This document shows, piece after piece, positions 1 to 64,000 of a stretch of DNA of 64,000 bases (positions are counted from its first letter, which is position 1; every line of letters starts with the position of its first letter). Source of the stretch: Vitrella brassicaformis CCMP3155 (taxonomy: Eukaryota; Protista; Chromerida); the NCBI GenBank assembly GCA_001179505.1, contig CDMY01000395.1, forward strand, positions 62,001 to 126,000. The letters run 5' to 3'. The position numbers were made by a program, and so were the translations under genes. Under the pieces are notes generated by a model. It made no database searches. It was not told the origin of the DNA and was given only the letters and a program-made list of their open reading frames with translations.

Positions 1-1107
1 CGAGCTTCTGCAGGGGAGTGCAGCACTGGATGACCAGGGCGCGGTAGTCCTCACTCGCACATATGGGATTGGCACGACCTGACCACCACCGAGGGGACCA
101 ACAGACAGATCGGACCAGCTGATGGGAAGTCCTGATTGTTCAGCCAACCGACCAGCCTGCTGGCTACCTACCTGAGCTAGAGTTTGCGTGCTGGAATTGG
201 ATGTCGGCCAGATGACGGCAGCCGCCTGCAGAGAGGGCGAGAAGGAAGAGGTCATGACACACACCTGTACCGACTCGACAGACATGTTCTCAATCCATTA
301 CTGACCGAGGAATGTCAGCTGCTGCAGATCCCGCACCCGGTTGTCCCTCAGATCTAGCCGGCGAAGGCTGTGCTGGAACGACCACGCCTAACACACACAC
401 ACACACACACACATACACATGCAGCACCGAATGAGGCAATCAGCTCACTGTATCGACACACCTGTTGCAGTCCGTCTAGTGCGCTGATCTTGTTGTATGC
501 GAGAGCCAGGTCCTCCAACTTCACCAGCGACCCCAAACCAGCTATCACTCGAATCTGCACCACACACACACACACACGCAATAATGCGCTCGGCGCAGGT
601 GAGGGGCTGAGCTGACCTTGTTGCAGGAGAGGTCTAGCAGGCGCAGCTTCGGCAGCCGCCCGATGGTGTCCATGCGATCAATCTCATTTGAGGACAGAAT
701 GGCCTCCTCCAACTGACTCAAGCTCTCCAAACCCTGCGTACGCAGATCAACACGGACGCACCCAACGCCACGTGAAATGTGTAGGGTCGTGCTTCAAGCG
801 GCGCTTCCTTCCTGCCTGCCTCCCTCCCACTTGTACCCACCTCTAGGCATGTGATGGCATTGCAGTGCAGGTTGAGGATCTGCACATTCTTGAGCGACCT
901 CAGGTCCAGCTCCCGGATGGACGTCAGGCCCCGGTTGAACGCACGGTACTCAACACGCTCCTCATCCTCAACACCATCGGCAGCATCCCTCGGGGGAGAG
1001 GCGCCTGGATAGATGGATGGACGGATGAATGAACGACCCACAACACAGACACGACAATGAATGGGTATGGAGTCACCTCGTGCTCTGCATTCACCTGCGC
1101 TAGCCAT
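1..1107 (-). CDS. LRRCC1: Leucine-rich-repeat centriolar/basal-body protein, LRRCC1/VFL1-like; 5' part only, continues off the left edge
   Basis: Spliced exons read MASA|...LTSIRELDLRSLKNVQILNLHCNAITCLE|GLESLSQLEEAILSSNEIDRMDTIGRLPKLRLLDLSCN|IRVIAGLGSLVKLEDLALAYNKISAL, then an LRR-cap-like NPICASEDYRALVIQ near base 60. The NLHCN / LSSN / LSCN / YN repeat series matches my recollection of LRRCC1/VFL1. Confidence 0.7.
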
Positions 1108-1224
1108 GGCTGCTGGCGGCGCCTTCGGGCCAGATGCTTTCGATCTCGCCCCTTTCATGGCGCGAGCTTGAGGTCTTTGGCTCCTTTGGCTCCAAGAAAC
1201 CGCTTCCTGCAACCGGTGTGCGAT
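1108..1224. promoter_or_regulatory. Probable bidirectional promoter (117 bp between divergent start codons)
   Basis: ATG at 1107 (minus) and ATG at 1225 (plus) face away from each other. Inferred from geometry only. Confidence 0.4.
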
Positions 1225-3410
1225 ATGGCAGAGGAGTTTGGGTCAGATGGCACAGACGCGGCGTCTGACGGACCATCTGCATCGACCGAGGATGAGAGAG
1301 GCGAGGCAGGCCCCTCTGGAGGCATCCCCGAGTCGGCCGAGGACACTGTGACAAGGCAGCCGAAGCTCGACTTGACGGAACGGGTCAAGAGTCTGTGCCC
1401 GCTGTATGACGAGCTCTATCAGCTGCGCAGTGCTGGGTGGGATTCTCAGGCGATGGGGCGGGTCTGGAAGAAGCGGGATGACCTCTTTGCCACGAGGGCG
1501 CAGCGGAAGAAGGAGAACTATGACCCGGTCCAGTCGTACTATGAGATCTATCAGTCAGGTCAGCAGAGAGAGGAAAGATGGGCAGAGTGAGTGACATTTG
1601 CAGATGTGGCTGCCTGCGTGTGTGTGTGGTGGCTGCCTGCAGGCATGGCCAACATCTCTGCTGGCGGCCGGGACTGCCGTGAGCTCCCGCAGGAAGCCTC
1701 CGTCCTGGAGCTCGGCGCAGCACCAGGTATACATTCACACGAACGACCACCCCACCCGCCTCATACCTCACTGACTGCAAAGGCACGCTGTCTGGCCTGG
1801 CTGGCCTCTGCAGGTGGATGTTGCCGCTTTTGGCACGAGGACTGCCGGGCTTCCCTCGTGACGGCTGTTACTCTGCCGCAAGAGCAGGGCGGAATTCGCA
1901 TGGCCTACCGTCCCCGACGGGGCCTGGTGCTGCTCGAGAGGGACCTGTCCTGCCAAGGCGCGGCTTTTGATCGGCTGCAGGACGAGCTGCTGGCCGCGCT
2001 GCGTCGCAATGGTGGGGGCGGTGGCAGCCCGAGAGGAGGTGGCGGCCCGAGGAGGGGGAGGGGCGAGGAGGCTGAGGAGGGGTATGACCTTGTACATATC
2101 GGCGCGGTTATCCACCGTGATCGCGTGAGGGGCATCGAGGCCGCCGACCACTACCGAGCGCAGACGCTGCTGAGGCGGAATTGCCTGCGGCTGGCGCTGA
2201 GGATGCTCAAGCCGCGGGGCCACTTACTGATGATCCTGAATTTCGCCTATACGGACCTGTTGCTCCTGTCGCTGCTGCTGCCGCTCTTCGAGACCTATCA
2301 GCTGTTCCGGTGCGGAAGGCCAGCCAGCACAGCACACGAATGAATGAACGGCTTGGCTGACATGTGTCTGTCTGTCTGTGTGCATTTGGGCAGAACCAAC
2401 TTCCGGTGCGCAGGGCAAGGTGGAGCAAAAGGCCGAGGGCACAGCTGAGGGGGGTGTGTGTGTGTGTGTATGTATGTGTGAATGTTGCGGTGGCAGGTTC
2501 AACAGTCGCTTTCACATTCTGCTTCGCGGTCACTGTCTGCCCAAGCGGCGAAAGGACTGGGGGGCCAGGCGCTGCATGACCTTCTTCCGCGACTGGTCAG
2601 AGAACCTTGACGATTGGCCCTCCATCTGGTGCTCTGGCGACCGCTTCTCAGTGGTGAGTGGTGGGAGAACCAGACGGGAGGAGATAACGACCTGCTCATT
2701 GATCCGTCTGTCTGATCTGCGTATGTGTGTGTTGTGCGTCTGCCGTCAGGACGCGGCCATGGAGGTGTTCGTGAGGATGCAAGGTGACTTTGAGAAGCTC
2801 TGGACGGATCAGCTGCGGTCGCTACAGTTCCTCATGCACAAGGCGCACACGGTCAGTCAGCGGTGTGGTGTGCGACACGGCACAGCACAGCACACACTCC
2901 CTCCCTCTGTGCGCCTTCACCTCACCTCCCCTTTCATACCCACCGCTGATTGCCTGTGTGCAGGCGAGGACTGAAGAGGACGTCACTGCTGCCGCGATGC
3001 TGCTACTGGGAGGTGCAGCAAGCCACCTGTTCACTGACGAGCGAAACATGGACACCAGCGGCAAGGATAGCAGCAGGGATGGGGAGTGGGATTGGGAGAA
3101 GGAGAGGGAGAGCGAAGCCACTCGACGGCCATGCAACCGCCACGATTCGGTACCGGGGCGTCCCGACCCCGTGCCCAACTCATCGATCGCATCAACGGCT
3201 GCCCGACGGGGAATGTCACCCTCCTCCATCTCCCGCCACGACTCTCTCGCCTCGTCGGAGCCGTCAGAGAGGCCGCCGCCCCTTCCCCTTCCTCCTGCCC
3301 ATTCTCCGGCGGCGATCGTTGGTGGTGGCGGCTGGGGTCTGAGGGAGAGGCGGCCGAGGGACAGGGGGAGGAAAAGGGACGGTGAAGAGGACAGGGGGCC
3401 TGCTGGGTGA
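1225..3410 (+). CDS. FtsJ/RrmJ-fold (2'-O-ribose methyltransferase-like) protein, multi-exon
   Basis: SAM-binding motif VLELGAAPG|G, then YDLVHIGAV...CLRLALRMLKPRGHLLMIL...LFETYQLF, RFNSRFHILLRG. Low-complexity C-terminal exon ends at TGA 3408-3410. Confidence 0.7.
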
Positions 3411-3768
3411 TGATTGACAGACAGACGCGAGGAATGCACGGATTGAGTGCATCCATGGCATGAGGGATGGGATAGTGGGTTGAGTTGAGGGCTGCGCGAG
3501 GCGAGGGTGCGTGTGTGTCTGACTGACTGATGGGATGGATGGATGGACCTGCCGTGAGGTGAGTGGGTGGGTGTATCATGAAACCCTTGTACATAATACT
3601 TACTGACATCCACCACCATCCCTTGACTGACTGCAATCAATAAGTCTCGTCCCCTTGCCTGTTTCCTTCCTGACACTTGGCTCAAGCCACATATATCGCC
3701 CACTGCCTTTACTCTATCTCTATCGACCATCGCTCTCACGTCCTGTCTGTCTGTCTCGGCCGAGTCAG

Positions 3769-5864
3769 TCAGTGTGTCCTTATCTTGTCCTTGAACGCTG
3801 CCAGCCCGTCCCCCGATGCAATCTCCACATCCATGCGCTCCGTTCTGCCTGTCGGCCGCCCTTCCTTCACATGCAGCCTCATCAGCGGCCCAGCCCACCA
3901 CCCCAACACGTGACGCCTCCGGCCTCCTCCATCCACTGGACGGGGCGATGGTTTGGCATCCTTCCTCTCTCTCCTGTCCTTGGGGCTTCGCTTCTTGGTC
4001 TTCCTCTGTTGCAGTTTTGGGGGCTCCCTCATTTTCCCTTTCTCCTTCTCGATCACTGTCGCTGTTGAGAGAAGATGTCGCAAGGCGCCTCTTGGCGTCT
4101 TCTCCTGGATGGAGGAGGTCTTGGCTTGCGACGGCACGGGGGTGGGTGCCGCTGGTTTCGTGGGTGGTGTGATGGACGGCGCCGGAGACACGACTGGGGT
4201 GGGACGGCGGGCGGCCGACAGGTCGAGCCGAGGGGGCATCCTGCCGCTGACAGTCGACGTGGACCCCCTCCTGTCCACAGGCCATTTGTCTCGCCTCTCT
4301 TCATCTGCCGCCCTCTCCCTCTTGACGAACGTGTCGACAGGTGTGGGTCTTGGCGTGGGGGTGGTGAGGAAGCTGCTGGGGGCGAATGACTTCGGCACGC
4401 TGCCCGAGAGGAATGAGGCAAGAGCAGGCTGGTCCTTGGACCCCTTCTTTGCCTTAGGCACCTTCTTGGTACTCGCTGTCGTTGCTGAGGCCGCTGGCTG
4501 CCCAGCCTCTGCACATGGGACCGCCGCACTCTCTCTGTCCTTGACAGTAGTGTGTGTCTCAAGACTTGTCTTGGCCAACGCTTCGAGCAGGGGGCTCCCA
4601 TGTCTTTTCGTCGTCACCTCGGTCATCTTCGGCTGGGTGGCCTTGCTGTCATCTGCTATCTGGAGAGCTTCCTTTGGCCGAGATGGAGCGCCGAATGCTG
4701 GTGTCGGAGGCTCTCCAATCGGTGTTGAGGGATAATCTTGTTTGGCTGGCTTGTGAGCCTGTCGGTGCGGCTGGGTATGGTCACGTGCTTGGCTGCCAGC
4801 TTCCACCGATGCCTGCACGGCCTTTGGATGGAGTGTCGTTCCCTGCCGTCTGCGGGATGCCCGGCGAGTCTCTTCGGCTCCAGCCACAGCTGCAGCAGCA
4901 GCAGCAGCAGCGTCGCCCACCCTCTCCTCGTTCTCTTCTTGCTCAACCCATCGATGTCGCACCTTGAATGTCTCATCTGCAACGCTCCTGCCACCGTCCA
5001 CCTGAACGACGACCTCGATCTCGCCAAGAGCAGCCACATAGGGGAGATAGACGGGCAGTGTCTCTCTGTGTGCAGCCAGGGGCGACATTGGGATGTCGCA
5101 TTTGATTAGCTGGAGGGGTGGTGATGGGTAGGAGACCGGCACGATGCGGGCGGTGATGGTGAGCAGGTCATGGATGGGGTCATAGGCATCCAGGGGCGGA
5201 CATAACTCACGGAAGCCGACACGCATGGGTCTGCAGCAGACATGCAACGTACGAGAGACAGAGGGACTGGGGCATTTTCTAACCGGCGGCCGTGAGGAGG
5301 GAGCAGCGGTGCAGGGGGCTGTGTGAAGGGCCCTACGGTGAACTGGACTCCAAACACATCACTGGGTGTCTTTCCTCCGGGCTCCGCAAGGAGGTAGAGG
5401 CCACAGAAGCCAGGCAGCGCGAAGGCCCTGCGACACACACACCTCGCATGCACTCATGAGCCGTGGATGGTGTCTCACTCTCCCGTAGGATAGAATTCCA
5501 GCCACGCGCTCCTCAGTGTCACTGCATCGTCGCCATCTGAGCTTGGGAGCCGCAACTTGAAAGGCGCACTCCTTACGGACTCTCCTCGCCGACACCCCGC
5601 CGCGCGCTGCATGTGTGAGACACGAAGAAGGACAGACCCTGAATCAAGCTGTGAGTGAGGTGACAACGTGGATCTTTGGCACACCTTGAGAAGCCGGTGC
5701 AGCCGCCAGACAAAGACACCTGCCTCTAGCGACGTCGACGCTCGGTGCTGCGCATCTTCAGCTGAAATGGGGCTCTCTTTGTCCGCACTTCCTGCTCCCT
5801 CCATCAAACCACAAATTGGCAGACTCTGGGGAAACCGAATCGTTGCCCTGCTGGAGCCTAACAT
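3769..5864 (-). CDS. Hypothetical protein: beta-rich N-terminal region and long Pro/Ser/Lys-rich low-complexity C-terminal exon
   Basis: Phase-compatible exons at about 5864-5480, 5420-5260 and 5235-3769, with GT-AG introns. The 492-aa ORF has coding-like codon usage. No family recognised. Confidence 0.55.
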
Positions 5865-5973
5865 CCCCGCCCGCTTCGAGATGCCGACTCGAGAAGCTCG
5901 GGCATGCAGACCTGGGGGCGGCCCCCATGGCCAAGGAAGAGGATCTGCCAGTGATCAATCTCGTTTCGCCCAT
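5865..5973. promoter_or_regulatory. Probable bidirectional promoter (109 bp)
   Basis: Divergent ATGs at 5864 (minus) and 5974 (plus). Confidence 0.35.
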
Positions 5974-8900
5974 ATGTCAGCGTCTGTTCCGCTGCCTCCG
6001 CTAGGCAATCCTGATAAACCAATTCCTGCAGGCGCGATGGCGGCATCAGAGCACCAACACGCCAGTGAGTCATCGGTGGTTTTCCCGCACCTTTCTGGAC
6101 CGTTTGATGGAGCGCGGCTACTGGAAGGGGGCAGGACATATGCAAAAGAGCCGCAGGAGGCTTCAACAGGTGAGTGAGCACGTATGGAGCGGGCCATTGT
6201 ACACTCACTGCCCCTTTGCGCCACTGGTTGGCTCTTGCTGGTTGGTTACATACAGGTCCCTACAGCACGTTTGGCGGCATGAGCGGCATGCCTGACGATA
6301 TAGTCATGGACGCAGAATTCAGAAGGGAACTTGAACAACAAAAGCTACATGTACGATCGACAAAGAAACACCCACACGTGGACAGACAGACCCCTTCCTC
6401 ACTGCACTCGACGCGTGTCTCTATCAGGAGTCTCTCAAGGCCCGTTTAAGCCTCGAGCACCAGCTGAGCGAGACGAGGGACCGACTCATTGTCACAGACG
6501 CCAAGAAGCAATCATTCAAGAAACAGGTATGTACTTGCATCACCCAATTGATGGCCGTCTCATCCTGCAGGTAGACGGTTTTTGCGTTGCCTTCAGGCCC
6601 GTGAGTACGAGGCAGAGATCGAGAAGCTCCGCGCCACCGTGACCAGCCTCCAGAAAGACACCGAGGAAGCCAGGTAGACAAACACTCGCACACAGACACG
6701 TACGCGTCAAACGGGTGGGTGGGTGTTTGTCAGGCGCGAGGCGATTGAGTGGCATGACCGTGGCGAGGCAGCCGTCAACCAGATGAAGGAAATGAGAGAA
6801 ACACACCTGCAGGTACACAAAGAACACACAGACGTTCCCTTGAGGCTCTCTTCACGTCTCCTGTCGTGCTGATATACGTGCGTGCAGGAGGTGCGGCTTT
6901 TGCAGCGTGGCCTTCGTGCCAAGATGGAGGGCGACGATCAGCGTAACAAAACTGACAGGGAGGCTCAAGTGCTGGAGCGATTAAGCAAGGCCGCTGCGCA
7001 GAGGGAGGAGTCATACAAGGAGAAAAACAGACTCCAAGCACAGCTGGACAAAGTGAGTGAGGGGCGAAGGTATCTCTTCACTTCCAGTCAATAGCTCATT
7101 CATTGTCACTCACTCATTTCAGGCCAAAAGTGACTGTCGTTTGTTGCTGCAAGAGCGGCACGCTCTTCGCGAGAAGGTCAAGCGGCTGTCAGAGGAGGTG
7201 CAGCACCAGAAGAAGAGGGCCGCACTCGCAAACACACGCGATGCACAGCTATACAACCCACTTAGCGGCAGCAGCAGACCGGGCCAGCAAGCAGCCGCGG
7301 CCAAGAGCGACTCTCAGCAGCAAAGGAAGAGCCCCTCTCCGGTCAGCCCGCTTTCTGTGTCGTGGTCTGGCAGCAAGAAGGGCAGGAGGAGCAGAGGGAG
7401 CAACGCCAGAAACAGCGAGACATCACCGGCCGCATTGCCTGATGTGGCGGGGGCGCTGAAGCGATCCGCTGAGGAAGAGGTCAGACAGAAACACAACGAT
7501 GTAGTCGGATGGATGGATGGATCGGACTGTCGGGCGCAGAGTGACGAGGAGTTTGAGAAACAGCTCCAGATGGTAGAGAGGAGGTATGAGATGGGCATGA
7601 CTGTTCTTCTTTGCCCATGCAGCGAGCACTGGTGTGTGGCTCTCAGATTTGAGGGCTTAGGGGACAATGCTCGAGGCCTTGACGAGATCGTAGAACAGCT
7701 GCAAAAGGAGAAGCACAAACTCGAAAACGCAAGGACAGGTACACACGCGACCGCCTCCCTTCTCCATATTCACAGTGCTTCCTCCCTTCTTCAGAGGACC
7801 GTCTCGCCCTGGAGGAGATGTCTGAAGCTCTCCGCGAGTGGCAGTACCTCTGCGATCAAAAGGAGCAGCTGCTAATCCGACTCAACGAGGCCCTTGGCGA
7901 GGCCACACAGGAGCACAAGCGCCTCGTCAACGCATTAGGTCTTGACGAGTCGACCATAGCCACCTTGCCGGCACTGCAGGGGCCTCCTGCCCCTCTCGGC
8001 GAGCCGTCCATCGGTGTGCGGTCAGGGAGGGTCTCTCGGATGGATCACAAAGACAAAGACGTGCCGACAGTGGCTTTGTCTGAGTACGAGGCGGCCAAGA
8101 AGGAGTCGGCCACGCTCAAGTCGACAGCCACGGGGCAACAGTCGCTCATCACCCGGCTGCAGGAGCAGCTGCTGGCCCTACAGACCGCGTATGCCCGCGT
8201 GTATGAGGTCTGCACGTCAGCAGGCCTGCACCACCTGCCTGAGGGCCACCTCATCCCGTCGGACCCTCTGGTGCTCATCCGACAGCTCAACTCGCAGGAC
8301 GGCTCGCTGCGCTCGTTCAGCGACTCCATCCGCCAGTCATCGTTCGGCACGCCCGGCGACCCCAACAGGCACGGCAACAACAACCATGGCGGTAATCATC
8401 TGGAGGCGGCTAGGCCGGCCAACAACTTCCCGTCTTTTGGCGATGCCATCCACACGCGAGCACCTGAATCAGACACACAGGCAGCACCTTCGGGACAGGC
8501 ACAGGTAGGTAATCTGGATCGACAAGCACACAATGAATGCTCTTTACCCCTTCACAAGTCGGTCCTCCCTCCCTCCGTTTGTGTGCCAGGCGGCTCACCC
8601 ATCGAGCAAGTGGGGCCACGGCGAGAGCGTGAGCAACCCAGGTGTGGTCCCGACAGTTGTCATGGGCAGGCTGCATTTGACCGAGGAGCTGGGCCGCTCC
8701 TCTGGTGCATCGGTGCCCCACGGCAGCATCCCCCCGCCCCCCTTCCAACCGGAGGCGCCCAAGGCGCCAGCGCCGAAGGAGAAGCCGGGTGCGGGCCACT
8801 ACTACAATTACTACATCGGCAAGTCGCCCAGAGAGTCTGACGACAGCAACCGGGTCACCTATGCCGCCTCATCGAGAAAGACATTCGAAGGTCGGCCAAT

Positions 8901-10197
8901 TCATGGAGAGACATGGGAGAAGGTAGGAGCGTGTATCATGCATGGGTGATCATGTCTACAGACGACGTGCCGGCGGAGGACAGTGGTGACGGTGCGAGCA
9001 GGAAGGTGGCGAGCATCAGCCCATCGCATGAGGACGTTGCTGACTACTGTGTCAACTGGCTCGTCCAGAAGGCCCTGTCCAACATAAGCGCGGCAGATGG
9101 TGAGTTGGCTCACAGAACCGACTCTTCTCTTTTCTTATCTCATCTCATCCATCACCCTCTCCCTCCCCCTGATCAGATCCAGGCTTCTTCGACGTGGCCG
9201 GCACCTCCATCAGCCAATCGCAACAAGACAGGTGATACGACGTACGTCTCCCTCTTCCTGTCCATGTCTCCGTCCGTCTGTCTCTCCCTGCTTGCTTGTA
9301 GGTATTCACCAGACGCCCTGGACGAGGCCACCCCCGAGCCCTCCGACCCCACCCCATGGGAAAACCCGCCCGAAGGCCCGTCACCCGAAACGGACATCGT
9401 CAGCCCCGATGTGGTCTTCCAGCAGGCCACCTTCGCCAAGACAGGCGAGCTGCTGCAGCTGGAGCTCTGCCGCATGGACGAGCCACCCCTGCCGTGGCAG
9501 GGCAGCCGGCCGCACTCAGAGGGCGGCCTGCCGAGCCGCCCCGAGATGGCGGGGGATGCGTGGGAGCTGAGGGCACATGAGCTGTCGACCAATGAGAGGT
9601 TTTCGATGGTAATTGACGAGGGGATCCTGACGCAGCTGGACCAGGAGGACCCCTGGCGGGACCTGTTCTCGCTTATTGGGCTGACTGCGGGGCGGGAACT
9701 GGTGCTGCCGGTGCTGGTGGGGAGGAGACGTGTGACACTCGCACCTGCAGGGGTGGCCATCATCCTCTCCCTCTATCGGTAAAGAGACATGCACAAACAC
9801 ACGAGCATTGGATCGTATTGCTGTTGTCGGTTCAGTTACGATGCGTATCGATTTTTCCTTAACGGTTATGACGAGGAGGGCGACCGGCTGGCCGACCTAG
9901 TGCTCCTCGAGGACCAACTAGGGGCGGCCGACAAGGCACATCTGGACCTCTGCAACACTGACGAGATGCTCTTTGACTTCTTCGTGGGCAACCTGACTCT
10001 CCACGAGGTACACACAGACACGGACATCGAAGATGCTTTATTCTCTGTCGGTCTCGTTTGTGCAGATCAAGCTCAAGTCAGTGTCGTCTCGGCCAAAGCG
10101 GGCCGCCATGTCTGCGGCCCCCCAGGCGGACGTCAGCCTCAAGTTGCTGTTCAAGGACTACCATAAGGAGGAAACTGCGGGGGATGAACACCTGTAG
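5974..10197 (+). CDS. Large multi-exon coiled-coil protein with a globular C-terminal region
   Basis: Chain of heptad-rich exons (EFRRELEQQKL, EAEIEKLRATVTSLQKDTEE, EVRLLQRGLRAKME, SEALREWQYLCDQKEQLLIRLNEAL) linked by GT-AG introns. Last exon IKLKSVSS...GDEHL ends at TAG 10195-10197. Confidence 0.7.
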
Positions 10198-10440
10198 CTA
10201 GGGCTTTTCGTTGACTGATGTGTGTCATTCATTCATTCATTGTGTGCAATGCATTGTGTGTCTCCCTCCCATGGACGAACATGTACAACACGCACTATGC
10301 ATGCGTCCAGATGAATTGTGCGTGTCTACATGCACACACGCAGCCAAACCCCCATGGATCAGAAAAGACACCAGCGATAGCTATATCACAGACACGGTGG
10401 CCACACATGATTGAAGAAAGGACAGACACCCCTCCTCTCT

Positions 10441-12863
10441 TCACACGGTGCCCTTCCTTCCCCCGATTACGGCTCTCGCCACTTGTGCAACAGAATAAAG
10501 GATGGCGCCCAAGCTCCCCACCGCGAGCAATGCGGCGGGCACTATGATGGCCTCATCCTCCAGGGCACTCTGCATACTCCCTTGAGAACTGTGTGGAAGG
10601 GGAACACAACGGCAGACCGTGTTTGGATGCAGCCATGCTGTGAGGGTGTCTTGCTCACGGTCTGATTGCGTGTTGCCACAGGGTGCTGCGCAGCACCGCC
10701 ACATCGTCTGGGGAGGCCTTCACAGAGAATGACAAAGGGGGCTCGAGGCCTGTAGACCGTAAACAGCACACACAGCATGACATCTCGTGAGTGAATCGCA
10801 TCCTCTCTTCTCGCGCACCGTGTTCCTGCAGCCAGTCCAGTATGTTGGTTTGAAACACCTGAAGGACAGAACCAATATACCGATGGTCAATCTGCTGCTA
10901 CTCTCATACAGTATGTCTGTCCTTCTGTGCTTACTTGTTTGGCGTGTCTGCCGTCTGTCTTGGCGGCGATGACGAGCATGTGGGGCAGCTGGGGCGGCCG
11001 GTCGGAATGTGACGCCCACGAGGTGGCCGCTGTGTCAAGACTGAAGGGGTAAAAGTGAAACCGGTGGTGTGTGTGCCATGAATTGTGGACGAAGACGTAC
11101 CTTTCGATGATGGCTGCAACCTTTGCAAAACCGTGAGGGTCGGTGACGTCATACAACAAGCACACAACATCGTACCTGCCACGACAAGACGAGCAGGTAC
11201 ACACAGGTCTGTCTCCTTGGTGTCTTTCGGTACGTGTGTCATGTGTACCTCTGCAACACGGCCGGATGCAGCTCCTCCTCCTCAGACACGATCAGCTGAT
11301 GACACCGCGACGACGAATCTCTGGTCCTCGTCGACACGTCACGACCGCCAAAGACCGCCGCCCCTCGCTCCATGTCACCCTGCCCAGGCCCGAGCAGCCC
11401 CTCCACCTCCCCTCCCTCCCGGCAACCACACGCCTCACCCATCCAGGGCGCCTCGTAGAACGGATTATCGACATCCATCCGGATCTCCCTGTGTCTCTCG
11501 CTGACCGACCGAAGCGTCCGGCTGTATCGTAGCACGCGACCTGACGCGTCGTCCTCCCCCTCCCTGTGCCGGCTGTTCTCCTCTGTGACGGCTGTGCTGA
11601 CACTGGCTGCTGGGTGAGAGGGCCTCATGCGGAGGGGACGGGTGGGGGATGGCAGGGCAAGCGGAGCGGGTGATTCCTGGTGGTCATTGAAGGATCGCGA
11701 ACATGGCGTATGACCGCCAGGACGGCTGGCGCCTCCCGCTTCATGATCCACCGAAACACAAGCTATGGCAGTGCCGCCCGAGCGCCTTCGAGGGCCGTTT
11801 GGCTGCCGCAGTGCGTGGACGAAGGAGGACTTGCCGGTGTCTGGGCCGCTGCTGACCACACCGCAGCGCCAGACGGTTCGGTCGATGCGATGCTCCTTGG
11901 GTGCGAGGCAGCGCGACGGAGAGAGGGCGCAGCCCAGCTGACGACTCACGAGCAGGACGGAGTCAGGATTGTACATAGCAGCCAACCTGCCACAAGCGCA
12001 CACAACAGCCGCTGAAGCCTCGATCCCTTTCGCTATCCAGTTTGCGCACCTCCAGTAGTTGAGCCAGGCGTCGCGTGTCAGCCCCACGCTGCCATTCTCC
12101 ACCACAGCTTCGACCACACACCACGGCGGCACAGGCGTCAGCCGCTCAAACCCATCGCTCGGCCTGAACAGCCGCCTCACACCCCTCTCACTCAGCAGCG
12201 GACGACCTCCAGCCGATGACGCGAACTGGTGAAAGACCTCATCGAGGAAGTGAATGAAGGGCCGCGTGAGCTCAGCAAAGGTGTGTGGCGGTGCCCCGAA
12301 CGCATCGGATGCCCCTGATGGGTTCGACGCCGCTTCAGAGGCCGCCGAGGCATGGTCACGGAGATAGCTGTAGTTGGTGGGCTTCAGCCGACCGTCAGGC
12401 GTGTACCTGCAGCAGGGAGTATGGGCAGGCAGGCAACCATGGACACCTGTGTATTATGCACTGCCTGCCTGCCCTGCCTGGCTCACCCGTATGTGGTGAG
12501 TATCTGCAGGAGGGACGCGTCGCTGATGGTATCGTCAAGGGTGCGGATGAGGTAGAGGAAGCCCGCCTCGCTGATCTTGTCGCCCACAAGGCCGCCGGGG
12601 CAGTTGTGCTGTATCTCCCTGTGCAGCACCTTGATATCCTCCATCTCAATGTCCTGCATAAACACCTGCTCGTGAGTGGCAACAAGCAGAGCAATTGGAG
12701 CAAACAATACAAGTTTTTGCTCCTTTTGCCGCCACACCTCAAGCTGGAAGTCGTAGAGTTCAGATGGACTGAGCAGCCCATCCCTGTCGGTGTCAAGACG
12801 TCTGAAGATCTGCAAGAGGGCCCTGACCACCTGCGAGGCGCCGCCGTCGCTCAGACCCTCCAT
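10441..12863 (-). CDS. MIRO: Mitochondrial Rho GTPase (Miro)-like protein lacking the N-terminal GTPase domain
   Basis: EF-hand 1 VRALLQIFRRLDTDRDGLLSPSELYDFQ; ligand-mimic region GFLYLIRTL...LTTYG; EF-hand 2 region ELTRPFIHFLDEVFHQF...GLTRDAWLNYWRLAAMYNP; second GTPase VWRCGVVSSGPDTGKSSFV, YDVVCLLYDVTDP, VIAAKTD; C-terminal hydrophobic anchor AIIVPAALLAVGSLGAILYSVAQV. Confidence 0.8.
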
Positions 12864-13245
12864 CCCAGCACCTTTCGATGGGACCGAAAGAGTTGCGAGC
12901 TTCGCTTCATCAAAACGGGGTCGAACTAATGAGGACGAGGCTGTTTAGCAATGTACGAGGACAGGTGGTGCATGGCCCTTACAGGGCCGTGGAGATGTGC
13001 AGCGAGGAGGATGTATGAAGTTGCAGTGAGAGAATCAACACACACCTCTCTCCATACATGTCCTCCACCGCACGCACACTATAAACGGCCACAATACATC
13101 ATGCACACGAATCATGGAATAAACGCACTGACAAAGGCGGCGGGAGCATAATGGATTCGCATGGGTACAGACCAGACAGTTCGCGTAGCCGTATGCACAT
13201 ATACATAGGCAACAAATGCAGGCAGACACGCAGCTGTGCCCTCAC

Positions 13246-15836
13246 TCACTCGGTGCTGGATGGGGATGGCGAGAAGTAGTCAGTGATCTTGCGCTGCATC
13301 GGGTCATCGACAAAACCGATGCGGCGCACCTCTACTCGACAGTCATACCCCAGTGGAGGCAGCTCGACCGCCTCATAACCTAGCGTACGTAACGCAAGGG
13401 AGAAAGTGCGGCCATGCGATTGCATGTAGCCATACGGAAGGATGCGGCATGTGTGCAATAGGTCAAAGATAAAGGAGGGGTTTTCCCCCTCCTTCCCCTT
13501 GTCATCCTTGCCCCACTCGTCACCCTCCCCGCTCATCTCACGACACTCGAGCACAATGCGGTCGAGGTGGGGCAGGCTGCGGATGGCGGCCAGACATGCA
13601 GCAGCCACATCCTCACAGTACACCCACATCTCGCCATGTACATCCACCGACAGATCGACCTCGAGAGTGATCTGTCGAACACGCTGCCTGAGCCCCTCTA
13701 TCTGCTCTGCCTGACCTGTCTGCTCCTCAAAAGTGAGGGAACACACCGACGGCGAGAAAACGCCCTTAAGGTGTAGATAAGGACCTACGCCATCACACTG
13801 AGGCACCGAGGAAGTGAACGAAGGCTCGGAGTCACCCAAAGTGAACTCAATGACCCGCAGATTGCCTAAGTTGCCCAACGCATCCATGGCCCATGCCATA
13901 GACTCCCCCGTGCGTACCACACTCATCGGCAGGACGAGGGTGGCGACACTGGGAAATGCATGGGCCGCATGAGACAGCACTCCGTGCATCACAGTCACTA
14001 TGTCGATTGCTACCAAGCGCCTTGCGCGCTCAAACAGAACGGCTTGGTCGTCGCGAGAGTCGGGCAAGAGAAGAGAGTCGGGGAAGAGGTAGGGGAATGT
14101 CGAGCCTTGCTTCCAGTAGAGTCTCAAGCTGACACTCGTCGCAGCACGGGCGAGGGCAGCGATGGAGGGGGCGTATGCGGCCATGGTATCACTCATGTAT
14201 GCGAAGACTGCGGTTGAGAATGTGAGCTCGTCGGCGGCATGGCAGCGGACGGCGGCGTTGGGCGCCAGCCAGTGGGATCGAACCCAGTGTAACTCCTGCA
14301 GCACACAACACACCAGCCAGACACGTGCGTCCGTGTGTGGTGGTTTTCCCCCCCATATCCGCTGACCGCGATGGTGGCCTTGGTGACATTCCTGCCCGTG
14401 ATGATGGCATCCAGCTCCTCCACTTGAGGCCTGCTGACGATGTCAGGCGGGAGTGGCAGTGTGGGAGTCGATCCGCCGTTGATGACGAGGCCCCGCAGTT
14501 TCTTGACGGACGGCGACAGGATGCCGGCCGCAGACACCCACGGCACTGTCCAGCCACTGTCGAGGGTCAGTGTGTGAGGGCCAGGCGACCACCGCTTCCA
14601 CGAGGCGCACATGTCTCCAATGAAGACGCTGAGAGGGAGCCGTTCGAGGTCGCCCATGTGCACCTCTTGAACCGACCTGCATGTGAAACGCTAAAAGGAG
14701 TCCGGTCGTCCTTGTCCGTCTGGCTCGCTCGAGTCCCTTGTGAGGTGCTGTCGGGTGTGCGTGTTGCTTACGTGAGGCCCCAGGAACGATGGCAGGCCAC
14801 CCTAGTCCAATCCCCACCGACTATCACTGCAACAAGGTGGCAAACAGACAAGGGTCCGTGTGCATCGCCCTCTCGCAAACAGAGCTCACCTGTTTTGAGT
14901 TTTGGGAAGATCAAAGCGCCCTCTCCCGCTTGCCATCCCTGCTGCGGGCAGTGGCTGAAGTCATCGCCGTCCACCACCAGGCTCTCCAGAGTGCCGCGTG
15001 CCCCCTCCACCGTCTCAGCGGCCCACTCCGTACCGGACACAGCATGACAGCCCGGGTCGTCTTGCTGAGTCGGGGCAGCCACGTGGCCAGCTGCCTATCT
15101 GTGGGTGCGGTGAGCTCGGTGCCGTCGAAGTGAACCGTCTGGTGCATGTCCGGGTTGACGGCGAGGGAGTGGAGTGAGGGGTGTGCGGACGACAGGCTGC
15201 CGATGATCGTCTGGGTGCCCAACAGACACGCCAGGTGGCCGAAGATGAGCGTGTCGGGCAGGGCCAGCAAAAGGGGAGGGAAGCGGGGCTGAACGAAAGG
15301 CCAACACAGACACACAGACACGCGAGATGATGTCACTCGGGTTGAGTGCTGACATCACCAACACGTCACACCTGATTGCGCAGGAAGGCCTCCATGTATT
15401 CCAGTTTCTCCTCAGCTATTGGGATGAGAAGGCCTTTCTTGGCCATTGAGTCCTCTTGGCACACCGCATCCATAACACCAAAGCAGATTCCATACTGCAC
15501 AGACGCGTGCTGAAACCACGCCGATCCACACACACACACCAAAAAAAGGTAAGGTAACGCGACGTGCGGAGGCGCAGCTCTCCATGCCATGTATACCTGG
15601 CGCTGTTCTCTGGTCAGTCCTGCTTCGTTGGCGAATGCTTTCCGATACGCCTCCAGCTGCGACAACACACACAGAGAGGACCCAGCAATCATAGAGCGGC
15701 ACCGGTGTTGTGATCTTACTCTTTGAAGTAGGTCGTCGATCCTCTGTAGTGTACGGCGATGAGCATCAGCCGCCGAGCGCAGCACGCCCATCCGCTGCAT
15801 GTCGACAGCCACCTGGTAAGGACTGTCGGCAGCCAT
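13246..15836 (-). CDS. F-box-like / LRR-like / C-terminal PIP-box family member 1 (apparent 1-nt frameshift at ~15031; possible pseudogene)
   Basis: Three phase-0 upstream exons from ATG 15836 splice into LLLALPDTLIFGHLACLLGTQTIIGSLSSAHPSLHSLA (F-box-like). Last exon ends [29 protein letters not shown]. Clear paralogue of the 18441-20601 and 60001-61853 genes. Confidence 0.7.
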
Positions 15837-16292
15837 CTCGCTAATCACGGGCTCTTTTCGGCCGCTGCTGCGGAGATCTGTGCAGAGGAGCACAGTTGTG
15901 CGCGTGCCGCCTCCCGGTGGTGCGCCGCATCGAAAAAAGAAGGCTCGGGCAACTTAGGACATTCCGTGAAAACCGCCCAGCATCCCCTCGGGGTTACAGA
16001 CACGAGTCTCGTTAAACACAATAACCAACCAACCAACCTCCCCCTCTCTCGCAAGGCTTCTCTGTTTTTCTCGGGGCGCTGAGCCACGCGCGGGGACAGC
16101 GGCCATTGAAATCTGCATCTTTGACTCTGTGTAACACGTCAACCAGCCTTTTTCACTCACTCTTCTCCGTGCTGTCCTCTGCTCATCTCGTACGCAGCTG
16201 CTGAAGGAACAGGACAACAGGTATACACTCACTCACTCACCCATCATTGCATCTGTGTTCCGTTGCCTCTCAGGTCTGGCCGATTCGTGATC

Positions 16293-17931
16293 ATGGCAAG
16301 CGACAGCGCGGCCAGTCAGGGCCGCCCCCTCACCCTCGAGGGCATCGACATGCAGCTGCCGACCGGCGCCAACGAGCTGACCAAGCGCCTCGTGCAGCGC
16401 ATCCTCCGCCGCGACATCACTGCTGCTGGCGTGGCGGATCTCATTCATGGAGGGGCCGATCCGAACGTCGGCATCACACTCAACTCCGATGGTCGATTGC
16501 ACATGAGTGTCCTCGCTCTCGCCATGGACACCGACAGCCGCACGAGTTGCACGTCCCCACTGACCGCGAGGATTGGGGAAGCGTCGGTCATTCTGCCCCT
16601 CTGGCCGACGCGGCAGCATCACGAGGAGATCATGACGGCACTGCTGGCGGGAGGGGCGCACGTCGATGGCGACCGAGGGCAAATCGTGGTGCCCATCAGG
16701 ATGGCCAAGAGCTCCCTCAACCTCACAGCGCTCAACGTGTTGCTGGCCAACAACGTGACGGTCCGCGGCCTTGGCGTGTGGCCGATCCTCTTTTGCTTTG
16801 TGTCCCCTTCCCCCCCCTCCCTCAATCAGAGGCGGAAGAGGAGTCACTGATGGTCATATCTCGGCGCCTATTGCAACACGACCCCTCCCTTGCCACCGAG
16901 AGGAGCACGGTGATGGAAGTCACCCCCTTGCACGACAGCGGCTGCCTGGGTGGGCTCTCTGAGGCGTTCGTCAACGAGTACATGGACATGCTGGTGACCC
17001 ATGGGGCCGACATCACAGCCGAAAACAACCGCGGACGTACGCCACTGGGGTGTGCAGCCGATGAAGGCGCCTACTGGCCGCTGCTGTATCTCTGTCAGCG
17101 TCTTTCTGCGGCTGACATCAACCGCCAGCTTCGTCCCGTGAGGTGGTCGGTACAGAGGACTGCTCTCAGTTTTGCTGCACAAGGGCTGCAATGGGGTATC
17201 GAGCGTGGCGATCCTCCTGAAAAGCTGAACGACGTGCAGCGATATGGCGCATCTATCGGCCTGATGCCCACCGATCTCTCAGATATCCTCCTCCAAGAGC
17301 GGTCGTTGGTGCTGGAGCAGTATGAGGCCGTCCTCAACGACCTGCCGTCCCACGTCATGGCCGCCATCAACGCCGCCCTCGAGCCTCAGCGCGACACCGC
17401 CGCCCACATCGGCTGTCTACTCCCCATGGCGCCCCACCACGACGGTGCCTACCCCAGTCCCGCCCCGTCCAATCTCTCATTCGGTCCCCAGGAGGCGACA
17501 GCCATCGCATGGAAGATGGCGCATTCCTCCACGACCCCACGGCTGCCCGGGCCATCATTGACGAGTACCTGGTCGCCGACTCCCAGCTCAAGCGCCGCGT
17601 GAGTGCTGCCGTCGACCACTTTGTCGAGCAGGCGGCGACCAGGACAGCGAGTAATGGGGAGGTGGTGGGTGCGATGGCTGATGTGGAGGGCGAGATGGTG
17701 CGGGTGCCGCTGCAGTGCTTCGCCATCAACGGCGGGCAACATGCACAGAGGCGGCTGGCTGTGCGTGAGGTGGTGCATCGGGCGAGGCTGGACGAGGCAG
17801 CCGCATACAGCCTCACGGGAGTGGTGAAGGGCTTCAACAGCCACTTGAGCGACACCGACTGCCGGTTCCAGTGGGGGCAGCTGGGCTAAGTCGACCAGTA
17901 TGGCCAATTCGTGCCGCTGGCAATCAACTGA
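16293..17931 (+). pseudogene. Ankyrin-repeat-like lineage-expanded family member, disrupted
   Basis: Collinear with the 24851-27176 gene (VPIRMAKSSLNLTALNVLL, LLQHDPSLATE, RTPLGCAA, VMAAINAALEPQRD, PLQCFAI, FQWGQLG). Needs frameshifts at ~16803-16825 (poly-C run) and ~17517, and has TAA at 17887-17889 where the paralogue has Tyr. Confidence 0.8.
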
Positions 17932-18440
17932 GAGAGAGAAAGAGAGAGAGGGAGAAGCTTCTGGCCTTGTCCAGTAGTACTGTGGATGGTGACGGGATTT
18001 CGAGTTTCGTTCGCTATCCAGTGTCAGGTTGTACTGTCCATGGTGTACAGATGCATGAGCAGTTTTAGTTCTGTATGACGGGAGACTCAAGTATGTGCAA
18101 TTAAGATGTTGTCGATCCGTCGCAAAGCAGCGTATACATGCACATGTGTTGAAGCCAACATGGATGCACTCACACAGAAAGGAGTCTCACTCGCACACCC
18201 AGATAACCACACGACAGCGGCCCCTGGTACATGGCGTCTGGATCCGTCGGCGGATCACCCACCTGCAGCTCAGCTGTCGGGATGCTGACGGGTGAGTCGC
18301 CGACCGCTTTCCCACGCACATGCACAAAAGGCACGCAGAAGACACGCGCAAGCAAGTATATCCCGCCCCTTGCAAGCCCCTCTGTACACCCTGGCCCCAC
18401 CCACTAGACACGCTCTACGTCCCCCCACCCGATATCTGTC

Positions 18441-20601
18441 TCACTGTCTAGCCACAGAGAAGTAGTCAGTGATGCGCTTCTGTGAGGGGACGGGCAGGCC
18501 CAGCCGCCGCACCTCAACACGACAATCGAACTCTACGTGTGGCAGCTCGACCATCTCAAAGCCATACTCACGCAGTAAGAGGTGAAAAGGCACTCGAAGA
18601 GCATCTGGTGGGGTGCCCGGCCGGTGCGTCAAGCACTCTTGCAGCACTCTCGCTATGTCGCCCCCTGCCTGCCCCTGCTCCCAGCCCTGATCCCCCTCCA
18701 CAGTGATGTTGACAAAAATGCTCTCCAGGCAGGACAGGTGGTGAGTCGCCCGCACACACCACCAAGCTATCTCCTGACACGACTCGAAATCCACAGAACC
18801 CTCCGTGTCGCCTTGCTCCCAGTACACCCATGTGTCTTTGGTGGCCTCGCGAGCTCGCTCAGCGAATGGCCTGTCCTTGTCTGTCTGATCCACCCTCAGC
18901 CATGTCTCGTCTTCGCTCTCTTCCGAGAACGCGATTGTGGTCTCGAGCAACACTGCCTCGAGCATCGGCAGCTGCCCTAGTACTCTCTGCACCAGCGCAT
19001 CAGACATGTCATCGACCAGCGCCTCCGCCCGTGTCACGCATGGGAAAAGATGAGGCACATGCGACAAGACAATCTCAGCCAGAGGGGGGCCGTCACTAGG
19101 CTGGCTTTCTACAGTGAGTGTGCGTGCCCGAGAGAACACCAGCGACGGGACAAGACCGTAGAGAGCGAGATGAGAGACCCCAGTGCCAGTGAGGTGAGTG
19201 CTCATGGACACCTCTGTAGGCACCGAGGCCAGTGTCTTGATTGTGCCCGCACAGCTACGAAGCACCTCGCTCGACATACCCGATGAGTCGTACAAGGACT
19301 CCAGGCGGAACCAGAAATCGCTTCTGCTCCAGTTCTCGGTGACGTTGGGGGCGAGGCACAGCTGTCGAAAATCATCCACATTCTACATGACACAGACAGA
19401 CAGACAGACACACACACGCACACGAACACACAGACACAGAGGGAGAGAGAGAGAGAGAGAGAGAGGACTGTGTCTTGATAAATGCGTTAGGGGTTGCCGC
19501 CTTGTGGATGAAGATCGTACCTCGATGTCTTGAGTCGACAAGTATTCGGGGGACAGGGCGATGTCGACCTCCTCCAGCCTGAGGTCCCGCTGAGCCAGCA
19601 GCTGTGCGCCCCCGTGGGTGAAGCACGACCTGATCTCGAGGCGCAGCACCTTCAGGGCGCTCAGGTCAGGCACAGATGTGGTGACCCGCAGAAGCTCCTG
19701 CAGTGGGAGCGTGTCGTAGGGATACGGATGGGTGCTCCAGCACCCATCATCGTCGTACTCGAACGACCGCAGGGCTGGCGCGAAGGACCGCCACCACACA
19801 CCGAAACCGATCACGGGGACCAGCAATCGGCAGTCGCGAACGCTCAATGACACGAGCGACCTGCAAAGCCGCACAATCAACAACAAGGCACACACATGAG
19901 AATCGCTGTGTTGTGTGTCATTCGCTGTCCTTGCCACCTACCGCAGTGCCCATCGCTTGCGTGGCGCCGCCTGCGCCCAGTCGCCGCCCACACGCGCCTC
20001 CTCCAGCACCGGGAACTCCACCAGAGACGCCCCTTGACGCTCTGACAGCAGCCTGGGCCTGCCGTGCCGCTCTGAATGCGAGTGGTCCATCTCGAGGTAG
20101 GTCAAAGTGTTGCTCGTGCCCTCCACCAGACTCGTGATGCTCTCCGTCACCGGGCAGAACAGCACGGCACGCTTGGTCTTGCTCAGTCGGGTGAGCCAGA
20201 CGCTGAGCTGCTGGCCGGTCAGGTGGATGGCCTTGGCGGTGTGGATGTGGACGCAGAGGTGGGTGGAGGGCTCAGCGGCGATGGTGTGGAAGGCCTTGCG
20301 GACGAGTGAGAGGGTGCCGATGATGCACTGGGTGCCCAGGAGAGGGCTGAGGAAGGTCGAGATGGTGTCGGACGGGACAGTCCACAGGGGAAGTGACGAC
20401 TGCAAAAGCAACGAAGCACCACACACAGACGATGATGTGTGGATAGCGAAGCAAATGGGCGGTGTGTGAGTCAATGCACACCTGCTGCCCATGGTTCGGT
20501 GTGTCCATGTCATCGCTATCAATCACTCGGCCATCATCATCGTCGTCAACCAACATCCCATCTACATCCTCCTGCAGGCAAACACGACAAAGCGCCGCCA
20601 T
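18441..20601 (-). CDS. F-box-like / LRR-like / C-terminal PIP-degron family member 2 (appears intact, 4 exons)
   Basis: ATG 20601 (MAALCRVC...). F-box-like [37 protein letters not shown]. LxxLxL-type segments (FPVLEEARV, LRSLVSLSV, LSALKVLRLE). Ends CRVEVRRLGLPVPSQKRITDYFSVARQ*. Confidence 0.8.
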
Positions 20602-21317
20602 GGTTGCGGTTTCTCTTTGTTGTTTGCCTCCCGCCCTCTCCCTTACCTCCTCTTGACGTGGGCAGTGTCGTTTCGCCATCAGAAGACCTCCTCAAGCCAC
20701 CGACCCGCTGATGCCCACTTATCCATCCCGCAGCCGGATCCTCTCCGTTCTTGCCACAGATGCAGTGGCCAGATCCTCCTGACGGTCATGCAGCCGGAGA
20801 TCTGCCGTCTTTTGGGATCACCCCACCTCTTTGAGCTCGCAAGTGCCTAGGGTGCTCCATGAAACCGCTGCTGCATGGAGATCTCCGGCTTGCGGTAGCC
20901 ATCCATGGGCGTGTCGGAGGTCTCATCGAGAGCCAGCTGTGGCTAAGACTGAGCGGGAACCGCCCCAAACTCTCGAGCCCCAAACTCTGGAGCGGTTGCC
21001 CTTCTCCCCCTCCGAAAGGACGACAGGATCCGGTCCACGGCCGGTCCTGCCCCAGCTCTTCTCTTCCCACAGCCCTACTGAAGTGAAGCACGGTTGTTTC
21101 TACCCTTTGCATCACGTCCTGGTGGGGGTAGTGTCCGCTCCCTGTTGCTCTGTGTTCGCCTCTCCTTCCGCTGCCAAAGGTGCGCAGAGGCCCACTCGTC
21201 CATCTCCTGTCTACCGCGTGTTCTCTTGTCCCCCGCCCTTGGCTGATGCACCAATCCCGTGTGTCTCCAGGTTGGCCCGTTGGTTGAGCGATTTGTTTTG
21301 GTTGACAACATAACATC

Positions 21318-24025
21318 ATGAGTGACTCGGCAGTCAAGGTGGCCGTGAGGGTGCGGCCCTTCAACCAGAGAGAGAAGGGCCTCGATGCCGTCTGCTGCAT
21401 AGCCATGGTATATGGAGAGACGGTCGCTCCCGGGAGCTGGCTTGCCCGCCCCGACGTGGATGCGTTGTGTTGTGTTGTGTAGGCTGGACCAACGACGACA
21501 ATTAATGATGTCGACGGTGGGACGGGAGAGGAGACATTCACATTCGACTACTCATTCTGGTCGCATGATGGGTAAGTAAGCAGCGGAGCTGCACACTCAC
21601 GTGCCTTCGCAGGCGGTGCAGACTGTCATTTGTGCAGGTTCGCCATAAGCGACGAGGGGCTGCTGATCCCTGAGGATGGGAACAGCCCTTATGTCGACCA
21701 GAAGAAAGTCTTTGACTGCCTGGGCGTGGAAGTGCTGGTCAGTCGGCCAGACAGCCAGCAGGCTTTGGGCATCCATGCCGCAAGATCAAGACAACTGGTC
21801 TGTCTGTCTGTCTGTCTGTCCTGTCTGTGTCTGCTTCTTTCTCAGAACAACGCGTGGACAGGGTATCACTGCTGTCTGTTTGCGTACGGGCAGACGGGCG
21901 CGGGCAAGTCGTACTCTATGGTTGGCTTCGGCCCCAACAAGGGCATCATACCCACCACGTGTCAGGACATCTTCCGCCGCATCGGGGAGAACCACGACCC
22001 AGCGAAACACTTCGAAGTGACGGTAAGCAACAGCCGGCTGAGCTTGACTGACAGGAGCCGCTCGCTCAACTCGTGTGAATGTCTGTGTGCATGGGTCCGA
22101 GTGTGCAGATCGGTATGCTGGAGATCTACAATGAGAAGATCCAGGACCTTCTTATCCATGCCAACCAGCGAACAAAGGTGGGATCGATGAGAACCAACCA
22201 GGTCCCTGTCTCTGCGTGTGGTGCTGTGTGCTGTTGTGCTCTGTCAGGGTGGTCTGGAGGTTCGCGAGTCGAAGCAGCTGGGCATCTACGTGCAGGACCT
22301 GACCAAGCGGGCTGTCAACAGCTACGAGGCTATTGAAGACCTTGTCGACGAGGGGACGGCGAACCGCACCATCGGCTCCACCCTCATGAACGCGTCGGTC
22401 TTCACACGCTAATGGAAAGATGCCATTGATCGCCTGCGCTTACTTGTGCCTGTCGGTCTGCTTGTCTTCTGTGATAGGACGAGCTCCCGCGCAAACACGG
22501 TGCTCATCATCGAATTCACACAAGTATGGATGGATGCTGTATGTGACACATGACAATCTACCTGTCTGTGCGCCATGTGTGTGGAAGGTGACGACGTACG
22601 ATATGGGCAAGGAGGGCCGCAAGCTCTCAGTCATCAAACTGGTCGATCTCGCCGGCTCCGAGAATGCCGAGCAAACAGGTGTGCACACAGTCGCGTGAGC
22701 ACACAGAGAGAGGATTACACACACTGGCGACGGACGGCCTTCAGTTGCTATAGCCAGTGCTATCAACAAGTCGATGTCTGCATTGAGAAACGTCATATCG
22801 GCACTCGCAGACAAGGGCTCAGGTGCCCGGGCCGGTAACAGACAGACATACAGGTACACATTCTCCTGTGGACATTAAGGCAAGTTGAAGAAGGGCCAGC
22901 TCATCCCCTACCGAGACTCAAAACTCACCCGACTGCTGCAGGTGGAGATATCCAGTCGTCAGGCACTCACACGCGCGTCACTCCTCTGCTGAATGCTTCA
23001 GAATGCCCTCGGAGGCTCATCGAAGACCATCATGATATGCGCCGTGTCCCCCGCTTCGTCTAACTACGAAGAGACACTGTCGACACTACGATGCGCCGGC
23101 AAAGACTGACAACAACACAGGCGAGGGTGATTTGAAGTCTCCACTTGATGCTTTAGATCGCGCCAAGAAGATCATGAATCACGCTGAGATCAACGAAGAC
23201 CCCACGGTGAGACGAAAACAGAGAGACAGACCGCCCGTATGTTGTCTCGCCTCCTGACGCATCTGTGAGTGCAGGAGAAGTTGTTGAATCAGCTCAAGAG
23301 GGAGAACGAGCGACTCAAGGCGCTGCTGGGAGGTACATACACAGAGAACAGTAGTGCGTTCAACTCGTGTTGGCCGATGTGTCTGTGTCTGCAGGCCAGG
23401 GAGTGGCGACAGGGGGAGGTCCGAACGGCGCCGGCGGTAGTGCTGTGAGTGAGGCGGAGCGGATGCGAATCGTGGAGAACCACAAGAAGGAGATCGCCGC
23501 AATTGAGAAGGCATTGGTACGTATATGTGCAAGTGTCGAGCATTAACCATACGCCGGTCGTCTGTCATTGTGTGTGTGTCTCGCAGGAAGAAGAGGAGGC
23601 AGCCAAACAGGCCGCCAAACAGGCCGCCGAAAGAGCAAAGGTCGTCCATTCAATGGAGTTAGACGTGGGATGTCTGTCTCGTCTCGGCTGCCTGGCAGGG
23701 ACCTCGCTGTGTGTTGTGTGTGTGGTCAGGAGGCGGCTCGCGATGAGGGCCTGCGTCGGTTTCGGCAGGAGATGGATCGCATCAAGACGCTCATCCAGAC
23801 ACTAGAATCACAAGTGGGTGGGGCCGGTGTGTGTGTGTTGGTGTGTTCCGTGCTTCATCCATCCAGCTTGTGTTGCTGCAGTTAGCTGGCAACGATGCCT
23901 CACTGACGGTCGGCGACCTGTCTGTGGTGGAGAGCCACACGAGGCGTGGCGGCGACTGTCTCAAGGAGGCGGTCGACTACCTGAGCAGCAAACACACCAC
24001 TCAGGCAGGAGGGGTCGTCAGATGA
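21318..24025 (+). CDS. Kinesin-3-like motor protein with a short coiled-coil tail and degenerate motifs
   Basis: [27 protein letters not shown]-loop [65 protein letters not shown]. About 16 exons. Confidence 0.9.
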
Positions 24026-24069
24026 GGGGCAGAAAAGGAGATTCTTGCGTTAGCGTGTGAGTGCTATGA

Positions 24070-24260
24070 GCGCGTAATGGCTTCATACTCACTCGCCAGC
24101 CTCACTATCGAGTCGAGTGTGACATGATCGAGGTAGAGTGGGAGAGCTTTCTCGGGCCTTGTGCATTCACGCTGGACCTGGTAGCTAAGGGCCAATAGGG
24201 AGGCGACAAGTGGGAGAGGTGGGTAGTCTTTGCGTACTTGTGGTGTACGGTCAGACTTGA
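24070..24260 (+). repeat. Dispersed repeat / gene-end relic, copy A (homologous to 28215-28358)
   Basis: Aligns without indels to 28215-28310 and with a small gap beyond. Translates ECDMIEVEWESFLGPCAFTLDLVAKGQ* versus ECELDGLDGETNVASCVFTLDPVAKGQ*. Confidence 0.7.
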
Positions 24261-24850
24261 CGCGTGTCGTTTTGATGCGTCATGCTGCTATGTATGTACT
24301 GAGTTATGCGATGACATCCGCCCACACATCCACTCAAGTCTGATGAACCCACACCCCCACACATGTGCCACCGGCCTCTCGATCTAGGAGGCTCTTTTCG
24401 CTTCACACAGCATCAATTGACGCGTCCTCGAGCTGACTGGTCGGCCAGCACGAGAAACCATCATTGAGAACCGTGTCAAACCGAAAGACGTCACTATACA
24501 GCGCGTCAAAACGCTCTGTCTGGCCAAGTGGAGACACTGTCGACTGGAGACACTCTCTGCACAGATCTGTATGTCTATACACACACACTAGACAAGCGCA
24601 CCCTTACAGACAGCAGCCGGGGTCGTTGTCAAAACAAGCAGCACTCACGGCAGACAGACATGCAGAGAGACATGCAGGAAACGGTATTCACACAGCGGGA
24701 GAGAGACAGGCAGACAGACAGACAGGAGACAGCCAGCCAGCCAGCCAGCATTCTGTCGCTTGGCGGCCAGAGTGGTCGGAACACACAGACACGAAACGAC
24801 ACCCCCAGCCTCCCTCAAGCTACGGAAGAGTCCCTTCCCTCCCCTCCCTC

Positions 24851-27176
24851 TTAGTCGATGCCCAGCGACACGAAGCGGCCGGACTGGTCGATGTAGCCCA
24901 GCTGCCCCCACTGGAACCGGCAGTCGGTGTTGCCGAGGTGGCCGTTGCAGCACTTGATGATGGACCCCTCCAGACCATACACGGCTGCCTCGTCCAAACT
25001 CGCCCGATGCACCACCTCTCGCACTCCGAGGCGCCTGTGTTGGCCGTCTTCTCCCCTTTTAATGGCGAAGCACTGCAGTGGCGGCACGCACACCGTCTGC
25101 CCGCCTTGCCCGGCCCCCGTCACGCCCATCACACTCTTCAACCACCGCTGCAGCCCCCGTCCCGCCCTTTCGCCCTTGCCCCTCTCGGCCTTGCCCACCA
25201 CCTCCCGATTGGCCGCCGTCTGCCCACGTCGGCCAGCCACCATCACACCCGGCACACTCTTCAATAACCGCACCATCACACAATCCGTCGATTCGCCCTT
25301 GCCCGTCCCGCTCGTCGCCCCTCCCTCCTGCTGTTGCGCGTGCCGGGCGCCGCCCACCACCTCTCGGTTGCTGGCCGTCTTGGTGGCCGCCTGGTTGATG
25401 AAATGGTCGACCGCGGCACTCACGCGGCGCTTGAGAAGCGAGTCGGCGATGAGAAACTTGTCAATGACGGCACGGGCAGCCGACGGGTCGTGGAGGAACG
25501 AGCCGATCTTCCATGCGATGCCTGTGGCCTCACACGGGCCGAATGTGAGGTTGGACGGGGAGGGGTCGGGGTGGGCGCCATCGTGGTGGGGCGCCATGGG
25601 CAGCAGGCAGCCGATGCGGGCAGCGGTGTCGCGCTGCGGCTTGAGGGCGGCATTGATGGCAGCCATCACACGCTCCGGCAGCTCGTTCAGAATCGCCGCA
25701 TACTCCTCCAGCACCAGGGACCGCTCGTACTGCGTCTCTTGGGTGTGCGAGGGCATCAGGTCGACCGACGCGCCGTGCTGCAGCAGGGTGCGGATGCAGC
25801 GCTTGGCCTCGTTGATCATCTCACGGATGACAGGTCTCAACCTGTGGAAAATGCGGGAACGGGAGACGTCGAGCGGGCAGCGCAGGCCTTGTGCCGCCCA
25901 TGAAAGGACGGTCAGATTGACGACGCCCGCCGCGTTGCTGCCGGGCCCGTCGATGTCGGTCAAAGGGATGCGGCCGAGTAGATACGTCAGAGCTTTGTGG
26001 TTGGACGCCCAGGCCGCGCACTGGAGTGGCGTCAGAGGCTCCACACTGGCCCCCCCTCCAGCTTGCTGCTGCTGAGTCAACGACGCGCCATGCTGCACCA
26101 ACATGTCCAGGTATCTGTTGAGGAATCGCTGCGACATACTCCTGCGGCTGCAAATGCTGATCACGGTCGTGTCGCCCATGACGCCCGTGTCGGTTGCGAG
26201 GGATGGGTCGTGCTGCAGCAGGCGGGCAGAGATGTCAAACAGGGTGTCTTCGGCCTCCTCATCGGTGAGCGAACACCCTTGCATGAAGAGGAGAGGGCTG
26301 CTGGCGAGGGACGGGTGGCCGCGGACTGCCACATGGTGGCTGAGGAGCACCTCGACGGCCGTCATGTTGAGGGACTCCTTGGCCATCTTGATGGGCACAA
26401 TGGTGTGGTCGTCTCCTCCGTTGACGTTCGCCCCTGCCGAGATGAGCTCATTGAGGATGGCCGCCTGCATCTCTCGCGTCGACCACTTAGGCAGAGTGAT
26501 CGTCGAGGCGATCGCGGGCAGCGTCGCAAACTGAAGGGGGGACAAGACGCTCTTGGTGTCGGTGGCCAGCACAAGGAGGCTGACAAGTTGGGTGTAGTTG
26601 CCTGCCGGATTCATATTCTGTTCCCATGGAAACGTCAGAGTGACAATGACATTGACGTCAGCGCCGAGACGAATGAGCCGCTGAATGCCGTCGAGGCTGA
26701 TGTTGCGGAGCAAAATGCCAAGCACCAGGTCTTTAGTGGGCTGACTCGCGTCGTCGGGCAGGTGGATGCCGACGCCCTCAATGATGGCGGCGTAGGCTCT
26801 GTTGGTACTGTCGGGCGTCAGAGCCAAGAGTATGAGTGCTTCATTGAGGACAAGGGTGTCCCAGAAAATGCCGACAAGCGACACGGGCACGACGCCCCAG
26901 CACACATCTGGAAGGAAAAGCACACGAACGGAGAGAAAAGAGGAGCCGGGACTCTGTCGTCGCTCGCTGTGCCTGTGCTTGGATCGCCTGACTCGTCTTA
27001 CAAAGGAGTATGACGATGATTAGTCGGGTATTGGCGGCAATGATGCCAGCGACACTGAGAGCGGGGACGATGGCATGACGAACACTGACAACGACACACG
27101 CGAGGAGGCGTATGACGTTAAGTAGACCGAGAGCTACCAGAGCCCCAACGCAGAGAGTGTCCATCACCAGGTCCAT
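24851..27176 (-). CDS. Ankyrin-repeat-like lineage-expanded family member with a hydrophobic (TM-like) N-terminus
   Basis: Exon 1 from ATG 27176 (MDLVMDTLCVGALVALGLLNVIRLL...IIVILL) is phase-compatible with a 690-codon uninterrupted exon. That exon contains LIRLGADVNV, LISAGANVNGG, TPLQCAA, LLQHGASVDLMP and ends FQWGQLGYIDQSGRFVSLGID*. Confidence 0.8.
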
Positions 27177-27891
27177 CTCCCGAGTGCTTGTGAGTGTCGC
27201 TATGCAGCAGGTGAGGGTTAGGTCGCGTCGTCGAGCCTTGCTGAGAGCGTTGAGGCACCGCACCGCACCACAGGAGCCGTCCGTGCGTAGGCCGTCACAC
27301 GCCGGTCATGTGGAACACCTGCACACACACGCAGGCACGCACACGCAGAGCAGTTCCAACCATCGTTTTATCTGTCTGCCAGCCCCTGTTTCCTACCCTG
27401 CAGTGTTTTTTATCAGTTGAGTTTTTGGCTATGCCTCATCCCGCTTACACAGGCGATGCGGCTGCCAGTGAAGCGATGGATGGCACTCAGATAAACAACA
27501 CAGATAACACGGCAGCTGATGGACACAAACACACAGATAAACAACAAGAGAGTAATGAGCTGTGAGATGCTCATCCTTTCACCCCTGTGCATTCACTCTC
27601 GTGCATGGAGGAATCTGTGTCATGGCGGTCGTGCGGCAACAGTAGCAGCAGCGGCAAGCAGCAATGACGGCAAGTCAGCGGAAGCAGCAACCGCAGTCAC
27701 AGCTCACACACGACAAGCAGCAGGGGAAAAACTGCTAGTAAGCACGCTTTTGTAGCCGGCGAGCTGAGAGCGATCGGCGTCAGTGTGGGAAAGGATGGAT
27801 ATCTTTGACGTTTGAGCGTTGCGGATGGACGGGGGAGGCATAGTCAAGCAAGGCATGAAGAGAAAACAACAGCAATGAGGTGCCTTCGTTC

Positions 27892-28358
27892 ATGAGCGAC
27901 AGCAGTGGTGCCTTCTTGACGCTCAACAGACACTGCTCGTGTGACGAGGTGAGGAAACAAGGGACACAACACAGGACAGGCGCATTTCATCCATGACTTG
28001 GCTCATTCTTGGTTGCACGCGCCGTGTCGGTTTCCCGCTCAGGTCAAGTGTGAGCGCTCCTGATGCTTTCGGGACGTCGGCCGCGTCGCCTCCGCGATGT
28101 CGTAGATAGGGAGGTGAGCACCAACAGAAATACATGGTGCAGTCAGTGTCAAGAGATGAGTGGTGGTTGTCCTTCCTTGTGCAGCCTGGCCTCGCTGGTT
28201 GACAGCCTCCCTAACGAGTGCGAGTTAGATGGGCTCGACGGGGAGACGAACGTCGCCTCCTGTGTGTTCACGCTGGATCCGGTAGCCAAGGGCCAGTAGG
28301 GAGGCGACAGGGAGCAGATGCGTTGCGGCTACTTGTAGTGTACATACAGACTTGACCA
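27892..28358 (+). pseudogene. Three-exon gene relic with two in-frame stops; includes repeat copy B
   Basis: Exons 27892-27948, 28043-28113 and 28185-28299 have canonical GT/AG ends and join in one frame, which contains TGA 28061-63 and TAG 28103-05. The 3' end is homologous to 24070-24260. Confidence 0.55.
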
Positions 28359-30161
28359 GGGGTAAGGGTCGCGGACGCGTCTCATTTTTACTCATAATGC
28401 ATTCGTCAGAAACACACCTGCATGTGGGTGGGCGTGGTGTTTCTCACGACTTTCTTCGGTGCAATGAAAGTCAGGTGATACGATGCCCTACATAGCACGT
28501 TTTGGGCATTCGTGCCGGGTAGGGTAGCACAAGATGGATAGTTGCGCGTGCCTGTAGTGGCCTGCAGTCTTGACTAGGGGATGGATGGCGGGGCAGACAT
28601 GTCCCCTCGATGCATGTGTGTGCGTGAGACGCCACCCGTCGAAGTGTGTGCGCATGGTGTGGTGTTCTCACATGACTTCCCCTAACGAAGAAATGGCCTT
28701 CATAGTGTTGCCGTTGTGTTGTTCTTTCCATATGCCATCAGCAGCACCGCACCGCATTGACACGCAGCTTCTGTCCATCGTAGCGATCCGGTCCGGCCCC
28801 CGTTCTGCCCCGCCTGCCTGTACATGTACTCACTCGTCGACTTGAAAAAGATAGATACGCATACGCAACACTTCCGCTGCCCTTCACTCGTCCGTGTGGC
28901 CATCACCTCACCCACTCACACACACACACACACATCCGGGGGATGCAGAGGAAAAACAGCTGGCCTGATTGCTCGCACAGACACACAGATATGTACACAG
29001 AGACGGGCATACCTAAAACAGTTTGTTAGTATCGACAGCCAGACAGACACCCAACGGCAGCCAGGCCGACTTGGAGCGCAAACATACCGACAGGCATGAC
29101 AGCTAGAGTAATGTGAGTCATGTAAGTAATGTGTGTATAAACATACACACACTTACTTACTTCGCTGCACACGCCCATTCCCCCCGAACACACATCAGAC
29201 GTGCACATACATCATCGAAGGAGACGGACGATCCATTCAGAGTGGGTCAGTGAGTGGCTGGCCACACAATCAGTGTGAGTGACTCGTCACGCGGCAGCGG
29301 TCAGGAATATAGTATATATAGACAAGACGGCTGGTCAGTCAGAATCGTTATGATGCATCGGTGCGGTTGGCGGGCAGCGCTGCATGCACATCCACCCACA
29401 TCGCTGGTGTCGTCTCTTTGCCTGCGATCTGCGTGGATGCACACACAACACCACCACACTGCACACGTGCCTACGCAATGCCCACCACACCTGACGCATC
29501 ACACCACAGACACACCATTCACACAAAACACCCACCCACACACATGAGACGGATACACACACCACACAAGAGACATACACACATATATGATGACGCTTCG
29601 CTCGGACACACGAACGAAAAACCAAGGATGTCTCCCCCCCTCCCTCCCCGGCCACTGCATGCGATCTGCGCTCTTCACGGAGGCAGGCATCACACACTGG
29701 CCAGGGGGAACGGGGAGACACATCCTCGCACTCAACCTTGCCCTCAACACACGCAGGCAGACAGGCAGGCAGGCAGGCAGTCAGGCAAGACGGGAAAAAT
29801 GTGGCATCAATCAATCAATGCATTCAATCTTGTCGTCTTGGTGCGATGCATTCTATCTTCGCTCGAGGCCTCAGCAACAACGCGACACCGATGGTAACAA
29901 AACGATAGACAGCTGAGCCGTACCCACACACACTCACACACTCTCCTCTCTCTCGCGAACGAACACGCTACAAAAACCGACCGCATCCATCATGGGCCAT
30001 CCATCCATCCACTGACCGACCTCCAACCGATATGCACACACGTAAAAACATGGGAAGACAGATAGATACACCACGTTGCATCACACCGCATCGCATGGCA
30101 TAGCGTAGATAGACAAGTAGAGAACCAACCCCTCTCTCTGCCTGCCCTGCCTCCGTCTCAG

Positions 30162-31416
30162 TCAGCATGCGGCGTCCTCCCTCCTCGCGACGGCCACGGC
30201 AGCAGGCCCCTCGCGCATCGTCACGGCAAAAGGGAAGGGGCACAGCGGCTCCGTGCACGTCAGAGTGGGTGTGGCCGGGAACATATGCACCGCTGCTGCG
30301 TATGGTGGGGGGAACGGGGGCGTGGTGCCTCCGCCGCAGGCGGCGGGAGAGAAGCTCATGAGTGAGGGGAAGGGCGAGCACGGCTCGACGGGAGGGGCGG
30401 GGAGGGGCGTGGGGAGAGAGGGAGGGATGTCGTTAATCACCTGACAGGCAGGCAGGCAGACAGACAGCACATGAAGTGCATGTGTCCGACGTCATCTGAC
30501 CTCTCTCCTAACCTTGTTGGCGGCCCCTGCCTTGCCGTAAAGCCTCACGAGTGCGTCGATCTCCTCGACAGTGTAGTGGGCCAGCCGCTGCAGGTTCACC
30601 GGCAGCGTCAGCCCACTGGTCTCATCCACCTCATCCCTGTCGTGGTTATCGCCCACAGAGGACGAGCAGTGGCCGTCGGTGCTGCCCTCCTTGCTGGTCG
30701 TGGAGCTGGCCTTGGCGCGTGCCTTCGAGCGCCTGTTTTTGCCCCGTCTGCGGCGCTTGGGCTCGTGGAAGTCGTGGCAGAAGAGGCAGCTGCGGCCGTT
30801 CTTGCAGCCCTTGGTGTGGACGAACACACACGGCTTGCAGAGGCCTTGGCCGTGGAACAGAGAACCAACTGAACAATGCAACGCAGACACAGAGAGAAAC
30901 ATGCGAAATGCCACTCAGCCCTGCCCATCTCTCATTACCTGATGCGAGGGCTGTGGAGCCATCATCCTTCCCGTCCGCCCCGACGGCAGCGATCGGCGTC
31001 ACGACGCCCCTCTCCTCCCCCCATGCACTCGACTCAGTGGACAGGCTGAAGCTCTTGGCAAACAGGGAAAACGGCGCGGCCGGCGGCGAAAGCGCAGAAC
31101 CGCCGCCACTGCCCTCGACCGCCCGGGAGCTGCCGGACGCGGGGGAGCTGCTCACGCCGAGCACTCGGAACAGGTGGTCGGGCAGCAGGTGGGGGATGGT
31201 CAGGCCGCTCCCGGCCGTCACGGACGCCGGGGCGTTGAGGGGAGAGGCGACTGGGGTGGGAGAGGACATCGTATGTACGGGGTCTTGTTGCAGCTGGCGG
31301 AAAGCCGAGAAGAGGTCGGGTAGTGCTGATGGTGCTGTTGGCGATGCAGCGCTGCCATCTTTGCCAGCTGTCGGAGAGGCAGCCAGAGGGCTGGGGGCGC
31401 TGGAGGCGTATGACAT
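30162..31416 (-). CDS. CCCH-type zinc-finger protein in low-complexity Ser/Pro-rich flanks
   Basis: Exon 2 encodes SVGSLFHGQGLCKPCVFVHTKGCKNGRSCLFCHDFHEPKRRRRGK (zinc finger followed by a basic NLS-like patch). The 5' end may extend further upstream. Confidence 0.7.
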
Positions 31417-32544
31417 TGGTGTTGTTTGCTGACCCTCACGAAGAGGTCATGCGCTTGCTGAAGGCGTCTCGGTGTGTTTCTGGTGCTTTTGCTAGTCGGC
31501 AATGGCGAATGTAGTCGTCGTAGTCGTTCACAGCTTCGAAATCGCCGCACTTTTCGTACAGGGTAGAAATTCTGCCGTTGGCCGTTGGGATCGCGAGGAT
31601 CATTCGGGACATCCCAGCAGGAGGTGATCGTCAGGATGACCTTGGACTACCCGGGAGCACCGCATCGTGATCACGTCGTCACTATCTCGTCTAGCATCTC
31701 GTCCTGTCGCATCCTGGCCGAAAGGAATCATGGTCATGGCCGGGAACTCCCATCATCGATAGGGCATCCCCCCTGGTCCAGTTCGTGAGCATTGTGAGTA
31801 CTCCGTCCCCCAATGAGCCTCCCGACGTTCGTCCCGCTCTTCGCACGGGACCTGTGTGCCTTCCATGGCCGCCTCAAAGCGCACAAGACCAAGAAGGCCG
31901 TCGATGACACGCTTCGATGGTACCCCAACACGCAAGCACACAGAAACCACAATGATGTCGCCGGTTGAATGATTCCCTTCAGTCGGGAGGACGTTTTTGT
32001 ATCGGTGTTTCGGGAGCTGTCGGGTGAGTTACTGGCGCTCCTGAGGTCTGTGGGGTCGCTGGGTGGTGGGGAAGGCTTCAATCTGGTGCTGGTGTTCGCT
32101 GCACTCGCGTGTTTGGCGTCGGATGATGTCATCGTGAAGGCTCAGTGTGAGGAACACACACAGACTCAGGGTGATTGTCACGTAGCCACGCACCACACAA
32201 GGACTGTCTTGTTTCTGTGTGTCCAGTCTTGTTTCTGTTCTTCGATTTCGACGGCTTGGGCCATCTCACACACTCCCATCTCTCCCTCATGATTGGCAGG
32301 TGACCAATTGTAGCAAGACAACGAGGCGCTCTCGTTCTGTATTCTGCCTCCCCTTTCATCAGTCTGCTTCAAGCCCATCGGATTTTGTGGCCGTCAGTGC
32401 TGCCGGCCCACCTGACCGAGGCGTCCCTTCTCGGCGAACTGAGTATATTCCAGTCCAGACGCAATGGCAGCAGAGACACCAATCACGGTGGGTGAGTATA
32501 CTGCGTCCTTTCGCAGCATATAAGTCCTTCCCCTGTCGCCTATC

Positions 32545-34837
32545 ATGTCAGTGTCTCCACAGTCTTTCCTGAATTGGGCGTCCTCCAGCCTCACCTTCAG
32601 CGCCCTTCTCACGCAGCCACCACCATCATTACCAGCACATGCAACCGCTGTCAAGAGGCCGTTCGAGAGCACCGACATGGACGAGGGGGCCAGCTACGAC
32701 GGAGAGGGACAGCCGCAGCCCACGTCCTCACTCAGCAGGGCCAGTGAGGCCGATACCCTCGCTACTACCCAAATCAAGGGAACGAGACTGAATGCTAGAG
32801 AGGTGGGAGAAGGCGACAATCTGCAGGTGAGAGATGAGACACAGGGAATACGGCCCGCTCACATGACGATGTCTTGCGGTCATCAGACGGCGCTCCACGA
32901 CGCCCAGCGGCAGATGGACGACTTGCAGTTGACCCTCTCTTCATCTTCCACCATACCCACCCCACCGCCTTCAGCCCTCAAAGCCATCCGCGAGACCCAC
33001 TCAGGACCTGAAAGCCAAAGCGCACATACAATCGACACGAGCCCCAATTTCAAGTCGCCTAAGCACCTGGCTAAGCAGATCGCGGCCTTGCGCGCGGCTC
33101 TGAGAGCGAGGGATGAGCACATTGCGCGGCTGGAGAAAGAGAAGGAAGAACTGGCGACAGCAGCGAAGAAGAAAAGCCCGTCAGCCTTGGCCAGGCCACA
33201 GAGCGCCCCAAGCGAGATTGGCGATGAGAGAGAGGGCAGCAGAGGGGGCAAGGCAACGAGTCTTGCGCGGGAGATGGCGACCCTGGCCGCATTCGAGACG
33301 TTGGAGCAGAGTTACAGGCGTGAGCAGGTGCAAGAGCTGAGAAGGCAGACGAAGCACAAGGATGAGGAGATCGGGAGGCTCAAGGGGCAGGTCGGGGACC
33401 TCACGCAGACGCTGCTTTCCTTCCGTGACAGTCGTCCCTCCAGCCCGGACTCGCCCTCACAGATACAGCAGATATTTAGACAGGCAAGGGCGTCAGTTTC
33501 GGTAAGCGTCAACACACAGGCGCACGCACGAGAAGCCCTCATTGCCTATCTTGCATGATATGTCTCCCAGGGCGAGGCTGCTCTGCTTTTCCCTGCTGAC
33601 GACATGGCCCGCCTGCAGCGATCGCTGAAGACGCTCGATGGACAGCTGGCCATCTTCTACACCCACTTCTCGCGCCGACCAGACGGCACCATAGTCGACT
33701 TTTCCACCCCATCCATCCCGCCCACGCCCTCCCACTCCTCACGCATCGGCCATGGACCCGATGACGAGCTCAATGTCGACTCCTTGATCGAGACGATTGA
33801 CCGAGCCGGCCGGGCGCTCGGGGAGGCCTTGCAGCTGTTTGTGGATAAGGAGAGTGTCTTGGCACGTTTGCAGGATGAGCTCACCCTCGCGCTGCAGACG
33901 GCCAGCAAGAGGGCCGACGCGATCAACGAAGGCAGCCCCTCTGCGTCGACCGACATTCAGCAGCTGCAGCGGGCTTTGAAGCAGCGAGCGTTGGAGCTCT
34001 TTGAATTATATGACAAGCTTGAAGAGAAGGAGAGGCTGATCGTGCAGCTGCAGCAGGAGAGAGAGCGAGGGGGCGGGGTGGTGTCACCGAGCAAGTCGAG
34101 AGTGGCGGAGGGTGGGCGTGGTGGGAATGTTGTGAGAGGGGGCAGGGAGGTGGGTTTCGACACACAGAGGAGCCGTGCTGAAATGGAGGGCCGTCTGCAG
34201 CAGCTCAAAGACGCCAGAAAACGGCTGAGAGCCAGCACCGTCATGGTGAGTGAGACACAATCCAATATATACAATCGACACACTTATCTGCCCCTGTCCT
34301 GTACTCATTGTGTCACAGTATCTGCGCACGACGACCAAGGCTCACGAGTCCGAAGAGGAGAGCGCCAGCGACCAAGACCAGCTCGACATCTTCCTGCACG
34401 CCGCCCTTCACCGGGCGGGCTCACCCGAGCCAGCCGAGGGCAACCAGACACCAACCAAAGGCAACAACCCAGCCCCACCCCGCCGCAGCAGCGACACCGT
34501 CACTGGCACCCACACACACAGCTCCGACCACCAAGGGCCCACAGCACGGAGGGAGGTGCAGTGGGGCTCCAATGACTTTGACAACGAGCTGGCCTATCCT
34601 CCGCACACCGACGGCGGGATTGAAGTGGTGCATCCCGACATTGCCCAGTGGTCAAGCTCTTCGTCGCCGTCAAGACGGTCGTCTGTGCGACGAGAGAGCA
34701 CTGGCAGTGGGCAGCCGGGCGAGACACAGGGGGGTGCGCTTGGGGTTGTTGATTGGAGCGGGGAAAGTGAGAGCAGGGGCGCTGTGGAATCACGGTCATC
34801 GTCTGGGGTGTCCTATGAGATGCCTGTGCAAGTGTGA
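32545..34837 (+). CDS. Coiled-coil protein (3-4 exons)
   Basis: Long ORFs 32545-33558, 33604-34575 and 34250-34837 with heptads (LAKQIAALRAALRARDEHIARLEKEKEEL; LFELYDKLEEKERLIVQLQQE), joined at GT-AG sites. Confidence 0.7.
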
Positions 34838-35089
34838 ATGAATGGGTGGGCCCGAGGTGGGTGGGTGGGTCTGTACTTGGCCAAATGTGCCTGAGGGGGG
34901 GCTGAATATATGGGTGGGGAGAAAGTTTGCGTGCTGGCCTGCAAGGCACTAACGAGACAGAGGCATTCAATGAATGGTATTGATTAACTGACTCTCTGCC
35001 GAAAGCAGTAGAGAGGTCTCATCAGCTAGCTACACACCATAGGCCACAGACACGCACCCATCCATCCATCCATCAGTACCTATATTTCT

Positions 35090-38000
35090 CTATCGAGCTG
35101 CCTCCTTCCCTCTCCTGGTCTGCTGGCGGCCCCCGCCACTGCTCAGCACATTGGTGAAGCGGCGTGACACCACCAGCACCAGCACCGTGAGCAGCAGCTC
35201 CACTACTGGGAAGTTCTCGAATATGTTGATGGGGCAGGGCGTCAGCTCCGACGGGTCGGTGTTGACGTTGATGCCGTCAGCTATCGTGGGCTTGGTGAGC
35301 TGCGGCCACCCCTGGCCCTCCCGCAGCTCCTCTAAGTCCTCCTTCCTGACCTCATGCAAGTAAATGGCGGGGTTGGTCCGGTTCCACCACTCGTGGGTCC
35401 GCCAACGGTCCTGAAAGAAAGACATGCACACACCAATTCGACAGCGGCGTGTGTGTGTGTGTGTGTATCTGTGTGTGTGTATCTGTGTGTGTGTGTGTGT
35501 GTGTGTGAATTGGCTGACCGTGAACTCATAGTTCCACTTGAGAATGCGGAGGGCCGCGGGCAGTCTCTCTGTGTGCTCGATCACGCCCACTTTCCCCTCA
35601 GACGCTTTGGGCCCACCCAGCAGCCCTACAAGCTGCTTCCACAGTCCCATGACGAGCGGCAGCATGTGCTGCTGGTGCGTGTTGGCGGGGTGCTCTTTGG
35701 GCAGGAAAGGGTTGCTCTTCAGAAGGCGCGAGGCGTGTGGGTCGTTGTGCAGCAGCTTGTAGACCAAATGGACCAGCCAGCCATTCTCCTGGTAGCGGCC
35801 CAGCGAAGCGAACCACATCTGCCAGTCGAGTCGCGGCTGGTGCGGCTGGGCGATTGCCGGCCGGGTGTCCTCCCTCCCCGGCTTATAAGCAAACTCATAC
35901 TCCAACCATTGCTGACACAGAGAGAGAGAGAGGGACATTATTGTGGACGGATGGATGGATGTGTGTGTGAGTCTGACTGACTGACTGACCCGCCGCTCTG
36001 GATCGTATCCTTCGATGGTGAGCTCTGGCCGCCCGCCCACACCCGTCATCCTGCGGAACAGACCGTAGCTCGCAGTCAGCTGGAACGGAGCTGAAAACAA
36101 CACAACCACACATACATACAGACAGACTCTGACCATCTCACTCACGAATGAGGTGCAAATGCTGTCTGTGCGCACCAGTGCGTCTGTGCAGCCCGGTGGT
36201 GAGGAGCTCTGGTGGGTGGAGGAAGTAGAGGGCGGGTTTGCTCAGGTCGCGGCCCCGTCGCTGCGTGCCGTGGACCGACGGGACCTCCATCTCCAGCCCC
36301 TGGTAGAAGGGCATCATGCTGCACACACACACACACACACAACCGGCCGCACACACACCATCGCGGGAGGGAGCTGTGGCATCAATCAGTTGTGACTGAC
36401 CTGTTCAGGAAGAGTGCGATTGCAGCCGTGCACACGAACAGGGCCCACGAGACGGTCCCAACCGACGCCCATCTGCTAATGCGCCGCCTGCATTCGGGAT
36501 GGCACAACGACACACAGACTGTGCGGTTGGTTGGCGTCTGTCAAGATAGCAATCTCTCTGGCCTACTGAGCTAGTTCCTCTCTCTGATGGACAGTAAGCC
36601 ATATGAGGCCCACGGCGCCACCCACAATCATCACCCACACTGACCACACACACACACACACACACAGAGGGCAGCAATGCCAGACACAATGGAGCCCTGT
36701 TTGTTTGAGTCTTTCCTTCTCACGTTGGGTGAGTGTGAGCGTCGGCACCACCAGAACCACAAACCGTCTCAGGTCATCGATATTGAATCTCAGCCGCCCC
36801 TGAGCGACATGGTCCAGCGGGAAGAGCACCAGGAACCCGCCCATCACAGCCAGCGCCACCAACACATACGTGCCGACCTCAAGCACCTCCGGTCGCCGCC
36901 AGAACGGCTTGATGGGCCAGGTCTCGTTGTCATCATTCTCATGTGCCTCGTCCGCTCGTGTGGTGGCCGTCCGGCTGTCGCCATTCATCGCCGCTGCCTT
37001 CTTGCCTCTCTTGGATGAGGGTGGTTTGTGAGGCGACGTGGTGGCGGGGGTCGAGGGGCTTGGTGAGGGTGGTGAGGTGATCGGGCAGCCCCAGAGGGAG
37101 AGAAGCTCCTTCGGCACGACACACGACAGGATGGCCTTGTCGTCGAGGCAATTCAGGCACCTGACACGAGAATGCATTCAATGGCTGCAGGACTGTGCGG
37201 GGTGTGGTGTTGTGTGTGTGCTCATTTCGTACATGACACATGCGAGAAGGTTGAAGAAGTTGTAGGAGCCTGTGGCCGCAATCAGCACCATCAGCGCCAC
37301 TTGGAAGAAGACCGCCACGTGCCGCGCGACGCGCCACGGTGAAAAGAGGAGGATCGACACGCAGATCTGGATGTAGAATGTGCCCGCCACGCCCATCTTC
37401 AGGAAGAATCCCGGCAGCTTGTGGGCGAACCAAGAGGTGGGCATGGGGAGGCACTGGGACTGGAAGTGCCACTGCAGCGCCGTCAGCGACCACCACGTCG
37501 GACACCCACTGACACACACGTAACACACACGTCAAGGCTCCATCCATCCATTCTCGTCTCGTGTGTGTCTGTCCACCTGTAGAGTTTGGTGATGCCCGAG
37601 GCGAACATGAGCCGAAACAGCAGCCACCTCACCAGCCACCGGACCACTCGGTGATGCACCGGCTCCCTCAGCGACGTGTCTGTCCGACCGTAGTCGGTGC
37701 CGCCCGGGCTGATGATCAATTTCTTGAGAAGCCCCAAGGGACAGTCGCCATAGAGGATGGCTATCGCGCCTGAGGGGAGCAAAGAAGAGGTCTTTCTTGA
37801 GTGAGATGGATGGATGAGTGATCCTGACGTACGTAGCTCACGCACGCACCGGTCTCTATCAGGAGTATGTCCCACTGGAAGTGCATGAATGTCTGGCCCA
37901 CCGACAGCATCGACAGGTACCCCGCATACAGCACAAACAGCACCGCGCTGTTGGACGTCACGTTGAGAGCTACACACAGGGAGAGCAGGACGCCCATCAG

Positions 38001-38366
38001 GCACACCACCGACATCAGGAAGGCCCCTTGGTCCACAGACGAGGGGAGCAAGTCGAGCACTGGGGCGATGACAGGGAAGATGGATGGCCGCGTGGCGAAG
38101 GACGCCAGGCTGCTGTGGATCTTGATGTGCCGCTCTGCTGGCAAGAGGCCATTGCAGGAGTAGAGGCCTGCTTGCGGCGAACCAAACACACAAGGAGCGA
38201 TGATATCTTTCAGCGCGTCTTTGCTGTTGTGTGTTCCGTACATACCATCAATCTGCACGAACAGGGATATGTATGCGATGAGGTAGCAGATGCCGACGCC
38301 CCGGATGAACAGGAAACGGGAGATCCGCCACAAATTCTGGTGCTCTGCCGCAATTGACCCTGCCAT
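35090..38366 (-). CDS. LMF2: Lipase maturation factor family protein (LMF2-like)
   Basis: FLFIRGVGICYLIAYISL, NGLLP, QTFMHFQWDILLIETG, LLFRLMFASGITKL, LTALQWHFQSQCLP, ATGSYNFFNLL, SYGLFRRMTGVGGRPE, EYEFAYKPG, PHQPRLDWQMWFA. Confidence 0.95.
35449..35507. repeat. (GT)n/(AC)n microsatellite inside an LMF2 intron
   Basis: About 59 bp of GT repeat with two ATCT interruptions. Confidence 0.9.
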
Positions 38367-38580
38367 CGTCAGGGCTGGCGCCTGTCGGCTCTCATCATCT
38401 ATATATACTTCACAAGGGCCCTCTCCATTTCATAGCTCGCAAGTCGAGATTCTCGAGCTCGCGGACTTTTGTGCCAGAGACGGGAGACGCTCTCTTTTTC
38501 CTGGAGACCTTTTCAATCAGCAAACGCCCTCATCGCATCCCACTTCTCTCTCTCTCTCTCCTCTCTGCCATCCGCCCGAG

Positions 38581-40054
38581 ATGGCATCATCAGCGGCACT
38601 CATCGCTCCCTCCCAGGCGATGGTGCCGCCGCGCGGCCCTCCCTACCGGCCCTCAGTCACCACTCACGCCGCCCCTGCCCTCACAGAGCCGCCTGCTCTG
38701 CTGAGGGACAGGGAGGGCAGCGATCACGGCTTCTTCGGCCGTCGGCTGGGCGAGGGCGCACACGCCCCACTGTCCCCTCTGCTGAAGGCGTACCGGAGCC
38801 CCGAGCTCCTCGAGGACAGGCCAATGGAGCCGGGCGCGCTGACCGCCCTGACACCTGAGGCCCTCGGGAGGCTCCAGGTGCGCAACGTGCACCTCTGGGA
38901 GAAGGTGCTCGCCGCCAGGGACGCGGTGAGGGACGGGACGAGGGTGCAGCTAACGGCCGACCTCTACGGCGTCCGGCATCTCGACAACGCCTCCAAGGCC
39001 GTTATCATCGATGCCGGATTCCGCAAAGTATACAAGCCAAAATGGAGGGACGCAAACATCCGCCACACACTGACCACAGGAGAATTCATTTGCACATGAT
39101 TGTGTGTTTGTGTGTTGTTTGGGTGTCGTATTTGTATCGTTTAGAGGGCCTGCAAATCGGTGCCTGCAAAAAGCAGACGCCCTCGTCGAGACCACAAACA
39201 AGTGGCTCAATAGAGGAGAGGATGAGGGCGCCAGTCGGTTTTCTTCCGGCGCGGTGAGAACTTTCATTTATGTGACAAACAAGGGCTGACATGTTTTGCT
39301 GTACTCAGCCAGAAGATAACGAGAGAAGGAGATTTCATGCATGACCGACTCACAAGAATAACAACCGCTGAGTAAGTCAAAAAACACCTCCCCGTTCTGT
39401 TTGCAAGCAACGAGACGGCTTGTCTTTCAGAGAATGGGGAATTTTCGAGGACCTCACCACAGTCGTCTGCCGTGGTCACGGCCAGTGGCTCATCTACGAG
39501 CCGGTCACGCTCGACGCCAAAAAACGGCGAGGCCTGCCCATTCTATGCCCGGACGACCAATGGCTGGTGGGGCCCTGGCTGGCAGAACGCTACTCGGCTG
39601 TGGTGGGGATCCACAGCGGCCGGAATGTGGGAGACATCATCTTCAAGACGAAGATCGACGCCGCTCGTATCTCCTGCATCCAGGCCATGCGTCAAACATT
39701 TGGGCAAATCGTGAGTCATTGACAGACCGACAACCTTTGGCTGGCTTTATTTTGCCCCCTACTTCTTGTCTCGCCACAGATGAACTCAAATCCACTCTCG
39801 CCACAAAGCTGTGTCCTGCAGGCTCCCCTGGAGCGGTGAGCGTGTGTGTGGAAGAAAAGACGTTGTTGCTTCGCTTGGGTAAAGAACTGGCTTGTGTGTG
39901 TGGCTGCAGATTTGTTTGTGAAACGAGGTACTCTTTCATCAGCGCAGACGAGGGCAAATACTACAATACAACACAGGCCCAATGGGACTACATAGATGAC
40001 GCGCTGAAGAAGCTGGAAAACGACAGAGAAGCAGAGGAGGCCTCCTGCCCTTAA
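38581..40054 (+). CDS. Orphan multi-exon protein; 3' end uncertain (may continue to ~40.7 kb)
   Basis: Coding-like exon 38581-~39078 and later exons (QKITREGDFMHDRL, EWGIFEDLTTVVCRGHGQWLIYEP...VVGIHSGRNVG). Lies head-to-head with LMF2. Confidence 0.55.
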
Positions 40055-40416
40055 GGAGGCTGCCAGGGTGAGTACAACACAGAGTCTACACTAGCGCGTG
40101 ATCGGCTCCGCATCTGTCTGTTGCAGATCTACCGACAGCTCTTGCAGCGGTGTGTGCATCTCAAACTCATCCACCAAGAGTAAGACACGCAAGCATTGAA
40201 TGTCGGGAGGTCATACGACGTGTGTGTGCGTGTGTGTGTGTGTGCGCGTGTGTGTGTGTGTGCGTGTGTATGTGTGTCTCAGTGCCACACCACAGAGCTG
40301 CCTGGCATCCCAAGAAGGTCCCGTTCCAAGGCTGTGGAAGGCGACACTTGCTGCACATCATGATCGCATGCCTCACGGCGGTGTCTTGTCGCCTGCAGCT
40401 TACAGACGGGCCTTCA

Positions 40417-40502
40417 TCGAGGAGTCGCTGCCAGAAGGGACGTGGAAGTGCTCGATTGGTCGAGGAGTCGCTGCTAGAAGGGACGTGGAAGTGCTCGATT
40501 GG
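40417..40502. repeat. Tandem duplication, 2 x 43 bp, one mismatch
   Basis: TCGAGGAGTCGCTGC(C/T)AGAAGGGACGTGGAAGTGCTCGATTGG occurs twice with no spacer. Confidence 0.95.
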
Positions 40503-41187
40503 CGAAGGTACGGCAGTCGACTGATACAAATATGTATCTCTCGTGCTTCTGGCAGAGCTGCCCGTCAGAATACACAAGCAATCGAGTGCTTCCCTTCTAG
40601 CCAGCGGCTCCATGGAAACAAGAATGAAGGAGCCCGCTGGCTTTTTGTCGGCGCGGTAAGCATCACGAGTCAGCAAAGGCAAACCTTACAGCGCACAGCT
40701 CATTTGCATGCCGCGTCGCGCAATCAAAAGTGAACCAGTCACTTTGGCTGTGTTTCAGGCGGACCATCAGCAGGGAAGGCTTTACTCACGACCGTGTCAG
40801 TAAAATATATACCGCTGAGTAAGCCACTTCAATCGATCGCGGTAAGCGGTATACAAGACCTTCTCAAGCAATAAGACCTTCCCTTTCGTTGTCAGCGACT
40901 GAAGACCTCACAACAGCCTTGTGTCGCGACAACTAATGATGCAAAGACAGCTCGAGGGCTGCCCCTGAACTCGCCGCACTCGGCAATGGGCGGGCAACGG
41001 AAGTGACCAGTGCGTCTGAGCGAGCGAGGGTATCACTATGGCGACATAAGTAAGAAGAGATCTATTGTGCCTGCCGACTTTTGTCATGTCAACATGTCTC
41101 TGCGAGAACTGTCGCTGCACCTGCCTCGTATGTGCGGTGTCAGGCTCCGCCAATTGGGCTCCGCGGCAGCGTCGAAAATGTTCAGCC

Positions 41188-41240
41188 GCCCACACAGACG
41201 CCTCCGCCTACACAGACGCCTCGGCCCACACGACACCTGC
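41188..41240. repeat. Short tandem repeat, 18-bp unit, about 3 degenerate copies
   Basis: GCC(C/T)ACACAGACGCCTC(C/G) twice plus a decayed third copy. Confidence 0.8.
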
Positions 41241-41474
41241 TTGGATACCTCCTAACAGAAAAGTAAAACAGATGTAAGCGTATGTGTTGCGTTTGGTGTG
41301 TATGAGCAAACCTATGCTCTCCTGTCTTTTTCGTTCAGACCTTTCCAACCCGGGCCTTCGGACCACAGGAGGAGTTTCATCTGCATCTGTTTGTGTGTTG
41401 TGTGTCAGCTGTGTTGGATCCATCAGCGGCTACATTCCTCACTCAGGCAGAAATCAGCCGTTCTCTATCGAGGC

Positions 41475-42538
41475 GATGCTGCCTGCAGCGGCAGGACTGC
41501 TCTTCTTCGCCTTCTCATCGTGGCACCTCGTAGTGGTGCATCCGCCACATGAGAGCACCCGCATGCCAGCAGAGCACCGCACGGGATGGCTCCTTCCCGC
41601 ACCGCCGCCGTCATGTTGCTCCCCGCATCGCAACAAATCGAGGCGAAGATGCAGATGTCGCAGAGCTTTTGCAGAGAACGGCACGATTCGACACGCCCGT
41701 GCATGTGTGTGTCCTGTGTGCGTGTGTGCAGGTGAGTGAGGAGGAAGTGTCGTATTTGTTGTCCTCAACGCTCAGGCGGACGTGACTCATTCCACAACAA
41801 TGGCCTGCACATCATACCGTGCGACGTGAGACACCCCCCGAATCTTCTGTGCACTGTGCCTTCCCCGCCTCCTGATGCTTCTACCGCAGCTTCCCTGCCT
41901 CCTGCACCTCACTTCGGCCCACTGCCACCCCTTGACGCAAGTACGTGTTCGTGTTTCGCACAGCCGGTGCGTCGGCTTACATGGTTCCATTCCCTTCCTT
42001 GTTTCGTGTGTGTGCAGCTTCCGAGACGTTGAGGGAGTTCATTCTGCAACAGCGACACCATCAACGACACCAAGGACAACAACAACGACCTCGACAACAA
42101 CGAAGGACAGCATCCGATGTCGGGGTCGTAATCGCTGGCATCAAGGCTTTCGATTGTGCTCGCGCTGCCATTCCTACTGAAGTGGCTCGAAACATTGCAC
42201 GAGAAGATGTGACAGCAGGCAGGGATTCGGCCTGGCGTTTCATTTTATCTCTCTCGCAGCGGATGTGGCCTCGCTGCAGATAATTGGCGGCGATGCCAAG
42301 GTGGACCGGGCCCGCGCGGTCTGTCCAAAGCGGCGGGCGGGCTGTCTCGAGACTTCAGCTGCTGGGCTTGAAGAGTGCGGCTACCAAGCCATCCATTCAG
42401 CGGGAAAAGAAGAAGACGGTGAGGTTCAAGGAGGAGGTGCGGATCAACGACAATGGGACCGGGCACCCCCTCGGTGAAGAACCTCGGCAGGACAACATGT
42501 GGAGTGGTTCATGGGTGGCCATCTCAGGGAGGTCATAG
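41475..42538 (+). other. Possible coding exons of an unidentified or decayed gene
   Basis: Exon-like segments bounded by GT/AG (SETLREFILQQRHHQ...; LGLKSAATKPSIQREKKKTVRFKEEVRINDNG). I could not join them into one clean frame. Confidence 0.3.
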
Positions 42539-42668
42539 TCTTCGTGATGTCCCGAGAGGCAGGGCGGCAGCAGTGGCGCAGAGACCCACGCAGCAACGGA
42601 TCAGAAGCATGTCTTGCGCCAACCGCTGCCTACATTTTATATTTGACGTGTCTCTGGTGAATCAAGCT

Positions 42669-43573
42669 GCCCCGTGTGTACACCGTGTGGTGTCGAGCTG
42701 GGCCTTATGGATGAGCTCAAGCACTAGGACTTCATGATTCCACCGCTGGCCGACGGCGGCGACGGCCATGGTGACCTCGACGCTAAGGTGGTGGTAATTG
42801 GGGCAGGGGCGGGGGCGGTGACCCGCCGCTCAAGAAGCGAGGCTACGACGTTACCATTCTGGAGGCGTGTGAGAGGTGGGTCAGAAAAAGGGGAGAAAGA
42901 AGGCGGGGATGCATACACAGACGTGTTTTGTCAAATGTGTGGTGTGTGATATGGATGGGTCAGGGTCGGCGACAGGATACACACACATCGCTTCTCGCGG
43001 AAAGGGGGCCTGCCAGAGAACAAAGTGCAGACCTGCACACACCCACCCATTGATTGGCACGTCCCTGCACCGCCATGATGCGCGTGTGCGTGTGTGTGCT
43101 CTCCGTGCAGTACGACCTCGCCGCCAACTGGATGCATATAGCCCCGGGCGAGACGCACTACCCCTGGGATATCGCCGCTGAGCTGGCCGTGGAGACATCC
43201 GCTGTGCCAGGTACCCGCCGCACCGCACACACACGCGCCTGAAGAAGAGGCCATGGATGGATGGATGGATGGTTGCCGGAGGGAAGTGGGACACAACCCA
43301 GTGGACAGTCTTCCACGACGATCTGACTGGCCAGAAAGAAGGTCGAACAGGTCTTCGTCGTCCGGTGGGCTACCACAGACAGACTACATCACTCTCACTC
43401 AGTTCCAGCTCATCTCCCGCTGTTTCTTCCTTTTTTACTTTTTTTCCTTCAGAGCGCACCAGCTGTACGAGCGCACCACGGCCCTAATGCTGGCAATGAA
43501 GAAGAAGAAGGACCATCCAGCGGCAGCGCCCCCCACGATCGGTGGCCTGCCGCTCCCCCAGTTCGCGCTCTGA
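42669..43573 (+). pseudogene. Flavin-dependent amine oxidase (polyamine oxidase/LSD-like) N-terminal fragment, disrupted
   Basis: Reconstruction gives KVVVIGAGAG-[frameshift ~42810-42829]-LKKRGYDVTILEACE|RVGDRIHTHRF...|YDLAANWMH, the typical VIGAGxxG...LEARDRVGGRxxT...DLGAxWIH series. There is an in-frame TAG at 42725-42727, and the frame ends at 43573, long before a full domain. Confidence 0.8.
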
Positions 43574-43758
43574 GCCGAGCTCTCGAGATCGCACTCGGCT
43601 CGGGTTTTTCATTTCCCCGTGTATGTCATGTCTTTCCCACTCAGTTCCAGAAGGCCACCAACATGGGGATCGCGATGTGTGATATGCCTCAACAACGTAA
43701 ATCGGACACTGCTACTTCTGGCGTGAGGAGGCGCAAGAGCTGAAGCGCAAGAGGGACG

Positions 43759-44838
43759 ATGGCGGAGAGGGGCGGGGAGGGGGAGACGGGGGAGAGGAGG
43801 AGGAGGGCGAGGAGGCGTGCAGCAGCCCCAGAGGAAGAATCGCAAGGAGCGGGCGCCAAAGGGGGCTGCCAGGGGAGCCTACGACCCCTTCAAGCGGGCC
43901 AATATCGAGCACCTGACCCACAGCCAGCCAGAATCCCTGACACACTTACGTGCTCGCTCATTTGTGTGTCTCTCCGTCCGTCTGTTTGTGTTGGGTGTGT
44001 TGCAGTTGACAGAGGGCGACAGGCTCTGCACCAATGGCTACAGCTGGCTGCCCGAGTTCCTCGTCGACAACGCCATTGTCAATGAGGTTCCAGTGGTCGA
44101 CCACGAGGACGGCGTGTCGCTTCATATGCTCATATTCTTTCAGGCTGCAGGAGCGCCTGGAGAGGGCGGAGGCGATGACGTTCCAGGTGCAGCTGGAGAA
44201 TGTGCGCTACCGGCACCAGGTTGCCTGCTGAGCTGCACGTGTAGATCATGATACATTGGACATCTGCGCGCGAGGGCGGAGGAAGCCGACGCGGCCCGCC
44301 AAGCGGCCGTGCAGCAGGCAGCAGCGGCGGTGCAGCAGGCAGCAGCGGCCGACGCGGCACCGATGAGACGATGGGACAGCAGTGGGGCAAGTGGCTTTCC
44401 CAGGGGCAGGGGGGAGACCAGATATTGATCACATTTGCGTTGCACCCCGGTTCCGACCCGTGTGACCCGCCTCTTTCCCACATGACACTGGGCCAGCTGC
44501 GGCTGGACCCGCGGGTTGCAGAGTACGGCAGGCGGCCCTCCAGCAGGCGGCAGCGGCACGGCAGGAGGGGAGAGAAGAGGCCGAGCGCTGCATCATCTGT
44601 TACAACAAGGCGAGGGACACCCAGACTCACCCCTGCGTGAGTTGTGCCGCAAACTAAGAAACGTGAACAGACGAACCAACACCGGCTTCGTGATGTCCTG
44701 TGTGTGCAGGGCCACATGTGTCTCTGCAGCCCCTGCTACCTGCGGCGGCTGGCCTGCGCAACGGAGACCCAGCAGCCGCCTCAATGCCCCTTCTGCCGCC
44801 CCCTCATTTTGAAACTCACTACCGGGAGGCGGCCCTGA
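43759..44838 (+). CDS. C3HC4 RING-finger E3 ligase-like protein with a coiled coil; 5' exons uncertain, may be disrupted
   Basis: Spliced RING CIICYNKARDTQTHPC|GHMCLCSPCY...CPFCR at ~44585-44800. Upstream coiled coil LQERLERAEAMTFQVQLENVRYRHQ. Confidence 0.65.
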
Positions 44839-46868
44839 CATGCACGGGTGGCTGGCTGCGATGGGGCGTCGGAAGGGGAGGGATGCCGCGTCCCTCCACT
44901 GTCATTTGAAGCTGCCTGCGGGTGGGTGGGTGTGATTTGTGTGCTGTGTCGTGTTGTCTGTGCTGACTGCACTTGTCGGTGATTTTGTGTGTGTACTTGC
45001 TGGTGTGTTGTGCTGGTGGACTGTGTGTGCCGGTGTACTGTGCGTGCTTGGCTTGGATGCATGTGCATTTGTCGGTGTGACTGCCATGTGTGTCTGTCTG
45101 TCTGTCTGTCTGTATTTCGTTGAGTCTGCGTTCGAGAGAGGACAGACAGGCCTGCAGGAAGGCACGGCTGATCGTCGGTGTGTGATCGCTGCCTACATGT
45201 TGTATTTGATGGCAGTGCCTTTATCCTGTCACGCGCACATCAATGGCCACCATCCGGGGCAAGACGTCATCGACCGGATGGAAGGCAAGCACAGACACAG
45301 GCAGGGAGTGCAGAGAGAGGGCCATTGTGTGTGTGTTCATGTGCAGACGTCGTATTTGGCGGATTTGGTGGCGGATTTGGGCATGCACTTCGGCCGCGTC
45401 ATGTCGATCGGAGACTCGCTGGAGTGCAGCAGGAGGTGAGCAGACGACCCACATGAAATGGTGTCTCACCGGTGCACGTGTGTATTGTTGCAGTGAGTGC
45501 TGAGTAGTCAAATTTGCTGAGTCCGCGTTGAGTCGGGGAGCGGTAAAGGATGTGTCTCTGGTTGCGCAGACAGCGCCATCTTCATCATGCGTTGGACTCT
45601 GCATCAAAGGCTGTCAAGACCGACGTAAAGCACGACGCCAAGCCGACCAGTATGCACAACGCGGAAAACACCAGACACAGACACGCATTCATTTGCGTGC
45701 CCCCGTGTGTATTACAGCGTCAACTGTGTTTGAGTTGTCGCCAAAGGCCAACATGGCCAACTCCAAGTCGAGCGATGCTTCAGTTGGTCGGTGCCTGGAT
45801 GCCAAGGCCGTCCCGACCATCACAGCAGCCAAGGCGACCAACAGCCAGCTCAAGGCGACCAACAGGCAGCAGGAGACGGGTAAGCTGTTGCCAGGAGAAC
45901 GACTGAACGACCTAATCTGGATGTATGGCCTTTCCATCAGTGTGCGAGAGTTCGGGTGTGTCGGGTGTGTATGAGGCCGTACCCAAGACCAACAAGACAA
46001 CAGGTACTGTCTGTACGGACACGGCGGCACCCCCACACACGGAGAGAGACATGGATGCCATTTGATTCAGAGAAGAGCCGGTTGAGCGACGATGGTGTCA
46101 GCATCAAGGCCACATCGACACCACACACCGTTAACTACATACAGATCACTGGGTGCATGTTGGTATTCTTGCGATCAGTGTTTGCTACCGTGCCTTCATG
46201 AAGTCGTTTGCCAATCCTGCGCCGTCTGCCATGGACAACTAGCTCTCGGTGGGTGGCATTGCCAGGCAGGCACTAGAGGTCATCCATGCGTGCATTCATT
46301 CATCTGCGTGTCTCGTCTGTATGCAGTCGTGTGAGGAGGAGTTGTCTTGTTTACTCAGCGCCATCGCCATGTCTCTCTCACGAGACATTCTACAACAAGT
46401 ACGTGAGCACAGCACCATGCCAGCCAGAACACACATGTTGTCGGCCCTGCCGACAAGATGTGTACGACCCAAAATGTCCTGTCTGGTGGAGCATACTATG
46501 CTGTGTCAGTGCACCTTGAGACACGTTTTGGCAGCGGGTGTCTCGAAAGAAGCGGTGTCGCAAACCGCTGTCTACATTTTATATCTGTGGTGGTTTCCTC
46601 TCTTCTTCCCACGTAATGTCATGTGCCGCGTGCGGCAAGGACGTGTGCTGGCTCCATGCCTTACACGGCTGCTACATGATACATCTACGTCCCATGAACT
46701 GATGCTATGTCATCAGCCGCAGTCATCTTTGAGAGGCGGCCAGCCACCGAATCCATCCATGAGTGTGCGAGTCCACACGAAAAAAACACACACACCACAC
46801 ACTCCTCTCGTCACCGTCACGTATCTATCGTCTCCAGCCGCCCACACCGCACCCGCCCCTCTTCCACA

Positions 46869-48125
46869 TCAGGATGGCGGTGCCACCCCGAGTGTCTGAA
46901 ACAGCGTCTGGATCTGCTCTGGGATCGACTGGCCTGTCCAAAACTCTGTCAGCAGACCCGTCGCCACGAAGAACATCGCCGTCCTGATGGGATGTGCCAC
47001 ACACATCAAACATGCAGCTATCCAACCGGCACGTACGTGCACAGGGTATGTCTGTGTGATGGTTCGGTTCGGTGGGTGACCTTCCGTTGATGAGTTCGGC
47101 GCCCTTGCTCCACCCGGTGAGTCGCGCCTCCTCTATCTCACGCTCCAGACGCTCATTCTCCCAGTCACGGGACAAAGACTGAGGTATTCATCAACAAGGA
47201 CATCGGCACAATGCACACTCCGGTGAGTGTGGTGACAAGTCGGTCTATCTGTCTGTCTTTCTGTCTGTCTATCTGTCTGTCGGTCTGTCTGTCTGTCTGT
47301 CTGTCTGTGTCTGACCTGCAGTTTTTCGTTTATGGGTTGGGCGTCCTGGATGATGCTCTTACCGGGCGTCTGGTCGATGGGGTAAAAGTCAGACAAACTG
47401 TCGCTTACAGACGCGCAGAACGAGTCGAAACCTGACCGCCCAGGCACACACCGCATCCACCGATACACACACTGTCAGTCACTCCATGTCGGCCTGGTTT
47501 GTTTGTTTGGGCCGCCCTGCCACCGACCGTTGAATGTGAGTTCAGCCACGGCGACCTCGAAGTTGTCTCGCGTCAGCTCGCCCTTCCACTTGGACAGCGC
47601 CTCCCACGCATAATGCACCACCGAACCGTCGATGAACTCTCGACTGATGTCGCCTGCACACACACACAAACGAGACACATGACGCACCGCCACGTCCGCC
47701 TTGCGCATTCTTAAGATGGATCACTGCGTCCATCAATCGTGCCTGTGAGCTGCTCCTTGTATCTGTCGGTGGAGGGCGCGCTGTAGGGCAGGTCCGGCAG
47801 CCGCTCGACGAACTGGGTGATGCCGATGCGTGGCCTGTTCTCCAGCAGCCGAGCCGCCACACCCTCACCAGCAAGACGACCATACACCTTCGCCAGCTCA
47901 CGCGCCGAAGGCTGCACACACACACACACACACGCACGCACACACAGAATCGACACATATGCTGAGGTGCAGATGTGCATTATCCATCAGATTGATTTTG
48001 CGCGTCAGATCACTGCTGCGCACCTGGAAGGCGAGCAGCTGTGGAGCCCTTGATGCTGGCCTCCTTGCTAATGCGCTGAGTAGAGAGCTGGTGACCAGCG
48101 TCAGGAGCAGTGTTCTTGGAATCAT
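46869..48125 (-). CDS. OHP2: One-helix light-harvesting-like protein, OHP2-type, with an N-terminal signal peptide (probable plastid targeting)
   Basis: The last two exons splice to GWSKGAELINGR|TAMFFVATGLLTEFWTGQSIPEQIQTLFQTLGVAPPS* (chlorophyll-binding ExxNGRxAM motif; the final exon is not in the ORF track). The N-terminus MIPRTLLLTLVTSSLLSALA is signal-peptide-like. Confidence 0.8.
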
Positions 48126-48459
48126 TAATGATCTGCCAGATCTGACGAGAGGATCTGACGAGAGGATCTGATTCAGACAGTCAGCTTCATTCACAAACCA
48201 CGATTTCTTCCCCTTCCGCGAAGCCCTTCCGAGAGAGCCAAGGTCGAGAGCGGTTGCACGGAATGTCGCGGTATCGTGCGAGCTTGGAGCCAAACGAAGC
48301 TGAGATCTGGAGTTGCTGAAATGGCAGTTCTCAGGCTGTGTCTGCGGTGGTGATGCTTGCTATGTCACTGTGAAGGCATAAAGTATCCCCACCGGCAATG
48401 CCGACAACGAGCAAGTGAGCGTAGTCAATTGCAAAGGGGTGCGCGGCAGCGGTCAAGTC

Positions 48460-49083
48460 ATGATCATGGTCTGCCGGATGCGCACCGTCGCTATCTGGAC
48501 CCTCATGCCGCTGCTGATCTCCCTCACGACGGCGTCAGGGGAAGATCCGGCCAGCGGGATGCAGCTGAGGCGCGTGTCTGCTCCCACACAACGACCGGGG
48601 GCGTCTTACCGTTCGGGGCAGCAGGAGGGCCACGGGCACTTCTCTCGGGCTAAGACAGGCGAAGGCGAGGCGGCGGAGGAGAGGAAGCCTAAGAACGGAA
48701 ACCTCAATGGCATGGTGGCGGGGTTTGTTGGGGGAGCGACGGTACTGTTCACTATACTGGTCTTCTGCTGGCACCATTGTAAGCAAGCCCACGAAGGACA
48801 TCATCGCTTGTCCACACACGCATCACTTCCTCCTCTCTGCGTGTGTGTGTGTGTATGTGTGTCAGTTTATCGCCGAGGTGAGGGTTTGATGCCAGGTGAG
48901 GAGGTGGAAGCTGGCCCGCCCTATGTGGTGGTGGCGTCGGAGAGTGCCAACGACGCCCACGCCAAGGACACAGACATCACAGAGGGCAGAGGTGACTGAG
49001 TGCACCAGCCGCACACGCATTGTGCAGACAGACAGACAGACAGACACCCCTGTTTGTCTGTGTGTCTTTGTGTCGTCCATCCC

Positions 49084-49115
<32 letters not shown>

Positions 49116-50362
49116 AGTGGTCAAGAAGGCCGAAACACACGTGATCCTGGAGCAGGAGCACTCCACCTTCTTCCGCCGCATCAGCTCATTCAGGCGCACA
49201 GCCAAACATAAGACGGCGCCCCACGGCCCCGGCAGGTGGCTGGCGTGGGCTTCAGGGCGGCTGTTGGGCCGCAGCCAGGACAGCCTGCAGACCACCCCCC
49301 GCTTGAATGGTGTCTCCCCAGCGGTGATCGGCCGCTCCACAGCTGCTAGTGGCGGTGCTGGTGGGGATGGGCAGAGGCTGGCGCCTGTTGCCGAGATGAT
49401 GGAGAGGGGCGTCAGCAGCCAGACAGACATGGCCTCAACCAGGCTGTCTTCAGGTCGGTGAAGCACAAGCATTGTGCAGAGGATGGTGTGTGATGCATTC
49501 ACACACAACCGTTGATTGGACTTTATTGGTCTTCATGGCCATGTGCTGTGTGGATGGTATGCAGGGGCTGTCTCCCGCACCACATCCAACATCGACTCGC
49601 AGCCCGCCACCACACCCACGCACACCCGCGCCCGCCCGTCCCCCGTCATCACTTCCTCCTCGCGAGAAGAGGACCACCACAACATCCACCAGACCTGCCT
49701 GAGCGCCCCAGCCACCCCTGCTGACCGGGTGGGCTCCTTCACCCACCCCGTCAACACATCCAGTCGCCTCGACCCCATCACTCCCCCAGCTCGCCTGCTC
49801 TACCGCCGGTCGTCTTACCACCATGCCGCTCCGCGCACCGTCACCGGGCGGCCTATTGAGGACTGCGATTTTGATCTGTATGGGCGGCTGTCTGTCAAGG
49901 ACGACAGCATGATCCAGCCGTTGCAGATGGATGTCGTCTTCCGCCGCTCTAACACGCTCCACCAGGGGGAGGGAGAAGAAGTGGAGGCGGAGAGGGTCAT
50001 ACGTTTGGGGCCGCAGCTGAGCCGGAGCGCCCCCTACGCAACGCACCACCATGGCGACCAGGAGAAAGCTGTGAGACCCCCTGTGGCGCTGCCTTGCTGT
50101 GCGGGTGGTACCGGTGGGGGTGGGTCTGGCGAGGTGGACGACGTCAATGCGAGTACGAGTCTGGGGACGTCTCGTGCGGCGGTGAACACCGTGGTCGGTT
50201 CTGAGTCGGAGAAGGCCGTCCAATGCGTGGTGTGCTTTGAGGGCCGGAGGGAGATTGTCTTCTTGCCGTGTGGACATGGCGGGATCTGTCGGGGTGAGTG
50301 AGCACAGCACCGATAGACAGACAGACCCACGCAAAGCAAAGCGTGCAGGAGAGCCAACTCCA

Positions 50363-50396
<34 letters not shown>

Positions 50397-51013
50397 CGTG
50401 TGGCGTGTCTCGGGTGTGCACATTCAGACTGTGCTCGCGAGGTGGTGTTGAGGCCGCTGCAGGAGCGAGCTGCCAATCCCTCAGCTAGCCGCAATGCTTC
50501 CTGCCGACCGAAATGCCTTCTCTGGTGAGCTGAGCCAGGAAGGGACCACACAGACACAGGACAGAACACACTTATCTCATCAACTCTTCCCTCCCCTGCT
50601 TGTGCAGCCGTGAGGAGATCGACCGCGTGCTGCTCATTCTCAACTGCCACGACTCCACAACAGCCGCTGAAGACAGCAACAATGGCCACAGGGACGATGA
50701 GACTGCCCCCCTGCATGAGAAGAAGACCGTCGAGGCGCGCGTCCTCTACCGCATCACCGACCCAGACACCGCCCCAACCGTCCCCTCCACGCCCTCATTC
50801 TGGCAAAGACTGTCCGCGGGACAGCCCACATCAGCTGCGGCAGGCGGCCCATCTAGGCTGGGGCTGTGGCAGGTGCAGGGTGGGGGTATGGGTATGGCGT
50901 GGGGCGGATTTACTGCCGGGATGATGGCTGGCGCGGCGGGGCGGCTGGGCACCACGCCGTTTGAGTGGGGGGGAGAGGCTGATGCGGCTGCCTACATCGG
51001 GCCATGGCTGTGA
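48460..51013 (+). CDS. Type-I membrane RING-HC E3 ubiquitin ligase-like protein
   Basis: Signal peptide (VAIWTLMPLLISLTTASG), single TM (GMVAGFVGGATVLFTILVFCW), long disordered cytosolic region, and RING CVVCFEGRREIVFLPCGHGGICR|DCARE...CLL|CREEI. Confidence 0.8.
49025..49115. repeat. Intronic inverted microsatellite pair, (CAGA)n then (TGTC)n
   Basis: 49025-49046 CAGA repeats and 49084-49115 TGTC repeats are reverse complements within intron 48992-49117. Confidence 0.9.
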
Positions 51014-51211
51014 TGTGAGGGGACGGATGCATGGTCGATGGATGGATCAATCGAGGCAGGTTGGCATAGGATGTTTATAAGCCGCTACATGTTGGGAGAG
51101 GGCGGTGGGTGTGTTGGTTTGAGTGAGGTCTTGTTGTACTGTGTTCTTTTTGTGAGCACATGAGTTTTGAGGCCAGCCAGCCATCCAGCTGGTCCTCAGT
51201 GCCACATCGGT

Positions 51212-51280
51212 GGACAGACAGACAGACAGACAGACAGACAGCTCATGTGCGAGCGAGTGGATGGATGGATGGATGGACGA
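51212..51280. repeat. Intergenic (GACA)n and (GGAT)n microsatellites
   Basis: GACA run followed by a GGAT run, read directly. Confidence 0.85.
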
Positions 51281-52078
51281 CTCTTGTGTGCATTGATGGA
51301 GCAGCCAGCGACGTACGGTGTCTTTTTGCCTCTCGTTCGTGTGGCGAGTTCTTTCTTGTCGACTTGACCGAGCAATCTGCAGGTGGGGCTGTGGTGTAGC
51401 GTGGTATGCATGCGTGACCTCGTGTGTGTTGTTTCTGCGGGGATCTTGCGACGGACGGACGCTTCCTGACCTGCGGTGCGGTGCGTGGGTTGCAATGCAG
51501 TTGGTGTCGTGCAGCATAGCATGTGGATGGACGCATGCGGGCCATCCATCCATCCATCTCACACACGTGAACAAGCAAGCCATGGCGGACCAACGCACGT
51601 GTATGTGGGCGGGGCTGGGGGGTCAGTGTGTGTCTCTATCTATCTGTCTACTTCTTGCTGAGCTGTGCTGATCTGTGGCAGACGGGATGGAGTGCAGTGC
51701 CTAGTGGATGGATCCGTGTCAGTCTGCGCGTGACACTCTCAGTCTGCACACTTGACTGATCGACATTCACAGGTCTCACCAAGCCCGCAGATCCTTCACA
51801 CAGCATGAAACACACGCACCTGCGGGTCAGCTGTTGTCTTGTGGCGTCAATATCGTCCTGTGTTTGACTCACTGGTCTGGGTGGGGCTGTGTTTGTCTTT
51901 CACGTCCATTTCGAATAAGAGAAAGGCCGGAGGCCCAAGGCAGCTCAGCACGCTTTGTGGACGCCTCCAGGCGCGGAAAAGAGAGAGATCTGAACACGCT
52001 CTCATTGAAAGATCAACGCCAAGGCGAGCTAAGAACACGAATTCAGGATGTTGTCGTGACAGATCTAACTGTTGCGGG

Positions 52079-53445
52079 ATGACCGGGATGACGGATGCAT
52101 CGCTTGTGCATCGTCTCGAGCAGACTATTCTCGGCATTCAATCACTCCTCGAGGGAGTGTGGCTCTGTGTCACAGATGGGGACGTCAGGCGCGAGTACCT
52201 CTTCTGCTGGAAGTGGATTGGAGGCTTCTGTGAGCTGAGAAGGAAGCACCTGCATTGCACCCACTTTGACACCTGCAAATTTCTCTCTCTCTCTCTGTAT
52301 GTGTGCGTGTGTGTGTGTGGTGCAGTGGTGGTGACGATAGTGATAAGCCAGGTGATGGTGCTGCCGCTGGCCATCCTCTTTCACCTGGTGGGGTGGGGAG
52401 AGGCAGCAGCTCTGACGGTCTCTGGTGAAATGAATCAATCGTGTCTGTCAATCGGCTGACTCTTACTCAGGTGGACTTCATCACACTGGAGTCGTACGAC
52501 ATCTCAAAATACACATCTGCACTGGCAGGTCAGCACAGCACAGCACAAGTCAATCCACTCATCCATCTCCGCGTTAATTGACGCCGTCTGTTGTTGGCGT
52601 CGTCTGTCTGTTCTGGTATATTCTCTCTCTGCAGCCAGGATGGCGCGCCTTATGGTCGATATAGTCCCGTCACTCTGTCTTGCATTCCTTGGTAAAACCC
52701 AACCAACCAGCCTACGCCTCGCCCCTCCTAATCGGTGCAGTGCAGACGGATGCGATGCCTCATTCCTTCCGTTGCCTTAATTGCAGGGTATCCACTCGAG
52801 CGTGCCTTCTTCGCCGTGCTAGCGAGTGTCAGCCCCACTGACCACTCCACACTCAGCGCCATGACGAGGCTGCCGCGGGACCCCTTCCAGTTTCTGTGGC
52901 GATTGATGCGGCGGCTGGCGAGAGGGGCGCTTTTCTCCCTGCTGCTGGGGCTGCTCTATGGGCTGCCGATCAAAGGCGTGTATGCTGTCGTCGTGTTGGT
53001 GATGGAGGTGGTGCTCGCCACCACATTCACCGGTAGGTGGGTCAGTGCACACAGTCAGCACACACACCCGACAAGTGCACATCTTCCTGTGTCTGTGCTC
53101 TGTCGGCTGTCAGGTCCCTATGCGGCCCTCGTCGCCTTCCTGATCGCTTTCTTCTTCCCACAGGCCAAGCCACTGACCCTCCGGCTGCTCAACATCTTTC
53201 ATGTCGCCACTCTCTCGTCGGCAGACTTCCTCGACCCATATCTTGCTCGTCACTACAGCAACGACCAGAAGAGCTACCGGCGGCAAAAGCGATTCCTGCG
53301 TGAGAATCAGGGGCTGGTGATGCCCTTTGGTATGGTGTTTGTGGCGCTGGGGGCGGTGAGGGGGGTGGGGCCGCTCATGTGTTTGGTCAGTGTGCCTGCA
53401 TCGGCTGCATTGGTGCCTCACTTGCGGAGGGGGGATGATGAATGA
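52079..53445 (+). CDS. EI24/CysZ-like multi-pass membrane protein
   Basis: Several hydrophobic helices and a C-terminal pattern DFLDPYLAR...QKRFLRENQGLVMPFGMVFVALGAVRGVGPLMCLVSVPASAAL resembling EI24-family proteins. Confidence 0.55.
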
Positions 53446-53873
53446 AGTGATTGGTTGCTGAGAGGGTGATTGATAGATAGGGCGTTGCTGTCTTGTGTTT
53501 GGAGTGGTGGTCTGTCTGCTTGTGTGTATAGGGTAGGCCTTCCATCGTCATGGGTGGCCGGGGCCTTGTACATTCCTCTTGTTTCTTCGAATGAGGGAGA
53601 CACAGAGTCGGTATTTGTGCGACCAGATGCACTCGTTGACAGACAGGGGACATGTCCTCTAGCTATTGCGGTCAATGAGTCGGTCATTCACCGATGGCAC
53701 CTGGCCACCCAATCTCTTACTTACACACACACATCCGATCAACCACGCCAAGCCAGGACATGCACGCCACACGCCATCACTTAACGAGGGCCTCCTTCAA
53801 CACGCCCATCCTGCCCGCAGCCACACACAGACACACACGCCATTGACACAAATCATTGCGTTGAATGAGGCCG

Positions 53874-56726
53874 TTACTTGGTTGGTGAGGGTGCTGGTGA
53901 AGAGTCGAGGTCCTCGTCGTCGTCGATGGGCTGCTTTGCGGTGATCTGGGAGTCCCGCTCGCTCAGCGTCTTCTCAACTATCTCCAGCAACTTCCTGTTC
54001 ATCTTCATCTCCGCAGGCGCCATCTGCACATACATACCACATACGTACGCAGCACGGGAGACATCTGGTTATGTGTAGGTTTGGTTGACTGTGTGTGCCA
54101 GACCGACTTTGGTTTCCTTCCTCCTTCTCTTTTCGTCCATTTGTTCCTCGAGCTCCTTGCGGAAGCGGAGGTTCATCGACCGGCGGCTCTCGGCCTTGCT
54201 CCGCTCCTGCTCCGTGAAATCCTGACCAACACCACACACACACACACACACACAGAGACAGACAGACAGACAGAGAGAGAGAGGAATGAATGGATGGAAG
54301 GCATGGAGGTTCTTGGTTTCTGTCTGTGCCTTGAGGTCTTCTTCGAGGAGTTGTGCCCTCATTTTGGTGAGTTCCTTTTCTTTGGTTTTGGCGTCCTCCC
54401 TCTCCTGCATCTGCTGAAAGAGAAACCTCTTGGTCTCCTCCGTCATCTGAAGGGAAGGCACACACACATCACATGCTTGCCGCCCAGGCAGACAGACAGA
54501 GACACGGGAGACACGATGTGTGGGTGATGACCTGTTTGAGTTTCCTCTGTTTGTTGAGCTCGACTTCGAACTGCCTGGCCTCCATCTCAAGACGCTGCTT
54601 CTCTGCTCGGCGCGCGTCCTCCTCGGCCTTGACACATGACCCATCCCAACACACAGACAGAGCAGCCGGGCGGGTGGGCGGGCGGGTGGGCGGGCGGCTG
54701 TGTGGCGGATTGGCTTACCTTGTTTTCCTGCATTTTGACAACGGTGTCCTTCATGCGGTCCATGAGATTCCTCTGGCGGTCCAGACGCTCCTTCAACTCG
54801 CTCTCACGAGCCGCTTCCTGCAGACCACACAGCCACATATCACATCCATGTGTGTGTGGGGCTGGCATGAATGTGCCTCGAGTCCCTCCCCACACAGGTA
54901 CCTGTTGGTCGAGGATGCGGACGTATTCCTCCATCGACCTGAGGTCTGCCTCTTGGTCCTCCTTCTTCTTGCGGGCCTTCTCAATCTGCTCCTGCTCATT
55001 CTCCTGCTCAATCACACACAGGGAGGGACACACACGTCACGTCATGATCCCTGTGCTTGTGTTGTGTTGTGTTGTGTTGTGTTGCAACGGTGCAGTAGCT
55101 GCAGAGGCGGACCTCCATGAGCTTTCGAATGATGTGTCTTTCATTGTCCTTCTTGGCCTGCTCCTTCTTCTTCTCCTTCTGCAGCTCCTTGTCGATGCGC
55201 GCCAGGAACTGCTTCTCCTCCTTCTGACGGACCTCATCCTCCTCCTGTCGACACACCACACACATGCTCACACACATCACATCCACGGGAGGGAGGAGAC
55301 ACGTGTGTGTGCGTCTTTGTGGAAGTGTAAGTGACCTTTCTTCGTTTGTTGTCGAGGGCGAGCTGCTCGTCGCGGTCCACCTTCTCCTTCATCGTTTTCT
55401 TCTTGAACTCCTCCTCCTTCTGCACCTCGATCTTCCTGCAACACAACACAACACGCAAATAAACAAGGCAGCGTATAGATAGACACAAGGCGAGCCAGCC
55501 AGGTGTGATTCTTGTACTTGAGTCGTTCCAGGTTCTCGTTTTGGATGTGGTAAAACTTCATGTCCTCCTCCTTCTCGGCCACCTTCTTGGCCCTACACGT
55601 ACACACACACAGACGTCACTGGTGTCTCGCCAGGCCAGCTTATGTGTGGTGGGTGATGTGTGTCTCTGTCTGACTGTTTCTCCTCGAGCTGTCCATCGAG
55701 GTCCCTTTTGAGTCTGCCCTGTTCCACCTTGAACCGCTCCTTCTCCTTCTGACTCTCAACCTCGTTGATGTAACGCGCATAGTCGTCCAGACGAGACCAC
55801 TGACCACACCACACCGAACCATGATGCACACAGAGACATACAACGGGCACAAAGTCATTTGATTTGGCTGGCTGTCTGTCGTGTGTGCACAGCTGACGTC
55901 ATAGTCCTGGAACTGGTCCACAAGGGCATCGACGGGCCGCACACCCGAGGCCGTCTGCACGTCCGCCCCACTCACTGCCGACCCATCGCCAGGTTTTTGC
56001 TGCTGGAACATCTGTGTGACACACAGAAGAAAGAGGAGGAACACACGGTCGACTGCCACTGCCACGCAAAGGGCCCCTACCGAAAGCTGCGAGAGGTTGT
56101 CGACGTGTGTGGCCCTGGAGGCGTTAGTGTAAGCCGACACGTTGGTGATGTCTGTCTTGGTGTCCCGCGCCTCATCGGGCTGGGCCCCGGCAGACGGGGC
56201 ACCCACCACCTGTGTCTTGACATCCTGCTCGATGCGACGCTCCAACCTGATCGATTCGATGGCCGGGTGGGAAACACGGACGTCGGATGGATGGAAGAGG
56301 GAGTGCTGATGCTGACTGACTGGCGGACCTGTTGAGGTTCTTTTTCGTGACGTCGGCGTTCTCAACGAAGTCCTTCACCTGCCGATTGATCGCCTTGTCC
56401 ACCTCCGGCCCGATGCCCGCCTCTGCTGTCGCCTGACGGAGAAGACAGAGACCACAGCGGCAGGCGGATTGAGTTGGTGCAGTGTGTGTGTGTGTGTGTG
56501 GTTGCCTTTGCGTATTTCTGTTTGAACTTGGTGACGAGGACGTCCTTGAGCTGCTCCCTCTGCTGCAGATCCAGCAACTTCTGTTTGCGCTTCTCGGGAA
56601 TGTGCGGGTTGATCCCCTGGTCGGGAGCCCTGCCAGTCACACGCAATCACACACGACGCGCGCAGCGGTTGCGTACATGCGAAAGGAAGGCAGCACGAAA
56701 CGTCACCATTGCAACGTTTGTGCCAT
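53874..56726 (-). CDS. Trichohyalin-plectin-homology (TPH)-like charged coiled-coil protein, probable flagellar microtubule-associated protein
   Basis: About 14 exons of E/K/R/Q-rich helix (WSRLDDYARY, EEDMKFYHIQNENL, FRKELEEQMDEK, EMKMNRKLL). Start MAQTLQW is phase-compatible with exon 2. Confidence 0.65.
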
Positions 56727-57008
56727 TCTCTCCCCCTATGTGATCTTACTTGAAGCCCCTAGGCGCAGGGTGCTTAGGAGGATACATCAGGGTTTGCGCG
56801 AGGAGAAACTGCCCCCAAAAGCTCGCCCCGTCTCAGCTCGCAAACACGAATTTGGATCTGGCGCAGGCCCTCCCTCTTTCCGCACTGTGACGCCTGGGCC
56901 ATTGCTCATCTCAGTCAAGACCAGCTCTTGGTCAGGGTTGCGGCAGCTGGTGCGTGTTGTTCTTGTGGCTTGGACCAGGTGTGAGCCTTGCTGAGTCCTC
57001 TGGTGAGG

Positions 57009-57359
57009 ATGAAGGGAGGGCCGGATCAGCAGCCGACGGCAGGCGCCTCGTCCTCTTCCGATGGGCGCGGTGAGGAGGCTGCTCTGCTCGTGAGACGGAT
57101 CAAGGTGGGCAGTGACGCACACCACACCGGATCACGGTTGCTGGATGTGGTGTGTTTTCGTCCCTTGTGTGTACACAGGCGCTCGATCCGAAGAGCTACG
57201 AGCAGCTGAGGACAGCGCTAGAGAATTATGTGGGCGGTGGGGAACCTTGGGATGAGACCTGGCGGACGGTGATACAGATCATGGAGGGGCACCCGTCGCT
57301 GTGGAAAAACAGCTTCATCTTCATGAGTGACGTCGCCGATGTAAGCATACACACAAACA

Positions 57360-57394
<35 letters not shown>

Positions 57395-59216
57395 GGAGCC
57401 TGCTCACACACAGCACACCCGCGTCTGTCATCTCTGTGTGTGGTGTGTGGTTCTCAGCGCATCAGAGCACTGTCCGCTGATATGGAGAGAGATACAGAGA
57501 AACTACAGGTCTGTATGGTATGGTGAAGGAAGAGTACATGAGGGATGGATTGACACCTTTCTGTTCTGCGTCTGCTTGTCCTTGTCCTTGTCAGACGCCG
57601 GCCTACTCGCGGGTGCCGCTCAGCGAAATCAACTGGGACGGTGAGGGGGGGAACCAAGATCATCCTATGTGTGTGGACCACCACCATGTGCACATTCTCT
57701 GTGTGTGTGTGTGATGTCAGGTGCCGAGGTGTCTGGCTCCAGCTATCGCAAGCTCCCTGCAAACTACCCCAAGAAGGTCTGCAACCAACATAGAACTGCA
57801 CACACCCCCACACGCGCACACTGTGCCTTCTCCACTGTGCGGCGCTGCTCTGGTCGTGACGAGCTGTGTAGAAAGGTCCTCAACAACACGTGGACATCCA
57901 TCTCGCAGGCACGCACCTACACCGGCATACACACACGTTCACACACTTCTACTCTCGCGTGTTGGTGTGGTGTGATGGTTCCTTTCTCCAGGGCAGTGAG
58001 CGCGCGATACGCGCCAGCGGTCGCGACAAGGCGCTCTTCCAGACGGAGGACGAGCGCTTCGAAGTCGACTACAAGATCGAACTCGGGAACACAAGTCAGC
58101 TGCCATGCATCCACGACACAGACAAATCGTGTGTTCATTGGTGTGTGTTCCTGGGGAGGGGTCTTTGCTGTTCATTGCAGCCATCGACGTGCTCAACAGG
58201 ACCATTGACCGCGCGCGGGCACAGCAGCACCCAAAGCACACGTGAGGCCCTGAATCAGCGGCAGGCAACACGCGCATGGCAGCCCCACATCTCATCTGTC
58301 TTGCCGCCTCTACGCAGCATTGGCCCCGTTGCTGCGAGCGTGTTGGCGCCCGAGCTGCTGTGGCACCCGATTCATCGCAAGTGCCTGCGGCTCATATACG
58401 GCCGACATCTGGCCAGAGAGGTCGTTGAGCTCATCAAGACAGACATCAACAGTGAGCAGGGCGCCACAGTGAGGGTCGGTGGAAGGGGCACGGTGCAGGT
58501 GTTTCTCTCTCTCCCTCTTTCAGGTTGTGTGCCGCTAATCGTTGGACATCTGAAGCGCAAAGTCAAGGCATGGTGAGGACACACCGACGGCAAAATGGAG
58601 TGTGTTGGCAGCAGAGGTGTATGTGTGTGTGTATGTGTGCAGGGAGCTGCTGCGGACGCAGCACAATCGTGGTGTGTGGCACAACAAGATGAAGAAAAGC
58701 TACGAGAAATCCCTCGCACACCAGCGCACACAGGACGACACTTCGCTGCAGCAGGTATACAAGTGCAGACACAACAGATGACGAAAGATGGATGGATGGA
58801 TGGATGTGTATGTGCCCTTTGTCGCCCCTGTGGTGGGTCCACCAGGTGTCCCAAGCACCCGGCACGGCTTCAAAGAAGCGTCAGGCACAGGTGCGTGGAT
58901 TCCCCCTGGCCTGACCACGCCTTCCTGTCTGCCTGCCTGCCTGCCTGCCCGTCTGTCTGTCTGTCTGCAGGATGGCAATTCTGCGGCAAAGCGGCCCCGC
59001 ACAGAGCCACAGATCGAGCAGGAGGCGGCTGGGCTTTCACAAGAGCAGGACCGAGAGAAAACTTCCGGTGTTGCTGCTGCGAGCGCTGCAAGTGCTGCCG
59101 TCACTGCTCAAATGAAGAGTGATGGCGGGCAGGGTCGGCAGCACGTGATTGGTGGGGCTGATGTGCGTGAGGAGGACATGTCTGCCCAGACGAGCCCCTC
59201 GGGTGCAGCGTCGTGA
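57009..59216 (+). CDS. SIN3: Minimal Sin3-like co-repressor (one PAH domain plus the HDAC-interaction domain)
   Basis: PAH-like exon YEQLRTALENY...VIQIMEGHPSLWKNSFIFM. HID motifs GSSYRKLPANYP, CSGRDELCRKVLNNTWTS, LFQTEDERFEVD, IHRKCLRLIYG, PLIVGHLKRKVKAW, KSYEKSLAHQ. Confidence 0.85.
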
Positions 59217-60000
59217 CCCACGGTTGACTGTCTATGTAGTATATGCATTACGGGGTGCTCACTCTCTGTTTGCGGGCCGGCCTGTGTACAGCGTGACGCG
59301 TTTATGCGTACATACATACATACATACACTTACGCATTCATCCCTCTCTGGTACCGATCCCTCTCTGTCTGTCTGTCTGTCTGTCTGTCTGCACACGGGA
59401 AGGCTGATTGTACATACGCACCTAGCTACCTTGGTTTGCTCTGTGTCGTCTTGTCCTGTGTGTCTGTCTCAATCCACCTCTGCCGTGCTGCATTGGTCTC
59501 CTTCGCCGCCGTTTCTCGAAGGCTGTAGAGCACTCGAGGGCTGGGAAGGACACTAACGTGGCACACAGACATGCGCGAGGGCACTCCGGATGCTGGGCTA
59601 AGTGATGGGCTATTGTGCAGCCGGTGTAACTGCGTTGCTTACTGTGTGACTGTGAGAGGGATGGCGTGTGAGTGTGGGTGGGACAGGCGTCTGCTGCTGT
59701 CGATGCAACACGCCAGACGTGCAGCCGATATGCAAGTCGGGCATGCATCTCCGTCAGCAGATCTTTGTCTCACCTTAACTCACGTGTATGTCTATACGAT
59801 GCCGTGACTGACAGATTGCCGCTTACTGTGCGTGACTTCAATGAACAAACGAGTGCTGTACACCGAGCAAGACACTCATTCACTCATGGAAGATGTGTCC
59901 ACCGGTCCACACATTCACACACACACGGTTGGTGTCTCACTCAGCACGCAACATTGCGATATCAACATGACACCCACACCCATCCCCTTGCCCCTCTCAC

Positions 60001-61853
60001 TCACTGCACAGCAGAGAAGTAGTCAGTGATCTTGCGCTGCATCGGGTCACCGACAAAACTGATGCGGCGCACCTCCACGCGACACAGATGGCCCAATGGG
60101 GTCAGTTCCACGAGGTCAAAACCGGCCGCCCGCAGCAGCGCATGAAAACGGCCGCCGTCCAGCTGAACTTGCTCAAACGCGCTCAGGAAGTGGCTGTCTT
60201 CCTCCCTCCCCTGTCCCCAGCAGCGATCCACCTCAAGCACGATGCTATTCAGACACGGCACTGAAGATGTGGCAAGGATGCACTGACTGGCGACAGTCTG
60301 ACTGAACTCCTCTGCCCCCGCCCAGCCTCCCTCATCATAGCTCGGCAGCTCAGACAGCTCGATGGTATAGGCCATGCGAGATATGCGCTCATGGAACGGC
60401 CTGCCTCCCTCTCCTGCCTCATCCACCAACAGCGACCACTTCCCCAACCCCTCCTCAACGTCGACATAACACCTGACGACCGTGAGGTTGCCCAGCTGCT
60501 CTAGCACTGGCTGCACGTCTCCCTCAACCAGGCTGGCCAGCCCTTCCCCCTCGAATGCGAAAAGGTCTGCCTCTGTGACGTGGGGAAACATATGACCGAT
60601 ACGCGACAGAAAGGCAGCCGGCAGAGGGAAGAGATTCTGCCGGACCTCAAAGTAGAGGCTCAGCGAAGAGACTCGGGGAAGATTGAGTTTGGACACGACA
60701 GAATAGAGTTGAGGCGAGAAGTTAGGGGCGCACCTTCATGGACGTCGTAGAATTGATCAACAGGCGGCGCGTCGTCATGTCAAACGCATCGAGCCTCAGG
60801 CCGCACTCGCTGAGCCGCTGTGCGTCCCACCGCCCCATGTCGAAGCTGCCGTTGCTGATGACCGTCAGGTGCTTCAGGCTGCTCAAATCGACTCCAGCGG
60901 GCATGTCGCGGCCCCAGTGCGGGCCAGCAGGATGGTCCAGCTCGAGTGTGTGTAGCGCTCGACTGAACTGGTGCCAGCGGTGGCAGCAACTCGTGGACGA
61001 TGAAACGCGCAGTGACTCAAGCGAGCTGCAGAGGAGGAACACACACAGGCAGACACACAGAGAGTGTTGCATTTACCATCCTGTTGGCCCTGGTTGGGTT
61101 GTAAGGATAATACCTGAGCACCCAGTCTCCGTCGCCAGCCACCCGCACCCAGCGACCGGCGACCACCACATGGGTCAGCATGGAGAAGGTGGGCCTCCCG
61201 AAACGACGCACAGCCCCACCCCCACCCCCCCTGGTCTCGCTGTCATCCGCCTCCAAATGCGTCAACGTCTTGTGCGTGGCCTCAATCACACGGGCAAGGC
61301 TCTCATTCAACGGACACAGCATGGTGACGCGATTCGTGAGGGTGAAGCGAGGGCACCACACATCGAGCTGGCCGTCAGTGAGACGAATCTTCTCATGTGC
61401 GCGGGTCTTCGGACGGACGGTGCTCTTGAGGAAGATGGTGCGATGCATCTGTGGGTCGGTGGCGATGGTGTGGAGAGCCTTGCGGACGAGTGAGAGGGAG
61501 CCGATGATGCACTGTGTGCCAAGGAGGGGGCTGAGGAAGGCCGTGCGGACGTCATCGGGGATGCTCGACAGAGAGAGTGAGTCAATAAGCTGATGACAAG
61601 CAAATCAAAATCGAACAATGAATGAAAGATGGACGATACGCAGTCAGGTGCGTGCGCGTGTGGTGTACAGTACCTCCTTGGTATGTGATTCATCTGCGGG
61701 TCGGGTATCGAGTGATCCAACAGCGCTGCCGCTTACGATCTCAACCTAATGAATCAAACACATTGCATTCATTGAGCTCGGTCACGGTGATGCACTGCCT
61801 CCTTCCCTCACCTCTTTGCTTGTCGGCTGTTTTTTGTTTGAGGCGGCCATCAT
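60001..61853 (-). CDS. F-box-like / LRR-like / C-terminal PIP-box family member 3
   Basis: Two short phase-0 exons from ATG 61853 lead to [37 protein letters not shown]. Intron positions match members 1 and 2. Ends [27 protein letters not shown]. The last acceptor (~60634-60650) is ambiguous. Confidence 0.75.
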
Positions 61854-62221
61854 GACAAAGTGATAGTGAGGCAATGCTGGCAAGCAGCCACTTGTGTGTC
61901 GGTCGGCCCGCTGCTTCACGTGCTGCAGCTTCACACGCAAGCACGTCGGGCGTTCGTCGGCAACTCAACCAAAACTCATCGGAAAGTGCTTGAAACCGAC
62001 TGGCTATGATGATGGGCAGCCGAATCACGCTCCTTGCCGAAGAATAGCGAAAACCAAGGATCCATCTAAGCTCGCAATTGAGACAGTGAGAGGAGGCGTT
62101 AGTGAAGGACCTGACCGATCCTGCATCCGTGACCTTCCCGACTGCCGCGCGTGCACGCTGCATTCTCTTTGGTCAAGATCTTATCGCATCTATCGCAGCA
62201 CCATCGGTCAAGCACGTCAGC

Positions 62222-64000
62222 ATGGCATCGCACACATGGCAACCGAGACTAGCACTGCTGGCCCTTCTCGGCATCAGCGCGGCCCTTGCTGGGCAGATCA
62301 GAGTCCTGGAGCCCCCTGATCTCGTCAAGCAGTTCCCGGGCGGCGTCATCGAGGGCAGCACCGCCGCGTTCGGCACACCGGTAAGCGCACGGGAGCGGCA
62401 GGAAGATGCACACATGAGACGGAGAGCAGAGGCAAACGAGACACGCATGAGGATGCCAATCGGGCTTTGTGTGTCTTGCTTTTCGGCTGTCAGTACTACG
62501 GTGAGAGGGTGACTGGTCGTCTGGTTTTTGGCGAGAGTCAGCAGGGCGAGCTTCACTGCCGCAAAGAGGACTACGAGGTGCCGCCCCCCATGATGCCCGA
62601 GTTGCCCAACATCGTGTTGGTGCGGCGGGGCCAATGCAACTTCGTTACCAAGGTGCGAGTGGCGCAGGAGTTTAAGTACGCGAAAGCAGTCATCGTGGCC
62701 GACACCGCAAAGGCCAACCGCACCACCACGCAGATCAAACGCATCATCATGGCCGATGGTCAGCGAAGACTCACAGACAGACAGACAGACAGGGAGGGAG
62801 GGAGGGGCAGTGGGTGCATTTGTGTGTGTGTGGTGTTATGTGTGATCATGTCCGTCAGATGGTTGGGGCGAGACGGTGACCATTCCGTCCATTCTGATCA
62901 CCGACAGGGCGGCCGAGAAGATCCTGGACGTGATCCTCCCTCCCGTCAATGAAACCGTCATCATCGAGCTCTCATGGGACATCCCTGTGGTGGGAAGGAG
63001 AACACGAGAAGCCTCACACGGGAAGCGGCCAGTCTGCGTGGCTGCCTTGTGTGTGTTCGTCTGTCCTCAGGACGAGACCGTGTTGATGGACTTCTGGCTG
63101 ACCCCTGCTGTCGAGAAGAGCGTCCAGTTCCTCCAGGAGTACTCCAAATACGCACGACAACTGCAGCACAGGGTAGCCAGCCGCCCTACCAACTCACACA
63201 GACACACAGCGCACCCTTCGTCTCCTTTTCCTTCCCCTGTTAAATTATGTCAGCTGGACTTCCGCCCTCACTACTGGATCTTCTCTCTCCCGAAGGACTA
63301 CAAGGAGCTCTGCACCGACGAGGAGGCCAAGTACTGCGCACTGGACCCAGACTTCGCCGGCTCCGTCACGGGCAAAATGATCGTCGAGGAATCACTGCGG
63401 TGAGACAGAATCACACACATATGGACGTGCACATGGTTGGTGTGACCTTCACCTGTGTGTGTGTGTGTGTGTGCGTGTGGTTGCAGTCAACTGTGTCTGT
63501 GGGACACGACGGCCACTCGTGTGAAAGGAGATGAGGACCGCAGCGGCAAATACTCGGAGCTCTGGTGGAAGTACGTCGAGAGGTTCCCTGAAGCGTACGC
63601 TCGCACGCGCGCACACCAACACGCAGACCCAGACAGAACACGCGCACATCGCCTTCTCTCTCTCTGTGGTGTCAGGTGCAAGACTGACATGTCGGATGAG
63701 AGCACCAGCGACGACAGGAACACCACCCAGTTCGGGCAGGCCTGCTCATACAAGCTCATGAAGGACGTGGGTGCCGACATCGGCCGGGTGCAGAATTGCG
63801 TCGACAAGAGGTCCAAGGAGCTGCTGGACCTGCAGCGGCAGACGCACGCGTGGAGCCCCACCGCCATGCGCATCAACGAGATGAGGTACAGCGGCCCGCT
63901 TGACCCCGAGATCGTCACCAAGGCCGTCTGCTCGGCCTTCAAAGACCCACCACAGGTGCGTGAGATGTGAAGGCACATGAGGCAGACGGGGAGCAGTGGG
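62222..64000 (+). CDS. Vacuolar sorting receptor (VSR/BP-80)-like protein with a PA domain; runs off the right edge
   Basis: Signal peptide; AAFGTP|YYG; PA domain IVLVRRGQCNFVTKVRVAQ...AVIVAD...TIPSILI; YCALDPD...GKMIVEESLR|QLCLW; WWKYV; RINEMRYSGPLDPEIVTKAVCSAFKDPP. Confidence 0.9.

What the first reader, a model, noticed from the sequence alone, without database searches (positions are those of the whole stretch)
13246..61853. Dispersed gene family: F-box-like + LRR-like + C-terminal PCNA-interacting (PIP) box, a candidate set of replication-fork-targeted SCF adaptors
Seen: three paralogues (13246-15836, 18441-20601, 60001-61853, all minus strand) share intron positions and an N-terminal motif like L..(L/V/I)P.D.....L..LLGTQ.IIG.LS.(V/A)......A. 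Their central LxxLxL-rich region is highly diverged, but all three end in CRVEVRR-x7-Q(RK/KR)ITDYFS within 3-8 residues of the stop (PIP coordinates 13273-13296, 18459-18482, 60016-60039). Established: Q-x-x-[ILM]-x-x-[FY]-[FY] is the canonical PIP box, often C-terminal (e.g. Pol delta p66, RNase H2B), and F-box domains bind Skp1 in SCF ligases. Inference: a lineage-expanded family of SCF substrate receptors docked on PCNA, with variable substrate-binding bodies and an invariant clamp tether. I know of no described expanded family with this architecture.
Basis: partly seen in the sequence, partly recalled or inferred. Interest (0 to 1): 0.88.

Follow-up and report, generated by a model that had tools for sequence, protein, structure and literature searches.

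The report
Vitrella F-box/LRR family with PIP tails
The alga Vitrella brassicaformis has a family, seen in no other organism so far, of very divergent F-box/leucine-rich-repeat proteins, one branch of which ends in a strictly conserved motif with the form of a high-affinity sliding-clamp (PCNA) binding site; these may be ubiquitin-ligase adaptors parked on the replication clamp, but no binding has been tested and two of the three copies in this window look damaged.

Summary
Three minus-strand paralogues share an N-terminal LP-type motif and a tail, Q[RK][RK]ITDYFS, at exactly the coordinates given.

The window is Vitrella brassicaformis CCMP3155, and gene B is the annotated 620-aa protein P0002.

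An exhaustive profile search finds 46 relatives. All 25 that I looked up are Vitrella proteins.

No Pfam F-box or LRR model reaches threshold. F-box-like (PF12937) is the only recurrent sub-threshold hit, best E 0.0029. An AlphaFold model (pLDDT 80) shows three N-terminal helices followed by an alpha/beta solenoid. Foldseek on PDB and Swiss-Prot, and ESM-Atlas searches of the whole protein and of residues 44-95 alone, return almost only F-box proteins.

The tail occurs in 18 of 52 sequences, 3-17 residues from the C-terminus. Q1, I4, T5, D6 and F8 are invariant despite synonymous codon changes and long branches, so it is selected at the protein level. It maps to one part of the family tree.

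The basic +4 residue of a PIP degron is present only in gene B.

Gene A carries a 1-nt frameshift between the F-box and the body. Gene C lacks 63 codons, and a transcript contig runs unspliced through the break.

Skp1 and PCNA binding remain inference. I rate this a new variant of known kinds (Cdt2, FBH1). Other first-reader notes of this scan report PIP-tailed F-box sets elsewhere in this genome.

The parts
18441..20679 (-). Gene B, intact, 5 exons (20679-20647, 20571-20482, 20399-19941, 19859-19521, 19382-18441). It equals P0002, 620 aa, an unnamed protein of Vitrella brassicaformis CCMP3155.
   Evidence: Exact mapping of P0002 onto the window; database hit.
20268..20387 (-). Gene B F-box-like three-helix region (P0002 residues about 46-85: [40 protein letters not shown]).
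   Evidence: AF2 helices 51-62, 65-74 and 76-83. ESM-Atlas search of residues 44-95 alone returns F-box clusters by features (top score 0.90) and in all 10 structure rows (TM by query 0.54-0.62). F-box/LRR chains align from their F-box onward.
18483..20267 (-). Gene B body (introns included): about 17 irregular beta/alpha units, an LRR-type solenoid that ends in the strand CRVEVRR.
   Evidence: DSSP of the model. Foldseek top hits are COI1, D3, TIR1 and FBXL2; 30 of 30 Swiss-Prot hits are F-box/LRR. No Pfam LRR hit.
18459..18482 (-). Gene B tail motif QKRITDYF, followed by SVARQ-stop. It is a canonical TD-type PIP box with R at +4, the full PIP-degron pattern.
   Evidence: Direct reading. The pattern definitions come from PMC3973308. 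The motif lies after the last strand in a low-confidence, exposed segment.
13246..15836 (-). Gene A, 7 exons by homology. The reading frame is broken between the motif exon and the body. The public model (P0017) covers only 14657-13249.
   Evidence: The upstream exons are homologous to paralogue fragments P0030 and P0032.
15154..15273 (-). Gene A F-box-like motif (LLLALPDTLIFGHLACLLGTQTIIGSLSSAHPSLHSLAVNP).
   Evidence: Alignment A4; a family N-terminal HMM finds this domain in 39 of the 52 family sequences; gene A's own segment aligns with it in A4.
15031..15033 (-). Gene A 1-nt deletion (frameshift) after ..AVMLCP(V). The next conserved residues, TEWAAETVEG, are in another frame, and the stop comes 44 codons later.
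   Evidence: Paralogues read ..LLPLTEWAVKTVE.. in one frame. DNA contigs of runs X1, X2 and X3 cross the site with no difference.
14296..14366 (-). Gene A last intron (71 nt, GT..AG), confirmed spliced in RNA. The 3' part of A (13200-14625) is transcribed.
   Evidence: RNA-run contig X11 record 9 skips 71 nt here.
13273..13296 (-). Gene A tail motif QRKITDYF, followed by SPSPSSTE-stop. TD-type PIP box with no basic residue downstream.
60001..61853 (-). Gene C, 5 exons by homology. It has an internal loss of 63 codons relative to P0007 and a frame break.
61443..61577 (-). Gene C F-box-like motif ([45 protein letters not shown]).
   Evidence: Sub-threshold Pfam F-box-like hit: E 0.099, 12.9 bits, profile positions 2-46 of 47. 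Alignment A4.
60729..60734 (-). Gene C break. Exon 4 ends ..INSTTSMK and reads on to VRP-stop. Homology to P0007 resumes in another frame at [10 protein letters not shown].
   Evidence: tblastn against P0007; enumeration of possible introns; transcript contig L043 is colinear and unspliced here.
60016..60039 (-). Gene C tail motif QRKITDYF, followed by SAVQ-stop.

Best explanation
These are members of a gene family found so far only in Vitrella brassicaformis. It has at least about 40 genes and the gain-and-loss pattern typical of expanded F-box families.

The proteins are extremely divergent F-box/LRR proteins. An N-terminal three-helix F-box-like unit (LP[DE]...LLGTQ.IIG.LS...H) is followed by about 17 irregular leucine-rich beta/alpha repeats. 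The repeats end in a conserved last strand (C)RVEVRR.

In one part of the family tree (at least 10 full-length genes plus fragments, including A, B and C), the last strand is followed after 7-8 residues by an exposed C-terminal peptide, Q-[RK]-x-I-T-D-[YF]-F. This peptide is kept by purifying selection at the protein level and has the form of a high-affinity, TD-type PCNA-interacting (PIP) box.

The inferred mechanism has three steps. The F-box recruits Skp1/Cul1. The variable LRR body selects substrates. The tail docks the ligase on DNA-loaded PCNA, so that substrates on or near the clamp are ubiquitylated. This is the logic shown for the C-terminal PIP box of Cdt2 in CRL4.

Shown here: the family, the fold class, the conservation of the motif and its exposed position. 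Inferred: Skp1 binding, PCNA binding and the direction of regulation.

In this window only gene B is clearly intact. A and C look like recently damaged copies.
For: Family and range:
- The profile search of 1.84 billion representatives gives 46 proteins at E<=1e-3.
- All 25 that I looked up are V. brassicaformis.

Fold:
- The AF2 model of P0002 has pLDDT 80.3 and pTM 0.76, with helices 51-83 followed by a beta/alpha solenoid.
- Foldseek PDB top hits are COI1, D3, TIR1 and FBXL2, with E down to 8e-7.
- All 30 top Swiss-Prot AFDB hits are F-box/LRR proteins aligned from their residues 1-25.
- VIA-align top hits are FBXL17 (Z 10.8), KDM2B, FBXL2, Skp2 and KDM2A, each aligned from its F-box onward.
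- ESM-Atlas returns only F-box clusters for the whole protein (score 0.95 by features; all 10 structure rows).
- For residues 44-95 alone the Atlas also returns F-box clusters, including F-box/WD40 and other non-LRR architectures.
- PF12937 F-box-like is the only Pfam family hit by more than one of 28 N-terminal segments. Each hit spans essentially the whole 47-position profile (E 0.0029, 0.099, 0.11).

Tail:
- 18 of 52 sequences carry Q[RK]xITD[YF]F 3-17 residues from the end. Q1, I4, T5, D6 and F8 are invariant, position 7 is Y or F, and positions 2-3 vary.
- Distant members use different codons (ACT/ACG/ACC, GAC/GAT, TTC/TTT) and have diverged flanks.
- On a tree built without the last 30 residues, the tail-bearing proteins cluster: 2 changes against 8.5 for shuffled labels, and one origin is not excluded. 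Terminal branches exceed 1 change per site.
- The motif follows the last strand (594-600) in a low-confidence segment.

Precedents:
- The C-terminal PIP box of Cdt2 docks a CRL receptor on PCNA (PMC6312923).

Expression:
- Spliced transcript contigs exist for paralogues (L001, L042) and for the 3' part of A.
Against: - No Pfam F-box or LRR model reaches its gathering score in any of 38 members.
- Profiles of the N-terminal domain and of the whole family do not find F-box proteins among PDB sequences. The best hit is a TBCE LRR at E 0.011, with TIR1 at E 1.2.
- The N-terminal fragment modelled alone gives no significant Foldseek hit. In the wide VIA search the best Z is only 4.4, for FBXL5.
- Plain LRR proteins (CD14, TLR8) score nearly as high as F-box/LRR proteins in VIA on the full model.
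- The F-box helices have only moderate confidence (pLDDT 55-70), and the usual Trp of helix 3 is missing.
- Skp1 and PCNA binding are untested.
- Two thirds of the wider family lack the tail.
- The linker between the last strand and the motif is short (7-8 residues).
- A and C are probably non-functional as full-length proteins.
Confidence: 0.45

Rival explanations
1. The tail is a PIP degron rather than a tether. The proteins bind DNA-loaded PCNA and are themselves ubiquitylated there by CRL4-Cdt2 and destroyed in S phase or after damage, as shown for the F-box helicase FBH1. The family would then be a set of F-box proteins switched off during replication.
For: TD at positions 5-6 is invariant. 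The TD motif is rare in ordinary PIP boxes and typical of CRL4-Cdt2 substrates (PMC3973308). Gene B has the complete pattern with R at +4. FBH1 is an F-box protein regulated in this way (PMC3711418). Many members have a basic residue somewhere between +1 and +5.
Against: The defining basic residue at +4 is present in only 1 of 18 tails; A-like and C-like tails have no basic residue downstream. Three tails stop after +3 and seven more after +4, so ten of the 18 have no residue at +5. Whether Vitrella has a Cdt2 orthologue was not checked here.
Confidence: 0.2
2. The tail is a conserved short linear motif for a partner other than PCNA, or a structural or C-terminal stability element. Its match to the PIP pattern would then be a coincidence of form.
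For: PIP-like motifs are short and known to be promiscuous (my own knowledge of the field). There is no binding test. The language-model search of the tail alone gave nothing pointing to PCNA partners (scores <=0.60). AF2 draws a short helix over ITDYFSVAR that could pack on the body.
Against: The invariant positions are exactly the PIP-defining ones (Q1, aliphatic 4, aromatic 7-8) plus TD, while positions 2-3 and the flanks vary. The position is terminal and of low confidence, as in Cdt2, p21 and FEN1-type PIP boxes.
Confidence: 0.2
3. The N-terminal helices are no longer, or never were, a working F-box. The proteins would be LRR scaffolds, possibly PCNA-bound, with no link to SCF ubiquitin ligases.
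For: All sequence-model tests are below threshold or negative. The domain-only structure search is not significant. The conserved GT(Q/K).I(I/V)G and H..LH signature is not part of the usual F-box consensus.
Against: Residues 44-95 alone retrieve F-box clusters of several architectures, by features and by structure. The sub-threshold Pfam alignments cover the whole F-box-like profile in register. The L-P start and the spacing of hydrophobic residues match an F-box when read directly.
Confidence: 0.12

Closest known systems
Cdt2 (DTL), substrate receptor of CRL4, with a C-terminal PIP box (PMC6312923)
   Same: A cullin-RING substrate receptor carries a PIP box at its extreme C-terminus, which places the ligase on DNA-loaded PCNA next to its substrates. 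This is the mechanism proposed here.
   Different: Cdt2 is a WD40 DCAF that works with CUL4-DDB1, not an F-box/LRR protein. It is a single gene, not an expanded family. Its motif (MRKICTYF) is non-canonical at position 1 and lacks TD.
FBH1 (FBXO18), an F-box DNA helicase with PIP and APIM motifs (PMC3711418)
   Same: An F-box protein that binds PCNA through a PIP-type motif with TD. It shows that F-box and PIP can coexist in one protein.
   Different: The body of FBH1 is a UvrD-type helicase, not LRR. Its PIP acts as a degron for CRL4-Cdt2. It is a single conserved gene.
FBXL-type F-box/LRR receptors (Skp2, FBXL2/3/5/17, KDM2A/B) and plant TIR1/COI1/D3
   Same: These are the best structural matches to the P0002 model: an N-terminal F-box followed directly by an LRR solenoid.
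   Different: Sequence identity is only 9-14%. No Pfam F-box or LRR model reaches threshold. The repeats are irregular. None of these proteins is known to me to end in a PIP box.
Lineage-specific F-box expansions (plant F-box/FBD/LRR genes, nematode F-box genes)
   Same: Large, fast-diverging families confined to one lineage, with frequent pseudogenes. The top Swiss-Prot structure hits are Arabidopsis F-box/FBD/LRR proteins.
   Different: Those families have no conserved C-terminal clamp-binding motif. This family was found only in a chromerid alga.
PIP degrons of Cdt1, p21 and Set8 (PMC3973308)
   Same: The Q/N-x-x-aliphatic-T-D-aromatic-aromatic core is identical in form, and basic residues at positions 2-3 are also common there.
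   Different: The degron-defining basic residue at +4 is conserved in those substrates, but it is present in only one of 18 family tails (gene B).

Membership tests
F-box (Pfam PF00646 / PF12937) | Match to the family HMM at or above the curated gathering score | tested here: not met
   There is no hit at E<=0.01 in 38 full-length members. On N-terminal segments the best is PF12937 at 17.8 bits (cut-off 24.3), E 0.0029, for P0007. Gene C scores 12.9 bits (E 0.099). Genes A and B have no hit.
F-box (Pfam PF00646 / PF12937) | Three-helix F-box fold of about 40-50 residues at the N-terminal side of the substrate-binding domain | tested here: met
   AF2 places helices at 51-62, 65-74 and 76-83, directly before the solenoid. 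F-box/LRR chains align from their F-box start. Residues 44-95 alone match F-box clusters of LRR, WD40 and other architectures, with TM by query 0.54-0.62. Caveat: pLDDT is 55-70 in this part, and the domain-only Foldseek search was not significant.
F-box (Pfam PF00646 / PF12937) | Leu-Pro start and conserved hydrophobic positions of helices 1-3 | tested here: inconclusive
   L(x)LP[DE] and the hydrophobic spacing are conserved in 28 aligned segments. The sub-threshold Pfam alignments span profile positions 2-47 of 47. The usual Trp of helix 3 is replaced, and a family-specific GTQ.IIG signature is present.
F-box (Pfam PF00646 / PF12937) | Binding to Skp1 | not testable with these tools
   Neither complex modelling nor an experiment was available.
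Leucine-rich repeat (RNI/FBXL-type) domain | Match to LRR HMMs | tested here: not met
   There are no LRR families at E<=10 on exon translations or at E<=0.01 on 38 members. The family profile against PDB sequences gives a TBCE LRR at E 0.011 and TIR1 at E 1.2 only.
Leucine-rich repeat (RNI/FBXL-type) domain | Curved solenoid of repeated beta-strand/helix units | tested here: met
   About 17 beta/alpha units span residues 90-600 of the model, mostly at pLDDT 85-97. The top structural matches are LRR solenoids.
PIP box (PCNA-interacting peptide) | Q-x-x-[ILMV]-x-x-[FY]-[FY] | tested here: met
   QRKITDYF (A, C) and QKRITDYF (B). 18 of 52 family sequences carry the motif, with Q1, I4 and F8 invariant and Y or F at position 7.
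PIP box (PCNA-interacting peptide) | Located in an exposed, flexible segment (often a terminus) | tested here: met
   The motif lies 3-17 residues from the C-terminus and 7-8 residues after the last strand. pLDDT falls to 70 and then 47.
PIP box (PCNA-interacting peptide) | Direct, motif-dependent binding to PCNA | not testable with these tools
   No complex prediction or assay was available. Vitrella PCNA was not retrieved.
PIP degron (CRL4-Cdt2 substrates) | T-D at positions 5-6 of the PIP box | tested here: met
   Invariant in all 18 tails. Definition from PMC3973308.
PIP degron (CRL4-Cdt2 substrates) | Basic residue four positions downstream of the PIP box | tested here: not met
   Only gene B (SVAR) has it. 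A (SPSP), C (SAVQ) and 15 other tails do not, and three tails end before +4.

The most novel reading that the evidence does not exclude
Vitrella has evolved a whole radiation of SCF substrate receptors that use the sliding clamp PCNA as a shared docking platform. Each paralogue would bring a different LRR substrate-binding surface to replication or repair sites, so that a family of E3 adaptors, not a single one such as Cdt2, remodels the clamp-associated proteome. The family turns over fast, with fresh pseudogenes such as A and C. This would fit an arms race, for example with mobile elements or viruses that replicate through host PCNA.
Probability: 0.25. Interest if true: 0.8.

Novelty: new variant of a known kind. 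Interest (0 to 1): 0.6.

Why it matters
CRL receptors that dock on PCNA are known only as single genes (Cdt2, and FBH1 as a substrate). A lineage-specific, diversifying family of F-box/LRR proteins with an invariant high-affinity-type PIP tail would mean that clamp-coupled ubiquitylation can be multiplied and retargeted by gene duplication. It would also give a set of natural variable-body, constant-tether proteins with which to study what is ubiquitylated at forks in an alveolate close to the apicomplexan parasites.

The case also shows that F-box domains too divergent for Pfam thresholds can be recovered by structure and language-model searches. This bears on the many uncharacterised proteins of chromerids.

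Tried and rejected
1. Pfam on all exon translations at E<=10 and on 38 members at E<=0.01 gave nothing usable.
2. A profile of the N-terminal domain and a profile of the whole family were searched against PDB sequences. Neither found an F-box protein.
3. The N-terminal 111 residues were modelled alone. Foldseek on PDB gave no hit at E<=0.001. The wide VIA search gave FBXL5 on top, but at Z 4.4, which is below significance.
4. I scanned metagenome contigs for the tail's DNA (CAG-N6-ATCACTGACTACTTC), hoping to find other Vitrella architectures with the same tail. The collection holds no Vitrella DNA. The 34 loci are unrelated, and 20 of them end in a different repeated C-terminus, KQSNITDYFK-stop. 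ORFs upstream of these gave no telling Pfam hit.
5. The ESM-Atlas search of the tail alone was uninformative, with scores <=0.60.
6. I considered that the tail's identical 17-mer reflects a DNA-level repeat or gene conversion. I rejected this as the general explanation because distant members keep the peptide with different codons. Recent duplication or conversion does explain the near-identical 3' ends, UTR included, of C/P0007 and of B/P0001.
7. I considered an assembly error for the frameshift in A. Three runs' DNA contigs agree, although they may come from the same strain.
8. A proteome-wide count of C-terminal Q..[ILM]TD[FY][FY] could not be done, because the Vitrella proteome is not searchable by pattern with these tools.
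9. Neighbouring genes (ankyrin-repeat genes, an LMF1-like gene) are unrelated and give no contextual clue.

Full report
**What is in the sequence**

The window has about 59% G+C and short GT-AG introns. I translated the three regions and defined exons by homology.

All three minus-strand loci encode related proteins. Each has an N-terminal motif of the form LxxLP(D/S)D...LLGTQ.IIG.LS...H, a diverged middle part, and the ending CRVEVRR-x7-Q(RK/KR)ITDYFS.

The 17-mer ATCACTGACTACTTCTC occurs at 13271-13287, 18457-18473 and 60014-60030 and nowhere else, even with three mismatches allowed. The expected number is 0.13. A tblastn of all family proteins against the window finds only these three loci.

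**Identity of the genome and of gene B**

A protein search with a paralogue returned P0002 (620 aa), an unnamed protein product of Vitrella brassicaformis CCMP3155. P0002 maps exactly onto gene B as five exons from 20679 to 18444. B is therefore an intact, annotated gene.

**State of genes A and C**

*Gene A.* The motif exon reads ..RAVMLCPV. The next conserved residues (TEWAAETVEG.., matching ..LLPLTEWAVKTVE.. of paralogue fragments P0030 and P0032) are in a different frame, so one base is missing at about 15031-15033. Without repair the frame stops 44 codons later.

DNA contigs of three sequencing runs cross the site without any difference. The public model P0017 begins only at Met 14657 and so lacks the N-terminal domain. 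The only rescue is a hypothetical 50-nt GT-AG intron (15033-14984), which would remove 17 conserved residues.

An RNA-run contig shows that the 3' part (13200-14625) is transcribed and that the last intron (14296-14366) is spliced. It gives no information on the 5' part.

*Gene C.* Compared with its close paralogue P0007 (67-72% identity in the flanking exons), C lacks P0007 residues 282-344. Homology jumps from one frame to another at 60734/60729, and read straight through the protein ends ..TTSMKVRP-stop.

The conserved donor at 60733 could be joined in frame to new acceptors at 60646 or 60637. However, a metatranscriptome contig (L043, 1090 nt) is 100% colinear with the genome from 60967 to 59878, with no splice there.

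A and C therefore look like recently damaged copies. Both keep an open tail-encoding exon.

**The family**

A profile of five B-like proteins was searched against 1.84 billion representative proteins. It found 46 proteins at E<=1e-3, and 11 at E<=1e-30. Every one of the 25 whose source I looked up is from V. brassicaformis, either genome annotation or MMETSP/JGI transcripts.

A local HMM of the N-terminal region finds that domain in 39 of the 52 sequences gathered.

I built a maximum-likelihood tree of 30 full-length members with the last 30 residues removed. It shows three groups:
- a clade of 11 with an LPEALW-type N-terminus and Lys-rich C-termini;
- a clade of 8 without the tail;
- a set of lineages that carry the tail: a clade of 7 that includes B, P0007, P0009 and P0012, plus P0011/P0025 and P0010.

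The tail label needs two changes on this tree, against 8.5 for shuffled labels. A single origin is not excluded.

**Is it an F-box/LRR protein?**

Sequence models say no, or not quite:
- There is no Pfam family at E<=10 on the exon translations.
- There is none at E<=0.01 in 38 members.
- Profiles against PDB sequences find no F-box protein.
- When 28 N-terminal segments were scanned at E<=10, the only family hit more than once was PF12937 F-box-like. The hits were P0007 (E 0.0029, 17.8 bits, cut-off 24.3), gene C (E 0.099) and P0003 (E 0.11). Each aligns across positions 2-47 of the 47-position profile.

Structure says yes:
- AlphaFold2 with the 49-sequence family alignment gives pLDDT 80.3 and pTM 0.76. 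It shows three helices (51-62, 65-74, 76-83) followed by about 17 beta/alpha units up to the strand 594-600 (CRVEVRR).
- Foldseek against PDB ranks COI1, D3, TIR1 and FBXL2 first, with E down to 8e-7.
- Against Swiss-Prot models, all 30 top hits are F-box/LRR proteins aligned from their first residues.
- VIA-align ranks FBXL17 (Z 10.8), KDM2B, FBXL2, Skp2 and KDM2A at the top, each starting at its F-box. Plain LRR proteins reach Z 8.8-9.4, so Z alone does not discriminate.
- The ESM-Atlas search returns only F-box clusters for the whole protein.
- Decisively for the N-terminus, the Atlas also returns F-box clusters for residues 44-95 alone. These include F-box/WD40 and other non-LRR architectures, with TM by query 0.54-0.62.

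The N-terminal fragment modelled on its own was inconclusive: Foldseek found nothing significant, and the best Z in the wide VIA search was 4.4, for FBXL5.

I put the F-box/LRR reading at about 0.85. The family fails the formal HMM membership test.

**The tail**

Eighteen of the 52 sequences carry Q[RK]xITD[YF]F 3-17 residues before the stop. Q1, I4, T5, D6 and F8 are invariant. Position 7 is Y (16 sequences) or F (2). Position 2 is always basic, and position 3 is R, K, P or L.

I fetched the genomic or transcript DNA of eight further members. The peptide is kept with different codons (ACT/ACG/ACC, GAC/GAT, TTC/TTT, TAC/TTC) and with diverged flanks. The constraint therefore acts on the protein, not on a DNA repeat.

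Very recent duplicates (C with P0007, and B with P0001) are nearly identical through the 3' UTR.

The preceding CRVEVRR is the last structural strand. It is conserved, as VEMRP or VEVRR, even in tail-less clades that continue with Lys-rich ends. The PIP-like peptide is thus an addition specific to one part of the family.

[quoted passage not shown] The degron-defining basic residue at +4 is present only in gene B. This agrees with a separate first-reader note on this window.

**Mechanism and rivals**

The best-supported reading is a divergent SCF-type receptor with a clamp-docking tail. This parallels the C-terminal PIP box of Cdt2, which places CRL4 on PCNA beside its substrates (PMC6312923).

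The main rival is that the tail makes these proteins targets of PCNA-coupled destruction, as for the F-box helicase FBH1 (PMC3711418). Both could be true at once.

Two weaker rivals remain. The motif might bind a partner other than PCNA, or the N-terminal helices might not bind Skp1. These tools can test none of the binding steps.

**Novelty**

I found no paper that describes this family. F-box/LRR proteins, PIP boxes, a PIP-docked CRL receptor and a PIP-bearing F-box protein are all known. A lineage-restricted, diversifying F-box/LRR family with an invariant TD-type PIP tail is, to my knowledge, new as a combination. I rate it a new variant of a known kind.

Other first-reader notes of this scan report similar PIP-tailed F-box sets elsewhere in this genome, one of them with kelch repeats. 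I could not check those.

Noticed in passing
L003, L005, L010, L011, L014, L016, L018, L020, L021, L023, L025, L028, L029, L031-L033, L035 (contigs JAAUYM01...), and L022: The tail's DNA pattern also hit 20 contigs of one metagenome assembly (JAAUYM01, G+C 43-59%). In these contigs short terminal exons end in ..SLKQSNITDYFK-stop. This is a different repeated gene or element of another, probably animal, organism, and it too ends in a TD-type PIP-like motif. L022 ends ..QKRITDYFQ-stop.
   Followed up: partly
window 13271-13306 and 15100-15132: In the assemblies of three runs, the contig graph breaks at these two short stretches, which have 2-3.5 times the neighbouring word depth. This marks sequence shared exactly with paralogues elsewhere in the genome (the tail, and part of the N-terminal exon).
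   Followed up: no
window 13200-15900 (runs X12-X16): Marine sediment metagenome runs of 2023-2025 hold up to a third of the sampled 31-mers of this stretch. Vitrella or a very close relative therefore occurs in those sediments.
   Followed up: no
window 19383-19520 (gene B intron) and other introns: Introns carry (CT)n, (TG)n and (TCTG)n microsatellites near the acceptor side. Another first-reader note on this window also records this.
   Followed up: no
P0006 (JGI transcript-derived, 552 aa): P0006 is identical to gene B's protein over about the first 210 residues, then diverges towards another paralogue, and it lacks the tail. It is probably a chimeric transcript assembly between paralogues, or an allele or recombinant.
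   Followed up: no
L001 and L042 (JGI metatranscriptome 3300017148): Each transcript contig with an intron-less family ORF also carries a second, convergent gene (a lipin-like gene and a UCH protease gene). This suggests overlapping 3' ends or chimeric assembly.
   Followed up: no
window 16247-17599 (+), 24854-26923 (-), 35093-36175 (-): The neighbouring ORFs are unrelated to the family. Two have weak ankyrin-repeat matches and one has a lipase-maturation-factor C-terminal domain (E 3.5e-31).
   Followed up: partly
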